Sequence record: NC_061451.1
DNA length: 64,000 nt
Strand: one strand, 5' to 3'
Shown: positions 1 to 64,000 of the stretch, piece after piece
How the letters are laid out: every line of letters begins with the position of its first letter
How positions within the stretch are numbered: position 1 is the first letter of the stretch
Notes under the pieces: generated by a model
Database searches by the model: none
Told to the model about the DNA's origin: nothing
What the model saw: only the letters and a program-made list of their open reading frames with translations
Position numbers and translations under genes: made by a program

Positions 1-8
1 GCACGCGG

Positions 9-464
9 ATGTTCCGCAGTCCTATTCAGAACCTGCATTACGATATGCGTCAGCCCACAAAAGAGTTTCTTGCCGAGCTTGAGCTAATATGGAAACTCTA
101 CGGACCGTTCGATGCCATGTGCTTTGAGCGCTTCCAGTCTCGTGGTCTTGGCGGCAACACCATTGAAGCTATCAGCCTCATGCTCGGTGTCATATCGTTC
201 TTTGCGTTGAAGAAGAAATGCCCTCTTGATTTAATCACTGCTAGTCAGTGGAAAAATGCTTTCAACCGCAGCATGGACCTTAAAGGCTATTATGCGGAAT
301 ACAATCTGACGTCAAAGAAAAGCCAAAAAGCAATTCATGAATTTGATGCGAGCCTTATTGGCGTCTATACCTTTTATCGTCATTCAGAAATCAAACCGTT
401 TGCAGGCTTCAATCGTATCATCGATGCGTATGTTCCACGATTCCTGGAAGCACCTGTTCTTTGA
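9..464 (+). CDS. RuvC-like Holliday junction resolvase (probably 5'-truncated by the window edge)
   Basis: RNase H-fold acidic motifs CFERFQ and IHEFDA, plus ITASQWK; the frame is open to the window start. Confidence 0.55.
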   Translation: MFRSPIQNLHYDMRQPTKEFLAELELIWKLYGPFDAMCFERFQSRGLGGNTIEAISLMLGVISFFALKKKCPLDLITASQWKNAFNRSMDLKGYYAEYNLTSKKSQKAIHEFDASLIGVYTFYRHSEIKPFAGFNRIIDAYVPRFLEAPVL

Positions 465-473
465 GGAAATGAA

Positions 474-809
474 ATGAACATTGAACTTGAAACCCGTGTA
501 ATGAACATGCTGGCAGGCATTAGCCGTCATCTGGTTAAGCTTGGTAAAGGTGATGTGGCTGCCTACCAAGATCGTTTCTTCTACGAGCATTCATTCAGTA
601 CGCTGAACAAAGAAGACGACGAGACCGATGTGGTCGCTGTGTTGCGCGAAAAGATTGTGGCAGAACTTGCCGTGCGCGACATTGCACTGACCGAAGATTA
701 TCAGCCTGTGCTTACCTACAGACCGATGATTTTGCATCCGACAAACGAAGGTGAGTTCGTGTCGATCGTGGTTGGTTTCCCACTCGACGCACCAGTGGTC
801 CTGCCATAA
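474..809 (+). CDS. hypothetical protein
   Basis: ORF with GAGGA RBS, tightly packed with neighbours. Confidence 0.7.
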   Translation: MNIELETRVMNMLAGISRHLVKLGKGDVAAYQDRFFYEHSFSTLNKEDDETDVVAVLREKIVAELAVRDIALTEDYQPVLTYRPMILHPTNEGEFVSIVVGFPLDAPVVLP

Positions 810-812
810 ATT

Positions 813-820
813 CTGTAAAT
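813..820 (+). promoter_or_regulatory. CTGTAAAT candidate phage-sigma promoter box
   Basis: Intergenic, 33 nt upstream of the ORF at 854; the motif recurs before several genes. Confidence 0.5.
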
Positions 821-853
821 GATCTTACTTGGTTAACCTGTAGGATATTTGCG

Positions 854-1513
854 ATGGCGAAGTCAGTGAAAGAACGAAAAGCGGTTACGAAGATCGCTAA
901 AACAAAGAAGGGAAAAATTCCTATTCGCATTATCGAGGACACGCGCCCAATAATCATTTGCCCCGAGATGGAAGACAAACCTCGTCCGTTTCGTTTTCGC
1001 GGTCAGTGCCCGATAACAACCTGCCAGTATTGCACACGCGAAACTGCAACTGGCTGCATGTCGTTAGATCGTAAAGAGTCTTCCGACCGTTCTATCTCTA
1101 ACCGCGAGATTGCGTACTATAAGCGTAGCCTCTTTCCTGAACTTAAAGAGATGGATCAGAAACAGTTGGACACGACTGTTCGACGGGCACAGACTCGTAC
1201 CCGTACTGCTATCTGTCTCAATATGTTTATTGCCTCCGTTGATGATTCTGATTCTGATCGTTCATTTCAGTACGTGAAGGGCAGACACCCGTCAGTGGAC
1301 AATGTGCATAACTACATGGTTCAAACCTTTACCGACTACAGACCTTGGATGCTTGCCTATCTTGATGATGAGCAGCGCTTCGAAGAACTGGTCGGTAAGA
1401 TAGCAAATTCTGAATTTAATTTAGGTACAGCCTTGCGTCTTACGCCTCGTAAGTATCAGGTGTTCTGCAAAGCTCTAAACGACCTTAAACAATCTGGAGA
1501 AACCAATGAGTGA
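854..1513 (+). CDS. hypothetical protein with Cys cluster (possible Zn finger)
   Basis: CPEM...CPITTCQYC...GCM and a basic N-terminus. Confidence 0.7.
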   Translation: MAKSVKERKAVTKIAKTKKGKIPIRIIEDTRPIIICPEMEDKPRPFRFRGQCPITTCQYCTRETATGCMSLDRKESSDRSISNREIAYYKRSLFPELKEMDQKQLDTTVRRAQTRTRTAICLNMFIASVDDSDSDRSFQYVKGRHPSVDNVHNYMVQTFTDYRPWMLAYLDDEQRFEELVGKIANSEFNLGTALRLTPRKYQVFCKALNDLKQSGETNE

Positions 1514-3281
1514 TAACTTCATTACTCTTGAGCAATATCGCGCGATGATCGAACGCAACATCCTGACCGAACCCGCGATGTTAGTCAAGAACCAGACTCA
1601 GCCGCTTGGGCGAATCATCTTCCAAGCGCTGGGCGACAACATGCAGATGAAGGACATCATTGTTCCTGACTCTCGCAACGCGATTGACCTGACGCAGCAA
1701 GCGCCGCTGTCTAACCTGCTGGCCAGCTCGCAACTCAAGTCGCTGATTCAGCTTCGCCGTCTGGTAATCTTGAATCCGGATGATATGCCTGCACCAGAGC
1801 AAGGCATTAAGAAGCCTACTCTGTCGCAAGAGCCCGTTGCTGGCGCTACCTCGATCGATGGTACTACGATTCCAAACGCGACTGTTATCGTTGAGCAAAA
1901 CGGTAACGTCTGGACTGGTACTTCGAACGGTAGCGGTGCTTTCACTGTTGACGTGTCCGGACTTGCAGAAGGTCCATTCAGCGTAACAGTTACAGCCGAC
2001 AACTATGCGCCTTCGCGCTTCACTTACACCGCTGGTCCTCAGCCGTTGCAGCCGTACCCAGAACCTACTATTCATGCAGTCTTCAAAGAGACTCAGGTGA
2101 CAGGTACTACTGTGGCTGACGCGAACATCGTCGTCGAATTCGGCGGCAAGTCGTTCACAGGTCAGGCTACTAACGCCGGGGACTTTACCGTACCAACTGA
2201 CGCGCTGCCGTTCGATACCATCGTCGTCAAATTTGTCGCCGAAGGTTATCTGGATGCTCAGCGTAGCGTCAACACTTCATCCGTACCAGGCACTGCTACC
2301 ATCAGCGATCTCAAGTACCTCGTTACTGAAATCAATGGTACTGCAAGCCCTAGCGCTCAAGTCGAAGTGCTGGTGGATGGTCAGTCTAATCAGATCGTTA
2401 ACGCGAACATCGACGGCCTGTGGACTGCAACCGTGCAGCCTGTCAAAGGCGATGTGAATATCCGCAGTCTGGAAGTTAGCGGTTACGACGAAGCGACTGC
2501 AACTGTCAAGCCGACCACCAACACCATGGGCGCAATCACTATCGATAACGCAGACCAGTTCGGTGAGAACGAAACTGTCGTTACCGGTACTGTTGCAGGT
2601 CTGGATGAGAACGCGACCGACGTTGCTGTGACTGTTACTGTTCAGGCTGGCGTGTACGAAGGTACAGTCAATCTGTCTAACGGTACCTTCCGCGTTGAAG
2701 GCATCGATGCTAAAGCGGGTGTGGGTTCAAGTGGTGTCGTTGACATTACTTCGGCCTTCTACGAAGAAGCGTCCGAGTCGTTCACGATTCTGGAAGAGTT
2801 CTCTGTGCCGACTGTTACACAGGCACAGGACGGTGATACTTCAATCAAGGGTCAGACTTCAGGGTCTACCACTGTGAAGATCACTATGGGAAGTGAAACG
2901 AAGCAAGCATCTGCAACACCTCAGGGTGATTTTGAAGTTACTGGCTTCACCAACGTTGCGCCTGGTGCACTCACTATCGAGCTGTCTAAGTCAGGCTACC
3001 TGACCAAAACTTCTCAAGTGACGCTGGTCGTTCAGGCGTACGGCATTGCTGATGCAGCACCTAAGGTAGATGATACCACGGTGACTGGTCATGCAACGCA
3101 AGGTTCTACCGTTACCATTACTCAGGGTAGCGTAACTGGTGATGCACAAGCTGATGCGTCTACTGGTGAGTTCTCTGTAACTCTGTCTGGTCCGCTGACG
3201 GCAGGTGAGTTGCAATTCAAGGTGAGCCATGCTAACTACGTGGATTACACCGAAACTCTTACTGTGGCCGCTTCGGCCTAA
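1506..3281 (+). CDS. virion decoration/whisker-type protein with tandem bacterial Ig-like domains
   Basis: About six T/V/G-rich beta repeats, e.g. DTTVTGHATQGSTVTITQG...GEFSVT and ETQVTGTTVADANIVVEFG...GDFTVP. Confidence 0.75.
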   Translation: MSDNFITLEQYRAMIERNILTEPAMLVKNQTQPLGRIIFQALGDNMQMKDIIVPDSRNAIDLTQQAPLSNLLASSQLKSLIQLRRLVILNPDDMPAPEQGIKKPTLSQEPVAGATSIDGTTIPNATVIVEQNGNVWTGTSNGSGAFTVDVSGLAEGPFSVTVTADNYAPSRFTYTAGPQPLQPYPEPTIHAVFKETQVTGTTVADANIVVEFGGKSFTGQATNAGDFTVPTDALPFDTIVVKFVAEGYLDAQRSVNTSSVPGTATISDLKYLVTEINGTASPSAQVEVLVDGQSNQIVNANIDGLWTATVQPVKGDVNIRSLEVSGYDEATATVKPTTNTMGAITIDNADQFGENETVVTGTVAGLDENATDVAVTVTVQAGVYEGTVNLSNGTFRVEGIDAKAGVGSSGVVDITSAFYEEASESFTILEEFSVPTVTQAQDGDTSIKGQTSGSTTVKITMGSETKQASATPQGDFEVTGFTNVAPGALTIELSKSGYLTKTSQVTLVVQAYGIADAAPKVDDTTVTGHATQGSTVTITQGSVTGDAQADASTGEFSVTLSGPLTAGELQFKVSHANYVDYTETLTVAASA

Positions 3282-3284
3282 TGC

Positions 3285-3302
3285 AAGGGGCTTCGGCCCC
3301 TT
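3285..3302 (+). terminator. UUCG hairpin (terminator or mRNA-stabilising)
   Basis: AAGGGGC-TTCG-GCCCCTT; weak U tract. Confidence 0.55.
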
Positions 3303-3328
3303 AACAAAACAATTTCTGGAGAAAGACC

Positions 3329-4003
3329 ATGACAACCAAAGCCGCATCTTCGAGCAAAGTAAAGCCGATTACCCTGAACGCGTACAACGAACGCTACAAA
3401 GACGACTCCGTTGCTTCGCTGTATGTACTGAACCGTACTGAGCCGCGCGGTAACGTAGCATTCTCTGCTGTCAACGATCTGGGCCAGCCTATTGCCGTAG
3501 TAGTTCCAGCTACTTTCATTCCAATCGACCTGACCACTCAGGCGACTAAAGAAAGCCTGATGAAATCTACTCACTTCCGTCGTGCATTGAATCAGCGCCA
3601 GCTGGTCATTCTTGACAACGAAAGTGCAGAGAACTTCCTGCGCTCCAACCCTTTGGCTAAAACCGAAATGCGCAACCTGAGCCGCATCGACGGTCTGATT
3701 GCAAGCGATCTGAAAGAGATCGAAGGCTCTGATGATCTGGAAGAAATCGATCTGGGCGGTGGCGGCGGTCGTAAGAAGATTCGCCACTTCGAAGGCGATA
3801 ACATCTCGTCTAACCAGTTCGTTAACGCATTCATCTCTCGCGCCGCAGAAGACAGTCAAGAGTCTGATGAGAACCTTGAGCGTGAATTCCTGAACAAAGG
3901 TCTGAGCCTGCCTGTTGAAGAACTGGAGCTGCTGCGCAAGCACATCACCCGTCCTGCAATCGTTGAGCTGATCGTTCAGGCGCTGGACGAAGCCGAAGCG
4001 TAA
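3329..4003 (+). CDS. probable structural protein; N-terminal domain paralogous to that of 1506..3281
   Basis: VLNRTEPRGNVAF...IDLTTQA...RQLVIL aligns with VKNQTQPLGRIIF...IDLTQQA...RRLVIL. Confidence 0.7.
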   Translation: MTTKAASSSKVKPITLNAYNERYKDDSVASLYVLNRTEPRGNVAFSAVNDLGQPIAVVVPATFIPIDLTTQATKESLMKSTHFRRALNQRQLVILDNESAENFLRSNPLAKTEMRNLSRIDGLIASDLKEIEGSDDLEEIDLGGGGGRKKIRHFEGDNISSNQFVNAFISRAAEDSQESDENLEREFLNKGLSLPVEELELLRKHITRPAIVELIVQALDEAEA

Positions 4004-4025
4004 TCGTTCAAAAAAGCATTTAGAC

Positions 4026-4064
4026 AAAAAAAATGGGAGGCCCCGAAAGGAGTCTCCCATTTTT
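4026..4064. terminator. bidirectional intrinsic terminator
   Basis: A8-T-GGGAGGCCCC-GAAA-GGAGTCTCCC-ATTTTT between convergent genes. Confidence 0.85.
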
Positions 4065-4168
4065 GTTACAGCAACTTATTTTTCTGCTCTGCTCTAATAG
4101 CACGTTCTATGCGCGTATTGCCTAGATAACGAAAGTAACTAAGTCTGATAGAAGTCTGGTGCTCACGT

Positions 4169-5275
4169 TCACGTAGGTCGGCGAGCGTGTGACTTTTGAA
4201 CCTTCTTCTTGGCTTTAGCGCCATCTTTCTTTTCCTCTTTTATCGGACGTGCCCAGCCCAACTCTTTAGCAGGAACAAAACAGTTCTTGCCGTGAATCTC
4301 TCTGAGAAGTTCTTTGACTTCCTTGATGATCTGCATACTCGCATTATCAGGGTCGAGCTTAATCAGCTTGCCGTCTTCATCGAACTCACGAGGTAATTTG
4401 AAATGCTTAACTTGCAGTGGTGAGTTACGATCAAACTCCGCTTTGATTTTGTTGCGGAGCATCTTACCTGCTGCATCGTTATCTGTCATCGTGTAGACAA
4501 CGCTGATGCCTAACATCTCAATCGTTCTGCGTTTCGTTTCACCGAACTGCTCTGCACCCAGCACAGCGACTGCTGGAATGCCATACGACAATAGCGCAAG
4601 AGCATCACGCGGACCTTCAACGATCACAATGTACTTGAGTTTGTATTTCTTCAAACACTCTTTCGCTAACTGCAAGGGGAACAGGCCTTTATCCTTTGCC
4701 CAATCACCTTGCGAGTTTACATAGCTGGTGCCGTTCATCTGCTTTCTCAGATACGCAGCGATACCACCTATGTACTTTGTTCCATGCTTACACGGAAAGA
4801 AACAAATGCTTGTGCCTGTGCGCTGTGCATTCAACAAACCACCAGCAGCACGAACAAGCGCTCCAGGATATCCGCGCCATTCTTCATCGAGTGGCCAATC
4901 AAGATAGCTGTTACGACCGAGCGCTTTCATCAACAGACCAACTGACGGGTAAGTACCAATCTTCTGACCTATCTGCTCATACGTTCTGAGCAACGCACTT
5001 AACGAGTTCGTGCCAGCATCTTTAATCGCCCAGCCTTTGATCTCTTGGAGCTTCGCGTGCTGTGCTAACTTGTTCCAGCCGCCTTTCTCTCCGCAACCAA
5101 AACAGTGGAAGAAACCTAGAGGTATCTCCATGCCCACAGAAGTGTAAATACCACAACTAGGAGTCTTATCACTGTGGAAGGGACAACACACCATGATAGT
5201 GTCGCCGTTATATTTCTTATCGCCGGGTATCTTGCCTATTTCATCAAGAATTATCTGATGGACATCTTCTGCCAT
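4169..5275 (-). CDS. DNA primase (CHC2 zinc finger + TOPRIM)
   Basis: CPFHSDKTPSC...FHCFGCG; IVIVEGPRDAL; MTDNDAAG; GAGGA RBS before the ATG at 5275. Confidence 0.92.
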   Translation of the reverse strand: MAEDVHQIILDEIGKIPGDKKYNGDTIMVCCPFHSDKTPSCGIYTSVGMEIPLGFFHCFGCGEKGGWNKLAQHAKLQEIKGWAIKDAGTNSLSALLRTYEQIGQKIGTYPSVGLLMKALGRNSYLDWPLDEEWRGYPGALVRAAGGLLNAQRTGTSICFFPCKHGTKYIGGIAAYLRKQMNGTSYVNSQGDWAKDKGLFPLQLAKECLKKYKLKYIVIVEGPRDALALLSYGIPAVAVLGAEQFGETKRRTIEMLGISVVYTMTDNDAAGKMLRNKIKAEFDRNSPLQVKHFKLPREFDEDGKLIKLDPDNASMQIIKEVKELLREIHGKNCFVPAKELGWARPIKEEKKDGAKAKKKVQKSHARRPT

Positions 5276-5315
5276 ACCATCCTCTACTTGCTTCGTAATT
5301 TGAGCATATACGCAC

Positions 5316-5323
5316 ATTTACAG
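5316..5323 (-). promoter_or_regulatory. CTGTAAAT candidate promoter box on the - strand
   Basis: Oriented toward the primase, the only minus-strand gene, about 40 nt upstream of it. Confidence 0.55.
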
Positions 5324-5337
5324 TTTCTGGAGCTATC

Positions 5338-5673
5338 ATGAGCAATCAGCATCGCTACGTTGCATCTGCGCAGCGCCGCTTCTATTCGAAGAACTGGTTG
5401 GAGTTTTGTGATCTTATTCGAGTAGAGCCGCAGAAGATTGGCGCTTTCAACAAACAGGGTGATTTGATTGGTCTCCAGTTGCCTGTTGATTTTGACTACA
5501 CGACTGCAACAAAAAGCCTGCGCCTGATGTACGCTGTCAAGGAAGAAGGTGTCGATATGCGCTGCTACCTGTTTGGTGCTCGCTACTACAAGTTCGTTTT
5601 CTTTGAAAAAACAATTGCCGTAAGCGAGGAAGAATATGAGATCGTTAGCCAACGTTCCAGCGCGAGTCAATGA
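5338..5673 (+). CDS. hypothetical protein
   Basis: GGAG RBS; divergent from the primase. Confidence 0.7.
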   Translation: MSNQHRYVASAQRRFYSKNWLEFCDLIRVEPQKIGAFNKQGDLIGLQLPVDFDYTTATKSLRLMYAVKEEGVDMRCYLFGARYYKFVFFEKTIAVSEEEYEIVSQRSSASQ

Positions 5674-6721
5674 CACACGGAAGCTGTCACGCATCGGTAA
5701 GATGATCGACGCCGCACTTGACGTTAAGATTCAAGAGAAGCGTTGGCCAAAGAAGCGTGTTAGTCCGTCAATGTTCCCTATCTGTCCGATTCAGGAAACT
5801 GCCAAGCTCATCTATCAGAAACATAACAACGCAATGACGGGTGAGTCTGGTACGCTGCTGAACATCTTTGCGAAAGCGGGTACGGGGATGCACGAAGCGA
5901 TTCAGAATGCTCTGGGTCATAGTGGTCAGATGGTAGGCCACTGGAAGTGCACCAACGAAAAGTGTGAGGAGTACCCGAAGACTAAAGGCAAGATGGTCGA
6001 TGGTAAATACAAGAAGGGCAAGTACACGCGCACTAAAAGCACGAACAACCGCTGCCCTTGTTGTGACCAGCCGATGGCCTATGCTGAACTCAAGGTGCTG
6101 TACAAAACTCTCAAGGGATATGTCGATGGACTTGTCGATAACCTTGATGGCACGTACAGCCTGATCGATTTGAAGTCAACGATGATCACGAAAGCAGAGG
6201 ACGGTACGTTCTTTGTCAAGTACCATCGCTTCCAGATTGCAACCTATGCCTATCTGCTCAAGAAGCGCTATGGATATAACATCGTTGACTACACTCTGGT
6301 ATATGTTCCACGCGACAACCCTAAGAAGTTTGTCGAGAAGACCTTTGTGTTTGACGAAGAAGAAGCAAAACGCGCCAAAGACTTTATGATGGTGCAGATA
6401 CGCGCTTGGGATGCTGCGGTAAAATCGGCTGCTACTGGTGACCTGATGCCTGCTATCAAACGCAAGCCATGCAAGAGCGCCGAGTATTATTGGGATGAGT
6501 TTCACGGCTACGACACTTGTCCGTTTGTAGATCATTGCTTTATTCAATCACACATGATCGACTTCATGAAGAAGTTAGAACAACGAATCATGGCTAACCC
6601 CGAACTGACGTACACGGAAATCATTACGACAGGTCGGAAAACTCAACAACAAGGATTGCTGCCGGACAAGAAACCGAAGTCAGGTCGTCCGAAGCATATC
6701 GTAAAAACATTTGAGCTATGA
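5636..6721 (+). CDS. Cas4/RecB-like PD-(D/E)XK exonuclease
   Basis: GTGMHEAIQ; GYVDGL; LIDLKST; QIATY; one N-terminal Cys plus C-terminal C..C..C (Fe-S staple pattern). Confidence 0.85.
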   Translation: MRSLANVPARVNDTRKLSRIGKMIDAALDVKIQEKRWPKKRVSPSMFPICPIQETAKLIYQKHNNAMTGESGTLLNIFAKAGTGMHEAIQNALGHSGQMVGHWKCTNEKCEEYPKTKGKMVDGKYKKGKYTRTKSTNNRCPCCDQPMAYAELKVLYKTLKGYVDGLVDNLDGTYSLIDLKSTMITKAEDGTFFVKYHRFQIATYAYLLKKRYGYNIVDYTLVYVPRDNPKKFVEKTFVFDEEEAKRAKDFMMVQIRAWDAAVKSAATGDLMPAIKRKPCKSAEYYWDEFHGYDTCPFVDHCFIQSHMIDFMKKLEQRIMANPELTYTEIITTGRKTQQQGLLPDKKPKSGRPKHIVKTFEL

Positions 6722-7128
6722 GCATCGAAAGAGACTATGAACGTTCTGCGCGAAGACTTAAGGAGTCTGTCCGACGCATGGAACAACTCGGTTATGTTGT
6801 TCCCCATTGCGTTGTTTTAGTTCTGGCCAAGCTGCGGCCACCCAAAGAGGTGGTGTCGAGAAAGTACCTCGTTATTCTGATGTTGTTCAGTCAGACGTGT
6901 GAGACGCTGGGTGCTACCTTGACTATGCGTGAGCAGCTTGTGGTCAAACTGACTATCTTAGGCCGTAAGCATCCAACGCCAGAGATTGTGCGTAAGCAAC
7001 AGCGCATTGATCAACTGGTAATATCGCAAGACAAGATCATTGAGAGTAACCTCGACCTGCTTGCGTATCGTTCGGAGATACTGCTGGCAATTCTCAGGGG
7101 CGAAGATCCAAAATCACGATACATTTGA
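6718..7128 (+). CDS. hypothetical protein
   Basis: ORF overlapping the upstream stop (ATGA coupling). Confidence 0.7.
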   Translation: MSIERDYERSARRLKESVRRMEQLGYVVPHCVVLVLAKLRPPKEVVSRKYLVILMLFSQTCETLGATLTMREQLVVKLTILGRKHPTPEIVRKQQRIDQLVISQDKIIESNLDLLAYRSEILLAILRGEDPKSRYI

Positions 7129-7136
7129 GGTAATAT

Positions 7137-7601
7137 ATGACCATCGTTTATATCAGCCTGAGTCAAACGTCTTCGGATAAGAACCGAGACCGTGTCTCAA
7201 GCCCTGAGTCGAACACTGGACGTGTTGACGTGTCTGAATACGCTTCTCTTGAGAAGAAATTGCGCCTCACAGAAGAAGCCAAGGACAAAGAGAAACTTGC
7301 ACAGAAAGCTGGTGGCGGGGATTCTGTAAAGAATAAGAAAGCCAAGCCTAAAGCAGATGATGCAGGAGGAGATGATGATGCCAAGGATGATGACGCAAGT
7401 TTCGACGACTTCGATACTGGAGATGACGACGATGATGCAGATTCCGACGCTTCGAACGGAAAGAAATCTAACAAAGCCAAGGGCGGCAAAGACAAGTCAG
7501 AAGAAACTGACGGCGGAGAACCCTCAAGTGAAGATGGGGATGATTCTGCTGAAGGAGATGATGACGGCTCCGACGACGACTTTGAAGACGAAGACGCCTG
7601 A
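7137..7601 (+). CDS. acidic low-complexity protein with N-terminal ISLS motif (probable internal head protein)
   Basis: MTIVYISLS; D/G/S-rich C-terminus; GAGG RBS. Confidence 0.7.
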   Translation: MTIVYISLSQTSSDKNRDRVSSPESNTGRVDVSEYASLEKKLRLTEEAKDKEKLAQKAGGGDSVKNKKAKPKADDAGGDDDAKDDDASFDDFDTGDDDDDADSDASNGKKSNKAKGGKDKSEETDGGEPSSEDGDDSAEGDDDGSDDDFEDEDA

Positions 7602-7617
7602 GGAAGCATACGAAGAA

Positions 7618-8076
7618 ATGCGTGATATACTGATCGCTATTCAGTATATGTGTGTCAAGCGTATGGTCTTCCCGATTGTCACTGCCCGCATTGAGCAGAA
7701 GAATGGTTTCTTGGTAATGCACGCCATGCGTTTCAATGTCAGTCCCAAGAAATTCTTCGAAGCTATTAACGAGCGCAACGGTCAGATCAATTGTGTCTGG
7801 CTGCTGCGTGCATTTACTCGTACTGCAATCAGTTATGGCCTCAAGCCTGTGATCGTCGAGAAGCTGAATGAGTACCAAGCGTTCAGCTCTCGTTTCTTTG
7901 ATCACTCGGATGTAGACCTGACTTATCGTCGTCAGTACGATTACCGTGAACTGGCAATTCTGGCAGAGCATCCCAAACCTCGAATTTATACGCTGAATGG
8001 AGTTGATTACGATGGCGTACAAATCCCAAGCAAAGAAACCCAAGAAGTCGAAAGCCGCGAAAGAAGCGGAAGTTAG
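7618..8076 (+). CDS. hypothetical protein
   Basis: 3' part of ORF 7357..8076; the start is placed after the upstream stop. Confidence 0.6.
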   Translation: MRDILIAIQYMCVKRMVFPIVTARIEQKNGFLVMHAMRFNVSPKKFFEAINERNGQINCVWLLRAFTRTAISYGLKPVIVEKLNEYQAFSSRFFDHSDVDLTYRRQYDYRELAILAEHPKPRIYTLNGVDYDGVQIPSKETQEVESRERSGS

Positions 8077-8668
8077 ACAGAAAGCGCACAAGCAAGCGCG
8101 TTCGGGTAAGCTCGGTAAAGCAGTAAAAACAATGAGTGCGGCGTCTGCAAAGAGTCGTCGTATGACCAAAGGCGAGAAGCGTGCTGTAATGCTTACGCCG
8201 TTCAAAGCACAGGTTGTTCCCCAGCCACCTAAAACTCCTCTGATGGATAAAGGTCTGTCGCTGAATGCTCTCATCAAGTCAACTCCACGACTGATGAAAG
8301 AGAATGCGATGGAGTGTTATGTGAACTCAGTCAAGCGTGGCAAGACACCGAAAGGTTTGCCTTTCATTCAAGCCAACGTTAGACACAAAGACCCACTGCG
8401 TCCTAACAAGACCGTGCGCATTCACAAGCCGATGATTGTTGGCCTTGACGATCCCTACAAGCCGATTTCAAAGCAGAAGCGCGTGCTGGTCAGTTGTCCG
8501 TGTGAGAACTTTGTGTTCATGTGGGAATACGCTGATGCCGAACACGGCGCTGCGCGTATCATCTACGGTAACGGCGAACCGCCTGACTTCACTAACCCCG
8601 GTCGTGCTCCAGGTCTGTGCAAACACCTGATGGCTTTAGCTGATCAAGTAAAACTGCACGGAGACTAA
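8012..8668 (+). CDS. SWIM zinc-finger protein
   Basis: VSCPCENF...GLCKHL (CxC...CxH); basic N-terminus; GGAG RBS. Confidence 0.75.
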   Translation: MAYKSQAKKPKKSKAAKEAEVRQKAHKQARSGKLGKAVKTMSAASAKSRRMTKGEKRAVMLTPFKAQVVPQPPKTPLMDKGLSLNALIKSTPRLMKENAMECYVNSVKRGKTPKGLPFIQANVRHKDPLRPNKTVRIHKPMIVGLDDPYKPISKQKRVLVSCPCENFVFMWEYADAEHGAARIIYGNGEPPDFTNPGRAPGLCKHLMALADQVKLHGD

Positions 8669-8670
8669 GT

Positions 8671-9204
8671 TTGGATATTTTCACCTCTGATACCCACTAC
8701 GCATCACAGCGAACTCTGGAGTTTAGTCGTCGTCCATTTGCGAACGTATCTGAAATGGATAGAACAATGCTGGACCGTTGCAATGCTGTAGCAACGCGTG
8801 AAGACACGCTATATCATGTTGGCGACTTCGGTGCTTACGAAATGGTGAAGTACATCAATGCGCCTGTCATTCTGATTTGCGGTAACTACGAAATCAATGA
8901 CATGCACAAGCAGTTCAACTCGGACTTTGATGCGTTTCGTGATCACCTACGTCGTCTGGGATTCAAAGACGTTATCCGTGATAGTCTGGAAGTTGGGGAT
9001 ATGCACCTCAATCATTATCCTACTAAACGTAGCCGAACGAAGTTCAGCCTGTTCGGTCACATTCACGGTTTGCAGATGGTCAAACGCGGAGCACTAAATG
9101 TCGGCGTTGACTGTCACCACTATGCGCCAGTAGATGCTGGTCGCCTTGCGTTCTTCCGTAACTTTATCGAGAACCATTACGACGAAGACGTGTTCGGACC
9201 TTAA
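8671..9204 (+). CDS. calcineurin-like metallophosphoesterase
   Basis: FTSDTHY, HVGDF, GNYE, FGHIH; TTG start with GGAG. Confidence 0.85.
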   Translation: MDIFTSDTHYASQRTLEFSRRPFANVSEMDRTMLDRCNAVATREDTLYHVGDFGAYEMVKYINAPVILICGNYEINDMHKQFNSDFDAFRDHLRRLGFKDVIRDSLEVGDMHLNHYPTKRSRTKFSLFGHIHGLQMVKRGALNVGVDCHHYAPVDAGRLAFFRNFIENHYDEDVFGP

Positions 9205-9218
9205 CGGAGAGTAATACC

Positions 9219-9488
9219 ATGTTCTTTAAAAATCCTGTTGGCGGTATCATCCCCAACTTTCCTATTCAACATACCATCGTTGATATGGAGCGCAGAGTAT
9301 CAGAGCTGTACGGCGAGTTACGCGCTGCCGGCTGCAAAGTCGTTCAGGAGCTTGACTGTCTGTACATCGAAGTTCCGCACGGCGTTAATGTTGACCCGAT
9401 CATGAAGCGCCATGAGGAGATGTTCACCAGCATCACTTCAAAGCCCGGTCGTCTGAATCTAGGAGATGAAGATGAAGAAGAAATTTAA
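9219..9488 (+). CDS. hypothetical protein
   Basis: GGAG RBS; tightly packed. Confidence 0.7.
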   Translation: MFFKNPVGGIIPNFPIQHTIVDMERRVSELYGELRAAGCKVVQELDCLYIEVPHGVNVDPIMKRHEEMFTSITSKPGRLNLGDEDEEEI

Positions 9489-9894
9489 TCCTGATACTCA
9501 CAGCGTATCTCTCCACTTCGGTCCGCATATCGTTCACGGTCATGCGCAGGAGACAGCGTTTGGTGAGGTGATGCAGTCAATGCTGCTGCGTGAAATCAGT
9601 CGCAATGCTCATGATTCATTTAGTAGACTTGCTGTTGCTGAGCCTGCTCCAACCTTCGAGATTAAGGAGCAAGACGGCAGTTCTATCATTCGTGCTATTG
9701 AGCAATGGCGCCAGATGCTTGCTGATGCTCCTCAGCCCGAAGAGTTTACGCCGTGCAGTATCCCTGATTGGATGCGTCCTAGTTTGCGTGAGAGCGGCAT
9801 GACTGACGCGCAGATTGATAGCATTCTGATCACAGGCGTCGAACCTAATCTAGGCGATGCGCCTGGCGTGACATTCAGGACAGTAACCATCTAA
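9466..9894 (+). CDS. hypothetical protein
   Basis: Co-oriented ORF, coupled to neighbours. Confidence 0.65.
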   Translation: MKMKKKFNPDTHSVSLHFGPHIVHGHAQETAFGEVMQSMLLREISRNAHDSFSRLAVAEPAPTFEIKEQDGSSIIRAIEQWRQMLADAPQPEEFTPCSIPDWMRPSLRESGMTDAQIDSILITGVEPNLGDAPGVTFRTVTI

Positions 9895-10106
9895 TGGCTT
9901 GTGCTGGATGTGGCCGCCGTAGTTCGAAAATAAGCTACGGCCGTTCTTCTGCTCCTCCGACTGTTGTCGAAGAGGACGATACTCTCAGTGCAGCAAAGTT
10001 AACACCTCAAGGTTGGGTAAGCACTTGTGTTGTGTGCGGCGCTCAATCAACTCCGTCACCATTTGCAGACACGATTCAAAAAACGTGTGACTGCAAACCT
10101 CAATGA
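9894..10106 (+). CDS. small Cys-rich protein
   Basis: MACAGCG...CVVC...CDC; TAATG coupling. Confidence 0.65.
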   Translation: MACAGCGRRSSKISYGRSSAPPTVVEEDDTLSAAKLTPQGWVSTCVVCGAQSTPSPFADTIQKTCDCKPQ

Positions 10107-10114
10107 GATAAGTT

Positions 10115-10816
10115 ATGAACACAGTCTACCTGCCGTCTTTGATTGATGCGCTCAACAACTGCCGCTTCTATGCAGCGAACATGATCAACATTCAGTTCAA
10201 CATGCATCTTGAGGCATGTCCTCCTGAGCATCCTGAAGTGCCAGAAGAAGATCATCAACTGCTGGTGGCTCGTATCGCTCAGGAGTTTGATAACGCAGTT
10301 AGTCGCACTGACCTGCGCTGGGATGCAAAGCCGCTGATTCACCGCTTCCGCGCACTGCACTCTCAGTATCTTACTGCGGTTGGCGGTGAATTGCAGTTCG
10401 ACCGAATCCCGGAACTGTCTTATACGATTCCGTTCCCGTTCACTGAGAACACACCGCCTGATCGTGAGATCGCGCGTCGTCATCTGCGTTACACTGGCGA
10501 ACAGGTTCGCGCATATCAGTACATGGTCTGCCTGTCTCGCTACACGCACAAGGAGGAGACGTACTATCTGCCTTCTCCTCCTGACCAGTTTGAAATGCCT
10601 GACGTTGATGCATCACTGCCTTTTGATAGCGCACAGTCACAGATCGCTGGTATCTTCCTCGAACACTATCAGCGCGTTGAGCCTCCTCGCTATCGTGAGC
10701 AGGCGCTCCTCGAAGAAGTGGGTCGTGAGAAAATGCTGCCTATGATCTCTCAGTGCCGTTTCTGGATTTACAAGGCATTCCCTACAGTTATTGAAAAGGT
10801 TGAAACAAATGACTGA
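10115..10816 (+). CDS. hypothetical protein
   Basis: 233-aa co-oriented ORF. Confidence 0.75.
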   Translation: MNTVYLPSLIDALNNCRFYAANMINIQFNMHLEACPPEHPEVPEEDHQLLVARIAQEFDNAVSRTDLRWDAKPLIHRFRALHSQYLTAVGGELQFDRIPELSYTIPFPFTENTPPDREIARRHLRYTGEQVRAYQYMVCLSRYTHKEETYYLPSPPDQFEMPDVDASLPFDSAQSQIAGIFLEHYQRVEPPRYREQALLEEVGREKMLPMISQCRFWIYKAFPTVIEKVETND

Positions 10817-11330
10817 TGTGGTTGTGTTCGACAAGCAAAGTGAGTGGGAAGACTTCGGTAGTGCAGTCTACGAAGAATTCCGACTAAACGTAATGACGGG
10901 CAGTAGCAGCGCATCTCAGATTCCTTCTGTTGTTGCGTCTGAGGATGTGAAGCACGTTCTCAACTATGCCAACAAAGGTCTGGACCAATCGCCTATCGTC
11001 GTGCTGGACGTTCTTATTCGTGAGATTGATCTGGCGGAAGGTGAATCGCGCAACTACGATGCAGACGGTTTGGATAGCGCTGTGCGTAAGATTGTTGACC
11101 TGTACAAAGCGCGTGCTGCTGATCTTGATTGTCACCTGACAGGTAACTTCCTGAACACTGGTCATCAGGTTGATGGTGCGTTGCTGCGTATCTATCGCAA
11201 CAGCGACTGGTCGTGCAAAGGTCACCCAGAAGTTCTCGTCGGCCCTATTGGTATGTATCACTGTGACAAGTGCGGTGAACTGCAAGTGGCCGGAACATTC
11301 CACTCAGTACCGGAGCAAGCGAATGTCTGA
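10809..11330 (+). CDS. hypothetical protein with C-terminal Zn ribbon
   Basis: CKGH...HCDKC. Confidence 0.7.
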   Translation: MTDVVVFDKQSEWEDFGSAVYEEFRLNVMTGSSSASQIPSVVASEDVKHVLNYANKGLDQSPIVVLDVLIREIDLAEGESRNYDADGLDSAVRKIVDLYKARAADLDCHLTGNFLNTGHQVDGALLRIYRNSDWSCKGHPEVLVGPIGMYHCDKCGELQVAGTFHSVPEQANV

Positions 11331-11793
11331 TAAAGGCGGTTTGTGGCGTGTCTTCCCTGACTATGACTCGGAAGAGATGATGATCAAACTCAATATGGCT
11401 ATCGGCGTTGACCCTGACGATGATGGCGTGCCTGATGAGTTGCATGTTACTCTGGCTTATGACGAAACTAACCCTGACGTCGAGGCAGAAGTGAATCATC
11501 CGGGTGAGTTCTTTGCGACTGTCACAGGTGTTGAGCTGTTTGGTGAAGGTCAAGATAAGATTCTGGTGCTCGTGCTCGAATCGCCTGACCTGTGTGCAGA
11601 ACATGATCGCATTCACGCATGTGGTGCTGCCAAGTTCTCTCACTCTCCGTATCGTCCACACGTTACGCTGTTGAAGCGTGCTAAAGACAGCCAGGTTGAA
11701 TATCTGAATCAGATCATTCAGCATCCAGGGCGTCCACCAATCACCCTGCGCTTCATCGATGAAGATCGCAAGGTGTTGGACAAGCGTAGTTAA
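11323..11793 (+). CDS. acb1: 2H phosphodiesterase, Acb1 (T4 gp57B)-like anti-CBASS nuclease
   Basis: Two HxT motifs (LHVTLAY, PHVTLL). KILVLVLESPDL..EH...GA...PYRPHVTL matches the recalled T4 57B segment LVLVLDSEYL..RH...GA...YTPHITL. Confidence 0.75.
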   Translation: MSDKGGLWRVFPDYDSEEMMIKLNMAIGVDPDDDGVPDELHVTLAYDETNPDVEAEVNHPGEFFATVTGVELFGEGQDKILVLVLESPDLCAEHDRIHACGAAKFSHSPYRPHVTLLKRAKDSQVEYLNQIIQHPGRPPITLRFIDEDRKVLDKRS

Positions 11794-11797
11794 AAAC

Positions 11798-11825
11798 AAG
11801 CGGTGGCCAATGTGCTGCCGCTTTT
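11798..11825 (+). terminator. intrinsic terminator
   Basis: AAGCGGTGGC-CAAT(GT)-GCTGCCGCTT-TT. Confidence 0.65.
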
Positions 11826-11845
11826 GTCATTCTGGAGGAATTTCG

Positions 11846-12169
11846 ATGGAAATGCTCGTAAGCCTTAGCCATGAGTTGCGTGTCGATGAGCAAGACGCAC
11901 GCACGGCAGAAGAAGCACAGCCTCAGCAAAATCCTGATCAAGCACGCGCCCTTGAGCTGCAAGAAAAGAAACGCATCGAAGACACTTATGGTGTTGAAGC
12001 CACTGATGAAGAAATCAAACGTGGCGAAGATGCAGAGGCCGAAAAGAAACAAGCAGAGGAAGAGTCTGCCAAGCCTGAGAAGGTTGAGAATCTCGGTCAG
12101 TTTAAGCCTCGCGAAGATCTGACTGCCTCACAGATACAAGATGAGCACGATAAGCCAATCAATCTGTGA
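11846..12169 (+). CDS. acidic protein with N-terminal VSLS motif (probable head protein)
   Basis: MEMLVSLS; GGAGG RBS; E/Q-rich. Confidence 0.7.
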   Translation: MEMLVSLSHELRVDEQDARTAEEAQPQQNPDQARALELQEKKRIEDTYGVEATDEEIKRGEDAEAEKKQAEEESAKPEKVENLGQFKPREDLTASQIQDEHDKPINL

Positions 12170-12173
12170 AAAT

Positions 12174-12181
12174 CTGTAAAT
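12174..12181 (+). promoter_or_regulatory. CTGTAAAT candidate promoter box
   Basis: Intergenic, upstream of the sigma factor gene. Confidence 0.5.
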
Positions 12182-12214
12182 AAGAGTCAAAGCAACTGAC
12201 AGGTGTATTTGACC

Positions 12215-13252
12215 ATGAATAACAAGTCTAACCTGACAGGCGGTCAAATCGAAAGCGTTATGGACACGATGCTTCACGACTGCCTGAGGGAGATTGTTGA
12301 GAATACGGATATATTCGATGTGCAGCTAACGTACCTCTTGGCTCTCATCACGTCGAACAAAAAGCGTAAGCCCTACAACGCTCAAACCCGTGACCGTGCG
12401 ATCAGCCTTCTGATTCGTGCGCTTTCAGTTCCTCGTAATCAGAAGATGATCTACATTCAGGAACTGAAAATGGAACGCAACTTTATCTATGTGTTCCTGG
12501 AAAATGTAATTAAGCGGTACTACGTTACTTATGTTGATCTCTATCGCGCATTCATTTGCACGCAAGATGAGGTCAAGCGTAAAGCGTATGCGAATCGCCT
12601 GAACGTGTATGTCAAAATGTTCGGTGCTGATTCCCGCTCCAAACTGTTTGTTGCGCTGTGCCGCTTAAACGATTTAATGCCACAGTTCATGGAATACTTC
12701 CATAGTGTTGTCGGTGACTTCTATCGTCTGAGCAGCAAGCAAACGAAATTTTATATTGATACCAATAAAGGCAAGCTATACGACAGCAAGGACGTGCGTC
12801 AAAACTTCCTGCGCAATATCATTATTGCTATCAATAAGTATGACTCGTCGCGAGGTGCGATAGTCAGCTACGTGAAGTGGTGGATTCTGAATGCTCAAAC
12901 CTGTAGCAGCTCCGAGCATGAGTACGGTATTGCTTACACGATACCTCAGACTCAGCGTAAGAAACTCGCAACAGGTGAAGATAACACTTCAATGAATTTC
13001 TCGGTTAGTCTCGATGCTCCAACGTCTGAATCTGATGAAGGGGCGGACGCGTCCTTGCATCAAAAGGTGAGTGACCATCATCACCTTGAAGATCACGTTG
13101 ACAGCGAAAGACGTACTGAAAAACTGAGGCTGCTTATTAAGCGCGTTGACCCCTATGGAGTGGCCCGACTGACTATGGACGTCGGAGAGGAGTTCGATAA
13201 ATTCGAGCTGGAAAAAATGCAGCGACATATGCAGCTTCAAGGGCTAGCCTAA
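12215..13252 (+). CDS. phage-encoded sigma70-family RNA polymerase sigma factor
   Basis: Region 2-like DVRQNF...AINKYDSSRG...SYVKWWI; region 3.2-like VSLDAP. Confidence 0.8.
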   Translation: MNNKSNLTGGQIESVMDTMLHDCLREIVENTDIFDVQLTYLLALITSNKKRKPYNAQTRDRAISLLIRALSVPRNQKMIYIQELKMERNFIYVFLENVIKRYYVTYVDLYRAFICTQDEVKRKAYANRLNVYVKMFGADSRSKLFVALCRLNDLMPQFMEYFHSVVGDFYRLSSKQTKFYIDTNKGKLYDSKDVRQNFLRNIIIAINKYDSSRGAIVSYVKWWILNAQTCSSSEHEYGIAYTIPQTQRKKLATGEDNTSMNFSVSLDAPTSESDEGADASLHQKVSDHHHLEDHVDSERRTEKLRLLIKRVDPYGVARLTMDVGEEFDKFELEKMQRHMQLQGLA

Positions 13253-13254
13253 AA

Positions 13255-13262
13255 CTGTAAAC
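13255..13262 (+). promoter_or_regulatory. CTGTAAAC candidate promoter box
   Basis: Intergenic, upstream of the SSB gene. Confidence 0.5.
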
Positions 13263-13299
13263 ATTGCGTAACAGCAAAACTCAATATTGAGGATATACA

Positions 13300-14556
13300 A
13301 TGGGACGTGGATTTGGTGACATTCAGGACAACAGCAAACGCGATAGCCTTCGCGAGTCCGAAATTTTTGAAATCTTCCCTTTAGCGAAGAAAGCAAACGG
13401 CGCGTGGGTATCGATTCGTCTGTTGGACCTTGACCTGCTTCCAATCAAGAAGCACTGGATTAAGATCATGGGCGGGAAAGATAAAGATAAGGAAATCAAA
13501 ATCCCGCGTATGTGCGTCAGCTTCGACCCTGACAATCAGAACAAGCCGCTCAAAGGCATGAAGTGTCCGTACTGTGGTATTCAACACGGTAACGATGAGT
13601 CGGGCGCACCAGCGCAGTATGACTACAAGTGGTACGCGCAAGCAATCATCCGTGATGTGCAGGCCGGTGCTCCTCGCAAAATGCCGAGCATGACTAAGAA
13701 AGAACAAAAGTCAGGCAAGAAAGAAATGGGCAGCGAGTCTTGGACTCCTGTGCAGTGTATCGGTCTGTCAAACTCTCTGGCAAGTAAAATCCAGCAGCTG
13801 GGTGAGCGTAACATTCACACGGTCAAAGATAAGAAAACCGGTAAGAAGTCTAAGCAGGCGTTCCAGGTTAACCATCCGAAGTATGGCTGTGATATTGAAA
13901 TCAAATACAACGCCAAGAAATCTCCGGCTGAACGTTACACCCTCGAACGTGGCGATCATACTCCACTGACGAAAGATGAACAGGCGTATCTGACCTGGGA
14001 CTTCGACAACTGGAACGAAATCTACGACCTGCTGGGCCGTCTGGACGAAGATGCTGCTATGGCAGACTTCAAAAAGATGGACGTTCTCGGCGGTGAGTCT
14101 CAAGTCGATGGAGACGACGATGAAGACGAAGACGATGATGACGACATGGCGCTCGGCAAGAAAAAGAAAGGCGCCAAAGGCAAAGCGGACAAGAAAAAGC
14201 GCCGCTCAATGGACGATGATGACGAAGACGACGACGAAGACGATGAAGATGATCGTCCGTCAAAATCTAAGAAGTCCAAGTCCAAGTCGAAGTCTCGTGC
14301 TCTGTTAGACGACGATGAAGACGATGAGGACGAAGACGATAAGCCTAAGAAGAAAAAGAAATCTTCTAAGGACAAGCCGTCCAAGTCGTCTAAAGTGAAG
14401 TCCAAAAAGTCTAAGAAGTCAGATGATGACGACGAAGACGAAGACGACGAAGATGATAAGCCGAAGAAGAAAAAGAAATCCTCTTCGGTGAAGTCGTCGT
14501 CTAAGAAAAAGTCTTCGAAGGACGATGAGCCTAAGAAGAAAAAGAAAAAGAAGTAA
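13300..14556 (+). CDS. gp32-like single-stranded DNA-binding protein with long charge-block tail
   Basis: RMC...KCPYC Zn site; KYGCDIEIK; adjacent to recA; D/E and K/S blocks after about aa 265. Confidence 0.65.
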   Translation: MGRGFGDIQDNSKRDSLRESEIFEIFPLAKKANGAWVSIRLLDLDLLPIKKHWIKIMGGKDKDKEIKIPRMCVSFDPDNQNKPLKGMKCPYCGIQHGNDESGAPAQYDYKWYAQAIIRDVQAGAPRKMPSMTKKEQKSGKKEMGSESWTPVQCIGLSNSLASKIQQLGERNIHTVKDKKTGKKSKQAFQVNHPKYGCDIEIKYNAKKSPAERYTLERGDHTPLTKDEQAYLTWDFDNWNEIYDLLGRLDEDAAMADFKKMDVLGGESQVDGDDDEDEDDDDDMALGKKKKGAKGKADKKKRRSMDDDDEDDDEDDEDDRPSKSKKSKSKSKSRALLDDDEDDEDEDDKPKKKKKSSKDKPSKSSKVKSKKSKKSDDDDEDEDDEDDKPKKKKKSSSVKSSSKKKSSKDDEPKKKKKKK

Positions 14557-14564
14557 AATGAATC

Positions 14565-14592
14565 GGGGTGGCTAGCGCCGCCCCTTTCTTTT
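14565..14592 (+). terminator. intrinsic terminator
   Basis: GGGGTGGC-TAGC-GCCGCCCC-TTTCTTTT. Confidence 0.85.
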
Positions 14593-14615
14593 CTCCACTC
14601 AGGAATTATCTCTCA

Positions 14616-17117
14616 ATGGCAAAAGAGAAGAAGGCCAAAGCAAGCAAGAAAGCGAAAGCTGTTGCTTCTGATGACATTGGCGGGACCGTAGTAGAACTGT
14701 TTAGTCTGGGTAGCTACATGGACGACGTCCTCGATGCTATCGAAAAGAAGACGAAAGTTAGTTCCGCTGATGCTGCCCGACATGCTCCTCGTATCTCGAC
14801 CGGTGTGCTTGCTCTCGACATGTATCTGGATGGTGGTATCGTGCCTGGTGGCTGGTACACGTTCAGCGGCGGTGAGCAATCATGTAAGTCAACCATGACC
14901 ATGAGTATCATGGCCTCTCTTATTCGTCTCAAGTACAGCGGCATTAGCGTTGTGTTTGACTACGAAGGTTCCACCGATGCTGACTACGTTGCTGGTCAGC
15001 TCAAAACGTTCGGCGTTAAAGTCGATCCGAAAACTATCTTCGGTGTGCGTGATGAAGAAGGCGGCTGGATTATCAAGCCTACCATTCGCTACTACGCGCC
15101 TGACAACGGTGAGCGCTTCTTCGATTATATGTCGATGCTGCGTCGTCGTCTGCCTGACAAGATCGTTGAGAAAGACGGTTCAGCTTACTACCTCTTCGAG
15201 AACACCAAAGAGAACTCGAAGAAGCTGGCAGGCAAGTACGATAAGAAGTGGTTCAGTCGTAACAACCAGTTCAAAGTTCCTGCGCCGGATGGCCACATGC
15301 AGGCTGCTGTTATCGTTGACTCATATCCGGCAATGCTGCCTGATCAGGTCGATGATGACGACGGTTCAAAAGCAATGGCTCTGCAAGCGCGTATGTTCTC
15401 CGATGGCATCAAACGTTTCCGTGGCGGTATGCGCCGTAAGATGATGACTATCGTGGGCGTTAACCAGTTGCGCCAGAAGCCTGCTGTAATGTTCGGTAGC
15501 CCTGAATATGAGCCAGGCGGTGATGCGCTCAAGTTCTATTGCTTCGCTGATGACACGCGCATTCGTACCGACCACGGTGTGTTGACTGCACCTCAGATTA
15601 AAGCGCTGCTGGACGAAGGCAAAGAAGTTTGCGTTGAATCGTTCGAAGGCTTCCAGAAGATTAACGGTGCGTGGAAAGTTGAAGACGCTCCTTATCCGAT
15701 TGAAGTCAATGCTGGTGGCCATGTGTATATTGGCAGTGCTGAGCATCGCCAGTTCACCTTCATGCATGACACAACCGCAGAAGGTATGCGTGTACTTCGT
15801 CCTGAGTGGAACACGCTTAGCCAACTGGCTCAGTACCCTTCTGCGGAAGGTCAGTACGCTGCGATTCGTCTTGCGTCCGTCGAAGAACTCAAGCAGAACA
15901 CGCCTGATCAATTCGATGCCTCCAGCAAGAACATCGAGCTGGTGCTTTCTAACTGCGGTCCTGAGAAGCGTGATATTAATATCCTCTCTCATGACGGCAC
16001 AACGTACACAATGCCTGCTGTGCTGATCGACGCCGTTGGTCCTTACGATCACGTTGAAGACTTCGCGCATTACATTCAGGACTTCCTGAACATCGGTATC
16101 TATGCGTATGCAGACAACTCCGGTATCTGGATTCCTGGTCTGGTTGAAGCTGACCTGCACAACGCTGTTGCACGCGATGCAGACTCTGGTTATCAGGGCG
16201 TTGACTTCTACGCTACCTCGCGTCAGATCAGCTATCAGATGATGGCAGTTATCTCTGACGTGTTCCCAGAGCTGACCCGCTTCGTTCTGGACTTCAATGC
16301 CAAGTACGCCGCAGAACAGGAAGACGTAGTTTATCTGGCGCCTGGCTTTGACATTGCCGAAGCTATGGACGGCATTCTGCACAAAGAGATCAGCGGCTAC
16401 GACGACCAATACGATCTGCTGATGCAGCAACTGGCATACGTTGAAGACTGGTTCAGTGTTGATGACCGTCTGCTGCCTGTACCGTTTACGCTGCGTGCGC
16501 TTGACAAGCAAGTTGAGTTCTGGGATGTTAACGTCGATGAAACTTCCGTCGTTATCACCAACAACTTCGTTAGTCATAACAGTGACGTCCGCGTTCGTCT
16601 GGCCTCTCGCGCTGTGCCTGAAGGCTGGCCGAAACTCAAAGACGCGCCTGGCGTTGTCGGTGAGAAGTCTGTTTCTGTTGAAGGTGGTACTGACCGCTAT
16701 CGCTTCATTGCAGCCAAGACCATCAAGAACAAGATGGGCGGTATCCCTAACCAGTTGACGTGGTTACGCCTGTGGGAAGCTGACGGTAACGGTGAAGCGC
16801 GTGGCTTTGACCCCGTGTTCGATACATGGCACTACGTCAAAACTCTCGGCCTCGTCAACGGTACGCGCAAGTCATTCAAACTGAAAGCACCGTGCCCTGT
16901 AGCATCCGAAGTTAAGATGGATTGGGATGACTTCCGTACGCTGATCAACGGTAACAAAGAACAGATTGTTAGCGTGTGCAAAAAGCTGAAAGTCAAACCT
17001 GTATCTCTGCGTCTGTGGGCGTTCAAGTTCGTGCAGTCCCAGAAAGGCAAAGATATGTTGAAAGCGTCGATCAGTAAGTCCGTTAAGAACGTTAACGACG
17101 ACGAAGACGACGATTAA
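14616..17117 (+). CDS. recA: RecA/UvsX-like recombinase precursor containing an intein
   Basis: ISTGVLALD..L.GG; Walker A-like GGEQSCKST; VIVDS; ALQARMFS; VNQLR; PGGDALKFY. Confidence 0.92.
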   Translation: MAKEKKAKASKKAKAVASDDIGGTVVELFSLGSYMDDVLDAIEKKTKVSSADAARHAPRISTGVLALDMYLDGGIVPGGWYTFSGGEQSCKSTMTMSIMASLIRLKYSGISVVFDYEGSTDADYVAGQLKTFGVKVDPKTIFGVRDEEGGWIIKPTIRYYAPDNGERFFDYMSMLRRRLPDKIVEKDGSAYYLFENTKENSKKLAGKYDKKWFSRNNQFKVPAPDGHMQAAVIVDSYPAMLPDQVDDDDGSKAMALQARMFSDGIKRFRGGMRRKMMTIVGVNQLRQKPAVMFGSPEYEPGGDALKFYCFADDTRIRTDHGVLTAPQIKALLDEGKEVCVESFEGFQKINGAWKVEDAPYPIEVNAGGHVYIGSAEHRQFTFMHDTTAEGMRVLRPEWNTLSQLAQYPSAEGQYAAIRLASVEELKQNTPDQFDASSKNIELVLSNCGPEKRDINILSHDGTTYTMPAVLIDAVGPYDHVEDFAHYIQDFLNIGIYAYADNSGIWIPGLVEADLHNAVARDADSGYQGVDFYATSRQISYQMMAVISDVFPELTRFVLDFNAKYAAEQEDVVYLAPGFDIAEAMDGILHKEISGYDDQYDLLMQQLAYVEDWFSVDDRLLPVPFTLRALDKQVEFWDVNVDETSVVITNNFVSHNSDVRVRLASRAVPEGWPKLKDAPGVVGEKSVSVEGGTDRYRFIAAKTIKNKMGGIPNQLTWLRLWEADGNGEARGFDPVFDTWHYVKTLGLVNGTRKSFKLKAPCPVASEVKMDWDDFRTLINGNKEQIVSVCKKLKVKPVSLRLWAFKFVQSQKGKDMLKASISKSVKNVNDDEDDD
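15540..16580 (+). mobile_element. intein (347 aa) in RecA
   Basis: Starts with Cys (KFY|CFADDT); block B SAEH; block F/G FWDVNV...FVSHN|S with +1 Ser; removal restores ALKFYSDVRVRL. Confidence 0.92.
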
Positions 17118-17124
17118 TTAACTC

Positions 17125-17142
17125 GCGGTCCTTCGGGGCCGC
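17125..17142 (+). terminator. UUCG hairpin after recA
   Basis: GCGGTCC-TTCG-GGGCCGC; no U tract. Confidence 0.5.
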
Positions 17143-17161
17143 CCTCTACCCGGAGAAAGAG

Positions 17162-17545
17162 ATGCGTACTCTGATTCATACCGCAGACGTAACCAATCTG
17201 TCTGTGCTGGAACTGGAAGAAGGCTCTGTAGCAAAGCCTGTTACTCCAAATCTGATTTCTGATCTCAAAGAGCTGCTGTCACGCGAAAACCTGAGCCAGA
17301 ACATTCGCCACGTTGTGTTCATCTCTGCTGATCAGGTCGGCGTATTCACCGAAGCTGAGATGATCAACTACTTCGACCCAATCGAGCAGGTGTCTGAAAT
17401 CAACGCAGGCAATATCGGTACTGTGCTGGCTATGCAGGTTATTCGTGTCGATGACAAGACTAATCTGATCGCAGTGGCTGGTGTCACTGATGTGGAAGAA
17501 GGCGTTACTATCAACGAGTTCAACGCATCGCCTGTAAATCTGTAA
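17162..17545 (+). CDS. hypothetical protein
   Basis: GGAG RBS; acidic beta-rich ORF. Confidence 0.75.
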   Translation: MRTLIHTADVTNLSVLELEEGSVAKPVTPNLISDLKELLSRENLSQNIRHVVFISADQVGVFTEAEMINYFDPIEQVSEINAGNIGTVLAMQVIRVDDKTNLIAVAGVTDVEEGVTINEFNASPVNL

Positions 17546-17547
17546 AT
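17532..17547 (+). promoter_or_regulatory. tandem CTGTAAAT boxes followed by an 11-bp hairpin (17553-17578)
   Basis: CTGTAAAT-CTGTAAAT; AAGTGAGGGCA-ATCG-TGTCCTCACTT; the second copy overlaps a Leu-stop. Confidence 0.45.
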
Positions 17548-17615
17548 AAAACAAGTGAGGGCAATCGTGTCCTCACTTAACTCACTCTGATAGGGCATTG
17601 ACCCAGGAGATAAAC

Positions 17616-18338
17616 ATGACAATCAAATTTGTCGAAGTACCGAACATTAGTATGTTCGAGGGTCTGGTGCATGGCGCCAACCGACACGCACAAAACGCCA
17701 ACATCGGCGGCAAGGCTCGTTACGCATTCTACGTGGATGTGACAGAAGCTGCGGCAGAAGCTGCACTGTATTCAATGTTGCGCAAGAAGGCACACGCAGA
17801 TGTTAGAGCTGTGGGCTACTCTGTTTCTCATACTGTTCGCGGTATGACTCAACCTAAAGAGATTCCTGTTTTCTTGTCGGACAATTTGTCTCACATATCA
17901 TTGGATTCTTTGAAACAAAATTTATGTGAGTTGCTTCGTGCGCTGTGTCGTTCAGCCGCCAGCTCGGATAGCAATATCATTCTGTATTACCAAAAGGACA
18001 TGGCTTTCATCAAAAGCAAAATGTTCGATTGGGTTCTTGAAAGCAAGTTAAGCAGACCTTCAAAAGTAGACTGCGAACTGTATGTTCGTTCCTCAAACAT
18101 TGATCTTAACGTCCTTCTTAATATCGTTAGAGATCACGATTATATCGGACACTTTGCATCTAGCATACCACAAGAGATTACAATAGGCTCTGATGCGAGT
18201 GCCATAGATGCCGTCAAGTTATGTGACACAGCCGACGTACTGGCTGCTCAAGGCCGCAAAGTGCATCTGTGCAATGACATTTACCGCAAAGCGGTGTCTA
18301 TCTCCTTTGCCGACGGTATTCCGCGTAATCAACTGTAA
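17616..18338 (+). CDS. hypothetical protein
   Basis: AGGAG RBS; 240 aa; no motif recognised. Confidence 0.75.
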   Translation: MTIKFVEVPNISMFEGLVHGANRHAQNANIGGKARYAFYVDVTEAAAEAALYSMLRKKAHADVRAVGYSVSHTVRGMTQPKEIPVFLSDNLSHISLDSLKQNLCELLRALCRSAASSDSNIILYYQKDMAFIKSKMFDWVLESKLSRPSKVDCELYVRSSNIDLNVLLNIVRDHDYIGHFASSIPQEITIGSDASAIDAVKLCDTADVLAAQGRKVHLCNDIYRKAVSISFADGIPRNQL

Positions 18339-18382
18339 ACCAAACACATTGCTGTGTGTAGTCTTTGGCCAAACTTAGGCTC

Positions 18383-18409
18383 GGGAGTCCAGGACGGGCT
18401 CCCATTTTT
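18383..18409 (+). terminator. intrinsic terminator
   Basis: GGGAGTCC-AGGAC-GGGCTCCC-ATTTTT. Confidence 0.75.
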
Positions 18410-18426
18410 ATTTCGGAGACAGAACA

Positions 18427-19491
18427 GTGACTGACATTAGAAGCAAAACAGCCTACGAATATCTGCACGACACCTATCTTGAAAACAATTTCTTTGTTGG
18501 CGTTCCTCGATCTAAACTCACAGCAAAGTTTCAAGAGTACCTGAAGACAACTAACGGTAGGCTGCATCGTCACGGTCTTCCTCTCGCTGACTTTATGACG
18601 TGGGCCAACATGCGCCCTGAGATTAAAAAGGGCGAACAGCAATTTGATGCCGTCATGAGACTGCACAAACTTTCTTTTGATGCGGCCGCTGTGTACACAC
18701 AATTCGTATGGTCGTTTACCAAAGGTGTGTTCAAGATCGATCAAGAGATATGGAAACATCTTGCAGAGGGTGAGCCACCCAAGATACTTCCCTCAGATAC
18801 GCTCAAGCGTTTGCCTAACTGGTCACAGTGGTTAGATACGTCATTGAGAATGGTCCGTCACGATAGCGCCAGTGACACGCTGTTTGCTTTGACCACTGAA
18901 GGCTTCTGGTCAACGTATTTGTGCTATGATCATCAAAACAGAACGCACATGTTCCTCGTAGCGCCTACCGTTATGCAGATAGGCAAAGATAGTTTCATCG
19001 CAACCACTCTGGTTATGTTTGACATAACAAAAGACCATGAGATGGAAGACAACATGGATTGGCAAATCACCGCCACATCAACTGACGGTCAAACTTCCGT
19101 ACGCTTTACGAAAGAGCATGAAACGTACGGCAAGATACTTGACGGTTTGGTTAGTGCTTGGATTGATTCTGCTGTCAATGCGTTGTTGTTCGTCGCTTCA
19201 TCCGTTGATAACGTTTATAAAGGAGGTGTAAAGGGAATCGTCCCACGCAAACAAGGTAAGACGTTCAAAGTTCTACCAATACGTGACGTGCGTGTATGGC
19301 ATGTAGGTTCAGAGTTGCTTAACGAGATACGCCAGTATGAATCTGATGTAGCCTCAGAGAGTTCTCAGAATCGCCGTGCTCACATTCGTCGTGGTCATTA
19401 TCATAACTACTGGTATGGCCCGCGTGATGGTGAACGTGTTCTAAAAGCCAAATGGCTTCCACCGTGTGTCGTTCGAGGCACCGCAGAGTAA
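18427..19491 (+). CDS. AcrVA2/FinQ-family protein
   Basis: Ordered motifs W..TKGVFKIDQEI, LPNWSQWLD, GFWSTY, VGSEL..EIRQY, HIRRGHYHNYWYG, W.P..V match the recalled AcrVA2 pattern. Confidence 0.7.
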   Translation: MTDIRSKTAYEYLHDTYLENNFFVGVPRSKLTAKFQEYLKTTNGRLHRHGLPLADFMTWANMRPEIKKGEQQFDAVMRLHKLSFDAAAVYTQFVWSFTKGVFKIDQEIWKHLAEGEPPKILPSDTLKRLPNWSQWLDTSLRMVRHDSASDTLFALTTEGFWSTYLCYDHQNRTHMFLVAPTVMQIGKDSFIATTLVMFDITKDHEMEDNMDWQITATSTDGQTSVRFTKEHETYGKILDGLVSAWIDSAVNALLFVASSVDNVYKGGVKGIVPRKQGKTFKVLPIRDVRVWHVGSELLNEIRQYESDVASESSQNRRAHIRRGHYHNYWYGPRDGERVLKAKWLPPCVVRGTAE

Positions 19492-19540
19492 TCACAATCA
19501 ACCTTATCTTCCACAAAGGCGTTTAGCCTAGGAGAATCTT

Positions 19541-20299
19541 ATGTCCCGTGTACAAACGTTGTTCATCCCTGAAGTTGAACGTTTTGAAGCGTATGTTAAG
19601 TCGTTGCTGCACATGGCACGCACGCTAGATAACAGCGGTCGTCAATACAACCGCACGAAACATGTCGTCGTCGTTGGCTCAACAACTCGCATAGTCGAAG
19701 CCTACGTCAAAACAACAATCGGCTCTAACACAGTTCCAGATGGCGTTTTCTGCCTCGGACTGAACCAAGCGCCTGACCTCTATAAGAAGTATGACTTCGG
19801 CTCTGCTCATGTTGTACTGATGTTCGATCTGATGTATACGTCGGAGAGCGCAATCAACTCACTCGCCCACAGACTGTTTGATATTATCCTGACGCTCAAG
19901 CAGCGACCAGAAGATAAAGAACTGAAAAACCTTCCGATACATATCGTCGGTCAGAACTGGAAGGTGTGGGATGCTATGATGGAGTCGGGTGCAGGCAATG
20001 CAGCAAACTACGAATGCTATTCTAAGGGATTGCAGTTTGCACCCAATCAAACTTTCGAAACAGCCTCATGCATCACGTTTGATCAGCTACTCACGCAGGA
20101 CCCGAACACTTACGCCAAGCACGACATTTCGATTGGCCGAGAGTTCACCGTGATTGATCATGCTACGCTGATTCAAAAACTCCATAACATCAAATGGGTG
20201 TTGCAGTCAGGCCAGACACAACACAAACTCATCCTCGACCACGCGTTTCAGCGCATTTTGTTCGAGCAATATCTCTGCTATGAGTTTCAGGGTCTTTAA
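19541..20299 (+). CDS. hypothetical protein
   Basis: AGGAG RBS; 252 aa. Confidence 0.75.
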   Translation: MSRVQTLFIPEVERFEAYVKSLLHMARTLDNSGRQYNRTKHVVVVGSTTRIVEAYVKTTIGSNTVPDGVFCLGLNQAPDLYKKYDFGSAHVVLMFDLMYTSESAINSLAHRLFDIILTLKQRPEDKELKNLPIHIVGQNWKVWDAMMESGAGNAANYECYSKGLQFAPNQTFETASCITFDQLLTQDPNTYAKHDISIGREFTVIDHATLIQKLHNIKWVLQSGQTQHKLILDHAFQRILFEQYLCYEFQGL

Positions 20300-20373
20300 G
20301 AATAATCTTAGTCCGCTAACTAATTTAAAAACGTTGGCAAGTAGTGCTGACGTCTAGTTATCGGAGACATAAC

Positions 20374-20637
20374 GTGTACGAACGTAGCCTCGTGCGATTG
20401 AAGTACCACGCCAGAGCAAACCTCTGGTATAATAATACAGAACACGCTTGCAGTGAGCGGAAGGCTACTAATGTGCAATGTGAACAATTCTTGGAAGCAA
20501 CCAAGAACTGTCGCTCTGTGCAGGAGTCGCCTAGTGTTGTTTCTTTCTACTCAGGAGCCGAGCTTGTTGGTCAAGCAATATGGCAGCATGATGCAGACAG
20601 TGACAGCACACTTCAATTCCGGCTTCTACTTGCGTAA
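20374..20637 (+). CDS. hypothetical protein
   Basis: GTG start with GGAG RBS. Confidence 0.5.
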   Translation: MYERSLVRLKYHARANLWYNNTEHACSERKATNVQCEQFLEATKNCRSVQESPSVVSFYSGAELVGQAIWQHDADSDSTLQFRLLLA

Positions 20638-20701
20638 CATCCTAAAGGGCTTTCAGATACCTCTGGCGGCCCTTTATCATTTCAATACACGGAGAAAGCC
20701 A

Positions 20702-20968
20702 ATGTCTGTTCAGATTCAACTGTCCGAGAAAAACCTCGACGATATTATGCAGCACTCCACCAGCCGCATCAGCCTGTCTGAGTTGAATGCGCGTCTGGCG
20801 CAAGATGAAATCATCATGCAGAACGTGCTGGTGGAACGCCCTGTAGGCGCCGGTGTGCCTATCACTGTCGTGCGTGATATTGTTGATCGCTATCTGGAGC
20901 TGATTCGCAATCCAGGTCCGATTGACGGTCAATGGCAGCCGCAAGAATACGCTATCGTGCAATACTGA
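20702..20968 (+). CDS. hypothetical protein
   Basis: GGAG RBS before the ATG at 20702. Confidence 0.7.
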   Translation: MSVQIQLSEKNLDDIMQHSTSRISLSELNARLAQDEIIMQNVLVERPVGAGVPITVVRDIVDRYLELIRNPGPIDGQWQPQEYAIVQY

Positions 20969-20972
20969 TCTC

Positions 20973-21002
20973 ATGGGTGCCTTAGGGCGCCCATATTCGT
21001 TT
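20973..21002 (+). terminator. intrinsic terminator
   Basis: ATGGGTGCC-TTAG-GGCGCCCAT followed by a T-rich tail. Confidence 0.7.
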
Positions 21003-21042
21003 ATATGCTAATTTCTACCTACATTCAACTAGGAGAGACAGC

Positions 21043-21702
21043 ATGAAAATATTCGTTTCGCTGTCGGCCCCACAAAAACAAAAAGAACCGCCGATTGTAA
21101 CTGAATCTGATCAAAAGAATCCTCGCGTAAACGATAACAGCAAACTCGGTCAAGTGTTTGATGTGTTCGTGCTCCAGCAAATGTCCTATCTCGATATGAA
21201 AGAGATTCGTGGCTCTGCTGGTCCAAAATACGCGCAGGTTATTGCCGACTGGCTTAACAGCCAACGCAGTATCGACAATAAGTTCCGTGTGTCTAAGCGC
21301 AGTAAGATCTCTATTGCTGTCAAGAACACTCAACAGCTTGCCGCTCGCTATACGGACATTTACCTGTTGAGTCCTGAGAGCAATAAAGAGCGTTCGTGGT
21401 TGCTTAAAGGCGAAGGCCCACAAGGCAACAACAAGACGATTGAGATTGGTCGTAATCTCTTATTAGACGTCCTATATGCTTCTGCTCTGACGTTGCTTGG
21501 TGCACACCTCGTAACAGAAGAATGGCCAGGCAACAGCACGTATGATCAAGTGTTGTTTGAAATGGACAAGCGAAGCAAACGTGGTAAAAGGATTGGTAAG
21601 CGCTACCCACGCATTGCCAAAGAAAATGAAAACACACTAATCACGATGATGCAGGACGGGTTGTCTATTGCAGAAATCACCGATTGGGTTCTGAAACAGT
21701 AA
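21043..21702 (+). CDS. probable virion protein with N-terminal VSLS motif
   Basis: MKIFVSLSA; AGGAG RBS. Confidence 0.7.
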   Translation: MKIFVSLSAPQKQKEPPIVTESDQKNPRVNDNSKLGQVFDVFVLQQMSYLDMKEIRGSAGPKYAQVIADWLNSQRSIDNKFRVSKRSKISIAVKNTQQLAARYTDIYLLSPESNKERSWLLKGEGPQGNNKTIEIGRNLLLDVLYASALTLLGAHLVTEEWPGNSTYDQVLFEMDKRSKRGKRIGKRYPRIAKENENTLITMMQDGLSIAEITDWVLKQ

Positions 21703-21711
21703 GAGGAATCT

Positions 21712-22524
21712 ATGTCACTCGTAAAACTTCAAGGCGTCCCGTCCTTGTCCGCGCCTACCAAGGCCCAGAAAGATGCAGCTATCTATATGTTTGGCTCTAA
21801 AGGCCATTCTATCGTTGCTGTGTTGGATAAATTCAGTCGTGCCAAAGAAGTGCGTGCACCGCATCTCGATGGCCTGTTGAAGCTGATGAAGGAAGGCGAA
21901 GATGATGAGATCATCAAATTCGTTTCATCTGCTGCTGGTAAGAAAGCTCTGGCTAACGCGAAAGCATTCGCCGTTGCAAAGACACTGACCGCAAGCATCA
22001 AAGCGCTTAAACTGATTCGCGTTCCGATGAAGTGGATCGACGGTCACTCGGATGTTGCTGCTGCACGCAACGAAGAAACCAAAGAGATTCGCGCACGCAA
22101 GACTGCTGGCAATCGTCCTGAAAAGCCTATCAAGCTCGATAACCCGCAAGCGCCTGCGCCTGTTACTCCTAAGGCCAAGCCTGTTCACATCCCGTCTGGC
22201 AAGTCTGCTGATACGCTGGTGGATGAGATGGGCGATATTCCTGCGCGTAAGATCTCAGGCAAGAGTATGCAACAGCGTGAGGAATATTTGAATGCTCTGG
22301 GCTTCGTTATCCAGCGCAATATTCCGCGTGCAAAAGTCAACGTCTCTGCTGACAGCGTTATGGTAACTAAAGGCTCCAAGATTTATACCATTGCACTGAC
22401 GCCACAAGCGTGGACGCTGCAAGAAGGTGTGACTAAGAAGCCTAAGCGCATCGGCACAACGTTCGACGTTGTTTCCATACTGTCTGCGATTGATTCTTCC
22501 TTCGCGCCTGTACTGATGAAGTAA
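21712..22524 (+). CDS. probable virion protein (K/A-rich) with SLS motif
   Basis: MSLVKLQGVPSLSA; GAGGA RBS. Confidence 0.7.
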   Translation: MSLVKLQGVPSLSAPTKAQKDAAIYMFGSKGHSIVAVLDKFSRAKEVRAPHLDGLLKLMKEGEDDEIIKFVSSAAGKKALANAKAFAVAKTLTASIKALKLIRVPMKWIDGHSDVAAARNEETKEIRARKTAGNRPEKPIKLDNPQAPAPVTPKAKPVHIPSGKSADTLVDEMGDIPARKISGKSMQQREEYLNALGFVIQRNIPRAKVNVSADSVMVTKGSKIYTIALTPQAWTLQEGVTKKPKRIGTTFDVVSILSAIDSSFAPVLMK

Positions 22525-22528
22525 CAAC

Positions 22529-22557
22529 AAAAGGGTGGCCTAAGGGTCGCCCTTTTT
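22529..22557 (+). terminator. intrinsic terminator
   Basis: AAAAGGGTGGCC-TAAG-GGTCGCCCTTTTT. Confidence 0.85.
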
Positions 22558-22779
22558 CGATCTATTTGCGTGCCAATCGTAAATAACCTTTCCTCTGCGT
22601 TGCCTCTCCTACTCCTGCCTCGACGCCCACACGCTGCATACTCATTCCATTTGTCTCTACTAACTCTGGCTCTAACTCAAAACCTGCCTCAGTTTCCTGC
22701 TAACCTGATCGCTAATTCCTATCTGCAAGCCAAGTTCTTGCATACGCAAATTTGCTATTAGGTTAAGAGGAATATTCCC

Positions 22780-24618
22780 ATGATTGAAGTAAACTGTTTC
22801 GCAGATTTACGCACTACCGCTCCAGCAAAGGCTGGCGACATGGCGTTACTGAAACGTTACTATGACAAAGACAGTTCGTTTCGTGGGGGCGGCTACTTCA
22901 TCGGCTTTCCGCAGACAAAAGATCTGCCCGCAGATGATGGTGGTATCACGGCAGTAGATGCAAACAAAAGTTTCTTCTGGAAGCGTGTTGTGAATGACCC
23001 AGAAGAGATTAACCTGTTCCACTTCGGTGGTCGCTGCGACGGTAAGACAGATGACAGTGACGCGTTCCTGCGTAACTTCATGTGGACGTGTAAGTCTGCT
23101 GACGGTAACGACACTATAGGTGTGCGCTTCCCAACAGGCACAACGTTGATCAACCCTATCGATCTTACGCACTTGGGTGAGATACCTGTGTTCGCTATCT
23201 ATGGTGACACACGTTCTGATAAGGGCTGGCGTCCTCGTGTCAAGCTGATCAGTAACCAAGGCGAAGCTACTGTATTCAAGTTCAATGCACGCCGCACTAT
23301 TGTTCGTGGTCTGAACTGGAATGGTCAGTGCTATCCTGTGAAGGACGGCAAGAAGGTAGACGTGTCCACGATCGTGGGTGCTGTCATGCCTGAGCAGCGT
23401 TCAAACAATCAGATCTTCCTTGAGAACATCTGTACTATGGGTCAGTACATTGGCGTACAGTGCTTCCGTGCTGAGAGCAACGGCGGATCTGCATTGAAGT
23501 TCCAAGACACCATCGATACTTCTATCACAGAGATCTACGGCAGCAAGAGCTATGGTGCTGTGATTGAAGCCAAGTGGTCGAACACAGTGCAGGCCGGCTG
23601 GAACCACTCGACTGCTGTGCGCTTAGAGAACGGTAACTTCCAGTACGGCTACGGCCCTGCTGTGTTAGACATGCCGCGTATGACTCAGGCGTTCATGAAG
23701 AACGTCTGGATTGAACACACGCGCTTCCCAGGTAATATGAACGATGGTCAATGGGTGCTTGAAGGTAACTCGATTGAGAGTTCTGACAACCCACTCAATC
23801 TGGCCAACACTCGTTGCGTGATCAATGGCTACTACTTCCAAGGCGTTGGTACAATGAACTTGGAACGTGCATCAAGCCCTGACAACTGGCTGAGTGGCTA
23901 CGAGCGCGGCAGCATTCGTACTGAGACGTACGGTATCATCATGACCGATTCCTGCTTCCGCGCAGGCTACTACACGGGTTATAAGATTACCAACAATACA
24001 GATCAGGACAAATGGTTCTATCTGGGCAGCTACTCATTCCCGAAAGTGAATCAAGTGTGGCAGATTGAACTGCTGGGTACTGCACCAAACGTTGTACCGA
24101 ACACGAAGCTGCAACAGCCTACGCAGATGGACGGCATGGGTCGTCGTGTTATCACAATGCAACGCTGCATTTCACCGCAGAAGAAAGTGTATGCCGATAT
24201 GCACATGGAAGGAACGGACGCAATCGCCGATGTTGTGTACCAGCGCCTGTGGGAAGACTACGGCAAGGTGTGGGTTAAGCTGAAAGCCAACAGTGGTGAT
24301 ACTATCTTCAACCTGACCACCACTGGTCCAACTCGTTTCGAAGCAGGTGTTTGTACGTTGTTCAGCGACGGTCCAATTGAATGCGTGGATCCCGTTCTGA
24401 CCGAGATGACCACCAGTGTCGAAAAGAATCAGAAGGACTATGCGCGACCTCAGGCTCGTTTCAGTTTGCACAATGGCCTTGCAGGTGTAGGCGCAAACGA
24501 GCAGGGTCTCATCACTATTCAAACCAAAGACGCTACAGCACCGAAAGATACCACTAAGCCTGCTGGCTATGTGAGTGTCAATATCAACGGTGTTGATCGT
24601 CTCTTGCCTTACTACTAA
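22780..24618 (+). CDS. beta-helix (pectate lyase-like) fibre/depolymerase-type protein, AmsF-like
   Basis: N-terminal FADLRTT...GGGYF; FGGRCDGKTDDSDAF beta-helix cap; C-terminal GYVSVNINGVDRLLPYY fibre-type end. Confidence 0.65.
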   Translation: MIEVNCFADLRTTAPAKAGDMALLKRYYDKDSSFRGGGYFIGFPQTKDLPADDGGITAVDANKSFFWKRVVNDPEEINLFHFGGRCDGKTDDSDAFLRNFMWTCKSADGNDTIGVRFPTGTTLINPIDLTHLGEIPVFAIYGDTRSDKGWRPRVKLISNQGEATVFKFNARRTIVRGLNWNGQCYPVKDGKKVDVSTIVGAVMPEQRSNNQIFLENICTMGQYIGVQCFRAESNGGSALKFQDTIDTSITEIYGSKSYGAVIEAKWSNTVQAGWNHSTAVRLENGNFQYGYGPAVLDMPRMTQAFMKNVWIEHTRFPGNMNDGQWVLEGNSIESSDNPLNLANTRCVINGYYFQGVGTMNLERASSPDNWLSGYERGSIRTETYGIIMTDSCFRAGYYTGYKITNNTDQDKWFYLGSYSFPKVNQVWQIELLGTAPNVVPNTKLQQPTQMDGMGRRVITMQRCISPQKKVYADMHMEGTDAIADVVYQRLWEDYGKVWVKLKANSGDTIFNLTTTGPTRFEAGVCTLFSDGPIECVDPVLTEMTTSVEKNQKDYARPQARFSLHNGLAGVGANEQGLITIQTKDATAPKDTTKPAGYVSVNINGVDRLLPYY

Positions 24619-24623
24619 CAGAC

Positions 24624-24642
24624 GAGGGGCGCAATGCCCCTC
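24624..24642 (+). terminator. hairpin after the fibre gene
   Basis: GAGGGGC-GCAAT-GCCCCTC; no U tract. Confidence 0.55.
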
Positions 24643-24703
24643 AACTAAGTCAAATCTCTGTACTCTCCCTAACTCAAATAAGATACGCCGCACAGCGTAC
24701 TAT

Positions 24704-24757
24704 GCACTAATAAGGTCAAAATGACCATTCTCTGCTATATGCTGCCTATGCTATAAT
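24704..24757 (+). promoter_or_regulatory. early promoter, family member 1
   Basis: GCACTAATAAGGTCAAAAT-N29-TATAAT with extended TG. Confidence 0.8.
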
Positions 24758-24803
24758 AGTTGCGAGCGCATTGCTCAATACAATCATGCTGAGGAGCATA
24801 ACA

Positions 24804-25145
24804 ATGAACGCATCTACTTTCGATTTTTCTATCATCTGCACCGAGAGCTTCAACATTAATGAGCTGAACAAAATCGCCGTTGAGCTGAACAAGCTGATCA
24901 CTAACTCGCAGATCAAAATTGAAGCCGCAGAGCTTGATGATGAAGGCACAGAGTGCATTCTTCTGGCTATCGGCCTCGATGAAGACGGCGAAGAGACTGG
25001 CGAGAACGGCTACTCCCTGCATCTGGACAACGGCGACTATCAGATCGTATATCTCGGTGTGCCGCATCCTGACTTCGATAAGCACGAACTTGCGACCAGT
25101 GACTTCGAGTTGTTCATCAAATCAGTCAACGGCCTTGAGTTCTAA
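24804..25145 (+). CDS. acidic hypothetical protein
   Basis: GAGGAG RBS; first gene after the promoter. Confidence 0.75.
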   Translation: MNASTFDFSIICTESFNINELNKIAVELNKLITNSQIKIEAAELDDEGTECILLAIGLDEDGEETGENGYSLHLDNGDYQIVYLGVPHPDFDKHELATSDFELFIKSVNGLEF

Positions 25146-25165
25146 TCACTAATCTGGAGTCCAGT

Positions 25166-25519
25166 ATGCGCCCTAACGCCGCAGCACATCTCGCCGCATC
25201 TCTTGCCTTGTTTGCGAAACGTAACCGTAGAGCAAAATTCACTATCTCTACAAAATCGATAATTCAAGCGACTGATATGGGGACTGGTGCCTATATACCT
25301 GATCTATTCATTATGCAATTAGACCTAGAGTTGCGTCTACGTGGTTACATCCTGATTAAACAGGAGGAGACAAACTACATGATAATGAAAGCTAGACCCC
25401 GCAATCATGGCCTTCGCATTTCTTCAAATCATATAGATGAATATATGAACCTGCCTCTTGAAGTAGTCGATCTTCAACTCTCTGAGACGTTGGACACAGA
25501 AGACACAGAAGAAGACTAA
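25166..25519 (+). CDS. hypothetical protein
   Basis: GGAG RBS. Confidence 0.65.
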   Translation: MRPNAAAHLAASLALFAKRNRRAKFTISTKSIIQATDMGTGAYIPDLFIMQLDLELRLRGYILIKQEETNYMIMKARPRNHGLRISSNHIDEYMNLPLEVVDLQLSETLDTEDTEED

Positions 25520-25520
25520 C

Positions 25521-25571
25521 ACTAATCTGGCAGAAATCGCCGTTGTGTTTAGACGCTCAACGGCATACTAT
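25521..25571 (+). promoter_or_regulatory. early promoter, family member 2
   Basis: ACTAATCTGGCAGAAAT-N5-TTGTGT-N17-TACTAT. Confidence 0.7.
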
Positions 25572-25620
25572 TATGTCTCTAGCGCAATGACGCGCTACAA
25601 CAACGAAAGAGAGAAACAAC

Positions 25621-25875
25621 ATGAGCGAAGACGTTAAAGTAACAATCGATTTAGTAGCTGACTTTGTATCACGCACCGAAGTTGTGTTTGAAGATGGTCA
25701 ATCATCTAATGACTGGCTCGCGCCGTATGATCTGCGCCTGAACGTAACTGAGCCGCAAGGGCCGAACGGCTACCCCGAAGTTGAAATCGTTGGCCAGCGC
25801 GATAACGTCTTGCGCTTCTTTGATGAGCAGATGCCTGATAGCGACATTACAGAAGACTCGCTTGAATCTGCCTAA
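25621..25875 (+). CDS. acidic hypothetical protein
   Basis: ORF after the promoter. Confidence 0.75.
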   Translation: MSEDVKVTIDLVADFVSRTEVVFEDGQSSNDWLAPYDLRLNVTEPQGPNGYPEVEIVGQRDNVLRFFDEQMPDSDITEDSLESA

Positions 25876-25890
25876 GCAACAAACAACACT

Positions 25891-25918
25891 GTGGCGTTAC
25901 GGCGCCACTTTTCTATTT
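25891..25918 (+). terminator. intrinsic terminator
   Basis: GTGGCG-TTACGG-CGCCAC-TTTTCTATTT. Confidence 0.75.
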
Positions 25919-25934
25919 CTGATCTGAGGTCAAT

Positions 25935-26474
25935 ATGAAACAAAAATTCTTATTCTTGCGCATGAGCCGACACGAGCTGAATCAGCATTTGTTTTTACTT
26001 CGTGGCATGAGCCGTGAGCGTCTTGAATCATTCACTGGCATTATCGCCGTTGTCAAAGACGATACGACGATGGCGAACATCGATGATACTGACCTGTATT
26101 ATTTCAGCGAAGTAACAGCCGAAGAGACAACATCAGAGACGCAACAAACCTGGTGGAACCTGATTCATTACTACGACAATCAGATTGCTATCGGCTCACT
26201 CCCACGTATAGAGCCGCTGCTGCCTGACGATTTAGTTGAGCGCATCAAAACAACTCGCAGCAATCGCTTCTACTACGAGTTCGATACGCAAATGCCAGAA
26301 GTATTGGCCACTGTTGATCTTGACCTACACTTCTTACCGTCTGCCGCTCAGCCTCGTGTGAAGAAGCCTAAAGAAGAACAGCCAGAAGTTAATCCCCTGG
26401 CCGCATACACAGTCGAACAACTGTGTGCCGAACTACGTACTCGCCTGAGTGCAAAAATCACTATCGAATTTTAA
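25935..26474 (+). CDS. hypothetical protein
   Basis: GAGG RBS. Confidence 0.75.
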   Translation: MKQKFLFLRMSRHELNQHLFLLRGMSRERLESFTGIIAVVKDDTTMANIDDTDLYYFSEVTAEETTSETQQTWWNLIHYYDNQIAIGSLPRIEPLLPDDLVERIKTTRSNRFYYEFDTQMPEVLATVDLDLHFLPSAAQPRVKKPKEEQPEVNPLAAYTVEQLCAELRTRLSAKITIEF

Positions 26475-26515
26475 TCAACTAGCACAGGGACGTGCCTCTA
26501 ACTGAGATCAAAACT

Positions 26516-27121
26516 ATGTTCACCAAAGCATTCTTCTTCAAAACTAACTACTCTGTATTGGCCGAAGGTGAGTTCGCGCTGCCTGTTGACTCACTGACCT
26601 CTCTCGTCAACTCGCGTATTTTCATCTGCATCACAGAAGACAACCTGCGCTTCGCACTGACCAACATCACTGTGCAGCCGATTCGCAATGGCTTCTTGCG
26701 CGTTGGCTTCGAGCCGAAGACTGACGTGAATGCAATCACTACTCCAATCATCACGCCTAAAACGATGTGGAGCGAGTATGATTTTGATGCGTGCAGTGTC
26801 GAAAACATTCCGTCATTCAATATCAGTACGCATGAAGACAAGAACAACGAACAACTGATTGCACTGTCATATGACCTTCGTATGGCTCTCATGCATTATC
26901 GTGAAGGCATGTACTGCGTGACCGACATCGTTTTGCGTCTGCATGAACACGGCATTTTCGTTGTAGATATTGATCAGAATCTCAAGGTTGCTCTCTCGCC
27001 TATCGCCGTGCTTAGCGAACGACCTACACATGCGATTAGTCTGAGCAAAGACAACGGCGTGCTGTCCCGCATTGATGACTTCGAGCTGCCTGATCTCGCT
27101 AAACTGATCGTCCTACTGTAA
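26516..27121 (+). CDS. hypothetical protein
   Basis: Co-oriented ORF; start uncertain (26492 or 26516). Confidence 0.7.
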   Translation: MFTKAFFFKTNYSVLAEGEFALPVDSLTSLVNSRIFICITEDNLRFALTNITVQPIRNGFLRVGFEPKTDVNAITTPIITPKTMWSEYDFDACSVENIPSFNISTHEDKNNEQLIALSYDLRMALMHYREGMYCVTDIVLRLHEHGIFVVDIDQNLKVALSPIAVLSERPTHAISLSKDNGVLSRIDDFELPDLAKLIVLL

Positions 27122-27133
27122 ACAAACAACTCT

Positions 27134-27163
27134 AGCCTCGCATCGTGCGGGGCTTTCTGCTTT
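27134..27163 (+). terminator. intrinsic terminator
   Basis: AGCCTCGCA-TCG-TGCGGGGCT-TTCTGCTTT. Confidence 0.65.
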
Positions 27164-27173
27164 GGAGAATACC

Positions 27174-27434
27174 ATGTATCAATATGACCGCGATGAATTG
27201 AATGACCTGCCGCTTGACGTGCTGCATGGCGAAGCTGAAAAGCGTGGCTTGCTCGCTGACCTGGAAGACGATGATGATTGTCCTGACCGTGCAGTGCTGG
27301 TGGGCATGATCATTGATGATCAGAACGAGCGCAATGCCGAAAACGAAGAGGAAGAGCAGCGCCGTCAGATGCAAGATGACGCTGACGATCACCGTCGCAT
27401 GTTAGACGAACGCGACGGCTCAGACGACTGCTAA
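27174..27434 (+). CDS. small acidic protein with HeH/Rho-N-like motif
   Basis: ELNDLPLDVLHGEAEKRGL...DRAVLVGMI; GGAG RBS. Confidence 0.7.
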   Translation: MYQYDRDELNDLPLDVLHGEAEKRGLLADLEDDDDCPDRAVLVGMIIDDQNERNAENEEEEQRRQMQDDADDHRRMLDERDGSDDC

Positions 27435-27435
27435 C

Positions 27436-27774
27436 ATGCTATACTCTGGGCAGCAATACGATACACTCAGTCCTGACCAGTTGAATGAGTGTTTCAATCT
27501 GATTGAAAGTTGCATGGTGGCCTCTGGCTGTCGTGGCTTTCAAATAGTGTTATCACCATCTGGTCATGGCGATTGTCGTAGCGTCGTCCACATTCAGCAC
27601 CCACAGTATGCAGGTCACATTGAGTTCCCCTCAGTTGACCGTGATACTTTTCGTGTGACTCTCGTCGCAACACGCGGTTGCTATGACAGCCGCACCGTGT
27701 TCGTACCAAATTCAGATACAGCCTATTCAGTGATAGGTCTGTATCTCTCAAACTTTATAGGGGCTACAAAATGA
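27436..27774 (+). CDS. hypothetical protein
   Basis: Abuts the upstream stop. Confidence 0.65.
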   Translation: MLYSGQQYDTLSPDQLNECFNLIESCMVASGCRGFQIVLSPSGHGDCRSVVHIQHPQYAGHIEFPSVDRDTFRVTLVATRGCYDSRTVFVPNSDTAYSVIGLYLSNFIGATK

Positions 27775-28115
27775 AACGCCGCATTATTCGTATCGATCAG
27801 TCAGAGTTCAACGGTGAAGCGCTTGTCTTCCCACCATCATTCAACATCACCGGCATTGACGTTGTGGTGCTTGTGACCGTGAAGCACGAAGATTTCGGTG
27901 GCTTGAAGTTTCAAGATACCTATCGTGTGAACGAACTACGTGTAAGCGAACATACAAATCCCCTGCGTCAGGAGATTGAGATCGTAGAGTACAGCAAACT
28001 GCCGAACGATGAAGCAATCTTCACACGACTACTCGACGTTGATTATTTCGACGACGACATTGCAGAGCGTGACCTGCGTCTGTACGATGCACCGACCACA
28101 ATCGTCACTGCGTAA
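27771..28115 (+). CDS. hypothetical protein
   Basis: Overlaps the upstream stop. Confidence 0.7.
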   Translation: MKRRIIRIDQSEFNGEALVFPPSFNITGIDVVVLVTVKHEDFGGLKFQDTYRVNELRVSEHTNPLRQEIEIVEYSKLPNDEAIFTRLLDVDYFDDDIAERDLRLYDAPTTIVTA

Positions 28116-28123
28116 TAATCTTT

Positions 28124-28155
28124 AGGGCTGCCATCTTGGTGGCCCTTTTTGTTTT
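28124..28155 (+). terminator. intrinsic terminator
   Basis: AGGGCTGCC-ATCTT-GGTGGCCCT-TTTTGTTTT. Confidence 0.8.
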
Positions 28156-28163
28156 CTGTAAAC
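28156..28163 (+). promoter_or_regulatory. CTGTAAAC candidate promoter box
   Basis: Immediately after a terminator and before a new gene run. Confidence 0.5.
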
Positions 28164-28198
28164 TACACGCACAATCCCAACAATGCGAGAACGCACAG

Positions 28199-28573
28199 AT
28201 GCCAAAGCGCCGCTTTTATTTGATGTTCTTTATCAGTCAGGCAGAACTCGACGCCAAGACTTTCTATCAACACAACATGCGCATCCTGACAACGATACGC
28301 CGCACACGCTGCATTTTCCTTGTGGTAAGAGAGACTGGTGAAGTCTATGTGCCAGGCAGCGCCGTGTATCAGTCTGCAATCGAAGAAGATCTAACGCAGA
28401 TGGTCTTTGACGATCTGCACAAGGCCACCGAGTCTGTGAATGCGGTTGAGTCCTTTGCTCAAGCCATCGCAGTAAACAAAAACGATAAGACAGTTCGCTA
28501 CTGCGGCCGCAATCCAGAAGTGAGTGTCGTCTTCTTTGATCGCATGTTCACGAAAGTGGAGGTTCATCTATGA
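28199..28573 (+). CDS. hypothetical protein
   Basis: Co-oriented ORF; start uncertain. Confidence 0.65.
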   Translation: MPKRRFYLMFFISQAELDAKTFYQHNMRILTTIRRTRCIFLVVRETGEVYVPGSAVYQSAIEEDLTQMVFDDLHKATESVNAVESFAQAIAVNKNDKTVRYCGRNPEVSVVFFDRMFTKVEVHL

Positions 28574-28845
28574 GTTACGATCCACCAAAGCCAACTACGT
28601 CTCTTGGCGCTTCTCTTGCTTCGCGTTGTGCTCATTCCACCAGAGAGAAAGCGAACAAGACGCGCAAGAAATACCCCGCGACAAAGACTGTGGTTGCTAC
28701 ACTGACAGCACCTATGCACGCTGCTGTGCAACGTCTCGCTAACAGTCGCGGCCTGTCTATTCAGAAGTGTCTGGTGCGTATGCTTGAAGCCGAGTTGGCG
28801 AAAGAGGGTATCACTTACGCTAAAGAACAGGACGAAGACGAATGA
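28570..28845 (+). CDS. ribbon-helix-helix DNA-binding protein
   Basis: KTVVATLTAPMHAAVQRLANSRGLSIQKCLVRML (strand-helix-GxS-helix). Confidence 0.65.
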   Translation: MSYDPPKPTTSLGASLASRCAHSTREKANKTRKKYPATKTVVATLTAPMHAAVQRLANSRGLSIQKCLVRMLEAELAKEGITYAKEQDEDE

Positions 28846-29477
28846 AACGTTTAGGTACAGTCATGGCGTTAGGTCTAAAAGACAAAGCGCCAAAGAACAC
28901 TGACCTCGACATTACGCCCGTTTCGAAAGATGCAGAATGGGGCTCTTTGAGTCCCTTTCACTTGGGGCCATGTCGAAGCGCAGATGGTATTATGTTCCAC
29001 AACTTCGAAAATCTCTGGCAGTATAGCAAGGTCTACGAAGAACATTTGGAGAACACAAACCTCATCCTCGCTGGAGAGATAAACGCTGATTGGTATCAGT
29101 GGCATCTTAAAGGTGCAAGATCAAAACAGGCGCATCGCTATCCTATGGGAAAAGGCCAGAAGGCTTTATTCTCCAAATGGGGCGACTTGCGCCTTTCGTA
29201 CATTCCCGCACGTAAACAGATTTATGTTCCAGGCTATGCCGAGCTACTTCTGCCTCAAAAGAAATTCAAACAACTCCTTAAGCAATACAAGGACGGCGCC
29301 AACATAATCGTCAGGGACTACGACACCTACGATCTGCTGAAAGCCTATCCCAATTCTAATCGCATGTGGCTTGATGCTCTCAATAACCCAAACGCCAAGT
29401 TCGGTCACAGTTTCGTGATCGCCCTTGCTCTCATACTGCACGACAGACCTCTATGGTACAATCAATGGGTGATATAA
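28842..29477 (+). CDS. NADAR-superfamily-like ADP-ribose hydrolase
   Basis: LSPF...DGIMF..FENLWQYSKV parallels the recalled T4 gp30.3 LSNF...DGIQF..LEGFLQGCKV (E-x3-Q-x2-K). Confidence 0.55.
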   Translation: MKRLGTVMALGLKDKAPKNTDLDITPVSKDAEWGSLSPFHLGPCRSADGIMFHNFENLWQYSKVYEEHLENTNLILAGEINADWYQWHLKGARSKQAHRYPMGKGQKALFSKWGDLRLSYIPARKQIYVPGYAELLLPQKKFKQLLKQYKDGANIIVRDYDTYDLLKAYPNSNRMWLDALNNPNAKFGHSFVIALALILHDRPLWYNQWVI

Positions 29478-29776
29478 TCTACGAATGGGTCCACGACCTT
29501 GAAGGTAACGAAAGTCAGAATCTGCCTATCTTGCCTCCAGACATTTATGCGTATGTGCGCGATGCCGTCACTGGCGCACGTACCCCAATCAACTTTGAAG
29601 GCCGCACCGAGTTACAGCGTCAAGACAAGAAAGTCATAGGCGTTGTCTATTGGTCTAATCGAGCTAATCTGATTTCATGGACGGGCGTCGAGCGCTTTCG
29701 TTTTACGCTGTATGTAGTACGTGCCGCACATAAGTCAAATGAGCAACATGAGGAAGCTCAAGTCTGCACTAATTAG
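29465..29776 (+). CDS. hypothetical protein
   Basis: Co-oriented ORF. Confidence 0.6.
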   Translation: MGDIIYEWVHDLEGNESQNLPILPPDIYAYVRDAVTGARTPINFEGRTELQRQDKKVIGVVYWSNRANLISWTGVERFRFTLYVVRAAHKSNEQHEEAQVCTN

Positions 29777-29818
29777 GCTGAAATAGCTATCGCGCATAAT
29801 ACGCTCCTGTGCTATACT
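29766..29818 (+). promoter_or_regulatory. early promoter, family member 3
   Basis: GCACTAATTAGGCTGAAAT-N28-TATACT with extended TG. Confidence 0.75.
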
Positions 29819-29863
29819 CATAGACGAAGCAACACATAATCTATTCACGCTAAGGAGCGTATT

Positions 29864-30295
29864 ATGACTATCAACAAGTTTGACTTTCAAACACTGACTA
29901 CTCCAGAACAATGGTCTTCCGCTGCTTGGGGTTTCTATCGTGACTTCGCAGATCGTTTGCGTGATACTATCGGCCGCGATGATCTTTACTTCGACATTGA
30001 AGTTGATGGTGGCAGCGATAGCGACCAAGTTGCCGAAGAGATGGTCGATGATGGTGTGATTCATTTACTCATCTCGTACAAAAACGAAGATGAAGATTTC
30101 ATTAACGCCAAAGGCGTCTGGCTGTTCCAAGTCACTTACCCAACAGAAAGTGATATTGACGGTGAGTGGTCTAACCGCTTCGTGGTCGATGTGCAGACCG
30201 TTGATATGGAAATCTTAGAGCTGGTGGACTTTGATAACGGCCACCCACGTTTGCTTGAAGATATTGCAGCGCGGGTTAATCACTGGTTAGTGTAA
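29864..30295 (+). CDS. acidic hypothetical protein
   Basis: AAGGAG RBS. Confidence 0.75.
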   Translation: MTINKFDFQTLTTPEQWSSAAWGFYRDFADRLRDTIGRDDLYFDIEVDGGSDSDQVAEEMVDDGVIHLLISYKNEDEDFINAKGVWLFQVTYPTESDIDGEWSNRFVVDVQTVDMEILELVDFDNGHPRLLEDIAARVNHWLV

Positions 30296-30360
30296 TTGCT
30301 TGCGGGTCTTTTACGAAGGGCCCGTCGTCAACAACACAAACCTGTTCTAAGGAGAACAAC

Positions 30361-30678
30361 ATGTCATCATTAGTTAAACTGCAATTCATCTTTCCAGAAC
30401 TGACCTCAGTTACTGTAACTGTTTCTGATTCTGACATTCCTCGCTATCTCAATATTGCAGCGGGCGCAGAAGTAACATACGAAGGCGAGACGGCGCTGGA
30501 GCGTATTACTGACGTAAACCTGCTGCGCAATCTTCTCGTGGTTGATCGTAAAATCCTAGAGATGTTGCTTGAGCGTCACAACAGCGCAAACGTTTCTAGT
30601 GAAATCGCTCACGCTGTAGACCAGATCAAGTTTGTGCCTAATCGAGGCCTAAAGTTAATCGTCAATCGTTACCGCTGA
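30361..30678 (+). CDS. hypothetical protein, tandem paralog A
   Basis: FIFPE...GETA..., similar to 30743..31060. Confidence 0.75.
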   Translation: MSSLVKLQFIFPELTSVTVTVSDSDIPRYLNIAAGAEVTYEGETALERITDVNLLRNLLVVDRKILEMLLERHNSANVSSEIAHAVDQIKFVPNRGLKLIVNRYR

Positions 30679-31102
30679 GATTTGTGAAGGGCATTTGCGA
30701 GTGCTCTTTGAAAATCCTAAACCCTAAGCTGAGGAGCTTAACATGTCATCATCTACTGAATTTCATTTCATCTTTCCAGAGTCAACCACTCTTATCGTTA
30801 CTGTGGGTAACGGCATCGTCCCTGAGTATATGGGCATCCCTGCTAATCAAGAAACCCACCTGACGGGTGAGACTGCATTCAACTTTATGCAGAACTCTAA
30901 CATCGTGGGCGTTATGAATCGTTTTGATCAGTCGCTTCTCAATCTGCTTATTGATCGCCATGAGCAGAACGAAGAAGAGGAGAGTGCGTTGCGTCAAGCA
31001 CACATGCAGAAGCACACGAAGAACTTCGGCGTGTATCTGCTGATTAAACATCACCGCTAAGATTTGTGAAGGGCATTCGTTGCTGAGTGCTCTTTGAAAA
31101 TC
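30671..31102 (+). repeat. direct repeat pair (30671-30716 and 31053-31102) with an internal hairpin
   Basis: ACCGCTRAGATTTGTGAAGGGCATT-(3/6 nt)-GAGTGCTCTTTGAAAATC in both copies. Confidence 0.9.
30743..31060 (+). CDS. hypothetical protein, tandem paralog B
   Basis: FIFPE...GETA...; GAGGAG RBS. Confidence 0.75.
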   Translation: MSSSTEFHFIFPESTTLIVTVGNGIVPEYMGIPANQETHLTGETAFNFMQNSNIVGVMNRFDQSLLNLLIDRHEQNEEEESALRQAHMQKHTKNFGVYLLIKHHR

Positions 31103-31125
31103 AACCCTGTTCTGAGGAGAACAAT

Positions 31126-31536
31126 ATGAAACATGCACAACCTGGCTCTGTATACACCCTGCGTGAAATGTTGACTGAACTGAGTCTGCGCGACACGCCG
31201 AATCTTGGCTTCACTCCTGTTTCTGTGCGCTATCCAGAAACGAAGGAGATTCGCCAGCAGACGGTTCAGGATTCGCATCTGACCGAAGAAGAAATGCTCG
31301 CTCTTCCTGGCTGGGCAGAAACGAAGTGGCGCTACATTCGTGAAACCCATGAGTGGATCCCTGTGTTCGTCGCTGTTGACAATGCAGAGATTGAAGCGCT
31401 GTGTGTTATCGAACCCTACACGGACCGCTACTTCCGTAATGAGGGTATCATGCACGTTTACCCACGCGGCGTTGAGCGTGCGCAGCATAAAGCGTATGAC
31501 CCAGAAACGCACGGCACACTGGTTAAAGTGGCCTAA
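31126..31536 (+). CDS. hypothetical protein
   Basis: GAGGAG RBS before the ATG at 31126. Confidence 0.75.
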   Translation: MKHAQPGSVYTLREMLTELSLRDTPNLGFTPVSVRYPETKEIRQQTVQDSHLTEEEMLALPGWAETKWRYIRETHEWIPVFVAVDNAEIEALCVIEPYTDRYFRNEGIMHVYPRGVERAQHKAYDPETHGTLVKVA

Positions 31537-31550
31537 GCACAAACTACCTC

Positions 31551-31575
31551 AAGCGGCTTACGGGCCGCTTTTCTT
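31551..31575 (+). terminator. intrinsic terminator
   Basis: AAGCGGC-TTACGG-GCCGCTT-TTCTT. Confidence 0.8.
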
Positions 31576-31593
31576 AAACATCAGGAGTCTATC

Positions 31594-32115
31594 ATGAAAA
31601 CCACCGACGTAGTTCATATCGCTCATCACCTCATGACCCATCTCGCATCAGCTCGTCTCATCAGTGCATTGACTTTCATCGGTCAGGACGCTGTGCGTTT
31701 CAAAGTTGGTTCGCAGACGTTTGACGTTCGTGGTCGTCACCCAAGCTTCATCGTTCATCAAGTTGAAGGTGGCTGCTTATGTGCAGACGCAGACTCTGCC
31801 GAGATCGAAGCGCAGTTGAACGGTGACCCAATATCTAGTATGCGTGATCAACTGCCTCATCCTGAGAACGTGCAATCTGCCATCATCGATCACGTCAACT
31901 CCATGCCAGACAAAGACGTGCAGAACTTTAGCGAGCATCAGGGTGGCCCAGACATGGACACGATGTTTGAGCAGCGTCTGTGGTTGAAGAACTGGTTGAT
32001 TAGTCGTTCAATCGTACTCGCCGACATGCTCGACATTGTTGCGTTTCTTGAAGGCACTGAGCGCCGTAACTCACTGGCTATGGCAATTGAACTCAACAAA
32101 GGGAAACGCGCATGA
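31594..32115 (+). CDS. hypothetical protein
   Basis: AGGAG RBS. Confidence 0.75.
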   Translation: MKTTDVVHIAHHLMTHLASARLISALTFIGQDAVRFKVGSQTFDVRGRHPSFIVHQVEGGCLCADADSAEIEAQLNGDPISSMRDQLPHPENVQSAIIDHVNSMPDKDVQNFSEHQGGPDMDTMFEQRLWLKNWLISRSIVLADMLDIVAFLEGTERRNSLAMAIELNKGKRA

Positions 32116-32612
32116 ACTTTGTACGCAGACTTAAAGCAATCGACCAGTTGCCGTTAATCACTGGTCAGTATTACAATGCGCAAGCCATGGCAGAACAATC
32201 AGCATTCGGCTCGTGTGCGTTTCATATAACTGATCGTGTGGAGCTTGACGGCATCTCGATGTATATTCGTTTCCGCGCCAATCAGCAACGTCTGTGGATG
32301 CATCCTGTTTTGATACTCGCATCAATCGACATTGAACATCAGGGCTGCGGTATCTTCACTGAACTTCTCGCAGAAGCCCAACGCGTATGTCGTGAGAACA
32401 AGTGGGTGCTGCAAATTGAGAACGTGCTTGAGCAACGCTTCCGCCGTTTCCTGTTTGATCGTTCATTCGAAACTATCGGCGTTGATAAAGATTGTGCGCA
32501 CGGTAGCATGTTCTGGTTCTTTGATGAGAAGATCAAAGAGAGCGCAACGCAGTTCCAAGCGATGGAAGAAAACATCCGAGAACGCGCCGCAGCACAGAAG
32601 GCAACAACATGA
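32112..32612 (+). CDS. GNAT-fold acetyltransferase-like protein
   Basis: LASIDIEHQGCGIFTELL acetyl-CoA-binding motif A; IENVL...F..F. Confidence 0.55.
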   Translation: MNFVRRLKAIDQLPLITGQYYNAQAMAEQSAFGSCAFHITDRVELDGISMYIRFRANQQRLWMHPVLILASIDIEHQGCGIFTELLAEAQRVCRENKWVLQIENVLEQRFRRFLFDRSFETIGVDKDCAHGSMFWFFDEKIKESATQFQAMEENIRERAAAQKATT

Positions 32613-33076
32613 ACATTCCATGGTACATGATGTTTGCCATTGGCTGTGTGCCTCTTTTCTTCTGCTATGTGACTATGCCGTGGTTTCGCGCTGCTGTCAA
32701 AAGACGGTTGCTGTTTAAACCTCGTGACTACGATTCGGTGCAGGAGATCTTAGACACAGGCATACCACCTGAGATCTCTATCGAATGCTTGCAGGCTAGC
32801 TATCGCAGCAACATGCCTGCCAAGTACGCGCAGCACATCGACTTCTATCCGCACAAGGAAGGCATCGTGTGTTGTCGCATGAAGTACGACGAGCAATTCC
32901 CAATCGCTCGCATATTTAATGGTGTACTCGTCGCAAACATCGGACTGCTTGCTCTGCCTAGCAAGAAGATGCCGCGCATCACCATTAACTATTCCACTTA
33001 TCAAGTCACGGACTTTGATAGTGATAATGAGTACCTGCACATTTATCTTCAACATAAGGAAGGCAAGCATGAATAA
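32609..33076 (+). CDS. hypothetical protein with N-terminal membrane anchor
   Basis: Hydrophobic aa 5-25. Confidence 0.65.
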   Translation: MNIPWYMMFAIGCVPLFFCYVTMPWFRAAVKRRLLFKPRDYDSVQEILDTGIPPEISIECLQASYRSNMPAKYAQHIDFYPHKEGIVCCRMKYDEQFPIARIFNGVLVANIGLLALPSKKMPRITINYSTYQVTDFDSDNEYLHIYLQHKEGKHE

Positions 33077-34121
33077 CGAATCTGCAATGATCGACGAAGA
33101 CGTTCTCGAATGGCTCGAAGACCTGACCCGTCATAAGTTGCTGGACGTGATTGGCTTAATCAACAATCTGATTTTCGTCCATCGTCCTGTTCTCGATCTG
33201 CCGACGCTCGGTACAGACGAAGATGTAGCTGCACTGTCGCACGCTGACCTGACAACGTTGTTCCGTCTGGTTGCACCTGAATGCTCTGTTGATACAAACA
33301 CGCTGAGCAATCTACAACTGCTTGGGCTTATGCTCAATCAGAAAGGCGTTGTTGTGTTCTCGCTGCCAAACAACAACAGCCCTATTCTAACTGCCCGTAC
33401 GTTCAACGTGCCTAATAAGCCGCAGCGCTTGAACCCAGCCTCTTCTAAGGGTGAGATTGCTACTGCTGTTAGCGCGTGGCTGTTCGGACTGTTCCCGCTT
33501 GAGCTGCGTTCTGATCAAAACGACATGCCGCGGGAGAACGGCCTGTACCTTGCCAAAGACGAGCATGAGCAGATTCGTTTCGGGCGTTTGTTCCGTAACG
33601 GCGCAGAAGGTGATGGCTGGACTTTCTGCGAAAGCTATTCTGATGCTACAGCTACTTACTGGCATCACAGCGATTCACCTGTGGACGACGAACTGCCTAT
33701 GAGTTTGCTGCATAGCTGGCTGCAAGTCTCCGCAACAACTTCACCAAACGAAGTGCATAACGAAAACGTCAGTGTGCTGGTAACTGACTCGCAGCGCATC
33801 TTTGCTTTCCTGCGTAGCCTGAGTCAACACGTTAAAGCTGAGCTGGTGGCCAACTTTGATGGTGTGCTTAATTCAACACATACCAGTGTTGAATCCATCG
33901 GGCGTCTGACGCGTGCTGACTGGACAGCCGCTGCCGTAGCAGTAGCAGATGATAAAGACATGAAGGACGGACTTGGCTCATGGGAAGAGCACAGCGCGTG
34001 GGATTGTTTCGTGGCTACGCTACAAAGTCTACGCTTCAATTTTGATACACGGGAATTCGACCCGATGTATGACTATGGGAAACACGACAATGAGACCGAT
34101 ATTGATCGAGGAGACGAATAA
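33069..34121 (+). CDS. acidic hypothetical protein
   Basis: 350-aa ORF; AAGG RBS. Confidence 0.7.
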   Translation: MNNESAMIDEDVLEWLEDLTRHKLLDVIGLINNLIFVHRPVLDLPTLGTDEDVAALSHADLTTLFRLVAPECSVDTNTLSNLQLLGLMLNQKGVVVFSLPNNNSPILTARTFNVPNKPQRLNPASSKGEIATAVSAWLFGLFPLELRSDQNDMPRENGLYLAKDEHEQIRFGRLFRNGAEGDGWTFCESYSDATATYWHHSDSPVDDELPMSLLHSWLQVSATTSPNEVHNENVSVLVTDSQRIFAFLRSLSQHVKAELVANFDGVLNSTHTSVESIGRLTRADWTAAAVAVADDKDMKDGLGSWEEHSAWDCFVATLQSLRFNFDTREFDPMYDYGKHDNETDIDRGDE

Positions 34122-34128
34122 ACTAAGG

Positions 34129-34308
34129 ATGGCCTACGCACTGACTGCAATATTTCTATCTTGGCTTGAGCTGAGCATTGCAGTTCGGTATCTCGACTAT
34201 ACACAGATTTTTGATGCGCTGATCATTCTGGTTAGCGGTGTGAATCTGGTGATTGCTTTTATCTCGTCACTTGATGAGGTAGACCATATCTTTTCGTGGG
34301 AAGATTAA
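34129..34308 (+). CDS. small membrane protein
   Basis: Two hydrophobic segments; AAGG upstream. Confidence 0.55.
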   Translation: MAYALTAIFLSWLELSIAVRYLDYTQIFDALIILVSGVNLVIAFISSLDEVDHIFSWED

Positions 34309-34309
34309 A

Positions 34310-34516
34310 ATGAAAGACATTGTGCTACACACAGCCCTTTTATTGACCATGATCGTTGTTAGCTTTTTGACTCTCCACTACATTCGCTTCCTGAGTCTGG
34401 GCTACTATATGCTGATCACTATGACAGCATTCGTACTGGCAGTCTATGCGTGCAAACGTCTCGCATCTGTCGTATCTAAAAATCGTTTTAACAAAGTGAG
34501 AATCAATCGTGGCTAA
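34310..34516 (+). CDS. small membrane protein
   Basis: Two hydrophobic segments and a basic C-terminus. Confidence 0.65.
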   Translation: MKDIVLHTALLLTMIVVSFLTLHYIRFLSLGYYMLITMTAFVLAVYACKRLASVVSKNRFNKVRINRG

Positions 34517-35054
34517 ATCTTTCGGTGTGTACCTGACGTTCATTCTGCGCCATCGCCCGCAAGACATTGGCCTTGCAATGGACACTCAGGGTTGGGTATC
34601 AGTTCCTGACTTGCTCGAACGTGCTCAATATAAGAAGCAGCCAATCACGTTAGAGATGTTGCGTGAAGAAGTTGCTACTGACGGTAAAGGCCGCTTCCAG
34701 TTCAACGCTGCCCACTCTCGCATTCGTTGTGTGCAGGGACATTCAGTTGAGCATGTGATTCTTAATCTAAAGCCGTACACAAATCACAATGACCCGCTGT
34801 ATCACGGAACGGCCAGCAAGAACGTTGCGTCTATTCTTGCGCAGGGAATTCTTCGCGGTAAACGTAAACACGTCCACATCGCAACCAACACCGCTACTGC
34901 TAAGCAAGTTGGTCAGCGTCACGGTGAACCTGTTGTGTTTGAGATCGACACGTATGCCATGATTACTCACGGCTATAAGTTCGAACAAGCCGAGAACGGT
35001 GTGATTCTTACCGAGCACGTCCCATCCCGATATCTAAGGTTGGTAGAGTTATGA
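34509..35054 (+). CDS. kptA: RNA 2'-phosphotransferase (Tpt1/KptA)
   Basis: LRH.P..IGL.MD.QGW; KGRF; IRCVQGHS; LYHGT; RKHVH. Confidence 0.92.
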   Translation: MAKSFGVYLTFILRHRPQDIGLAMDTQGWVSVPDLLERAQYKKQPITLEMLREEVATDGKGRFQFNAAHSRIRCVQGHSVEHVILNLKPYTNHNDPLYHGTASKNVASILAQGILRGKRKHVHIATNTATAKQVGQRHGEPVVFEIDTYAMITHGYKFEQAENGVILTEHVPSRYLRLVEL

Positions 35055-35458
35055 CTGAACAACGAATGAGTTATTGCGGTTCACGTTACATCCGTACATC
35101 TTCCGGCAAGTGGTATTTGCTTTTCGAACGAGCAGCCTGCTTGTGCATCAATCGTCATGGTACCCAGTACTGGCGAGCAGGTACGCAAGTGTGGAAGGAT
35201 GTGTCTCTCTCAACTCGCGCCACTTTGGAGAACGAGTTTATCAGTCGTACCCGCAAAGATTTCAGGGAGTCGAAGTCTGCGTACAGCAGATGGGGCAAGG
35301 TGATTCGTACACTCATTCTAGGTGCAGGCACTAACGAGCATATCCACGATTTAGCGTCGATTCTTGAGTCGCTGAGACAGACGCATATAGGGCGCAAGCA
35401 ACAGCAACTGCGCACTACATTGGATGAAATAGCTATTCAGTCAAGAACTACCCTGTGA
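35051..35458 (+). CDS. hypothetical protein
   Basis: ATGA coupling. Confidence 0.65.
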   Translation: MTEQRMSYCGSRYIRTSSGKWYLLFERAACLCINRHGTQYWRAGTQVWKDVSLSTRATLENEFISRTRKDFRESKSAYSRWGKVIRTLILGAGTNEHIHDLASILESLRQTHIGRKQQQLRTTLDEIAIQSRTTL

Positions 35459-35464
35459 TATAAT
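35412..35464 (+). promoter_or_regulatory. early promoter, family member 4
   Basis: GCACTACATTGGATGAAAT-N28-TATAAT with extended TG. Confidence 0.75.
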
Positions 35465-35515
35465 AGCAGCGAACGCTAAACAGTTTCGTTTAGCTACTTA
35501 CATGAGGATATGTAT

Positions 35516-35617
35516 ATGATTAACAACTACTGCCCGTTTCGCGCTGTGATGTACCACGCTTCAATCATCCTTCTCGCCATTTGCTCTGGCGTTGTTTTAG
35601 CCCACGCACATTTCTGA
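35516..35617 (+). CDS. 33-aa hydrophobic peptide (below the ORF-track cutoff)
   Basis: GAGGA RBS 7 nt upstream; MINNYCPFRAVMYHASIILLAICSGVVLAHAHF. Confidence 0.5.
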   Translation: MINNYCPFRAVMYHASIILLAICSGVVLAHAHF

Positions 35618-35624
35618 GGTTATC

Positions 35625-35870
35625 ATGCAAGAGATAGAAATTCACGGCGAAGTTGAGATCGCCGACCTCATTGATAGCGAGTCAGTGACTAAGGCAATCG
35701 AACGTTTTCAACAAAACCCAACCGAACATAATCGTGTTCGTATGATCGTGGCAATCTCTGAACATGCTTACGATGAAATGGGAATCACTGTTGATATTTG
35801 TGGTAATTCAGATAGCGAGGAAGAAAATCATGATGCGCAACTTCACAGCAATCCTGCCAGTAACCTGTAA
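35625..35870 (+). CDS. acidic hypothetical protein
   Basis: GAGG RBS. Confidence 0.65.
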   Translation: MQEIEIHGEVEIADLIDSESVTKAIERFQQNPTEHNRVRMIVAISEHAYDEMGITVDICGNSDSEEENHDAQLHSNPASNL

Positions 35871-36969
35871 TGCCGATTGTTCATTCTGCCCTGAGAAAGA
35901 AATGGAGCAGAAAGCTACGAACCGCCAGTGGCTGACTAATCTCATTGCGCAGATTAATGATCATGCGGGTGAGTTCGACCACGTTTCTATTTCCGGCGGT
36001 GAACCTACGCTCAAGCCAAAGTTCCTGTTTGAAGTGATCGATGCGATTCGCACTCAAACGGATATCGATAAAGTTGGACTCACGTCAAATGGTCGCTTCC
36101 TGAATAAGCAAGACAGCATCTTCCAGTTCCTTGATCTGAACACAGACGACATGCTGGAAAGCAAGCTGTCCCATCTGAATATCAGCCGTCATTCATTCGA
36201 CGATGCCAAGAACAACGAGATCATGAAAGTGCGTTACACGTACACGCTTGATGACCTCGTGAAGTTTAGACGTCAACTCGGCACAAAGCTGAGCTTCCAC
36301 ATTAACTTTGTTATCAACGAGCACAACATCGATAACATTGAGTGGGAGTTTGCCCAGGCTAATCGATTCATGATGGAGAACCCGTGGATCGATGTAGTGT
36401 TCCGCGTTGACTATGCGAACGAAAAGCTGAATCGTCGTCTGCGTCGTTACGGCCTGTCTGTGCAAGCGTGGCGTGATGCAACTCGCGGCTCTATTCGTGA
36501 AGAACGCATAGCGCGTGAGAATCTGAAAAAGAAACCCAAACTCGTTCAGTTGTTTGATGGCGTGTTCAGCGGCACAACACAGGACAATGACGGTACATTT
36601 ACCGATGCGTGTCCAAGCTGTTTCGTACATCGCAGCCAGAAGATTCATAACAACCACGCGTGGCTCAAAGCATCCTCGTACGAACCGAACGTAGACGAAG
36701 AGGAATACACTGAGTACGTGTTCCACATGGACGGTGAGCTTTACTACGACTGGTCGCGTGCTGAGCCTGTGCCTGACGTAGAGAAGAAACCACGCAAACA
36801 CAAAGCCATTCGCATTGTCCAGAGAGAAGTGGAAGAAGATGATATGGATGAAGACATTCCTGCATCTTCTCGTATGGGTTGTCAGTATAGAACTGTCGGA
36901 TGTTCTTACGGTGAATCAGAATCTGCTGGTGGCTGCTCATTTAGAACTACTGGCAGCTGTAGCTTTTAA
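35830..36969 (+). CDS. radical SAM protein
   Basis: CNADCSFC (CX3CX2C); ISGGEPT; LTSNG; LNISRH. Confidence 0.92.
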   Translation: MMRNFTAILPVTCNADCSFCPEKEMEQKATNRQWLTNLIAQINDHAGEFDHVSISGGEPTLKPKFLFEVIDAIRTQTDIDKVGLTSNGRFLNKQDSIFQFLDLNTDDMLESKLSHLNISRHSFDDAKNNEIMKVRYTYTLDDLVKFRRQLGTKLSFHINFVINEHNIDNIEWEFAQANRFMMENPWIDVVFRVDYANEKLNRRLRRYGLSVQAWRDATRGSIREERIARENLKKKPKLVQLFDGVFSGTTQDNDGTFTDACPSCFVHRSQKIHNNHAWLKASSYEPNVDEEEYTEYVFHMDGELYYDWSRAEPVPDVEKKPRKHKAIRIVQREVEEDDMDEDIPASSRMGCQYRTVGCSYGESESAGGCSFRTTGSCSF

Positions 36970-36982
36970 TTAAGGAAAGATT

Positions 36983-37219
36983 ATGTCAGATCCAAAACCA
37001 AAACCAGAAGTAACAAAAGCTGATCTCCAACATCTGCTGCACGTAGCAGGTGCGTATGAAGGCAACGACCGCCATCGCTGGTACGCAATGTTCGTCGTGC
37101 TCAAACTGAAACGTCAGATGGACGGTCAGAACCTGCCTCGCTCTTGTGCTCATATTACGCATGAGAGCCAAGACTACGAGATCGAAGAGGCTTGCTACAA
37201 GCTGGGGTATTTATCATGA
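36983..37219 (+). CDS. hypothetical protein
   Basis: AAGG RBS. Confidence 0.65.
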   Translation: MSDPKPKPEVTKADLQHLLHVAGAYEGNDRHRWYAMFVVLKLKRQMDGQNLPRSCAHITHESQDYEIEEACYKLGYLS

Positions 37220-37581
37220 AAGAGCGCCGTAACTATTACTGGGATAGCCCGTTCTATTACGGGCTGATACTCTGGCGTAAGCGTATGCGCAATGTCGTGC
37301 TGTTTCTGATTGCTATCTTAATCTATCATGGCACGCACGCACCTGCCGTTGAGAACATGTGGATGTGGACAGGCACTATCTTCGGCATTCTCTTTCTCGT
37401 CTGCTATATCAAGATGTGGGAATACGAGCGCATGATTCTCGAAGCTATGGGGCCGCTGAATAATAACTGCGTTATCGGTGCTCTTAACTTTGAGAGTCTT
37501 GAGCGCCGCCATGCTGTTTGGTATCGGAAGAAATTTAAATCCGAACCACCTAAGACTAACACGTATTCGAGGGAAAACTAA
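37216..37581 (+). CDS. membrane protein
   Basis: Two transmembrane-like segments. Confidence 0.65.
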   Translation: MKERRNYYWDSPFYYGLILWRKRMRNVVLFLIAILIYHGTHAPAVENMWMWTGTIFGILFLVCYIKMWEYERMILEAMGPLNNNCVIGALNFESLERRHAVWYRKKFKSEPPKTNTYSREN

Positions 37582-37943
37582 TGCCACGTATGTTCACACA
37601 AACTCATCGCAACAAATATAAACTGACCGAAGCTGATGCAGACTATCACGGTGATGCCTGCGAAGCTGTCTACCTTGAAGGTATGGAGTTACTCAAAGAG
37701 CTTCACTATCTGAAAGGGCTTCTGCATGATCGTCACATTGCAGAAAAGCCGATGCCCATTCCTCCTGAGTCTAAGCGTTGGTCAAAGTGGATGGCTTGCA
37801 CGAAAATGTCACAGCTTGATGTGCGCTCCACTGACCGTCTGCGCAAGCGCTATCGTCGTGTCATGGAAGAACTCAAGATTGCCCGCGTGTCTTATACGTT
37901 GCTGCACACGGCACGACATGCACCGGCGGTCGAGGTTAAGTAA
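37581..37943 (+). CDS. hypothetical protein
   Basis: TAATG coupling. Confidence 0.65.
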   Translation: MPRMFTQTHRNKYKLTEADADYHGDACEAVYLEGMELLKELHYLKGLLHDRHIAEKPMPIPPESKRWSKWMACTKMSQLDVRSTDRLRKRYRRVMEELKIARVSYTLLHTARHAPAVEVK

Positions 37944-38224
37944 TGCAGTTTACTTCAAAAGAAGAAATAGACGAAACGTATGCAATGGTTGTTCATGCCA
38001 TGCTGGCCGCCCTTGTGCCTGACGATACTCGCACAAAAGACCAACGCGTTCTCGACTACGTGGCGAAGCACTTAGCGCCCAATAACATTTTTGACAGGGA
38101 TCTGTTTAGCATTACATTTGAACATCGGTTCAAGTTTCAAACAACACACAGGATGATGCGCAATGCTAAAGTGAGCGGCGCACCTTTTCTATATCTAAAG
38201 CAGGCTCATAGCCTAAAGAATTGA
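37943..38224 (+). CDS. hypothetical protein
   Basis: TAATG coupling. Confidence 0.6.
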   Translation: MQFTSKEEIDETYAMVVHAMLAALVPDDTRTKDQRVLDYVAKHLAPNNIFDRDLFSITFEHRFKFQTTHRMMRNAKVSGAPFLYLKQAHSLKN

Positions 38225-38234
38225 GGTTAGTATC

Positions 38235-38498
38235 ATGGCAGTAGGTTTCGCCAAAGATGATGACGTGTCCAACACCGTCGAAACAAACGTGCTGAATGAA
38301 ATCGACCGCGCTCGTTCTGAGTTGCGTGGCGCTGGTAGTTCGCATTGTATCAACCCTGACTGTGGTGCAGAGATTCCACTCATGCGCCGCGTAGCAATGC
38401 CGAACGCTCGCTACTGCGTTAGCTGTCAAGCACACCACGACGGTACGCCGACTGCTGGCTACAATCGTCGTGGTTCCAAAGATTCTCAACTGAGGTAG
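38235..38498 (+). CDS. ybiI: DksA/TraR C4 zinc-finger protein, YbiI-like
   Basis: C..C.EIP..RR.A.P....C..CQ; C-terminal GYNRRGSKDSQLR as recalled for enterobacterial YbiI. Confidence 0.85.
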   Translation: MAVGFAKDDDVSNTVETNVLNEIDRARSELRGAGSSHCINPDCGAEIPLMRRVAMPNARYCVSCQAHHDGTPTAGYNRRGSKDSQLR

Positions 38499-38503
38499 AA
38501 ACT

Positions 38504-38812
38504 ATGTTAAGCAAACTTTGGGCTGCCTTAGGGATAACTTATCCGTCAGTCGATAGCGCCCTACTCAAGAATGCAAAGTGTGTGCGTATAGGTCAGGACG
38601 GCTACTGCATTCGCTCTGCTTCTGGTTTTGCAGAAGCACTTACCCATCATATGGCCCGAGACTATGTTACTTTGGCCTCTGACACTGAGGCTAGAAAGAA
38701 GATTGTTGACCGAGCACAGTCTTTGACATACCCATGCGTTGTTTGGTTCACTGGTCATGATTTTAATTCTATGTCTGTGGGTGATCCAAACATGGCCTAC
38801 CCGGTACAATAG
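38504..38812 (+). CDS. hypothetical protein
   Basis: GAGG RBS. Confidence 0.65.
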   Translation: MLSKLWAALGITYPSVDSALLKNAKCVRIGQDGYCIRSASGFAEALTHHMARDYVTLASDTEARKKIVDRAQSLTYPCVVWFTGHDFNSMSVGDPNMAYPVQ

Positions 38813-38831
38813 AAAACACGTGGAGAATAAA

Positions 38832-38972
38832 ATGTCCGAACCAGACAGAGAGAGTGAAGTACCTTGTGCGCGATGCACTAAGCCCACACCTGTTGTTGAT
38901 TTGGGTGGGCCTTACGGTGATCTGTGTGATGACTGTGTAACGCTGATGCGTGAAGAACAGGAGGAAGAATGA
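38832..38972 (+). CDS. small zinc-finger protein
   Basis: CARC...CDDC; GGAG RBS. Confidence 0.6.
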   Translation: MSEPDRESEVPCARCTKPTPVVDLGGPYGDLCDDCVTLMREEQEEE

Positions 38973-39151
38973 AACTGTCCGAATCTGAGTTAGAGTCTTT
39001 GCGTTTTCGTATGCGTCTGCGTGAGCAACCCAAGCCGATGCCTGACACGCACAAAATGCCAGACAAGAAGTTTGACAGTCATAAGCTGGACAAGTCCACT
39101 GATATGACGCTCGGCGATGTTCGCCACCACTTCCCTCCAAAAGGAAATTGA
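38969..39151 (+). CDS. hypothetical protein
   Basis: ATGA coupling; GAGG RBS. Confidence 0.55.
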   Translation: MKLSESELESLRFRMRLREQPKPMPDTHKMPDKKFDSHKLDKSTDMTLGDVRHHFPPKGN

Positions 39152-39152
39152 A

Positions 39153-39485
39153 ATGGAAGAGATTCTTGATGTTGACAGCAAGATGTATGCTGTCTATGAC
39201 GGTCACGTTGTTACCAACTATCATCATGAAGGTAGCGGCGTGATGTACATCGAAGACAGCTTCTGGCTCAGCTTGAATCTGCGCGATGATCTTTTCCCTG
39301 CGCCTGCAACTCGTTTGGCGCATTACAAAAACATACACACTCGTTCTATTGATCGCGTCCGTGTTAGCACCCTTCAGGATATACGCGAATCCTTGTATAA
39401 GGTTCGTCACTATATTCGTTGGTTCGAGTATATCTCCGAAGATAAGCTGCAAGGTTTGCAGCACCTGTTCCGCGAACCTGATTAA
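39153..39485 (+). CDS. hypothetical protein
   Basis: AAGG RBS. Confidence 0.65.
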   Translation: MEEILDVDSKMYAVYDGHVVTNYHHEGSGVMYIEDSFWLSLNLRDDLFPAPATRLAHYKNIHTRSIDRVRVSTLQDIRESLYKVRHYIRWFEYISEDKLQGLQHLFREPD

Positions 39486-39543
39486 AGGTAACGCTCATGT
39501 GTTTGCTAGTCAATTTCCTCAAGGACGAGGGTACGATGCGTAT

Positions 39544-39551
39544 CTGTAAAC
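39544..39551 (+). promoter_or_regulatory. CTGTAAAC candidate promoter box
   Basis: Intergenic, about 30 nt upstream of 39583. Confidence 0.45.
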
Positions 39552-39582
39552 GTATACAACAACCCAACTAAAGGTAGCGATC

Positions 39583-39948
39583 ATGATTTCTCGAATCAGT
39601 AATCTCCTCTTTGCCGAATCAATGTCCGTTGAGCAGTTAGCGCAGGCATTGCGTATTGAAAACTTCAACGCGACTGTTCGTGGTGAGTTCAAGTTGGTTG
39701 CTGGCACTAACTCCAGTGGCTATATTACTTCTGCACTGTCAGGCCCTGTCGAAGTGCTGCGCGACCTGAAAGGCGTTCAGACTTTGAAAGATGCAGGATT
39801 CTCTGACCCTGACATTGCACTCGCTCTCGGCATCGACCGTTTGCGTCTCAAGAAAGTTTATAACGAGGCACGCAAGAGCAACAAGAAGCCTGTTGAGCCG
39901 GCTCCAGTGCAGCGTACCTCTAAAGCAATTTCACTCGACGATCTGTAA
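39583..39948 (+). CDS. helix-turn-helix protein
   Basis: MSVEQLAQALRI and GFSDPDIALALGI. Confidence 0.55.
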   Translation: MISRISNLLFAESMSVEQLAQALRIENFNATVRGEFKLVAGTNSSGYITSALSGPVEVLRDLKGVQTLKDAGFSDPDIALALGIDRLRLKKVYNEARKSNKKPVEPAPVQRTSKAISLDDL

Positions 39949-39958
39949 GGAAACAATC

Positions 39959-40663
39959 ATGACAAGTAAATTTGAAAAGTCGGATGCATCTACTCGCCGC
40001 GCCGAACTGCTGGTACTGATGTGTGAGATCTACACGTCATTGCGTGACCAGTCGTTGTCTGAGTCAGAGACAAAAGCCTTTGCGTTGTTCAAAGACATTA
40101 TGGATTTGGCTGACGTGCGCACAGTCGATGCCGTGTTTTCTGAAATCGAACACGAACTGGATCCTAAAGTTGAAGGTCTGCTGAATTATGTCCACAGAAC
40201 GTTTATGCTGCATGACACTCTGTGCAAAGCTGAGGCAGAAGCCGCAGCAAAACTCAAAGCTGAGGAGGCGCGTGAGCATGTACGCAAACACACGTACAAG
40301 CCTCCTGTGGAAAAGCTCATTAGTAAAGAGCAGATAACCGAACTGTGTGCAGGCCTGACTGCATACGTTGAACGCGAAGATGTTCGACCTAAAGTCAACG
40401 TCGATCTTATCGATGATATCCTCGAATCGTTGGACAAGAACTACACGTTCATCGACACGCTCGACCTGTCCAATCACCTTGAAGGTGAAGATCTGAAAAC
40501 TGCCGTCAAGCTGATTGAAGACGCAGTGACCGAGAGCCACCAACCACTGAAAGAAGTCATGGACACTATCTGGTGCCACATGGCTAAACGCGATTTGCCT
40601 GCCGTTGACTTCTTTGACCAATACGGCAATGCCGAAGATGAGAACTATGCACTTGCACCTTAA
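39959..40663 (+). CDS. helical acidic hypothetical protein
   Basis: AAGG RBS; 234 aa. Confidence 0.75.
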   Translation: MTSKFEKSDASTRRAELLVLMCEIYTSLRDQSLSESETKAFALFKDIMDLADVRTVDAVFSEIEHELDPKVEGLLNYVHRTFMLHDTLCKAEAEAAAKLKAEEAREHVRKHTYKPPVEKLISKEQITELCAGLTAYVEREDVRPKVNVDLIDDILESLDKNYTFIDTLDLSNHLEGEDLKTAVKLIEDAVTESHQPLKEVMDTIWCHMAKRDLPAVDFFDQYGNAEDENYALAP

Positions 40664-40844
40664 ACGTTATTGGCGGGCACTCATTGTGTTGCTCGTCGTT
40701 TTCATCATTAGTTGTTTGCTGCCCATTCTTGAAGTGCGCAACCCAACACTGACTCTTATCGTGGTCGTGATTGTTGCCTGCTACTTCATTGCAGTCTGGG
40801 CATACAAACCTGTTAAAGCAATTAAGGAAGAGTTGGATGACTAG
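40647..40844 (+). CDS. small membrane protein
   Basis: Two transmembrane-like segments. Confidence 0.6.
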   Translation: MHLHLKRYWRALIVLLVVFIISCLLPILEVRNPTLTLIVVVIVACYFIAVWAYKPVKAIKEELDD

Positions 40845-41394
40845 TCGTAAGAACGAGGTCAAGTTGACTGACGCTGAGATAGCCGCAGGCGCACGGCAGA
40901 TACTTGAGATGCTGGTTAGTATGCGTCTCAGTGCGCATCATCAGGATGTCGGCTATGAAACGCTGTACACCGATTCTTTGGGTGAGACGCAGGGCGGTTG
41001 GTACGTAGCATTCGACAGCATGAGCCGTACTCGACTCAAAGAATCCAAAGCTGTATCGTGGCGCAACGTTGGCATGGTCTCTGGTGATTCGCTCGAAGAT
41101 GTTCTCACAACGCTACGAACGCTCCGCCGCGATATGTCCAATCGCGTACATGCGCCCACACCAGAAGAACGTGAGCGCGTACTCAACTTGCGTGATAGCA
41201 ACATACGCAACGCACTGACTAAGTTCCACAAGGGTGAGTCGCTGTCTGATGGTGAACTCAACCTGAGCATTAAGCATTTTCAGTCGTTAGAGAATGCGCT
41301 TCGCGTAGATGAGTTGTTGCAACTTGCAGCACCCTACATTACTCAGAATCTCAACGTGCTCTTAGGATATAAAGAAGCACGCCGTCGCAAATAA
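40837..41394 (+). CDS. hypothetical protein
   Basis: Overlaps the upstream stop. Confidence 0.7.
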   Translation: MTSRKNEVKLTDAEIAAGARQILEMLVSMRLSAHHQDVGYETLYTDSLGETQGGWYVAFDSMSRTRLKESKAVSWRNVGMVSGDSLEDVLTTLRTLRRDMSNRVHAPTPEERERVLNLRDSNIRNALTKFHKGESLSDGELNLSIKHFQSLENALRVDELLQLAAPYITQNLNVLLGYKEARRRK

Positions 41395-41399
41395 CAATC

Positions 41400-41430
41400 G
41401 GGAGATCCCTAACAAGGGGTTTCCCTTTTT
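41400..41430 (+). terminator. intrinsic terminator
   Basis: GGGAGATCCCT-AACA-AGGGGTTTCCC-TTTTT. Confidence 0.8.
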
Positions 41431-41450
41431 GCATTTCTGGAGCAAATTTT

Positions 41451-42431
41451 ATGCGTTTTGGTTTCGCCTGCAAACTGCTTGATGACAACGGTAAACAACC
41501 GTACACGAACAAGAGCCTGAGCTATGCTCACTTCTCCAAGCTGTCTCAGACAGAGCAGCAAGAAAAGCTGGTGCTCGTCGTCACACACAATCTGACCTCG
41601 TTACTTGAGATGATCAGACACGTTGGTCGTCTGCGTACAGACTTGCGCATGTTTCGAATCACAAGCGAGCTACTTCCGCTGTTCACGCACCCGATGGTCA
41701 CACGCATGTATCTCCAAACACACATGACCAAACTGACAGACACGATGTTGGCAACATGTGGTGCAGCGGCTAGACGTCTTGGTGTTCGACTGTCATTCCA
41801 CCCTGGTCAGTTTACCGTGCTTGCGTCTGACCGACCCGACGTTATGCTCAACTCGATTAACGAAATGGAATATCACGCCTACTGTGCGCAGGCTATGGGC
41901 TACGGTCGTAAGTTCCAAGATTTCAAAATCAACATTCATTTGAGTGGTCGTCGTGGTGCCACAGGTTTCAGAGACGCCTACTCTCGTCTAAGCGATCATT
42001 GTCGCAAGATGATCACGGTAGAGAATGACGAGTACACTTCCTCGATCGAGGATTGTCTTGAGCTTGCCGACATTTGTCCTGTTGTTCTCGACATTCACCA
42101 TCACTGGGTAATGACTAACGAATACATTCAGCCGACCGATGATCGTGTTCAACGTGTCATTGACTCGTGGCGAGGCGTTCGCCCTGTTGCGCATTACTCT
42201 GTGTCACGCCCAGAGTTCATACCGTCTACAGGTCTGCCTGATCAGAACAAGCTAGAAGCAAAGTCTGCCTCGCTGCGTGCTCATTCTGACTACTACCACA
42301 ATGACAGCGTAAACGAGTGGGCCCTCAGCTTCGAGCAATTCGACCTGATGTGCGAGTCTAAAGCGAAGAATCTAGCACGCACGAAACTAGCCCTTTTTAA
42401 GGGCAACTCTGCACAAATATGGTCAAAATAA
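41451..42431 (+). CDS. uvsE: UV damage endonuclease (UVDE/UvsE)
   Basis: FRITSELLP; RLSFHPGQF; ENDE; DIHHH; HSD; ESKAKNLA. Confidence 0.93.
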   Translation: MRFGFACKLLDDNGKQPYTNKSLSYAHFSKLSQTEQQEKLVLVVTHNLTSLLEMIRHVGRLRTDLRMFRITSELLPLFTHPMVTRMYLQTHMTKLTDTMLATCGAAARRLGVRLSFHPGQFTVLASDRPDVMLNSINEMEYHAYCAQAMGYGRKFQDFKINIHLSGRRGATGFRDAYSRLSDHCRKMITVENDEYTSSIEDCLELADICPVVLDIHHHWVMTNEYIQPTDDRVQRVIDSWRGVRPVAHYSVSRPEFIPSTGLPDQNKLEAKSASLRAHSDYYHNDSVNEWALSFEQFDLMCESKAKNLARTKLALFKGNSAQIWSK

Positions 42432-42464
42432 GGCTTGTTTTAGAAGGTGCCCCTATGATACACT
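42411..42464 (+). promoter_or_regulatory. early promoter, family member 5
   Basis: GCACAAATATGGTCAAAAT-N5-TTGTTT-N18-TACACT with extended TG. Confidence 0.8.
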
Positions 42465-42515
42465 GATTACGAGCACTGTATGCTCGTTTCTACTGATTCA
42501 AGAGGATAAGACAAT

Positions 42516-42812
42516 ATGTTCATTACAACTCTAAACGCAAACACTGCGAAACCTGCACCGAAAGCAATCAACCACATGAACCTCGACCTTGCACCTTCTG
42601 GTCGCATTTCTTGTGTCTGGCCTGGCGCACTCGATGTTCCTGCGAACATCAAACGTTTCTGCCGTGCTTGTGAAATCATTACCGACCTTGACCCATGTAT
42701 GCGTCTTCGTTTCAAAGGTCGTCGCTCTGACGTTCTGGCGCTCATTACCAAGATCGCTCCTGACAACCCTGACCTCGCAGCGCGAATTGCGGGCACTATC
42801 ACTGAGGCTTAA
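42516..42812 (+). CDS. hypothetical protein
   Basis: GAGGA RBS; first gene after the promoter. Confidence 0.75.
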   Translation: MFITTLNANTAKPAPKAINHMNLDLAPSGRISCVWPGALDVPANIKRFCRACEIITDLDPCMRLRFKGRRSDVLALITKIAPDNPDLAARIAGTITEA

Positions 42813-42813
42813 A

Positions 42814-43077
42814 ATGAAAATCCCCTGTCTGAATGCTGTGTATGGTATTACGAACACCAATACTCCACTCGTGGATAAACGCGGCTTTCGTTGTATTGAA
42901 TCGAAATATGTTGACGGAACGGAGGTTAGATTACAACGACAAGCCCATGACATTCATGAACGTGTGGTAGTGGCCTATGACCAGTATGGTCGTGCAGTGT
43001 ATGGAACACTGACTCCGCCCGCATCGTTCGAAGTGCGTGACAGCAAGGAAAGCGACCAATATAACAAGGCGCCCTAG
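42814..43077 (+). CDS. hypothetical protein
   Basis: GAGG RBS. Confidence 0.6.
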   Translation: MKIPCLNAVYGITNTNTPLVDKRGFRCIESKYVDGTEVRLQRQAHDIHERVVVAYDQYGRAVYGTLTPPASFEVRDSKESDQYNKAP

Positions 43078-43155
43078 CAAGCTCACAACGAAGCCATAGA
43101 ATGAATACTAAGAAGTCTAACAATTCATGCGCTGACCTACTCGTGGGGTGTCAAA

Positions 43156-43533
43156 ATGATCGTAGTATGTAACTCTTCAAAGGAATTTTCTGTTGAACGT
43201 TTGAAACACGGGGACGCATTTGTATTCGGCAAGACGCGAATGCTTCTGCGAGCGGACTATCTGATACTAACAGATAAGCACAATGCTTTTTACGTGGTTC
43301 GCAAATCTGATGTTGTTTGGGCTCCCGAATTAACTGGCGCTACGCACATGATTAAGATCAGGGCGTATGCCCAGATTAAGCCGTTCGAACTCCATGCAGC
43401 ATGTCCACAGTTCAATGGTCGTGTTTACGGAACAATCGCTTTCCGTAACCCACACTTTGAACATAGAATGAATACACTTCGTTATAGTGAGACAATCTTT
43501 GGAGGTCAACATGGCACGGTATCATGTGTTTAG
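43156..43533 (+). CDS. hypothetical protein
   Basis: Co-oriented ORF. Confidence 0.6.
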   Translation: MIVVCNSSKEFSVERLKHGDAFVFGKTRMLLRADYLILTDKHNAFYVVRKSDVVWAPELTGATHMIKIRAYAQIKPFELHAACPQFNGRVYGTIAFRNPHFEHRMNTLRYSETIFGGQHGTVSCV

Positions 43534-43759
43534 TGCAGAAAGCAAATACTACGGCGAAGCATACGAGGGAACGCACTTAAAAGCGATTGACCTCGGGTAC
43601 CCAGTTACCCACGCCGAGTTTAAAAATTTCGAGAGTGCTAAGGAATGCGCAGATAAGTTACATGAGGTTTGCGATATGGGCTGGATTGTATACAACGCTT
43701 TTTCAGAAGTACCTGTATACGACAGCCGCACTATTGAAGGTGAGTCTGTAAATAACTAA
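43511..43759 (+). CDS. hypothetical protein
   Basis: GGAGG RBS. Confidence 0.7.
   Translation: MARYHVFSAESKYYGEAYEGTHLKAIDLGYPVTHAEFKNFESAKECADKLHEVCDMGWIVYNAFSEVPVYDSRTIEGESVNN
43746..43753 (+). promoter_or_regulatory. CTGTAAAT candidate promoter box
   Basis: At the 3' end of the upstream gene, before a structured leader and ORF 43831. Confidence 0.4.
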
Positions 43760-43830
43760 CAGACGACCTTGCATCTTCCGTGTGATGCTTACGGGCGTCA
43801 CGCACATTCACTGTGATAATGAGGTTCAAA

Positions 43831-44346
43831 ATGAAATACGCTTCAATCGTTCTTGCTACTCTGCTTGCCACTTCTTTCGCTGCGTCTGCCGCTAACTATA
43901 AAGCACCAGCGCCTGTTAAGGGTATGCAGTCTAGCGGTATGCACATCGATGATCAACTGGACGATAGCTGCCAGACCAAACTGTCTCAAGCCATCGACTT
44001 GCGCGACTCTGTTGTTGACTTCACTGTTAGTCGCAATCAGATTGATACTGTGGCCGCTTGGCCGCTTGTGTGTTCCCCAACAGTCGAAGCAAAGACTGTT
44101 AGTGTTGAGCGTATGGGTTCTGACCTGACGATCACTTACGTTAACAACGACGACACGCTGCACCCGCTGACTCTGACATTGCAGCGTGTTGAATCTGAAT
44201 CCGAAGATGACGCACCAGCGTATCAGATCGTCCAAGTAGGCGACATGAACGCAATGGGTTATCAAGAGCAGGCTGACGTTAAAGATTGGCTGCTGGACTG
44301 TTACGCTGCTACGTTGCAGACTGGCATTCCACTGAGCATGAACTAA
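43831..44346 (+). CDS. secreted/periplasmic protein
   Basis: Sec signal peptide MKYASIVLATLLATSFAASA (AxA cleavage site). Confidence 0.75.
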   Translation: MKYASIVLATLLATSFAASAANYKAPAPVKGMQSSGMHIDDQLDDSCQTKLSQAIDLRDSVVDFTVSRNQIDTVAAWPLVCSPTVEAKTVSVERMGSDLTITYVNNDDTLHPLTLTLQRVESESEDDAPAYQIVQVGDMNAMGYQEQADVKDWLLDCYAATLQTGIPLSMN

Positions 44347-44624
44347 TGCAGCACCGTCGTAAAGTAAAGGCCGAGTCAAAGCAACGTTCAATACCCGAAG
44401 ACTGGCCTGTATTCAAAGACATGTTGCTGACGTTGCGCATCGCTGTACTCACGGACGAGAAACCTCACGCTAAACTGCGTGCGCTTGCTCTCCAATGGTA
44501 TACAGATGGGAAGTATCGTAACCCTGTCTGTGATTCTGTTCTGCTTAGGTTGACCGCTGAGAAACGACCTAAGCAAACTCTTGATCAATTGATCACTCTC
44601 TATAACTTTCTTGAGGAAGAATAA
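44346..44624 (+). CDS. hypothetical protein
   Basis: TAATG coupling. Confidence 0.65.
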   Translation: MQHRRKVKAESKQRSIPEDWPVFKDMLLTLRIAVLTDEKPHAKLRALALQWYTDGKYRNPVCDSVLLRLTAEKRPKQTLDQLITLYNFLEEE

Positions 44625-44626
44625 AA

Positions 44627-45838
44627 ATGGCTATCATTTCCGCAGAAGAACAAGCGCGTCTGGACTCACTTGCTGCTATCGTAGCTAAGATGTGGGCACA
44701 AGGCGGCCCTGCTGTGCGTGATGCTCTGCGCTACGTTGCTAACCAAATGCTGAGCGACGAGCATTCATTCCTGTACGAAGAAGTGCCTGGTGTAACGCCT
44801 GACATTGAATCTGTCTACCACCATCTGAGCGATTTGCCACTGACGGGTATGACCCGCATCGTGCGCAATCCTGACTTGATCAGCTCGCTTGAAGATCTGA
44901 TGAACAAAAACGAGCGTGAGATCTTCGGCTCTGCCGTACGTAACAGCGCGTACACTATGTTCAAACTTTTACCGCAGAATGAAACCTCGGTGTTCTGCCA
45001 TCCAGGTAAAGGTGCTACCTCTCGCACCCAGCCGCGTCAGGTCGCTGAAAGACTGCATCGCGGTTTAAGCTACATGTTGTCCGTGCGCGGTCTGGACGCG
45101 TATATCAAAAAGGCTGATAATCAGATTCGCTCTTACGGGCATACTCGCCTAGCCTCTCTGGTAATCGCAGTCGCAGTCAAAGGCGAACGCAGTGTTGCTA
45201 CTCGCATCGTACCTCTGTGGCGTATGGACGATCACACGGAAGAGGTAGGCACGATTGAACTTGATCAGGATATCCCGAACGATCAGCCCGCTTACTCAAC
45301 TGCGGTAGAAACCGATAGTCAGGTTTGGCAGAAGTTCGATGCAGAACACCTTATCGCTATCCTGCTCAAGCATGAGAATCATAGCGCGTCTAAGTTACGT
45401 GGCATGGACCGCGAAGAATTAGACGATACCTATGAAGCCTTCGTTGATGACTATCTTGACGACAACCAAGATGAGGAAGAAGATGAAGGGTGGGACGAAG
45501 AAGAGGATGAAGACGAAGAAGATGCCTTCTGTCCTGAAATCCCTTCGCGCCTAGCTCTGCCTATTGAACTGCCTATTGTTAATCTCGAACGTCCGAAGTT
45601 GGACATTCGTCCAGGTATGCGTTTGAAGACCAAAAAGCCTAAACAGTCTCATATTCAGAATATTCTGATTGATCCAGTTTGGCACGCAGTTGACCTACAA
45701 GACGAGAACAATATTCATTATTTCAGTGTGTCTATTGTTGCCCGTGATACTGTCGGTCATAAGGCTATTTCAGCTTCGCCGCTTGAAGCACTGACTATCT
45801 CCAACGTGCTGATGCAGATCGCTGAAACTAACACTTAA
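44627..45838 (+). CDS. hypothetical protein with acidic tract and HeH-like motif
   Basis: AEHLIAILLKH...GMDREELDDTY then a D/E tract; GAGGA RBS. Confidence 0.75.
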   Translation: MAIISAEEQARLDSLAAIVAKMWAQGGPAVRDALRYVANQMLSDEHSFLYEEVPGVTPDIESVYHHLSDLPLTGMTRIVRNPDLISSLEDLMNKNEREIFGSAVRNSAYTMFKLLPQNETSVFCHPGKGATSRTQPRQVAERLHRGLSYMLSVRGLDAYIKKADNQIRSYGHTRLASLVIAVAVKGERSVATRIVPLWRMDDHTEEVGTIELDQDIPNDQPAYSTAVETDSQVWQKFDAEHLIAILLKHENHSASKLRGMDREELDDTYEAFVDDYLDDNQDEEEDEGWDEEEDEDEEDAFCPEIPSRLALPIELPIVNLERPKLDIRPGMRLKTKKPKQSHIQNILIDPVWHAVDLQDENNIHYFSVSIVARDTVGHKAISASPLEALTISNVLMQIAETNT

Positions 45839-45839
45839 C

Positions 45840-45883
45840 TGGACAAAACAGCGCTTCTTAACGAGGCGCTTTTCTGCTATAAT
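45840..45883 (+). promoter_or_regulatory. early promoter, family member 6
   Basis: TGGACAAAAC-N28-TATAAT with extended TG. Confidence 0.8.
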
Positions 45884-45949
45884 AGCAGCTAGAGCATAAG
45901 CTCTCACGTTTGCATTTACTATACGTTAAATACGGGAACCTCACATATT

Positions 45950-46252
45950 ATGGCACGTAACATTTCACGCAAGAAAGCGCTCGACCTGATGGCAAAAACT
46001 TACAACGAAAAACATCCAGAGTATTTGCCGCGCCTCATGAAAGAGGACATGAATGCGAAAGACCTGTTCGAATTCCGTGAAGATGTTGTAGCTCAAATTC
46101 AGGCAGGTTTGAATCCTGCGAAAGTTGTTGATGATATGATCGACAACGCAATACGCGTCACCACGATGCGCCGCCGTATGAGCAATGATTATAATCCGAA
46201 AATCTCCGACGTTCTTACCGATGAACTGCGTGAGGAACTTCGTAAACTCTAA
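45950..46252 (+). CDS. hypothetical protein
   Basis: First gene after the promoter. Confidence 0.75.
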   Translation: MARNISRKKALDLMAKTYNEKHPEYLPRLMKEDMNAKDLFEFREDVVAQIQAGLNPAKVVDDMIDNAIRVTTMRRRMSNDYNPKISDVLTDELREELRKL

Positions 46253-46261
46253 GGAATAAAA

Positions 46262-46822
46262 ATGAAAAACTACGGTTACTTCTTTATCCTGAATCACATC
46301 GCACTCGCCGTAGATAGCGCCAGCAAGGAAGCTGGCTTTAAAGATTTGGTTGAGCTGGACATGTTCAATCGCGCTTCTGTTTTAGTTGTAGCTGACGCCG
46401 AGCCAAGGGGACGTCAGATTGCAAACGATTTGACCGCTGCACTTTATCCACGAGCGGCTGATTGTGTGCCAACAGTTGAGCAACGCATGATGTTAGTGCA
46501 AGCTCTGCATGATGCCGAAATCGAAAAGATTCTTGGCAACATCCGCTTCTTCGTACCGCACGCTCACACGCGAGAAGATTTGATTTCGCGTTTCGGCTTT
46601 TACGTGGAGAACGATCAGCCTGCGCTGTTTATGCCGTACTACATGCGAAAGCATATTCTCAGTGATACCGCTGTGTTCTGCGAGGGGCGTCTGACTTCAT
46701 TCAGAGACGCTTGCTCTAACGGAACTGTCACTGAGAACATCCGTGACTACGGCCTATTGACTGCGCAAGCGTACGGAAAAGACAACGTGCCTGAAATGTA
46801 TCAGGACCTGCCTTTGTTTTAA
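46262..46822 (+). CDS. hypothetical protein
   Basis: AAGG RBS. Confidence 0.75.
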   Translation: MKNYGYFFILNHIALAVDSASKEAGFKDLVELDMFNRASVLVVADAEPRGRQIANDLTAALYPRAADCVPTVEQRMMLVQALHDAEIEKILGNIRFFVPHAHTREDLISRFGFYVENDQPALFMPYYMRKHILSDTAVFCEGRLTSFRDACSNGTVTENIRDYGLLTAQAYGKDNVPEMYQDLPLF

Positions 46823-46833
46823 GGAGACACCTC

Positions 46834-47301
46834 ATGGGTGTAGTTAACGGTATCAGTTCAACTAAGTTCCCGCGTCGAGGGCGGGACGAAGGTCTGACAG
46901 TCATTCTTCGTCGTCGCTGGGGATTGTACCCAGCGGTTATTGTTCGTCAAGATCACGGCGAACCCAACAACACGATTCATCGCATCGAGGCTAAAGCGCT
47001 ACCCAAGCGCTTCTTTGATGGCAGTCATGAACTCTATGTTGCTGAGTATTATCAAACGAACTTCCCTAAAGACACTCCCATCTGCGCTGCTGGTGAAGTT
47101 GAAGGTCTGTTCGTTGAGATTGTATTCGACCATGACGTTCGCAACAAGTGCGAAGGCATCTGTGTGACCGATCGCGGTATGCAGAAAATCTTTTTGATCA
47201 CGACAGGTCAACACGAAGGTCGTTACGTCACTGAGGCCGAGTGTGATTACAAAGTCAAACCTAAACTTGTAAAGGATAATAGAGATGACAGTAACATCTG
47301 A
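46834..47301 (+). CDS. hypothetical protein with internal duplication
   Basis: Two FP...G..V...IV.D-like halves; AGGAG RBS. Confidence 0.7.
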   Translation: MGVVNGISSTKFPRRGRDEGLTVILRRRWGLYPAVIVRQDHGEPNNTIHRIEAKALPKRFFDGSHELYVAEYYQTNFPKDTPICAAGEVEGLFVEIVFDHDVRNKCEGICVTDRGMQKIFLITTGQHEGRYVTEAECDYKVKPKLVKDNRDDSNI

Positions 47302-47590
47302 ACACTCAACAACATCTAGCTGCAAGCGTGCGACTACAGGTCTGGGTCGTTTGACTAGCGGTGATCAGTTCTTCCTGTCGCTGGCCATCACTGGTTCTAA
47401 GACAGGCGAAGATGCAGGCTTCATTGATTCCGTTCGTGATCTGCACAAGCACATCGCTGCGTTTGCAGCAAAGCATGAGGTTACGCAAGTGACCGCGTTT
47501 CTTGGACATAACGTTATGTCCGACGCCGAGTACACGTTAGAGTTCAACGTGTCTCAAGTATTCACACTCAAAAAAGAAAGGACGTATTAA
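47285..47590 (+). CDS. hypothetical protein
   Basis: Co-oriented ORF, coupled to dut. Confidence 0.65.
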   Translation: MTVTSEHSTTSSCKRATTGLGRLTSGDQFFLSLAITGSKTGEDAGFIDSVRDLHKHIAAFAAKHEVTQVTAFLGHNVMSDAEYTLEFNVSQVFTLKKERTY

Positions 47591-48135
47591 TGGAATTTCA
47601 AATTAAGCCAGACTTGCAGACCTACCCAAATTTCATTCTGCCCAAGCGCGGCTCTGCTCAGGCGGCGGGCCTCGACCTGTTTGCGCAGGAAGATATGATC
47701 TTCACTGAAACCACTGAGCTGTTTAATCTGGGCTTCCGCGCCGCTGTGCCTGAAGGCTACGTTGCCTTAATCGTACCGCGCTCTGGCTTGGGTGCTAAGT
47801 TCAACATGCAACTGTCAAACACGATGGGCGTTATCGATAGCGACTATCGCGGTGATTGGATGGCAGCTTTCCATCTGGGCGGTAAAGGCACTCAAGCTGA
47901 TACGCTGCCGCCATACGGTCAGTATCAGAAAGAGTTCTATCATCACGGCAGTGAGCTGTGGGAAAAAGCGAATCAAAACGAAGCGCCTATGCTCCTAGTT
48001 CCTAAAGGTGATGCGTTTGCACAGGTGCTGTTCTTTGAAGTACCGTTGATGCAAGTGACTCTGGTCGACGAGCTGCCTGAAACAGAGCGTGGTGAAGGTG
48101 GTTTCGGTTCTACCACTAAGTCGCAAAGTGCCTGA
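47590..48135 (+). CDS. dut: trimeric dUTPase
   Basis: AAGLDL; PRSGLG; GVIDSDYRG; AQ; RGEGGFGST. Confidence 0.95.
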   Translation: MEFQIKPDLQTYPNFILPKRGSAQAAGLDLFAQEDMIFTETTELFNLGFRAAVPEGYVALIVPRSGLGAKFNMQLSNTMGVIDSDYRGDWMAAFHLGGKGTQADTLPPYGQYQKEFYHHGSELWEKANQNEAPMLLVPKGDAFAQVLFFEVPLMQVTLVDELPETERGEGGFGSTTKSQSA

Positions 48136-48343
48136 TTACCTTATCTTCATCTTGATCGCCTACTACATTGTAGGCTTCATGCAGTTTATGCGTGAAGTGT
48201 TCAGTTCTAAACTGAGTGAGAGCGAACGCTTGGCTGTCATTAAAGAAGATGAGGACACTCCAACGTCCGTAGTTTGGGCGCAGGCATTTAAGCTGATGTT
48301 ATACGTTCTGTTCATTCACATACCAATGTGGATATTCAGATAA
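48128..48343 (+). CDS. small membrane protein
   Basis: Two hydrophobic segments; start uncertain. Confidence 0.55.
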   Translation: MPDYLIFILIAYYIVGFMQFMREVFSSKLSESERLAVIKEDEDTPTSVVWAQAFKLMLYVLFIHIPMWIFR

Positions 48344-48353
48344 CGTCAATCGT

Positions 48354-48377
48354 TAGGTCCTTGCGGGGACCTATTTT
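48354..48377 (+). terminator. intrinsic terminator
   Basis: TAGGTCC-TTGCGG-GGACCTA-TTTT. Confidence 0.75.
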
Positions 48378-48394
48378 ATCGTAATATAAACACT

Positions 48395-48715
48395 ATGAGC
48401 AAAAAGAAACCGCAGTACATTCTGCCTCGTGAGCGTCCTACGCGCTTGCCAAATCTGCGTGCTTATCTGATGCATCTGGCACGCAACCCAAACAAACATC
48501 GTGCCGTCCTTGAGATGCATTGCAATGCAGCGCTGGCCCAGCTGCGTAAAGATCGTTTCTTTCTTGGCAGACTGTTTGCTCATAAGGTGTATACGAAGTC
48601 GAGCAAGGTCGCATACACAATAGTATGGATTGACCCGTACAACTACGATTGCCTTGTTCTAAATCATATAAAAAGGAGAGTAGAGTTTAAAAACCTTTAC
48701 GGCCTGATTCTTTGA
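48395..48715 (+). CDS. basic hypothetical protein
   Basis: Co-oriented ORF. Confidence 0.6.
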   Translation: MSKKKPQYILPRERPTRLPNLRAYLMHLARNPNKHRAVLEMHCNAALAQLRKDRFFLGRLFAHKVYTKSSKVAYTIVWIDPYNYDCLVLNHIKRRVEFKNLYGLIL

Positions 48716-48748
48716 TTAGGTCCTAGCGCCTTCACACTAGGAGACACA

Positions 48749-49429
48749 ATGACTATTCTTATTTCTAACCGCACCGACGAGGTGATTCGCCAACTCAACG
48801 TAGCTATCTGGTCAAGCGTTCTATTCGGACTCATTGTACTTGCATCAATTCTGGTGCAGCCGAATGCAACAGCCAGCGTCTCTACGGGCCCTGATAACGT
48901 TATCGATATGTCCTCAACAACTTCACTCGATCCCTCCAATCGTGTGGCAAGAGAATACAAGGAGATTGCAAAGACGCTAGTTGTGCAAGACGAGCGAAGG
49001 CCCTCGCGTTCTGTTACGAGAGAGCGCCTCCGACAATTGTACTCGCATCTACCGCACCCCAATGATTTAGGCAGGCAGATTGATTTGGCCGCTGCAAAGT
49101 ATGCAGTGGACGCAAAGCTGATTCTTTCCATTTGCGTTTCCGAGTCGCATCTTCGTGCTAAAGTCAGAAACAAGTCTGGTGCAACAGGTATCTGCCAAGT
49201 AATGGCTAAGATGCATGGGCATTCAGCAAAAGACCTCCTCGATTATCGTATCAACATTGATGCGGCAACGAAGATAATTGCAGATCTTAATAAACAGTGT
49301 CGTGGTCGTACTGCTTGTGTTATTCAAGCGTACAACACAGGCTGGGGAGCATATTCGAAGGGTGCCCGTGCACCGCAATACTTGGCTAAAGTTAGATCAG
49401 AGATGCGCAAGCACCCATCATCATCCTAA
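48749..49429 (+). CDS. lytic transglycosylase (SLT domain) with N-terminal membrane anchor
   Basis: ICVSES (catalytic Glu), GATGICQVM, NIDAA, AYNTG. Confidence 0.88.
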   Translation: MTILISNRTDEVIRQLNVAIWSSVLFGLIVLASILVQPNATASVSTGPDNVIDMSSTTSLDPSNRVAREYKEIAKTLVVQDERRPSRSVTRERLRQLYSHLPHPNDLGRQIDLAAAKYAVDAKLILSICVSESHLRAKVRNKSGATGICQVMAKMHGHSAKDLLDYRINIDAATKIIADLNKQCRGRTACVIQAYNTGWGAYSKGARAPQYLAKVRSEMRKHPSSS

Positions 49430-49442
49430 AGAGGACATAATA

Positions 49443-50096
49443 ATGAGCACCGCCAACATCGCAGACTTGTACAAAATGCAGTTCCAGATTCTCAAACCAC
49501 TTTCGCCTCGCCAAGAGTACGCACTGATTGTGCTACATGCTTCCGCGACCGAAGATGACGTTCGTGGTCTGGCCGAAGTTGTTGTTCGTGATTACCCGCA
49601 CGTTGCGCGTCTGTATGATGCGTTTGCTGCTGCGACTGAGTACGGTGATAACTCTGTACCGTTCATCATTCCAGTATCAAACAGTGAGCACGTCACCGAA
49701 GAGATTTACGCTATCGTTGATCACTCACTCGTCGTTGCGCCAAGTCTGCGCCAACTTTTGGAGCAAGCCCTTGAGCGTGTTCAATACATGCCAGAGACTG
49801 CTGACGAAAGACGTTTCGTAATTGAACGCGAACCCCTGACTATGGGCTGGTTCATTGATTGTGTCCTTGACGCGTACAACTGTGGTCAACTGCCTATGGC
49901 TGTTCGTCCATCGAAAGCGCAACAAGAAATGCGTAACGAAAACCTGCTGTCGTTCAATCAGCTCCGTGATGCTGATATGTTCAGCGGCGAGATCGACTAC
50001 ACGCAAGCCTTACAGCCAAGTATGCAAGCGCGTCACATTGCAGCTAAGCTGATCGCACGTCTGCAAAACAGCAAGCGTGCCGTAACTGTTAACTAA
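49443..50096 (+). CDS. hypothetical protein
   Basis: GAGGA RBS. Confidence 0.75.
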   Translation: MSTANIADLYKMQFQILKPLSPRQEYALIVLHASATEDDVRGLAEVVVRDYPHVARLYDAFAAATEYGDNSVPFIIPVSNSEHVTEEIYAIVDHSLVVAPSLRQLLEQALERVQYMPETADERRFVIEREPLTMGWFIDCVLDAYNCGQLPMAVRPSKAQQEMRNENLLSFNQLRDADMFSGEIDYTQALQPSMQARHIAAKLIARLQNSKRAVTVN

Positions 50097-50102
50097 CAAC
50101 TC

Positions 50103-50129
50103 GGGAGACCTTAACTGGTTTCCCTTTTT
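50103..50129 (+). terminator. intrinsic terminator
   Basis: GGGAGACC-TTAACT-GGTTTCCC-TTTTT. Confidence 0.8.
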
Positions 50130-50160
50130 ACTTTCTCGCTGAATTTTTAAGGAAATTCCA

Positions 50161-51306
50161 ATGACTAATTCATCTCTGCCTTTCGTTTCTTGGTTCGAAC
50201 GTGACAACTACTTTGATGACATGATTGAGCGTCTCGACCTCAAACGTCTCTGGGGCTATGTTGAAAAGAACAACGTGGTCAACAAGACTAAATACAATCT
50301 GCCTAACCTCACTGCCTACCACACCACCGAGCACATGAAAGAAGTTGCGTGCATTGCGTCCTCTCTACTGCACCGCGAGTCGAACCACGACTGGCAGATT
50401 CGTCTGATGGAATATCCGTTAGTCGTCGCGTGCCTTTTCCACGATATGAATCACAGTCTGGGTAAATATACTGATGACGTGAACATCAACCATGCGCTCG
50501 TTGCGTTTAATGACTATCTTAATACCAAAGATGAGAATCAGGGCAACGACAAGCTGCTGTTTGAATATCGCGATCAGATCTGTGCACTGATTCGTTGCAC
50601 CCAATTCCCGTTCCATGACTCACGCAAGCCAACTAACCTGATGGAACGCTGCATTCGTGATGCGGACATTTTATACGGCCTGCAGGATGACGCAATGCCT
50701 GCTGTTGTGATTGGTCTACTGGATGAAGTGAACGTTCGTTTGGCTCCAGAAAGCAAATACTCCACCGCACAGTGGGTGGCAGGTCGCATTGAGTTCCTGT
50801 TGTCGTGCGAGATGTTCACCGAAACTGCTAACAAAATCTTCTGCGATGCTCTTAGCACCAACAGCCCGAACTATCACGGTAATGTGCTGCAATCTTTCCT
50901 TGAGATGAAAGTGCGGCTGATCGATGTTCGTGCAGATAAGCTACGTGGTGGTGATGTTATCTGGACAGACACAGAGAACGACTCAGCCTATCGTCCACGC
51001 CAAATCAGAAACATCGGCAACGAAGCGCTGCCAGACGTTAACGTGTATTTCACTGACGGTCAGGCTTGCGGCTATCGTAGCGGGGAGACCGTTCAGTTGC
51101 TGCCTAACACTGAGATGGTGAAGCTCGAAGACATTGTAGTTGGCGACATTATTCTTGAGCCTGCACAGGGTGAAGTGAAGCGCGATCTGCATCGCATCGT
51201 AAACATCGCTAACGGTGGCCTGCATGAAAGCGTGCTCTATCTCGAAAATGGCGGTGTGTTTACGTCAGCGCCCAAAGGCCGTGTCTGTCGTGTAGTCAGC
51301 AAATAA
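50161..51306 (+). CDS. HD-domain phosphohydrolase with duplicated C-terminal beta domain
   Basis: YHT.EH; LFHDMNH; RDADI; tail repeats ADKLRGGDVI / LEDIVVGDII. Confidence 0.8.
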   Translation: MTNSSLPFVSWFERDNYFDDMIERLDLKRLWGYVEKNNVVNKTKYNLPNLTAYHTTEHMKEVACIASSLLHRESNHDWQIRLMEYPLVVACLFHDMNHSLGKYTDDVNINHALVAFNDYLNTKDENQGNDKLLFEYRDQICALIRCTQFPFHDSRKPTNLMERCIRDADILYGLQDDAMPAVVIGLLDEVNVRLAPESKYSTAQWVAGRIEFLLSCEMFTETANKIFCDALSTNSPNYHGNVLQSFLEMKVRLIDVRADKLRGGDVIWTDTENDSAYRPRQIRNIGNEALPDVNVYFTDGQACGYRSGETVQLLPNTEMVKLEDIVVGDIILEPAQGEVKRDLHRIVNIANGGLHESVLYLENGGVFTSAPKGRVCRVVSK

Positions 51307-51351
51307 CTGGACGAAATAAGGCTACTCTGCTTAGGCTGCTTATGCTATAAT
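51299..51351 (+). promoter_or_regulatory. early promoter, family member 7
   Basis: GCAAATAACTGGACGAAAT-N28-TATAAT with extended TG. Confidence 0.8.
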
Positions 51352-51393
51352 ATGCGTGAGCAGTCATTTATCATATTCTCAAGGGAGAAACGT

Positions 51394-52068
51394 ATGTACA
51401 GATCATTCAATCCAGATATGACAGGCAAGTTTTTCGTAATCGAACACAGCTTTAAAATTCAAAACATCTTTTGGATGGGCTTCAAAACGATTGATGGCAG
51501 AGAAATCATTTTGCCTATTCCTGCACGTGACGCACAGAGTGGTTATCGTGTTGGCCGAGAAGCGGCCTTCCCTGTAATTCGCTCCAACATTAATACGAAC
51601 GCTGACCCAGATTCAGACGTCTTGTTCGAACATACGGTAGGCATCTTGCATATGCGAGCACGCCGTTTCGAAACTCAGATCATGACGCGCACTGCCGTCT
51701 CTTATACTGGCTTGCTGCCTGACGTCCGTATGGCAAAAGAGGGCGAGCGCTATGTTACGCCTCTTAATTCGTTTGAAGGTCCTCTTATTCCTGCACTGAG
51801 TCGTCGTCTTACTCATTTCTGCGAAGAAACGCCGATGCTGCACAGTTCTTTCCTTGAGACGTTCTCTGACGAAGAGTGGTCGAAACTGAAAGCCGCACCT
51901 GTATCAATCAATGATTGGCATAGTGTTTCTAACTCTATTCGTGAGGGTAAGCTAAAGCCTACAGTTAATATCCCAGACTTCTATCTGTCTACCCGTAAAG
52001 AAGATACGACAATACCGTCAGACGTTATCGAATATTACGCCGAAGCTAACGCACGAGGTGACATATAG
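51394..52068 (+). CDS. hypothetical protein
   Basis: GGAG RBS. Confidence 0.7.
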   Translation: MYRSFNPDMTGKFFVIEHSFKIQNIFWMGFKTIDGREIILPIPARDAQSGYRVGREAAFPVIRSNINTNADPDSDVLFEHTVGILHMRARRFETQIMTRTAVSYTGLLPDVRMAKEGERYVTPLNSFEGPLIPALSRRLTHFCEETPMLHSSFLETFSDEEWSKLKAAPVSINDWHSVSNSIREGKLKPTVNIPDFYLSTRKEDTTIPSDVIEYYAEANARGDI

Positions 52069-52301
52069 TGAGCAACGTCATACATCAAACGTCCGAGACT
52101 GTCTTCTACGTTCTTGGTGCTGTAACCCTTCTTGCTCACCTTGTGGGCTTCGTTAAGAACTGGCTCAAGATTCATGAGATGCGCCAGAAGCGCCGCGATA
52201 GACTCGCAAAAGCTAAAACTCCGCACGAAAAGATGCAACGCCGTCTGGGTAAAGCTCGGCGCGATGCTCTGCTTTATAAACCTCGCAAAGTAAGGAATTG
52301 A
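52068..52301 (+). CDS. small membrane-anchored basic protein
   Basis: Transmembrane-like segment aa 12-29; basic tail. Confidence 0.6.
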   Translation: MSNVIHQTSETVFYVLGAVTLLAHLVGFVKNWLKIHEMRQKRRDRLAKAKTPHEKMQRRLGKARRDALLYKPRKVRN

Positions 52302-52303
52302 TT

Positions 52304-52606
52304 ATGTCTTCTGATTTACGCCGCAAGCTCATGGCTGTGCTTGACAAGATGTTTGAGCACAAGTCTGAAAACAATCTCGCAGACGACACGGCCTACTCCG
52401 TACCTCGTTCTGAGTTCTCTATGATTGCACCTGAGAGTGCTGCTGAGAAATGCGCGGTCATTACAGAGATTCTGCGTGACGGCCACATCATCAATCTGTA
52501 CGGTCCGTATGCCGTTACTGTTAGTCGTGATAGTGAAGGCCAACAGGTGTTTGTGTTCGTCCGCGTTCCAGACTATCAAGACATTGTTGCTGTGGAGAAA
52601 CTGTGA
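52304..52606 (+). CDS. hypothetical protein
   Basis: AAGG RBS. Confidence 0.7.
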   Translation: MSSDLRRKLMAVLDKMFEHKSENNLADDTAYSVPRSEFSMIAPESAAEKCAVITEILRDGHIINLYGPYAVTVSRDSEGQQVFVFVRVPDYQDIVAVEKL

Positions 52607-53154
52607 TGGAACAGATCGACATGTTCTACCAAGATCAGCCTCAGCAAACAACAACGCGTGCTGAATACTATAACCCGCACATCTCAGAAGAAGATCGTCT
52701 TCGCCAGTGGCGTTATGTGCAAGCTGCATTCGGTGGCGGTCCTGCAGGTAGTCCTATTCGTGTTGAGAAGATGCCGAAAGACATTACCAACATTCATGAG
52801 TTCATCATTGTGCCTAACGAGAAACAGCGTAAGGAAATGAATGAACTCATGGGAGATCCCCAAGACCCGTCCGACCAGAAGTATCTGACGATGCTGTACA
52901 CGTACACGACAAAAGTCGGTATGATGGTACGCTCGTTCCAAGAGCTGGCTGAACGTGGTGGCCCTATGGGTTGTCTCAACGTGTTCACTACAACGAACAT
53001 CTATGAGTCTCGCCTGCTTGTGTTCTGGAATAAGAACCCTCTCGAAGATCAAGAGGAGTACACACAGTGGCTTGACCACATTCGCGGAAACTTCAACAAG
53101 AAGTCCCGACGCTTCTATGAGATTTCCTCAGAGCGTGAACTTTACTCAGCATAA
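52606..53154 (+). CDS. hypothetical protein
   Basis: GGAG RBS; TGATG coupling. Confidence 0.75.
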   Translation: MEQIDMFYQDQPQQTTTRAEYYNPHISEEDRLRQWRYVQAAFGGGPAGSPIRVEKMPKDITNIHEFIIVPNEKQRKEMNELMGDPQDPSDQKYLTMLYTYTTKVGMMVRSFQELAERGGPMGCLNVFTTTNIYESRLLVFWNKNPLEDQEEYTQWLDHIRGNFNKKSRRFYEISSERELYSA

Positions 53155-53191
53155 TTCATTTTGGCCTTGCGGGGCCAATTAGGAGAACATC

Positions 53192-54583
53192 ATGATTTTC
53201 GATCTGCGCAAAAGTTTGGCCATGGTTCGTACCGTAATCGATGACCAAGTAATCTATAACTTCTACAACATGATTGGCCGCGATATGCAACTGCCCGGTA
53301 CTACTCTCAAAGAGATTATCGACGTGCAGCGTAAGGGCGAACTGTGCACCAACATCATGTGGGGTACTCAGAAGATGGAGTATCGCACACTCAGATTCGA
53401 TGAGCGTGGTGATCTTCTCTTAGACGTGACCGTTGGTCCGCATTGCTACGCACGGCTCTCTTACGATCAGATTGAACACTATGGGCGCAAAGAGTTTAAG
53501 GCTATTAACTGCATCGAGATCGATAGCTACCTCGCCCGTGACATTAGAGCGCATCTTCGCGCAGTGGGCCAAACTGAGCCTAAGCTCGAATGGTATGACA
53601 ACGTGTCGGATGATGAACTGAAGGACGCTCTACTTTCAGTTGGTCACATGGGACCTCTGGCTTATGAAGGTAAATCTCGTAACCAGTTAGAGGACATGTT
53701 TGAGAAATTCCAGCGTAAGCACGATGCAGAATACAAGTACACGCACGCGCATATTGGCTTAGACCCAGACGAAAAGCTGCCTGCTGATTTGTATGAAGAT
53801 GAGGCACGCTCAATCACTCGTCGTTCTTTTGCTCCTCAGAAGACTGTCGATATGATGATCACTGAGATCTCAAACGTGATGCGCATGTTCGATATCTGGG
53901 ATTCAGCGCCGACATCCGAGACGCATGAGTGGTCAATGCAGGAGGCGTACATGGCCTTCTATAACAGCTTAGTGATTGATAGCGATGGCAGCCGTCTGCG
54001 TGAACTGAAAGATAATCCACAGTTCGCTATCAACTTCATCTACGGCATGGCGGCAGACCTGAATTGGATTCACATCAACGAGATGACCGAAGACTATCGT
54101 GGCTCGGTTGTGAATCGCATCCTGCAGGAGATTGCTGTTGAGATCAGCACCTCTGATGATTACTGCACGACGGAGCACGGCATCGCTCTTATTAAGAAAG
54201 AAGAAGAGACAGAAGAAGAGGAGGAGGATGCTTCTGAGCCCGTCTCCATCGAAAAGAAAAAGAAGAAAGGCTTCCCGGATATTCGCTCAGTAGAAGAGGT
54301 GAACTATGACGCACTGCATATCATCGAGATTACATACAAACTGCCCAAGCAGCCTAAGCTGCGCACTAAGCTAGACGTACTGCAATCTCGTGAGTGCTAT
54401 CTTGAGCACTTCTTCGGTTGTTTGAAAGAAAATGATTGGCATAGATTAGACAATATCACTAATCTTGACCTGCGCCGTATTGTTGGTGCTGTTACTAAAT
54501 CTAATGGTGGTAGATTCAGCCACAACGCCCTGTTAAACATAATTAAACGTGCAGCTAAGAAACTGGCTGCCACTGAGTTCTAA
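53192..54583 (+). CDS. acidic protein with HeH-like motif
   Basis: VSDDELKDALLSVG...KSRNQLEDMF; AGGAG RBS. Confidence 0.75.
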   Translation: MIFDLRKSLAMVRTVIDDQVIYNFYNMIGRDMQLPGTTLKEIIDVQRKGELCTNIMWGTQKMEYRTLRFDERGDLLLDVTVGPHCYARLSYDQIEHYGRKEFKAINCIEIDSYLARDIRAHLRAVGQTEPKLEWYDNVSDDELKDALLSVGHMGPLAYEGKSRNQLEDMFEKFQRKHDAEYKYTHAHIGLDPDEKLPADLYEDEARSITRRSFAPQKTVDMMITEISNVMRMFDIWDSAPTSETHEWSMQEAYMAFYNSLVIDSDGSRLRELKDNPQFAINFIYGMAADLNWIHINEMTEDYRGSVVNRILQEIAVEISTSDDYCTTEHGIALIKKEEETEEEEEDASEPVSIEKKKKKGFPDIRSVEEVNYDALHIIEITYKLPKQPKLRTKLDVLQSRECYLEHFFGCLKENDWHRLDNITNLDLRRIVGAVTKSNGGRFSHNALLNIIKRAAKKLAATEF

Positions 54584-54616
54584 CCGCTATTATACCTAAC
54601 ATTGTAGGGAACCAAA

Positions 54617-55039
54617 ATGAATTTCAATCCAAACATCATTGTTGTTGATCGTGTTGTTGTCATGGCCACCAAAGAGACCACAGACAAGTGGGCTGTTGCT
54701 GCAAAGCAAGATCGTGACAACGCACAGTTCGGTATGGCTTTATTGCACGCGGAGCTTCAACGCAAAATCAGTAGCACGCTGCGTAACGCCAACCCTGAAT
54801 CGATGTTCCGTCCAGAGATATTCTGGGCGGACTACGGCCCGCTCTCCGTTAGCGGCTTCATGTATATTGAGAGCAGTGCGGACGAAGAAGTGTTGAATCA
54901 GGCAGATGACCGCGATTACCTGTGCCATCTTGAAGCGATCAAAAACATCGCCGCATCTATGGGACACACCGTTGTTATTCAGCGTGTGAAAGCCCAGTTC
55001 CCTATTGTTGATACTCGCGTACCTGTTGCTTATGCCTAA
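54617..55039 (+). CDS. hypothetical protein
   Basis: Co-oriented ORF. Confidence 0.7.
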   Translation: MNFNPNIIVVDRVVVMATKETTDKWAVAAKQDRDNAQFGMALLHAELQRKISSTLRNANPESMFRPEIFWADYGPLSVSGFMYIESSADEEVLNQADDRDYLCHLEAIKNIAASMGHTVVIQRVKAQFPIVDTRVPVAYA

Positions 55040-55049
55040 GAGGTGACCT

Positions 55050-55346
55050 ATGTCTGAACAAACTCAATTGCCTGGCCAAGTCGTTATCGTTTGTGTTATG
55101 CAGGAATCTGATTCTTTCATGGGTCAGAAGTTTGATGGCTATGTGTACTTGCTTAATCCAGAACACAAAGAGATGTTTGAACGTCACCTGCAGGCGCACA
55201 AAAGTCGTGAGAACTATTCACACATTATCAGCCACGCTAATCACTATATAACTAGCACGGGCTTCGATGCGCTTCATGCTGCTATACGCAAAGATGCAAA
55301 CAGACCCTGGCTGTGGTCAGATACTGATTACACGATAACTGCATAA
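55050..55346 (+). CDS. hypothetical protein
   Basis: GAGGT RBS. Confidence 0.7.
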   Translation: MSEQTQLPGQVVIVCVMQESDSFMGQKFDGYVYLLNPEHKEMFERHLQAHKSRENYSHIISHANHYITSTGFDALHAAIRKDANRPWLWSDTDYTITA

Positions 55347-55393
55347 ATCTGGACAAAATAGAGGTAGCTAGAAAAAGCTGCCCCTGATATACT
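55341..55393 (+). promoter_or_regulatory. early promoter, family member 8
   Basis: GCATAAATCTGGACAAAAT-N28-TATACT with extended TG. Confidence 0.85.
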
Positions 55394-55446
55394 AAAAGCG
55401 TAGCTTGTGCTGCGCTTTTTTACTTTCTGTCTGAGGAGACAACAAA

Positions 55447-55902
55447 ATGAAACCAATCAAAGCAACTGAGGCTGATAAAGCGCTTCAAAACGAATGTATG
55501 GACGCTGTTGCTCAGTGTATTATCCTGAACACACCCGACTGGCGCGATGTAGCGATTGCAGGTTTGCGCCTGTATCTGGTTGCAGCAAAGATGAGCGGCG
55601 CGGAAATCCCGTGTATGCAATTCGAACATAACGGCAAGCCGTGCCGTTTGTCGTTCAAGATGAACCTTGTTGATGAAGGCGAAGAGTTCACTCCGAACGA
55701 AGTGAACCAAGCGCACCAGCAAGAAATGATCGAATGCATTCTTGCTAAGACCGAAGCGCTCGGCGGTTACAGTTACTTTGATTTGTTCGTTTGCTCAGGC
55801 CGCCTATTTATGATTGGCTTCGACGGTATGGCCGACACCGTTCCTGCTCTGATGTTCCGCTCAGACAAAAAGAACTACCGCGTTAACTTGATCAACGGAT
55901 AA
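55447..55902 (+). CDS. hypothetical protein
   Basis: GAGGAG RBS. Confidence 0.75.
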   Translation: MKPIKATEADKALQNECMDAVAQCIILNTPDWRDVAIAGLRLYLVAAKMSGAEIPCMQFEHNGKPCRLSFKMNLVDEGEEFTPNEVNQAHQQEMIECILAKTEALGGYSYFDLFVCSGRLFMIGFDGMADTVPALMFRSDKKNYRVNLING

Positions 55903-55905
55903 GCT

Positions 55906-56088
55906 GTGAAGACCACCAACGACCTGATTAAAGAATTAAAGCAACATCGTGTTATCATCATTGAAGAACACGACAAGCATATTCTGCCTGACCTGACATT
56001 CGCCCTGAGTTGCTTATGCATCGATCATACTAAGCGTGTGGTCGAAACAAAGCGTAGTGCTCAGGCAACCAAAATCAAACTCGCATGA
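55906..56088 (+). CDS. hypothetical protein
   Basis: GTG start; fills the gap. Confidence 0.5.
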   Translation: MKTTNDLIKELKQHRVIIIEEHDKHILPDLTFALSCLCIDHTKRVVETKRSAQATKIKLA

Positions 56089-56095
56089 GGTTACT

Positions 56096-56533
56096 ATGAA
56101 ATTTGATCAAGCACCAACGAAAGCACAACTCGTGCTGCTGGCCCTCGCTCTCGAATCCGTTCTCCTCTCTATGGAGAAAACGTTTATCAACCGTAATCTG
56201 CTGGAGCAGTTACTTGCGAAGTACGGCATCTCGTTTAACGATCTGAAAGAGTTGCGAGAGTACGGCGAAAAGCATTCCGCCATCGGTACCAGCGTTGCTC
56301 AAGTTATGGAGATAGCTGCCTTGCATGTGGCTCATCTGAAAACAGAACCTGTGCCTGAATACAGTCAAGACGACCTTGATCTAATTCGCGTAGAATACGA
56401 GCCAATCGATACGTCTGTCCTACGCCAGGGCGCTGTGAATGATGGGGTTATCACAGTGCAGCAAGCAGCCACTTTTGAGCGCGATCAGATACTGACTGCT
56501 ATTCTTGAGTACCGACTGCGCTCAGAAGCATAA
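56096..56533 (+). CDS. hypothetical protein
   Basis: GAGG RBS. Confidence 0.7.
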   Translation: MKFDQAPTKAQLVLLALALESVLLSMEKTFINRNLLEQLLAKYGISFNDLKELREYGEKHSAIGTSVAQVMEIAALHVAHLKTEPVPEYSQDDLDLIRVEYEPIDTSVLRQGAVNDGVITVQQAATFERDQILTAILEYRLRSEA

Positions 56534-56580
56534 ATCTGGACAAAATCGTGGTTGTAGCAAAAACCGTCCTATGTTATAAT
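56528..56580 (+). promoter_or_regulatory. early promoter, family member 9
   Basis: GCATAAATCTGGACAAAAT-N5-TTGTAG-N17-TATAAT with extended TG. Confidence 0.9.
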
Positions 56581-56586
56581 AGAGAT

Positions 56587-56789
56587 GTAGCGTAGACGTG
56601 AGGTATGCGCTATAAATTGAATGACGCGTTTTTGCTTGACTGTAAGGTAGCGGTATCTTACAGTCCTTTTTCAAGTGGCTTCGAAGTTTGAGGCTTCTTG
56701 CGAAAGGTCAAATGTACCTTTGAGCGTTTTCGGATTTACGCGGTTTTCACCGACTGCGCTCTCACTTTAAACCGCAAAGGAAATACATC
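56587..56789 (+). ncRNA. candidate structured leader/small RNA 1
   Basis: About 200 nt non-coding with several hairpins, including GACTGTAAG/CTTACAGTC followed by CTTTTT. Confidence 0.5.
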
Positions 56790-57611
56790 ATGCCAGAAGC
56801 ACGCAAACCTCGCCCAGCTGATCGTTTCGCTAAAGCCCGTGCAGAGAAAAACTCACCGGAGCGTCAAGATGCGGCAGCCCAGCGCACGTATAAAGACACT
56901 CCGCCTAAATCTGTTCAGGTGAAACTTGATGCTGTGGCAGCTTCTAAGAAGAAAGTTTCTCGCGGCCCCAAGGCCTCTCGTCCACGTCAGTCGCCTGCTG
57001 TTGACGCAGCACCAAAGCCTCGCATTCGTGATGAGGAACGTGTGTACAATCTCGTACACATGATTCTCTCTGCGTGGAAAGCCGATGCAGAAAACGCGGC
57101 AGCAAGTGTGGGAATCATTAAAGTGTCTCGTCGTAAGATTGAGGGTGCGTTACGCGATCTCAAGAATACGCGCTTCACTAAAATCCCAGGCTTAATCAAT
57201 GACGTGCTTGTCTACAATGAACTGGTAGCTGAGTTCGGACAGTGGGTGTACGTCGAGCACGACAGTCCTGATTGGATTTTTGTGCGCCTGCCTGAAAACA
57301 GCACGCCTGTGATTCGCGCTGACATTAGCTATGCCAAGACGGGTGAAACTTCCACGTCTGTTTCGACTTCTAGTGAAGTTCTGCTGAAAGATCTTAGCGA
57401 AGACGAAGAAGATGAGATCCCCGAGAATGTCGAGTACGACGATGCGGACGAGACTGACGAAGACGAAGAGGAGCCGTATGACTACAGCGCTTGGTCTCTG
57501 CGTGACCTGCAGGAGTATGCGAAGCGCTATGACTTCTTGCAGCCCGACACTGAGGGGTTTGATGATCGCGAGAAGTTGATAGCAGCCATCGAGCTGGGGG
57601 AACAGCACTAA
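56790..57611 (+). CDS. basic-then-acidic protein with C-terminal HeH-like motif
   Basis: K/R/A-rich N-terminus; D/E linker; SLRDLQEYAKRYDF...DREKLIAAI. Confidence 0.75.
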   Translation: MPEARKPRPADRFAKARAEKNSPERQDAAAQRTYKDTPPKSVQVKLDAVAASKKKVSRGPKASRPRQSPAVDAAPKPRIRDEERVYNLVHMILSAWKADAENAAASVGIIKVSRRKIEGALRDLKNTRFTKIPGLINDVLVYNELVAEFGQWVYVEHDSPDWIFVRLPENSTPVIRADISYAKTGETSTSVSTSSEVLLKDLSEDEEDEIPENVEYDDADETDEDEEEPYDYSAWSLRDLQEYAKRYDFLQPDTEGFDDREKLIAAIELGEQH

Positions 57612-57665
57612 GCACAAATATGGACAAAATAGTGGTAGCATCTAAAGCATGACCTGTGCTACACT
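57612..57665 (+). promoter_or_regulatory. early promoter, family member 10 (no ORF follows)
   Basis: GCACAAATATGGACAAAAT-N29-TACACT with extended TG. Confidence 0.8.
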
Positions 57666-57671
57666 ATAGAT

Positions 57672-57780
57672 CGAATGCCTTGTAGTTTTTTGACTGTGAG
57701 TTACTTTCCGGCTCACAGTCCTTTTTAAAGTGCTCTCCCAAGAACGCTTTAAAAAGCACAGACTGCCTGCGCTTTTGATA
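57672..57780 (+). ncRNA. candidate small RNA 2 between two promoters
   Basis: GACTGTGAG/CTCACAGTC hairpin and CTTTTTAAAGTG/CGCTTTAAAAAG hairpin; no credible ORF. Confidence 0.55.
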
Positions 57781-57784
57781 GACA

Positions 57785-57837
57785 GCATAAATCTGGACAA
57801 AATCATGGTTGTATCAGAATGCTGCCTGTCATACACT
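57785..57837 (+). promoter_or_regulatory. early promoter, family member 11
   Basis: GCATAAATCTGGACAAAAT-N5-TTGTAT-N17-TACACT. Confidence 0.8.
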
Positions 57838-57898
57838 TTAATGAGTCGAGCAATAGTGCTCGCAACAAACTAAATCCCAATACTGAGGAGTATTACAC

Positions 57899-59488
57899 AT
57901 GGCACGTTTCGAAACTAACACTAACCTGGTTGGCAAAACTATCGTCCTGCTGAACGGCACCAAAGCGAAGATTGAAGACGCTATCGTTTCTGGCTACAAA
58001 GTGAAAGGCCAGACCAAGCGCATCGCAACCCGTGACGTTATCAAAGAGGGTGCGCACTTTAAAGAAATCGAGCGCACGCCGCTGAGCCAGCTGGAAGATA
58101 CTGGTGAAGGTTATGTGAAGTTGAAAGAAGCCAAAGCTGCTTCTAAGAAAGCGCCTGCGAAAGACGCTAAAGCTACTGGCAAAAAAGCTGCGGCAAAAGA
58201 CAAGCCTGCTAAGACCAGCAAAAAAGCTGCCGCTAAAGATAAGCCAGCGAAAGAGCAAGAGCCGAAAGTTCGCCGTAAGTCTGCGAAAGAGCAGGGCAAC
58301 GATTATCAGGAACTCGCGCAGGCTATCATCAAAGGCGGTCGCCGTGCAGCGCCAGTTGAAATTGACAGCGTAGACGAAGCGCTGACCGATGCAATCGCTA
58401 AGCGTCTGACCGCTGTTGTCGAATCGTCTGAGATTGCGAAACTCGCCGCTGATAACAAAACGCCGATCGCTAACGCACTGACCGTAACTTACGGTGCTGA
58501 GTTTGCGACTGATGCAAACGTTGTGCAGATTACGCTGAACCTGCAATACGCTAAGCCGACTGCTGTTGAGTCTGCCGCTCCTACTCTGGAGAATGCCGAA
58601 GCAATCGCAATGCGTGCTGCTAAAATGGCCGCGCCGAAAGTGAGCGCTAAACTCAAGAAGGCAGTGCGTGAAGCATTCGATATTGAAACAGACCTTGAGC
58701 TGGGTACTGTGATTATGTCAGGCGATGATCAATTCGCTTACTACGGCGAAAGCGCGAAGCACGCTGGCAAAGCGCTGCTGTATGTTGTCGAAACTGACAA
58801 GTTCAAATCTGTCTTGGCCTCTACTCTGACCGACTACGAACTGCCTGCTGATGAAGAAGCTGAGGCAGAAGAAGAGGAGGAAGAAGAAGAGGAGGAAGAA
58901 GAACCCGCTGATGACTTCGACGACGAAGAGGAAGAAGATGCGGACGATGCAGATGATGCCGACGATGCTGATGGCGACGACGACGAATTCCAGTACGTTG
59001 CTGTAGGCGATGAACACTTTGCTCTGGTCAACAAAAAGATCACAGCCAAGTATCACGATGCACTGGCTGAGCAATTCGGCGTTAGCACCGAAGCGCTGGT
59101 CCCAGGCTTAGTGTTGACCAACGGCGAGATCACTTTCGCTTATCTGGGCAACGATAGCAAAGGCGGCCTGCTCGTTATCGACCTCGACGACGATGCGGAC
59201 GAAGACGACAACGTTCTGGTCTACCCGAAAGCCGACGTTAAATCTCTGACCGACTTCTCTCCTGTGCTGGGTGATGCAGATGAAGAAGACGCAGACGATG
59301 CAGAAGAGACCGACGAAGAAGACGAAGATCAGGACGACGACTTCGAATTTGACGATGCGCCGACTGCCGACCTCGAAGATCTGTCCGACGATGAGCTGCG
59401 TGACCGCGCTGTTGAGATGGGCCTGACCACTGTACGCAAAGCTGACAAAATGAACGCCAAGCAACTGCGTGCGCTGCTGTCTGAATAA
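57899..59488 (+). CDS. large multi-domain acidic protein (histone-like K/A linker, repeated domain, C-terminal HeH)
   Basis: AKKAPAKDAKA tract; D/E tracts; DLSDDELRDRAVEMGL...MNAKQLRALL; GAGGAG RBS. Confidence 0.8.
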   Translation: MARFETNTNLVGKTIVLLNGTKAKIEDAIVSGYKVKGQTKRIATRDVIKEGAHFKEIERTPLSQLEDTGEGYVKLKEAKAASKKAPAKDAKATGKKAAAKDKPAKTSKKAAAKDKPAKEQEPKVRRKSAKEQGNDYQELAQAIIKGGRRAAPVEIDSVDEALTDAIAKRLTAVVESSEIAKLAADNKTPIANALTVTYGAEFATDANVVQITLNLQYAKPTAVESAAPTLENAEAIAMRAAKMAAPKVSAKLKKAVREAFDIETDLELGTVIMSGDDQFAYYGESAKHAGKALLYVVETDKFKSVLASTLTDYELPADEEAEAEEEEEEEEEEEEPADDFDDEEEEDADDADDADDADGDDDEFQYVAVGDEHFALVNKKITAKYHDALAEQFGVSTEALVPGLVLTNGEITFAYLGNDSKGGLLVIDLDDDADEDDNVLVYPKADVKSLTDFSPVLGDADEEDADDAEETDEEDEDQDDDFEFDDAPTADLEDLSDDELRDRAVEMGLTTVRKADKMNAKQLRALLSE

Positions 59489-59510
59489 GTAACCTGTAGT
59501 TCTGAATACA

Positions 59511-59530
59511 TGCGGCTCGAAAGGGCCGCA
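59511..59530 (+). terminator. GAAA-loop hairpin
   Basis: TGCGGCTC-GAAA-GGGCCGCA; no U tract. Confidence 0.5.
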
Positions 59531-59563
59531 CACTGACAACAAAGTTGATTGAGGAATCACATT

Positions 59564-60850
59564 ATGTCAAACGCAAACAAAATTCTGCTTAACGCTCGTG
59601 TACGCCGCTTAGACGGTACTGTTACTTACATCAACAAAGTGAATGCTAACGGTTATAGCACCGATGCGAAAGGCCCGCAGATTCCTGTCAAGCGCATTGT
59701 GTTTGCAGGCAAGATGCTGAAAGAGATTGAACAGCCCTTTGAGAAAGGCGAGCACGTCATTGTGCAGGGCGTTGCAGTGAAGCTGAACAAGCGCCAGCAA
59801 CGTGAGCTTGCTGATGGCACTCTCGATGAGAAAGCGCTGCGTCCTGAGTTCGGTAAGCTGGCAGTGATTGACCCTGATACAGGCAAAGCAACTGACGGCA
59901 AGAAAGTGAAGCCAACCAAGTCTGATGCTAAAGCCCCGAAAGCTGGCGCGAAAGCAAGTCTGAAAGCAACGCGTGAGCACAACAAAGAGCCGAAGCGCAG
60001 TCGCAAACAGCACAAAGCTGAAACGAACGATCTCAAAGACAGTCTGGACATTATCGACGAACGCAAATCACCGAAAGCGTCTCTGATTGAACGTCTGGAT
60101 GCAGCAATCGCCGAAGCGAAAACGAAAGCACGCCGTAAGCTGTTAGCCGAAACGTTCGACATGGACTGGGCTGATATTAAAAAGCATGGCGGTGCAGGTA
60201 TCGTTAAGCAGCACGGCCGCAAGAACGCCCAGAAGTTTATTGATCGTCAGACAGTGCAGGTCGATAGCACAACGTTCATCAAACAAATGCCAGCGCCGCT
60301 CAAGCGTCTTATTCAGGACACTGAGTTGCGTCTCAATCAAAAGCAGATTGAGCAAGTGCTTGGTGCGCTGGGGCTTGATACGCAATTCTACGCAGTCGCC
60401 GTGCAGGAGCTGCTGGGCAAACTCAAACTGTCCATAGGCGGTCGCGTGATCGAAGGCGAAGTTGTTCGAAAGGAGAACACGCCGAAGCCAAAAAGGTTCG
60501 TACACGCTGAGGCGCTATATGCAGACAAGAAAGAAGCGAAACGCCGCGTAAGCAAAATGAAATATGCGCTGCTGATTCCGCCTACGAAAGGTCTGCCTGC
60601 GTTACGCATCCATCAGGCAGAGGCAAAGCAGTCACTCGCCGTTCTGCTGCACCTGAAGCCTGGGAACATCAAGCGTGGTCTGCTTGCGTATGACAACAAA
60701 GGCCGTGAGTATATGTATGTCGCTTGCGATATGACGGGCCCTGTGTTCATCGATAAAGATAGCAACGAACTGGCGTTCACGTATGCCAATCTGATCGATA
60801 ACTTCAAACTCAAAGCGCAGCCTGTGTCTGAACTGGACGTGGCCGTATGA
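59564..60850 (+). CDS. basic protein, partial paralog of 57899..59488
   Basis: N-terminal L.G....I....GY...KEIE similarity; GAGGA RBS. Confidence 0.75.
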   Translation: MSNANKILLNARVRRLDGTVTYINKVNANGYSTDAKGPQIPVKRIVFAGKMLKEIEQPFEKGEHVIVQGVAVKLNKRQQRELADGTLDEKALRPEFGKLAVIDPDTGKATDGKKVKPTKSDAKAPKAGAKASLKATREHNKEPKRSRKQHKAETNDLKDSLDIIDERKSPKASLIERLDAAIAEAKTKARRKLLAETFDMDWADIKKHGGAGIVKQHGRKNAQKFIDRQTVQVDSTTFIKQMPAPLKRLIQDTELRLNQKQIEQVLGALGLDTQFYAVAVQELLGKLKLSIGGRVIEGEVVRKENTPKPKRFVHAEALYADKKEAKRRVSKMKYALLIPPTKGLPALRIHQAEAKQSLAVLLHLKPGNIKRGLLAYDNKGREYMYVACDMTGPVFIDKDSNELAFTYANLIDNFKLKAQPVSELDVAV

Positions 60851-61233
60851 GAACTGAAATCATCGTAGCGGGAGTTCTCTCTCAACTTTACACGCGGCTG
60901 ATTACGGCCGCTATAATGAAAGCGCATGTGTATTACTCAGACCTTGCGCCGGTGGTATTCGGTGTGCAGCTTACCAAAGTCGGTAAGTCGCAGTATCAAG
61001 CGCTGTGGGATTTAGTAGCGCTGACGATGCAGATGGACCACGCACACGGCCGACCGCCTGTTGCTGCTCTGTATGTGTCTCGCGCTAATGCATCAAAACG
61101 ACCGCCGCAAGCATTCTTCGCTGAATACGAGCGGCTAACTGGTAAGCGACTCAATGACGACGACTGGGAAGAGTTAGTCGATGAAGTATGGGCAGCTTAC
61201 TCTCCACCAGAAATCTGTCAGGAGCCGACATGA
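60847..61233 (+). CDS. hypothetical protein, possible winged-helix domain
   Basis: YSDLA...GRPPVAALYVS...FF...W...V..VW pattern. Confidence 0.6.
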   Translation: MRTEIIVAGVLSQLYTRLITAAIMKAHVYYSDLAPVVFGVQLTKVGKSQYQALWDLVALTMQMDHAHGRPPVAALYVSRANASKRPPQAFFAEYERLTGKRLNDDDWEELVDEVWAAYSPPEICQEPT

Positions 61234-61688
61234 AGAAGTTGAAAGCCGTAAAGGTTAAAATTAGCCGCGGTGGTTATAAGCCTTCTTCTAAGGAAGAGGC
61301 AAAGAAGCTGGTGGCAGAGTTTCTGCTCGGCACCATCGGCATTAGCCCAACGCAAGTCAGTCAACAACTGCTGTTGAATATCACGAACTACAACTATTTG
61401 ACCTCTGTTGCGTATTCTGGACGTTCTACAGATTACAGCCAGGCGGCAGCGCACAAAACTGTAAAAGAACTAAATGAATTTTGTCGAAAGCATAAAATTC
61501 AACTGGGCTTGCTAATTATGCCCCACACGTCGGCGTCTGAATATGATGGTGACGTAATTGTTGCAATCCCGTGGGAGCATGTTAAGAACAATCCGCAAAT
61601 CCAGTCTGCCGTTAATTCTCTGTTTGAATCGGTTGAAGCAGACGGCTACCCACAGTATGTGACTGATGCTAAAACAGTAGAGGGATAA
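61230..61688 (+). CDS. hypothetical protein
   Basis: AGGAG RBS; ATGA coupling. Confidence 0.7.
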   Translation: MKKLKAVKVKISRGGYKPSSKEEAKKLVAEFLLGTIGISPTQVSQQLLLNITNYNYLTSVAYSGRSTDYSQAAAHKTVKELNEFCRKHKIQLGLLIMPHTSASEYDGDVIVAIPWEHVKNNPQIQSAVNSLFESVEADGYPQYVTDAKTVEG

Positions 61689-61689
61689 G

Positions 61690-62970
61690 ATGTTCTACGA
61701 CTATGTATTCAACTTCGACGAGCGCCAGACGCTACTGTCGTTAGCGGAATCCAAGTATCTTCTTAAACGGGACATTCCCGAGTATCTTAAAAAGTCCAAA
61801 CACGCAATTGAGATTCGTCACACTGTGACCAATCGTGGACGCGAGCGCCGCTCAGGAACAATAACAACTCCTATCGTGCCGCGTATTCACACCCGTGATG
61901 TTATGCGCTTGCTTGATGATATTCGTGACAACGCGACTTACAGCTCCTGCCAAAGTCTCGCTGAACTGTTTGAATTGGGCTTGGGCGTTCCGCGCCAGAA
62001 AGATATTGCTACTTACCTTCATGCTTATTCGCGTGAGCACGATAAGAAAGGTATCGGTATCAAGTATATCCGCAAGCTGGTGGTTGATTATCATCGTAAG
62101 CACCGTCGTAGTATGGCGGGCAGTCGCTGGTTAATGCCTGCTGCTTACACGGCCAATCTGCTGAACATGCAGAACTTCATTCATCTGAAAGAAGACGGCT
62201 ACAAGGGTAAAGTCAAAACGCCAGACGGCATCCCTGTAGTCTTGATTTACCAGAGCACTGAATACGCGACTGGCGAGTTTACTCTGTGTGACGCATTCAT
62301 GATTAGTCCGATGGGATATCCAATGCCGTTCGCACAGATTGCGCTGCGTCCCGAGTTCAAGGCTGTGCCTAAAACGTTTTGCTCCCAAGCTCTGCGTGGC
62401 AAAGGCATGTACTCAATGGTTCTCGGTATGATTTACTGGGAGAAAGGTGATTCAGTCGAATTGACACGCGAAGTCATGGAGATTGATGACAACCAGTATC
62501 TCACGTTGCTCGATGATGAACGTTATGCTGACCGCCGCTCTGATGAATATTCAGCGATGCTGGTCAAGCGTGAAGAGTTCCGTCGCAATCGTGACAAGTG
62601 GCAGTCAGTGATTGATAAGTACGGCCAGACAGTTCGAACCCTCAAGCCTGAGATTAGCGCTCGTCTTGATCGTGCTCGTCAGTTCTTCTACGACCGCTCC
62701 GAGTTCCTGAAAGAGTTCGAGTCTCAGGAGAAGCGTGAGAACACCCGCGCATCAAAACGTTTTGCTGTAGCGTCTGCGATGTTTGCTGCGATTGACTGTG
62801 GGACAATTGCTGATCGTCAGACCTACCTTGCAGTGAGCACAAAGATTGATAAAGTGCATGACATTCTCGGTAAGTGGGGATTCAACACTGTAAAATCTGT
62901 TAATGCTAGTTTGAAGAAGTCTCTTTTAACCTATGACGAATCAGGCGTATCTCGCGTCTGGTCACTATAA
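61690..62970 (+). CDS. hypothetical protein with one Sel1-like repeat
   Basis: CQSLAELFELGLGVPRQKDIA. Confidence 0.7.
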   Translation: MFYDYVFNFDERQTLLSLAESKYLLKRDIPEYLKKSKHAIEIRHTVTNRGRERRSGTITTPIVPRIHTRDVMRLLDDIRDNATYSSCQSLAELFELGLGVPRQKDIATYLHAYSREHDKKGIGIKYIRKLVVDYHRKHRRSMAGSRWLMPAAYTANLLNMQNFIHLKEDGYKGKVKTPDGIPVVLIYQSTEYATGEFTLCDAFMISPMGYPMPFAQIALRPEFKAVPKTFCSQALRGKGMYSMVLGMIYWEKGDSVELTREVMEIDDNQYLTLLDDERYADRRSDEYSAMLVKREEFRRNRDKWQSVIDKYGQTVRTLKPEISARLDRARQFFYDRSEFLKEFESQEKRENTRASKRFAVASAMFAAIDCGTIADRQTYLAVSTKIDKVHDILGKWGFNTVKSVNASLKKSLLTYDESGVSRVWSL

Positions 62971-62991
62971 CCCTTATCTGAGGAGATAAAC

Positions 62992-64000
62992 ATGTCCGAG
63001 AACAATCAAAGCGGAGCTACTCGCTTCGGCACAGAAGTGCAGGCCGGCATCGCAGAAGCGCAACGCCGTGCTAACTCTGCTGAGAGTGGCAAGCTGAACA
63101 AATGCACGATCATCGTGCTGACTTCGATTGACGCCAACCAGCGTTACTCTTATCTGTCCGCAGACGAACAACTGCGCGAAGAACTGGTGCGTGGTAAAGT
63201 AATCAATCGTCTGCCTGATCTGTTAGAGCGTGCTGGTGGTAATACCGCTGCTGACAATAACAGCGCGTTCCACATCCTGCATCCAAACAACGGTGTGCCT
63301 ACCTCGATCGATGCTCGCATCAAAGTGGGCGAAGGCAATGCGGTCATTCTGTCATATACTGTAAACAAAGCAGTGACAGAGATGCACGGTAGCTTATCGC
63401 TTGCTCTGTTTGCATCTGGCGCCGAAGACTTAAATGATCTGGCCGCTGATTTCGGTATTCACGCAATTGCGATTGTTGAAGAATCGAAAGCCGCTGAGTT
63501 CATCAAAGGACTTGAAGCTCAGGTGGAAGCGTTGAATATTGTAAATCTCACTAGCATTGATGATTCTAACGATTCGTTAGACCTGCCAGTGATTGACTTC
63601 GCTGCATTAGCGGGCAATCCTACAACAGTGCTTACGGGCGCTGTGCGTACCTTCATCATGCAATCAATCAGCGGCGAAGTCTTCGCTGCAATCCCTAATA
63701 ACGGAGAACTGAACGTGAAAAACGATAACGTGGCTCAGCCTGCTGACCTGGAAGAAGACTTCGACAACAATGATGAGATTGTTGATCAGAACGGCGGCGA
63801 AGGCGAAGTTACTGGCGAAGAGCTGCTGGGCTACAAAGCAGAAAATCTTTCGCTTGACCAAATGCGTAGTGCGCTTGAAGCGATCAACTACGACCTGTCT
63901 GAAATGACGGAAGAAGCAATCCGTGAAGCGTTCGAAACTGAACAGAACCTTTACCTGGGTGGCGGCGATGATGAATCTTCCGAAGAAGAGGAAGATGAAG
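62992..64000 (+). CDS. acidic hypothetical protein with HeH-like motif (3'-truncated; absent from the ORF track)
   Basis: GAGGAG RBS; ATG at 62992 opens a frame running to the window end (MSENNQSG...LSLDQMRSALEAINYDLSEMTEEAIREAF...). Confidence 0.8.
   Translation, partial: MSENNQSGATRFGTEVQAGIAEAQRRANSAESGKLNKCTIIVLTSIDANQRYSYLSADEQLREELVRGKVINRLPDLLERAGGNTAADNNSAFHILHPNNGVPTSIDARIKVGEGNAVILSYTVNKAVTEMHGSLSLALFASGAEDLNDLAADFGIHAIAIVEESKAAEFIKGLEAQVEALNIVNLTSIDDSNDSLDLPVIDFAALAGNPTTVLTGAVRTFIMQSISGEVFAAIPNNGELNVKNDNVAQPADLEEDFDNNDEIVDQNGGEGEVTGEELLGYKAENLSLDQMRSALEAINYDLSEMTEEAIREAFETEQNLYLGGGDDESSEEEEDE

Follow-up and report, generated by a model that had tools for sequence, protein, structure and literature searches.

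A strand-oriented CTGTAAAY box before replication genes of jumbo phages: a probable middle promoter that may be read by a phage sigma-like factor

Introduction

Late promoters of phage T4 consist of a lone TATAAATA element and are read by gp55 together with gp33 and the gp45 clamp, while T4 middle promoters combine a MotA box at −30 with a sigma-70 −10 element. In Bacillus phage SPO1, control passes from the host sigma factor to gp28 (middle) and then to gp33/34 (late), each factor being encoded in the preceding gene class. It is assumed that jumbo phages lacking an RNA polymerase of their own reprogram that of the host by means of phage sigma factors. A 2026 review words this use of phage sigma factors by jumbo phages only as "likely" (PMC13282480). 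In the GenBank record of phage Lu11 (JQ768459.1, 2012), the 16-mer that is the subject of this study is labeled "putative middle/late promoter" and is kept apart from TTGACA/TATAAT "early" promoters; this label is a prediction that lumps middle and late together.

We analyzed a window of 64,000 nucleotides (nt), corresponding to bases 186001-250000 of Erwinia phage pEa_SNUABM_7 (SNU7; Snuvirus, a jumbo phage of 265,635 bp), and compared it with the rest of the genome and with related phages. Positions refer to the window unless stated otherwise. For this fire-blight biocontrol phage and its relatives, the analysis provides a map with coordinates for three putative promoter classes and a predicted start site. 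The map also gives the core replication regulon (PolA, primase, SSB, clamp loader, and ligase) and two candidate sigma factors. If its reader is identified, the box would offer a portable orthogonal promoter-sigma pair.

Results and discussion

The word CTGTAAAY occurs 12 times in the window, compared to 3.94 ± 2.01 expected from 100 dinucleotide shuffles, none of which reached 12. The coordinates and strands given for these copies in the initial annotation were exact (11 on the plus strand and one, at 5316-5323, on the minus strand). The genome-wide check for intergenic enrichment that it proposed also came out in favor of the box. The whole SNU7 genome contains 43 copies, of which 21 are intergenic, 22 lie in sense orientation within genes, and none is antisense, with intergenic DNA making up 6.8% of the genome (binomial P = 7e-14). 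Most copies (35 of 43) are located ≤110 nt from a start codon, and in upstream windows 34 are in sense and 1 in antisense orientation. The reversed word, used as a control, was found 15 times in the genome (0 intergenic, 5 sense, and 10 antisense). CTGTAAAY is thus a genuine strand-oriented box; it is located 30-60 bases upstream of DNA-replication genes in SNU7 and in distant relatives.

Analysis of the surrounding bases revealed the complete element AAW-CTGTAAAY-A-N4-(G/A)TA. In its consensus TGTAAAYA, the second base is always G, and the base in front is always C. An A is conserved at box position 9, and (G/A)TA is found at positions 14-16 in SNU7, Lu11, and JA29; among the SNU7 sites, many have the (G/A)TA and 21 of 35 have A at position 16. 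The predicted transcription start is an A about 7 nt past the box, which falls inside the previously suggested range of 5-8 nt. No −35 element was detected, each position from −45 to −4 of the SNU7 sites carrying <0.2 bit of information. Downstream, box positions 20-35 did not show a conserved hexamer, and a TAnnnT hexamer was likewise not found at any fixed spacing from the box. In comparison to the extended −10 of sigma-70 (TGnTATAAT), the TG of the box abuts TAAAYA without a spacer base, and −7 is A. These features support the view that CTGTAAAY behaves as a lone −10-type promoter element without a −35, and we infer that it is very probably a promoter.

The proposal of a lone-element promoter had been made by analogy to T4 late promoters, and the likeness in sequence and geometry bears it out. 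Both are single −10-region elements without a −35, and in both the start would be about 6-7 nt downstream. However, TGTAAATA of SNU7 is one base off TATAAATA of T4 and thus does not match the T4 consensus, an invariant C precedes the SNU7 box, and the latter drives replication rather than virion genes. With T4 middle promoters it would share the role of activating replication genes once the early phase is over, but SNU7 lacks a −10 hexamer 11-13 bp downstream of the box; the box itself is at −10, and homologues of MotA or AsiA were not encountered.

Genes were assigned to classes using a simple gene caller of our own (333 genes compared to 346 in RefSeq) and RefSeq product names. By this assignment, CTGTAAAY governs 11 of 23 DNA-metabolism genes and 0 of 23 annotated virion/lysis genes. 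Its targets include the genes for a family A DNA polymerase (gp179, identified as PolA), primase, SSB, clamp loader, ligase, and the sigma-like protein gp244. In contrast, YTAATTT governs 20 of 23 virion/lysis genes and 4 DNA-metabolism genes (Fisher P = 3e-6 for the division of the two gene classes between the two boxes). Because the box marks replication genes and never virion genes, it probably represents a middle class and not a late one; of the earlier "middle/late" assignment, only the first half stands. The separate late-type box, (G)CTAATTT, is exemplified in the window by the copy at 21008..21014 (+), 35 nt before gp253. The late-type word is less frequent in the window than expected (5 copies compared to 19.7) and, in other parts of the genome, clusters upstream of virion genes. 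A third promoter class, TGnTATAAT, is host sigma-70-like and forms a set distinct from the CTGTAAAY boxes. An example of this early class is the extended −10 TGCTATAAT at 45875..45883 (+), and TGNTATAAT is present in the window in 7 copies, all on the plus strand, compared to 1.08 expected. Between 11.5 and 29 kb of the window, sigma-70-like sites are rarer than expected (12 compared to 19.6), indicating that another promoter type is needed there.

Boxes of the window precede the core replication genes for primase and SSB. The CTGTAAAT box at 5316..5323 (−) lies 48 nt from the DnaG-type primase gene gp229 (4169..5275, minus strand; PHROG 47, E 8e-28; Pfam Toprim_2 and Zn_ribbon_DnaG). It is located in a 62-nt gap separating divergent genes, and therefore the primase promoter must sit in this gap. 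The strict form of this box is kept in AD1, JA29, Lu11, PaBG, and Xhv12, and a loose form in Peetri. The primase gene had been described as the only minus-strand gene; its strand is correct, but RefSeq also has the small gp228 behind it. The CTGTAAAC box at 13255..13262 (+) is located 45 nt from the SSB gene gp245 (13300..14556, plus strand; RefSeq product), with GTA at box positions 14-16 and a predicted start at about 13270. Its strict form is present in AD1, JA29, Lu11, GR7B, Peetri, and also Yoloswag, with variants in Xhv12 and PaBG. Directly upstream, the CTGTAAAT box at 12174..12181 (+) lies 41 nt from the sigma gene gp244; it is identical in AD1 and JA29, and Yoloswag has the variant CTGTAAAG. 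The gene order sigma-SSB-RecA is syntenic in all relatives examined.

The box recurs before orthologous genes in jumbo phages of Dickeya, Pseudomonas, Vibrio, and Xanthomonas. Orthologues of box-bearing genes kept the strict box far above background in AD1 (24/30 compared to 9/249), JA29 (12/18 compared to 4/162), Lu11 (6/12 compared to 2/60), and GR7B (4/10 compared to 1/31). The sense-to-antisense ratios of TGTAAAY in the upstream windows of eight phages were 35:4, 30:4, 28:3, 33:1, 16:4, 28:4, 9:0, and 15:1. Since the box is nearly invariant even though the hosts of these phages differ widely, it is a useful annotation marker. The Lu11 class shares with SNU7 the core CTGTAAAT-N5-GTA, the A-rich bases upstream, and a site before the SSB gene at the syntenic position. 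Judged from the sequences, our analysis goes beyond the Lu11 label in that virion genes are excluded, the late box is separated, and the class is traced to phages of Erwinia, Dickeya, Vibrio, and Xanthomonas.

Next, we consider the two sigma-like proteins. The product of gp244 (12215..13252, +) gave no Pfam hit, but it matches PHROG 17569 (E 3e-156), and its family profile matches RpoD region 1.2-2.4 (E 2.6e-5). The top 50 Foldseek matches are almost all sigma factors, and the VIA match to the sigma-70 fragment 1sig (Escherichia coli sigma-70 regions 1.2-2) extends over 221 residues (Z 12.4). The family retains the aromatic melting residues in the motif Y..WW. For the C-terminal 60 residues no fold could be assigned; residues 285-341 form three confident helices without a clear match, and no Pfam hit to sigma region 4 (r4) was obtained anywhere in the SNU7 genome. 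By these profile and fold matches, gp244, earlier proposed to be a sigma factor, is a true sigma-70-family protein, with regions 1.2 and 2. The accompanying proposal that it reads the box fared less well, because its own gene is boxed and gp345 qualifies equally well or better as the reader. Genes of the gp244 family are located behind CTGTAAAY in five phages and behind a sigma-70 promoter in none of eight, and terminators separate gp244 from upstream genes. Consequently, it is not apparent how the first gp244 molecules would arise.

The second protein, gp345, is encoded outside the window (genome positions 264045-265184) and is an ECF-like sigma candidate according to fold matches. For its residues 142-255, a helical domain, the top seven VIA matches are ECF sigma domain 2 (Z 9.4-7.7, rmsd 2.4-4.8 Å, 71-93 residues), to be read with the caution that applies to helical folds. 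The same residues weakly match (Z 6.5) chain 7d7d_F of the T4 gp45-dependent transcription complex, which we take to be gp55, and the C terminus matches sigma-A domain 4 (Z 5.8). Foldseek E values were 0.2 or worse, and neither a Pfam hit nor a PDB sequence hit was obtained for gp345. No gp55 homologue was detectable by sequence in SNU7; compared to T4 gp55, both candidate readers are larger, with extra N- and C-terminal domains. The gp345 protein is a homologue of PaBG gp112, which was rated a possible sigma factor by its authors (PMC7412058). In SNU7, PaBG, and GR7B, genes of this family are preceded by sigma-70 consensus promoters; CTGTAAAY also heads the gp345 operon in four phages. Both sigma-like families were found in 8 of 8 phages examined, so that presence or absence cannot separate the candidate readers.

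Together, these data lead us to favor, with a probability of about 0.4, a lone −10-type middle promoter within a three-step cascade in which gp345 reads the box. Host core RNA polymerase would be redirected to CTGTAAAY by a phage-made sigma-like factor, and a factor of one of the two kinds is the likely reader. Initially, host sigma-70 would read the TGnTATAAT and TTGACA/TATAAT promoters, with ECF-like gp345 among the products. Then gp345 would read CTGTAAAY, giving rise to the replication proteins and RpoD-like gp244, which in turn would read the late box (G)YTAATTT (extended −10-like G-n-TAnnnT) before virion genes. It is this cascade logic that assigns gp345 to the middle box, as a tentative choice, and gp244 to the late box; the resemblance of gp244 to sigma-70 regions 1.2-2 would suit a late box of the TAnnnT type that has G at −14. 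The box would thus switch on middle (replication and recombination) genes in SNU7 and across a broad group of jumbo phages with the sigma-SSB-RecA cluster. As in SPO1, one factor gene (gp345) is preceded by sigma-70 promoters and the other (gp244) by the box, from which we infer the SNU7 cascade; unlike the bipartite SPO1 promoters (−35 and −10), both SNU7 phage classes are single elements. That such a two-sigma cascade with two single-element promoters is conserved in jumbo phages of Erwinia, Dickeya, Yersinia, Pseudomonas, Vibrio, and Xanthomonas is speculative, and the odds are against it. If true, these phages would operate a relay of the SPO1 style on promoters of the T4-late style, and the middle box would be almost unchanged across hosts. 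We note that the better-conserved protein (gp244) and the better-conserved box (CTGTAAAY) fit the opposite pairing.

According to the initial annotation, gp244 itself reads CTGTAAAY. In that case, with the box in front of its own gene, it would amplify its own synthesis after leaky read-through, leaving gp345 for the late YTAATTT or another role. Although gp244 is the bona fide sigma-70-family member, with its melting residues retained, and although box and sigma gene are syntenic everywhere, we consider this pairing rather unlikely. It is at odds with the lack of a host-type promoter upstream of gp244 in eight phages and with the terminators that cut off upstream genes. Moreover, an RpoD-type region-1.2/2 sigma factor normally needs T at −7; with a start at position 16 the box would have none, whereas the late box TAATTT has one. 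In favor of this pairing, both the gp244 family (down to 21-24% identity) and the TGTAAAY core are retained in all eight phages; gp345 drops to 15-16% identity at that distance, and the three most distant phages no longer have the exact word TAATTT. However, late genes of distant phages still have YTAATT-like words, which weakens this co-evolution argument.

The favored reading, with gp345 at the box, was also weighed against a reader from the host and against a signal in RNA. Sigma-70 holoenzyme could recognize the box as a weak −10 unaided, after phage modification, or with a phage activator: T-A is found at the would-be −12/−11 with TG directly upstream, RefSeq lists a phage RNA polymerase ADP-ribosylase (gp209), and T4 replication genes depend on sigma-70 plus MotA/AsiA. 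This is improbable, given that the box has neither a −35 nor a TAnnnT hexamer at a fixed distance downstream, that the host-type promoters evident in the phage are close to consensus (TGnTATAAT or TTGACC-17-TATAAT) and very unlike it, and that it does not vary among phages whose hosts are as dissimilar as Vibrio, Xanthomonas, Pseudomonas, and Erwinia, each of these phages having both sigma-like genes. Still less probable is a gene-end or RNA-level signal, such as a processing site, an RNA-binding-protein site, or stop-codon context. The sense orientation, the 5 copies that provide an upstream stop codon, and the terminators that follow the box in some JA29 copies and in 2 window copies would fit such a signal. 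Yet many copies are preceded by strong terminators and would hence be reached by little RNA, the copy in the primase gap has no upstream transcript on its strand, a fixed purine start context is found 7 nt downstream, and the box is tied to a functional gene class, not to gene ends generally.

Boxes are located immediately 3′ of terminators 6 times in SNU7, 6 times in AD1, and 4 times in PaBG. One of them is the CTGTAAAC box at 28156..28163 (+), 43 nt from gp264, for which the previously noted terminator was confirmed (28124-28146). In JA29, a terminator is located after, not before, the box in 6 of 26 copies. Two CTGTAAAC boxes of the window are likewise followed by a terminator, an odd layout for a promoter. 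The box at 18333..18340 (+) overlaps the gp248 stop codon 94 nt before gp249, with a terminator (18383-18403) in between; that at 27116..27123 (+) overlaps the gp260 stop codon 58 nt before gp261, from which terminator 27134-27154 separates it. Because of these intervening terminators, both are weaker promoter candidates. Leu-stop codons had been invoked to explain these two copies and that at 17540. This explanation did not hold, since the TAA of the box doubles as the upstream stop codon in 5 boxes genome-wide compared to 0.64 expected.

The copy at 17540 is the second of a tandem CTGTAAAT-CTGTAAAT (17532..17547, +; copies at 17532 and 17540, 84 and 76 nt from gp248) and provides the gp247 stop codon. 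A hairpin without a T-run is located downstream of the tandem. The CTGTAAAC box at 39544..39551 (+) precedes gp292 by 39 nt according to our gene call and by 78 nt according to RefSeq; no box was found before the AD1 orthologue of gp292. The copy at 63359..63366 (+; CTGTAAAC) lies inside gp330, in agreement with its earlier placement within a coding sequence, and 2,696 nt from the next start; it is probably a chance match, about 4 of which are expected per window. The CTGTAAAT box at 813..820 (+) is intergenic, 41 nt from gp225 (start 854), and has strict counterparts at the AD1 and JA29 orthologues, and that at 43746..43753 (+) lies within the final codons of gp300, 85 nt from gp301. In AD1, the orthologous position also has a box for 43746, as it does for the tandem and for the boxes at 18333 and 28156.

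Distribution and anatomy of the CTGTAAAY box

The window was 100% identical to bases 186001-250000 of Erwinia phage pEa_SNUABM_7 (SNU7; NC_061451.1; genus Snuvirus, 265,635 bp, host Erwinia amylovora). Genome-wide statistics were obtained by applying a simple gene caller, based on ORFs and codon usage, to the whole genome, and the RefSeq annotation was also used. The caller returned 333 genes (346 in RefSeq), with 93% of the genome coding, and reproduced the RefSeq starts in the window, for which the standard genetic code was sufficient. All CTGTAAAY coordinates in the initial annotation proved exact. The window contains 12 copies, compared to 3.94 ± 2.01 in shuffled sequences, and 12 copies were reached in 0 of 100 shuffles. 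Genome-wide, we found 43 copies, always oriented with local transcription: on the plus strand in two plus-strand blocks, and on the minus strand in the minus-strand block and ahead of the minus-strand primase gene. The expected intergenic and strand-specific enrichment was thus borne out across the genome, with 21 of 43 copies in intergenic DNA (6.8% of the sequence; P = 7e-14) and none antisense; the copies within genes comprised 22 in sense and 0 in antisense orientation. Most boxes (35/43) lie at most 110 nt from a start codon, mostly at 31-61 nt. As a control, the reversed motif was used; its 15 copies comprised 10 in antisense orientation, 5 in sense orientation, and none in intergenic DNA. 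When upstream regions were screened for 7-mers without prior bias, CTGTAAA was the top word besides ribosome-binding site and terminator words.

Alignment of the 35 gene-proximal copies gave the consensus AAW-CTGTAAAY-A. Between -45 and -4, the alignment carries zero information, so the element lacks a -35 partner. With the C of the box as position 1, A occupies position 16 in 21/35 sites, and positions 14-16 read (G/A)TA, a putative pyrimidine-purine start context, in many sites of SNU7, Pseudomonas phage Lu11, and Dickeya phage JA29. Together, these features place the box at approximately -15 to -8, with a predicted start approximately 7 nt 3' of it. The T4 late promoter is TATAAATA; the SNU7 box TGTAAATA is one base apart from it and shares its geometry.

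Evidence for a probable promoter function

A search for sequencing runs containing this phage returned DNA runs and none from RNA. Judged from its sequence context, CTGTAAAY is a putative promoter, as indicated by three observations. A terminator is directly followed by a box in 6 cases in SNU7, 6 in Dickeya phage AD1, 4 in Pseudomonas phage PaBG, and 3 in Vibrio phage GR7B; the box at 28156 had been described as lying just after a terminator, and the terminator is indeed located at 28124-28146. The primase box sits in a 62-nt gap between divergent genes, the necessary site of the primase promoter. Finally, sigma-70-type sites are scarce in the replication region (12 vs. 19.6 expected). The boxes at 18333 and 27116, together with 6 of 26 boxes in JA29, count against the promoter reading, since a terminator intervenes before the next gene. 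The earlier view that copies containing a Leu-stop codon pair are codon accidents had to be abandoned: five boxes provide the stop codon for the preceding gene, compared to 0.64 expected.

Two arrangements were noted in passing. In JA29 (loci L027-L039), the 6 boxes in question, out of 26 gene-proximal ones, are followed immediately by a hairpin and a T-run, for example, ahead of the genes at 14517, 24935, 30938, 195344, and 241716, opposite to the other phages, in which the box comes after the terminator. In the gap between the primase gene and gp230 (5276-5337), the CTGTAAAT box on the minus strand is overlapped by a CGTAATTTG word on the plus strand ahead of gp230, and this gap may harbor back-to-back promoters of different classes.

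Conservation in other phages

A total of 81 phage records contain homologues of gp244, the RpoD-like protein encoded at 12215-13252, and the sigma-SSB-RecA cluster is conserved. For comparison with SNU7, we assembled seven relatives: AD1, JA29, Lu11, PaBG, GR7B, Xanthomonas phage PhiXhv-12 (Xhv12), and Pseudomonas putida phage Peetri. In the eight genomes, TGTAAAY was enriched upstream of genes (sense:antisense 35:4, 30:4, 28:3, 33:1, 16:4, 28:4, 9:0, and 15:1) and also ranked among the top upstream 7-mers. The strict box was present at orthologues of box-bearing SNU7 genes more often than at orthologues of other SNU7 genes in AD1 (24/30 vs. 9/249), JA29 (12/18 vs. 4/162), Lu11 (6/12 vs. 2/60), PaBG (3/12 vs. 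1/76), and GR7B (4/10 vs. 1/31). At the SSB gene, the box is kept in SNU7, AD1, Yoloswag, JA29, Lu11, GR7B, and Peetri despite diverged flanks. Distant phages have the box ahead of primase, clamp loader, PolA, helicase, and SSB genes, and not ahead of capsid, portal, or protease genes.

Three signal classes and the genes assigned to them

All 129 upstream gaps of at least 35 nt were listed in a search for further motifs. A host-type extended -10 element, TGnTATAAT (TGNTATAAT), occurs seven times in the window (1.08 expected), always on the plus strand, at 20425, 24749, 29470, 35456, 45875, 51343, and 56572. The sites precede small genes with no assigned function and are probably host sigma-70 early promoters. 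A scan of the genome for canonical -35/-10 promoters yielded few good sites; the early class is mainly of the extended -10 type. Approximately 30 nt upstream of several TGNTATAAT sites, we noted the word CTGGACARA with a hairpin; 7 of its 13 genome copies lie within 231-258 kb.

A second box, (A)n(G)YTAATTT, was located 29-53 nt ahead of the start codon in 16 of 20 cases. Examples are at 21008-21014 and 20320-20326 in the window and at genome positions 5315, 47713, 79908, 86686, 120237, 158009, and 169707. In upstream regions, YTAATTT is found 21 times in sense and 2 times in antisense orientation; elsewhere it is depleted (window count 5 vs. 19.7 expected). It is also kept by AD1, JA29, PaBG, and Lu11. 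We consider this box a candidate late promoter.

Each annotated gene was then assigned to the nearest upstream signal on the same strand. Virion and lysis genes were under YTAATTT in 20/23 cases and under CTGTAAAY in 0/23. The 23 DNA/RNA-metabolism genes included 11 under CTGTAAAY, 5 under host-type signals, and 4 under YTAATTT (gene class vs. signal class, Fisher P = 3e-6). The genes assigned to CTGTAAAY include those for the family A DNA polymerase gp179 (Pfam E 9e-53), primase gp229, SSB, UvsX, clamp loader, NAD ligase, ParB, and the sigma-like gp244. These counts assign CTGTAAAY to the replication ("middle") class. Thus, of the "middle/late" label originally proposed, the first half stands, and the second would pass to YTAATTT.

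Two sigma-like proteins

Pfam Sigma70_r2 and r4 gave no match in the whole genome, and gp244 itself had no Pfam match and no direct match to PDB sequences; sigma factors were reached from it only via the family profile and the fold. The gp244 family profile matched RpoD regions 1.2-2.4 (E 2.6e-5). The AlphaFold model (pLDDT 80.7) was closest to Escherichia coli sigma-70, both in its top Foldseek matches and by VIA (Z 12.4 over 221 residues, 1sig); the last 60 residues are unassigned. No second sigma was found in gp243 or among the genes near UvsX (gp247-gp254).

Outside the window, gp345 (genome 264045-265184; locus L068:2046-3185), annotated as hypothetical, is a homologue of PaBG gp112 (E 1e-28), which was scored as a possible sigma factor by the PaBG authors (PMC7412058). 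In the gp345 model (pLDDT 81.2), the seven best matches of residues 142-255 were all ECF sigma domain 2 (Z 9.4-7.7), and the C-terminal part resembled sigma domain 4 (Z 5.8). By Foldseek alone the match was weak (E 0.2), and Pfam and PDB sequences gave no sequence-level sigma support. Based on its model, gp345 is a candidate second sigma-like protein.

Candidate readers of the boxes

The reader of CTGTAAAY may be a sigma-like protein other than gp244, encoded outside the window. Pairing by presence or absence failed: profile searches detected both families in 8/8 phages, and co-occurrence therefore cannot pair a sigma with a box. A co-evolution test was also non-discriminating. GR7B, Peetri, and Xhv12, the phages with the most diverged gp345, have lost the exact TAATTT word, but their virion genes retain YTAATT-like words. 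An argument from a likeness between the box and the -10 element of E. coli sigma-E was dropped, since the published consensus of this element is only "GTC" (PMC6648896).

The two candidates are modestly separated by expression logic, as read from the promoters of their genes. Sigma-70 consensus promoters precede genes of the gp345 family in SNU7 (an operon behind TTGACC-17-TATAAT) and in PaBG and GR7B (TTGACA-17-TATAAT). In SNU7, AD1, JA29, Xhv12, and Peetri, genes of the gp244 family are preceded by CTGTAAAY, and in none of the eight phages are they preceded by a host-type promoter. An activator of the middle class is needed before middle transcription, which fits gp345. A serious rival is gp244 as the reader of its own box; in its favor, gp244 and the box are conserved in parallel. 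In the cascade that we favor, gp345, expressed from sigma-70 consensus promoters, would read the CTGTAAAY middle boxes, and the RpoD-like region 1.2/2 sigma would read the late box, in which TAATTT conforms to TAnnnT and G is at -14. In sigma-70 biology, these are the features that such a sigma is expected to read. The proposed tie between a lone T4-late-like box and a phage sigma program is retained, without the late class, since virion genes use YTAATTT.

Relation to previous annotation

The GenBank record of Lu11 (2012) contains 16-nt "putative middle/late promoter" features with the sequence CTGTAAAT-N5-GTA, one of which precedes the Lu11 SSB gene, and separately marks an "early promoter consensus TTGACA(N15-17)TATAAT". 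The same motif was thus already predicted in a relative; the examined part of this record contains no annotation of a YTAATTT-type box. Systems of this kind are familiar, and a 2026 review states that such phage sigma factors "likely" steer host polymerase to phage-specific promoters (PMC13282480). A full-text search with the raw motif returned unrelated primer papers only, the AD1/JA paper mentions neither promoters nor sigma, and we found no literature on SNUABM phage promoters, on tests of the box, or on its occurrence in Erwinia or Dickeya phages. The present analysis assigns the box to a class, sets a late box apart from it, introduces a second sigma-like protein and a cascade hypothesis, and documents how widely the box is conserved.

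A gene-free stretch and UvsX length

Outside the window, a 1.3-kb stretch (genome 86657-87973; L106:358-1674, minus strand) lacks any ORF longer than 71 aa; a CTGTAAAT box marks its start, and a terminator and a GCTAATTT box ahead of a PAAR gene mark its end. No tRNA or Rfam match was found in it, and the two halves each had a fold z-score of approximately -1.9. A comparably sized gap without genes is present in AD1, conserved at the ends only. The stretch could be transcribed as a long non-coding RNA or could represent a decayed gene. We also noted that the UvsX/RecA-like gene (14616-17117, plus strand) encodes 833 aa, of which Pfam RecA spans just the first ~310 residues, with no assignment for the additional part. 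The AD1 and Yoloswag versions are of similar length, and those of JA29, PaBG, and Lu11 have approximately 500 aa.

Follow-up and report, generated by a model that had tools for sequence, protein, structure and literature searches.

We describe a structured RNA module that occurs twice in the early region of the Erwinia jumbo phage pEa_SNUABM_7/14 (Snuvirus), within the 64,000-nucleotide stretch of record NC_061451.1 that was analysed here (the window). Each copy is a two-part module of plus-strand RNA, made up of a hairpin of free sequence (H1), a near-invariant C followed by five U's (C+U5), and a second hairpin (H2) in which this U-run pairs with an A-run downstream. Most likely the module acts as a transcription stop or attenuator rather than as a set of guide RNAs. 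In the particular form that we favour, and to which we hold tentatively, it would join a weak intrinsic terminator to a helix formed only in read-through RNA; the termination, the role of H2 and the activity of the promoters are what we infer from structure, conservation and position. An earlier note on this DNA had proposed a family of hairpin RNAs, one of them alone behind a promoter with no ORF; this RNA-level family and the conservation of the ORF-less promoter were borne out by the analysis, whereas the functions offered for them, namely small RNAs with guide loops, an antiterminator switch or a DNA operator, were not.

Two copies of the module in the window

The pattern TTGACTGTRAG-N8-14-CTYACAGTC matches the window solely at 56636-56665 and 57690-57720, both on the plus strand, and gave no match in 100 shuffles. 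The 9-bp stems (GACTGTAAG/CTTACAGTC versus GACTGTGAG/CTCACAGTC) differ by a single compensatory A-T to G-C exchange, the loops (gtagcggtat in copy 1, ttactttccgg in copy 2) are unrelated, and TT on the 5' side and CTTTTT[C/A]AAGTG on the 3' side flank both copies, so that all three traits by which the pair had first been singled out are confirmed by the sequence. Upon RNA folding (z-scores of −4.1 and −4.2 for the two copies), a second hairpin using the U-run, as had also been claimed, forms directly 3' of H1 in both, and in copy 2 has 12 bp including one G-U pair and extends to 57756. The hairpins, the compensatory pair and the second hairpin are all present, and none of them is expected by chance. 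Across the nine Snuvirus-group records, which comprise eight phage isolates, one of them deposited twice, neither element varies (100% identity). The parts of the two copies are as follows.

56638 to 56665, plus strand: H1 of copy 1, 12-bp stem including one G-U pair, loop GCGG, −15.0 kcal/mol
56666 to 56671, plus strand: C+U5 of copy 1, putative terminator U-tract, doubling as the 5' strand of H2
56666 to 56706, plus strand: H2 of copy 1, lower stem CCUUUUUCAAG/CUUGCGAAAGG, upper stem GGCUUC.../...GAGGCU
57692 to 57720, plus strand: H1 of copy 2, 11-bp stem including two U-G pairs, 7-nt loop, −14.9 kcal/mol
57721 to 57756, plus strand: C+U5 (57721-57726) and H2 of copy 2, 12-bp lower stem CUUUUUAAAGUG/CGCUUUAAAAAG with one G-U pair, 3-bp upper stem

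Covariation and the level at which it acts

In the alignment of H1 and H2, 98.5% of the cells are paired and 9 of the 25 pairs change on both sides (6 of 11 for the H1 pairs), with a compensatory A-U to C-G change in H2 at alignment columns 51/79. None of 500 shuffles reached these pairing and covariation values, and pairing fell to 28-59% in slid controls. Since the alignment holds 34 G-U cells against 4 non-pairs, the molecule concerned is RNA and the strand is plus. Compensatory changes and numerous G-U pairs together uphold the RNA-level structure that had been claimed for this strand, and the further covariation in relatives on which that claim had been made to depend is found in H1 as well as in H2.

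We judge it very improbable that the element is instead a dyad operator at which a repressor binds the DNA, or else a gene for a tRNA or a tRNA-like RNA. The repeat is inverted, as an operator would be, but its half-sites covary rather than keep their sequence, so that the conserved symmetric half-sites of an operator are missing, and the excess of G-U cells over non-pairs argues in the same direction; we reject the operator that the earlier note had held out as an alternative. The tRNA reading concerns the leader around copy 1 and is weighed with it below. Rfam yielded no relevant family, either with gathering thresholds for the whole window or by E-value for the two elements and the SNUABM_13 leader. 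The module defines a family of structured RNAs, supported by covariation, for which Rfam has no entry and for which the only annotation in the relatives examined is one spurious tRNA call.

A family in four phage genera

In the pEa_SNUABM_7/14 genome a covariance model finds exactly two copies; it also detects the module in Alexandravirus, in Yoloswagvirus, where there are at least four copies, and in Rivsvirus. The proposed family is thereby substantiated, with paralogues as well as orthologues spread over four genera of Erwinia jumbo phage. The model also gives minus-strand matches, since H2 and its reverse complement are almost the same sequence. The other 200 kb of the genome yielded no match with an E of 10 or better, and the module is confined to the early region. 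We provide the model and the coordinates for transcript mapping.

Almost the sole sequence common to the 19 scorable modules from the four genera is the C+U5 after H1, which lies directly 3' of H1 in 17 of them, the exceptions being U4 in AD1 and UC+U5 in SNU35; two spacer modules of SNUABM_5 follow the same plan with U6. The H1 stems are otherwise unrelated (for example GACUGUAAG, GACCGUGUG, GGGCGUACAAUC, GCCAGG and GGCCCGACUGCC), with 9-12 bp in the relatives and with loops often of 11-50 nt, many of them long or branched (16-50 nt). H2 is of near-constant length in all members, 16-19 bp with an internal loop, while its upper-stem sequence varies, and 0-1 unpaired nt separate it from H1. Over its whole length the module measures 73-80 nt in the window and in the nearest relatives, and up to ~104 nt in Yoloswag. 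In H2 the 5' strand is without exception the one that carries the U's, and the imperfect H2 helices (copy 1, SNUABM_5, the 'par3' copies and Yoloswag no. 4) have changes on the A-side with the U-run retained, which indicates selection on the sequence of the U-run itself, beyond its part in pairing.

The surroundings of the modules are less constant. The Alexandravirus par3 copies and Yoloswag no. 1 lie directly 3' of the stop codon of a 60-63-aa ORF; two extra ORFs follow par3 in Alexandravirus and none in Yoloswag, and Snuvirus is without par3. The module is doubled in tandem in the Yoloswag leader, and Alexandravirus lacks both promoter P10 and copy 2. An IMG/VR (viral_contigs) scan with the H2 pattern returned only this clade, a few weak AT-rich matches and one convincing analogue, in which hairpin-CUUUUUAAAG-hairpin-CUUUAAAAAG ends a Cro-like early operon on an unrelated lambdoid contig. 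As a separate observation, short ORFs begin at ATGTCCGATGA in the H1 loops of Yoloswag and SNUABM_5; we do not regard these as coding, as there are none in the window, those of SNUABM_5 are without a Shine-Dalgarno sequence, and the similarity of the peptides is explained by nucleotide homology.

The module might alternatively serve RNA processing or stability, H2 stacked on H1 being a double-stranded substrate for RNase III or another nuclease of host or phage, a reading that we consider unlikely though deserving of attention. In the T7 early region there are RNase III sites at which cleavage at gene boundaries leaves protective hairpins, and in the sib/tI retroregulation of lambda only the read-through RNA forms the cleavable helix. 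The near-constant length of H2, its abutment on H1, by which the two could stack into 28-30 bp, the location of modules at gene boundaries or just upstream of a Shine-Dalgarno sequence (par3, for example) and their restriction to the early region would all suit such a substrate, and processing could be combined with termination in the manner of sib/tI. Processing leaves unexplained, however, the constant position of the U's on the 5' strand and their retention despite drift of the A-side, and what follows copy 2 is a promoter rather than the start of a gene.

Copy 1 in the leader of ORF 56790

Copy 1 forms the 5' domain of a conserved, structured leader (5'UTR) of ~200 nt, defined here, that serves ORF 56790 and is better conserved than the surrounding genes; its order is H0, H1-H2, H3, H4, a possible pseudoknot and the Shine-Dalgarno sequence. 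Its parts other than copy 1, with the promoter and the gene, are listed here.

56537 to 56580, plus strand: predicted early promoter P9, UP-like decamer TGGACAAAAT (56537-56546), −35-like TTGTAG (56552-56557), extended −10 TGTTATAAT (56572-56580)
56586 to 56614, plus strand: H0, 5'-terminal hairpin of the P9 transcript in the MFE fold
56703 to 56721, plus strand: H3, hairpin AAAGGU-CAAAUGU-ACCUUU, overlapping the 3' end of H2
56722 to 56761, plus strand: H4, hairpin with outer helix GAGCG.../...CGCUC and inner helix UCGG/CCGA
56740 to 56781 (Shine-Dalgarno sequence included), plus strand: possible pseudoknot, by complementarity, of GCGGUUU (56740-56746, H4 loop) with AAACCGC (56769-56775)
56777 to 56781, plus strand: Shine-Dalgarno sequence AAGGA, adjoining AAACCGC
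56790 to 57611, plus strand: ORF 56790, 273 aa, basic N-terminus and acidic C-terminus, the gene served by the leader

Relatives carry a hairpin of different sequence at the position of H0, and their counterpart of H3 is the T-arm-like GGGTTCGATACCC. The H3 helix is 100% paired, with two pairs changing on both sides, and in H4 four pairs do so, including a G-C to A-U change in SNU13. The two pseudoknot strands are complementary in all 14 sequences, with one G-C to G-U as the sole variation, so that the pseudoknot is possible and covariation lends it no support. Orthologues of ORF 56790 stand behind the same leader in all relatives. Its product has only a weak Ish1 match in Pfam and none in PHROGs, and protein-family searches of the flanking ORFs gave no function. 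Compared with SNUABM_13, a block replacement begins in the window at the border of H2 and H3 (56708).

We note, separately, that H1 of copy 1 covaries with its orthologues. Two further candidates in this region were discarded: an internal promoter in copy 1 (TTGACT-N17-TACAGT, score 9/12), which is absent from copy 2 and from the relatives, and a triple covariation of U-run, AAAGGG and CCCUUU in SNUABM_35, whose changes belong separately to H1 and H3.

The tRNA reading takes its appeal from the SNUABM_13 record, which annotates a 95-nt tRNA-Glu(ttc) at the position of copy 1; ARAGORN reproduces this call in the SNUABM_13 genome only, with none in the window and none in seven other relatives, and the Rfam tRNA model has no match even at E=10. 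The strand that would be the acceptor, GAGCG, pairs downstream in H4, for which reason we reject the cloverleaf; the compensatory change there occurs in SNUABM_13 itself, and the upstream partner of GAGCG is broken in three sequences. D and anticodon arms are likewise incompatible with an H1 of 9-12 bp and a long H2. The annotation is not supported as a tRNA and is corrected here.

The predicted promoters and the spacer of copy 2

The window has seven promoter-like sites, recognised by consensus: the TGGACAAAAT decamer is followed, after a spacer of 28-29 nt, by TAnAnT, in most of them with TGn. Among the annotations of the record is an RNA polymerase ADP-ribosylase, and no phage RNA polymerase is annotated in the feature tables inspected, those for parts of the genome outside the window, which fits early transcription of the sigma-70 type. 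From P9, transcription is predicted to start near 56587. Two further sites enclose copy 2.

57621 to 57665, plus strand: predicted orphan promoter P10, TGGACAAAAT (57621-57630), extended −10 TGCTACACT (57657-57665)
57794 to 57837, plus strand: predicted promoter P11, TGGACAAAAT (57794-57803), −10 TACACT (57832-57837), serving ORF 57899-59488

Copy 2 lies downstream of the stop codon of ORF 56790, and transcription from P10 is predicted to start near 57670-57673. Only two plus-strand ORFs of at least 20 aa touch the spacer, namely a 47-aa ORF with a GTG start, which runs through the promoter that follows, and a 44-aa ORF (57819-57953), which begins at an ATG within P11 and overlaps ORF 57899, and the nine matched Snuvirus-group records annotate no feature in it. 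The lone position of copy 2 behind an ORF-less promoter, a point of the earlier note, proved to be conserved: Yoloswag has an equivalent ORF-less promoter upstream of the module with the exact 28-nt spacing, SNUABM_5 has a weaker one, and the layout promoter-module-promoter is found in three genera (Snuvirus, Yoloswagvirus and Rivsvirus, the promoter being weaker in the last). The spacer H1 is kept across genera through compensatory changes (GACUGUGAG, GACUGUGUGGCG and GACUGCUUAUCG with matching 3' strands), and in the nascent P10 RNA it is the sole predicted structure.

One could imagine that P10 makes a discrete, trans-acting small RNA of ~55 nt, consisting of a 20-nt 5' tail (AUCGAAUGCCUUGUAGUUUUUU), H1 and the U-tail, which would act on mRNAs of the host or the phage or else titrate a protein (Hfq, for example), with attenuated RNAs from copy 1 doing likewise; we regard this as rather improbable. 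Small RNAs of the Hfq type have a single-stranded 5' tail, a U-rich stretch, a hairpin and a U-tail, and copy 2, with a promoter of its own and a single-stranded 5' part of 20 nt, shares all of these. A promoter and terminator that would give a discrete RNA are predicted for copy 2 only. That Snuvirus, Yoloswagvirus and, in weaker form, Rivsvirus keep a promoter with no ORF ahead of the module would be in keeping with such a gene, as would AAUGCCUUGUA, common to the copy 2 tail and the SNUABM_1 leader. Against it stands first that the U5 tail is short for Hfq binding, and then that most members are not independent genes: copy 1 is part of a 5'UTR, and others follow stop codons without their own promoter. 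The loops, moreover, do not behave as the variable guides they had been taken for. That of copy 2 is homologous to a conserved loop of the Alexandravirus leader, and a search of the whole 265-kb phage genome, with both loops, the 5' tail of copy 2 and the upstream segment of copy 1 as queries, turned up no complements beyond 10-12-mers. The best complement was a single 12-mer (window 10769-10780), which lies in coding sequence at a distance of 29-40 nt before the next start codon and not at a ribosome-binding site, with ~0.35 expected by chance per query. Complementarity in the phage genome is at chance level only, and the search gave no conserved seed with complementary targets.

It is also conceivable, though we strongly doubt it, that only copy 1 matters, cassette recombination having left copy 2 and P10 behind as a scar with no function, the leader of a gene since lost. 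The early region is mosaic, ORFs coming and going beside modules and promoters as around par3; the block replacement from 56708 relative to SNUABM_13 and the absence of P10 and copy 2 from Alexandravirus agree with such a history, and PeSL cassettes mediate shuffling of this sort in T4-type phages (PMC2839356, PMC4122927). A scar would hardly be expected, however, to retain the promoter-module-promoter layout in three genera, to maintain its H1 through many compensatory changes or to keep the exact 28-nt spacing of the Yoloswag promoter.

A proposed weak terminator and a helix of the read-through RNA

Let us then consider how the favoured combination of weak terminator and read-through helix might operate. 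The module would act in cis on plus-strand transcripts of the early region, made by the host RNA polymerase. H1 (about −15 kcal/mol, variable in sequence, length and loop) together with C+U5 would constitute a modest factor-independent terminator, and polymerases stopping there would release short RNAs of ~85 nt from P9 and ~55 nt from P10. Those reading through would transcribe the A-run 25-35 nt further on, which could fold back and pair with the U-run, giving H2 as a helix of 16-19 bp that stacks immediately on H1; since the A-run is made only on read-through, H2 would exist only in read-through RNA, where it would bury the single-stranded U-tract and provide the downstream mRNA with a compact, protected leader. 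Being the first terminator-like signal after ORF 56790, copy 2 would also close that transcription unit, and it would insulate P11 and ORF 57899 from upstream transcription. The same order of synthesis would make a terminator/antiterminator switch through the second hairpin, as formerly suggested, kinetically unworkable, because the A-run is transcribed after the termination decision.

Both sites are called by a simple terminator scan, and the stems in the window (11-12 bp, −15 kcal/mol, loops of 4 and 7 nt) match the G+C-containing stem of 5-14 bp with a short loop that characterises an intrinsic terminator. The U-tract is present but short, with a tail score of 2.25 versus 4.29 at a reference site (50103), and an approximate d'Aubenton-Carafa-type score, computed with modern energy parameters, is −24 and −26 for the two copies versus about +18 for that reference terminator. 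With a short U5, a C before it, A's after it and a negative score, termination at these U-tracts would be weak at best. The positions, after stop codons and at the end of the lambdoid early operon, fit transcription punctuation, whereas the H1 loops of 16-50 nt or branched form in many relatives are unusual for efficient terminators. A terminator in the leader of a conserved gene would cut its expression unless relieved, so that, if the module attenuates, the early genes need a relief mechanism. Termination alone does not explain the conservation of H2 or the confinement to the early region.

Attenuators of the lambda PR'-tR' type, in which a leader terminator gives the short 6S RNA, share with the module a stable hairpin of arbitrary sequence followed by a U-tract, soon after an early promoter or a stop codon, and a short abortive RNA is predicted here as well. 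They differ in that here five U's follow a C, H1 loops are often long or branched, the termination is a predicted one, and a conserved second helix captures the U-tract in read-through RNA. Lambda sib/tI is alike in that terminated and read-through RNAs fold differently, the 3' partner being made only on read-through; sib, however, extends the terminator hairpin into an RNase III site, whereas here the U-tract has a separate hairpin.

Relation to cis-acting RNAs and promoter cassettes of other phages

The putL and putR RNAs of HK022, ~70 nt with two stem-loops, are cis-acting antiterminators (PMC9378689). By analogy, the nascent two-hairpin RNA could bind the polymerase that is making it and render that polymerase resistant to pausing and to terminators further downstream, which we think improbable. 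The size of 73-80 nt, the two stem-loops 0-1 nt apart and the location behind the early promoters P9 and P10 recall put, as does the existence of two similar copies behind early promoters with structure-preserving differences between them, a likeness drawn from the description of put. On the other hand, stem I of put is not followed by a U-run like that of a terminator, and such a run, conserved here right behind the first hairpin, would oppose antitermination; put, which binds the beta-prime zinc-binding domain of the polymerase, depends on specific bulges and a triplex, whereas H1 is free in sequence and size; and par3 and Yoloswag no. 1, after stop codons, lie far from any promoter.

Jumbo phages of the Alexandra-, Snu-, Yoloswag- and Rivs-types serve as fire-blight biocontrol agents. 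The module may, as a minority view of our own, lie at the core of an undescribed control of early transcription in Erwinia jumbo phages that rely on the host polymerase, be it by put-like reprogramming in cis or by a small RNA or protein decoy in trans; the orphan promoter would then be kept in three genera solely for the two-hairpin RNA, and a T-loop leader riboregulator upstream of ORF 56790 would cooperate with it. A put-like or small-RNA role, in place of attenuation, would make the module a new class of riboregulator.

Close to the arrangement of the region as a whole are the PeSL cassettes of T4-type phages, early promoters with stem-loops acting as terminators or attenuators (PMC2839356, PMC4122927). 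Common to both are repeated sigma-70-like early promoters, here the seven TGGACAAAAT sites with 28-29-nt spacer and (TGn)TAnAnT, whose upstream part is AT-rich and which have stem-loops beside them, concentrated in a plastic region that is made up of small ORFans and where gene gain and loss and recombination junctions fall at the cassettes; here the block replacement at 56708 is such a junction, and ORF content beside the modules differs between genera. The Erwinia phages are, however, not relatives of T4 by sequence, as far as tested, and PeSLs have no counterpart of H2. The PeSL stem-loop lies within or next to the promoter, whereas the H1-U5-H2 module is a separate unit downstream of the promoter or after a gene and is itself outside the promoters. 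Of the seven promoter spacers in the window, only two fold strongly (−11.5 and −11.7 kcal/mol), and one hairpin, at 51334-51365, spans a promoter −10.

The early region and its two modules

The window is 100% identical to the Erwinia amylovora jumbo phages pEa_SNUABM_7 and pEa_SNUABM_14 (Snuvirus, 265 kb), its position 1 corresponding to approximately 186,001 of NC_061451.1. Seven promoter-like sites in it follow one plan, TGGACAAAAT, a spacer of 28-29 nt and TAnAnT, with an extended-10 TG in most. Judged by this consensus, they would be early promoters of the sigma-70 type, with a UP-like element upstream. An RNA polymerase ADP-ribosylase is annotated in NC_061451.1; the feature tables examined, all outside the window, list no phage RNA polymerase. 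Two instances of an RNA module lie among the last of these promoters, each consisting of a first hairpin (H1), a C+U5 run, and a second hairpin (H2) of which the U-run is the 5' strand (L-numbers below denote fetched comparison sequences).

42420, 45840, 51308, 55350, 56537 (P9), 57621 (P10), 57794 (P11): promoter-like cassettes, decamer TGGACAAAAT at a fixed 28-29 nt 5' of a (TGn)TAnAnT -10
56638-56665, + strand: H1 of copy 1, followed by C+U5
56666-56706, + strand: H2 of copy 1, U-run as 5' strand
57692-57720, + strand: H1 of copy 2, followed by C+U5
57721-57756, + strand: H2 of copy 2, U-run as 5' strand

All the features that the earlier note described here are present, and their joint pattern gives two matches against none expected; the observation is solid and exceeds chance. 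Copy 1 lies within the 5'UTR of ORF 56790 (56790-57611), ~50 nt 3' of the predicted P9 start. For copy 2, the predicted P10 start is ~20 nt upstream and P11 ~35 nt downstream, and the spacer holds no credible ORF, as had been claimed. With its repeated early promoters, adjoining stem-loops and gained or lost neighbouring ORFs, this region parallels the hyperplastic, PeSL-rich regions of phages of the T4 type (PMC2839356, PMC4122927), and the seven cassettes resemble the PeSL cassettes of those phages. Strong hairpins lie within the spacers of the cassettes at 45840 and 55350, and a hairpin at 51334-51365 spans the -10 of another.

Covariation and the level of selection

In an alignment of 11 sequences, both window copies among them, H1 and H2 are paired in 98.5% of cells, with changes on both sides at 9 of 25 pairs. 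None of 500 shuffles came up to these figures, and pairing fell to 28-59% when the partners were slid. The alignment holds 34 G-U cells against 4 non-pairs. Acceptance of G-T together with exclusion of A-C is not expected of a DNA dyad or cruciform; the structure is therefore selected in the + strand RNA, and the G-U excess rules out the dyad DNA operator that had been offered as an alternative.

A family across related phages

The homologous region was retrieved for 11 distinct relatives in the 'phages' collection, and more came from IMG/VR (viral_contigs). Each Alexandravirus genome, Dickeya phage AD1 included, has one copy 1 orthologue in the leader of its ORF 56790 orthologue. The same holds for Yoloswag (Yoloswagvirus) and pEa_SNUABM_5 (Rivsvirus). 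Among genomes, H1 stems vary with complementarity kept: GACCGUGUG/CACACGGUC, GACCAUGUG/CACAUGGUC, AGUCGUGUG/CACACGGCU, GACCGUGCG/CGCACGGUC, GGGCGUACAAUC/GAUUGUACGCUC and GCCAGG/CCUGGC.

A covariance model built from the 11-sequence alignment, the copy count that the earlier note had proposed, finds only copies 1 and 2 in the whole SNUABM_7 genome (the window plus five fetched pieces), and further members in relatives outside the training set. Yoloswag has four copies and a partial one (54.5, 40, 32, 29 and 20 bits), and SNUABM_5 a leader copy (46 bits) and a second (20 bits). Weaker but consistent scores (16-20 bits) mark par3, a copy in a separate intergenic region of the examined Alexandravirus genomes, placed after a 63-aa ORF and before the next gene, without a promoter (L002 2098-2208; equivalents in L003, L004 and L006). 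It is a larger, branched member, GGCCCGACUGCC...GGCAGUUCGGGUC, CUUUUU and a second hairpin; the equivalent junction in the window phage has 7 nt only.

Every folded copy has the same architecture: H1, 0-1 unpaired nt, C+U5, H2. H1, whose sequence is unconstrained, forms a stable hairpin of 28-70 nt that is branched in some copies; H2 totals 16-19 bp, the U-run pairing with an A-run downstream. C+U5 is nearly the sole sequence common to paralogues and directly follows H1 in 17 of 19 scorable modules (the exceptions are U4 in AD1 and UC+U5 in SNU35; the two SNUABM_5 spacer modules have U6). The U's of H2 are on the 5' strand in every case, and in imperfect copies the A-side is altered and the U-run retained. 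The modules form a genuine RNA family, supported by covariation and previously unannotated.

The orphan promoter and the spacer module

The layout of promoter, module(s), next promoter and ORF 57899 orthologue (57899-59488 in the window), with no intervening ORF, recurs in Yoloswag and SNUABM_5, and is therefore no private accident of Snuvirus. The Yoloswag spacer has a promoter with exact 28-nt spacing and an H1 starting with the same TTGACTGTG; that of SNUABM_5 has a tandem pair of modules and a weaker promoter. Position-equivalent H1 stems in the three genera, GACUGUGAG, GACUGUGUGGCG and GACUGCUUAUCG, show several compensatory differences, and the loop is partly common to Yoloswag and SNUABM_5. 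Alexandravirus lacks this promoter and module and has a G+C-rich hairpin without U-run in their place. A trans-acting small RNA made from P10 would fit an orphan promoter, yet we regard it as rather improbable, and the proposed reading of the hairpins as guide RNAs found no support.

The loop segment shared by Yoloswag and SNUABM_5, ATGTCCGATGA(A)TACGCG (L037 4467-4598; L038 5403-5537), opens short ORFs of 43-44 aa, with no Shine-Dalgarno in SNUABM_5 and no counterpart in the window; it is probably conserved loop sequence rather than a gene.

In Snuvirus, copies 1 and 2 have near-identical H1 stems, whereas copy 1 orthologues of other genera differ in stem; this likeness suggests sequence exchange between the two copies within Snuvirus. 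That copy 2 is itself a recombination scar seems very unlikely.

Possible mode of action

Tentatively, and at somewhat less than even chances, we read the module as a modest intrinsic terminator or attenuator (H1+U5) plus a helix, H2, specific to read-through. H1 and U5 would stop transcription with modest strength; H2 would form only after read-through, and would then sequester the U-tract and compact the leader. Such signals are defined by just this combination, a free-sequence hairpin with a near-invariant U-run after it, and conservation of the U-run as sequence goes beyond the need for pairing. The positions of the modules, 3' of stop codons and shortly downstream of early promoters, also argue for it, as does the same design closing the Cro-like early operon of an unrelated lambdoid contig. 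Against it, however, the U-tract is short, with a C in front of it, a d'Aubenton-Carafa-type d-score is negative, many H1 have long loops, and the module occurs, even in tandem, inside a leader whose gene is conserved. Termination also leaves H2 and the restriction to the early region unexplained. A processing or stability signal is an unlikely though not negligible alternative, and a polymerase modifier resembling put (features as in PMC9378689) a distinctly improbable one. The switch suggested earlier, with H2 opening the terminator, would come too late to work, the A-run being made 25-35 nt past the decision point. Attenuation with a read-through-specific helix, a variation on an already known type of function, is most likely; a more novel reading, to which we give a minor chance, survives through the conservation of the orphan promoter and through the T-loop leader.

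The lambdoid-type contig (L031 1562-1624, 41.9 bits with the covariance model) has a Cro-like gene alongside a CI-like repressor, and the element closes this early operon: GCCCC-loop-GGGGC, CUUUUUAAAG, hairpin, CUUUAAAAAG, the same terminator-plus-U/A-hairpin design.

The leader downstream of copy 1

Over the stretch between the end of H2 and the start codon, which takes in two further hairpins, H3 and H4, mean column identity is 88% across four genera; megablast with a 3-kb query covers 24-39% in those genera, chiefly coding, at 75-82% identity. Over the four genera, 12 of 14 variants have GGGTTCGATACCC as H3 (e.g. L003 2990-3010), which amounts to a canonical T-arm stem capped by the loop TTCGATA (TTCAATA in SNUABM_3); SNUABM_35 shows a compensatory G-C to A-U. 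The window has GGTCAAATGTACC (56703-56721) instead of this T-arm-like sequence. Relatives' H1 loops retain GG, which could dock on the T-arm mimic. Compared with SNUABM_13 (L001), the window carries 20 differences across 56708-56789 but not one across 56500-56707, which marks a block replacement with its recombination junction at 56708, where H2 borders H3 within the leader.

H4 (56722-56781 region) has an outer helix GAGCGCG/CGUGCUC and an inner helix, with both-side changes at four pairs. GCGGUUU in its loop is complementary over 7 nt to AAACCGC immediately 5' of the Shine-Dalgarno AAGGA, and the two could form a pseudoknot translational operator; the complementarity is invariant, hence covariation lends this pairing no support. 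An AAAGG is shared by the H2 3' end and the H3 5' strand, and with CCUUU present twice and AAAGG twice more, alternative pairings of these repeats with the Shine-Dalgarno are conceivable.

In GenBank MZ475891 (pEa_SNUABM_13), copy 1 is overlain by an annotated tRNA-Glu(ttc) of 95 nt (window 56633-56727; L001 2506-2600). ARAGORN reproduces the call in SNUABM_13 alone, where the T-arm is kept and the H1 loop, GGUAGCGGUAUC, is D-loop-like, which explains it. We do not take this to be a tRNA: a single genome yields the call, the site has no match to the Rfam tRNA model, and what would be the acceptor strand is paired with downstream sequence. The annotation is probably false.

Neighbouring features

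The predicted transcript of the 55350 promoter begins AAAAGCGUAGC-UUGU-GCUGCGCUUUUUU (55394-55425, ~+1 to +32), a perfect A-run/stem/U-run hairpin of bidirectional-terminator type, ahead of ORF 55447. The ORF 56790 and ORF 57899 proteins each have a basic Lys/Arg/Pro/Ala-rich N-terminal part, very acidic stretches and a short terminal helix-extension-helix/SAP-like motif, and may be DNA-binding or DNA-mimic proteins. The former has a weak Pfam Ish1 match (E=0.009), and the latter belongs to phrog_33433, a family with no assigned function.
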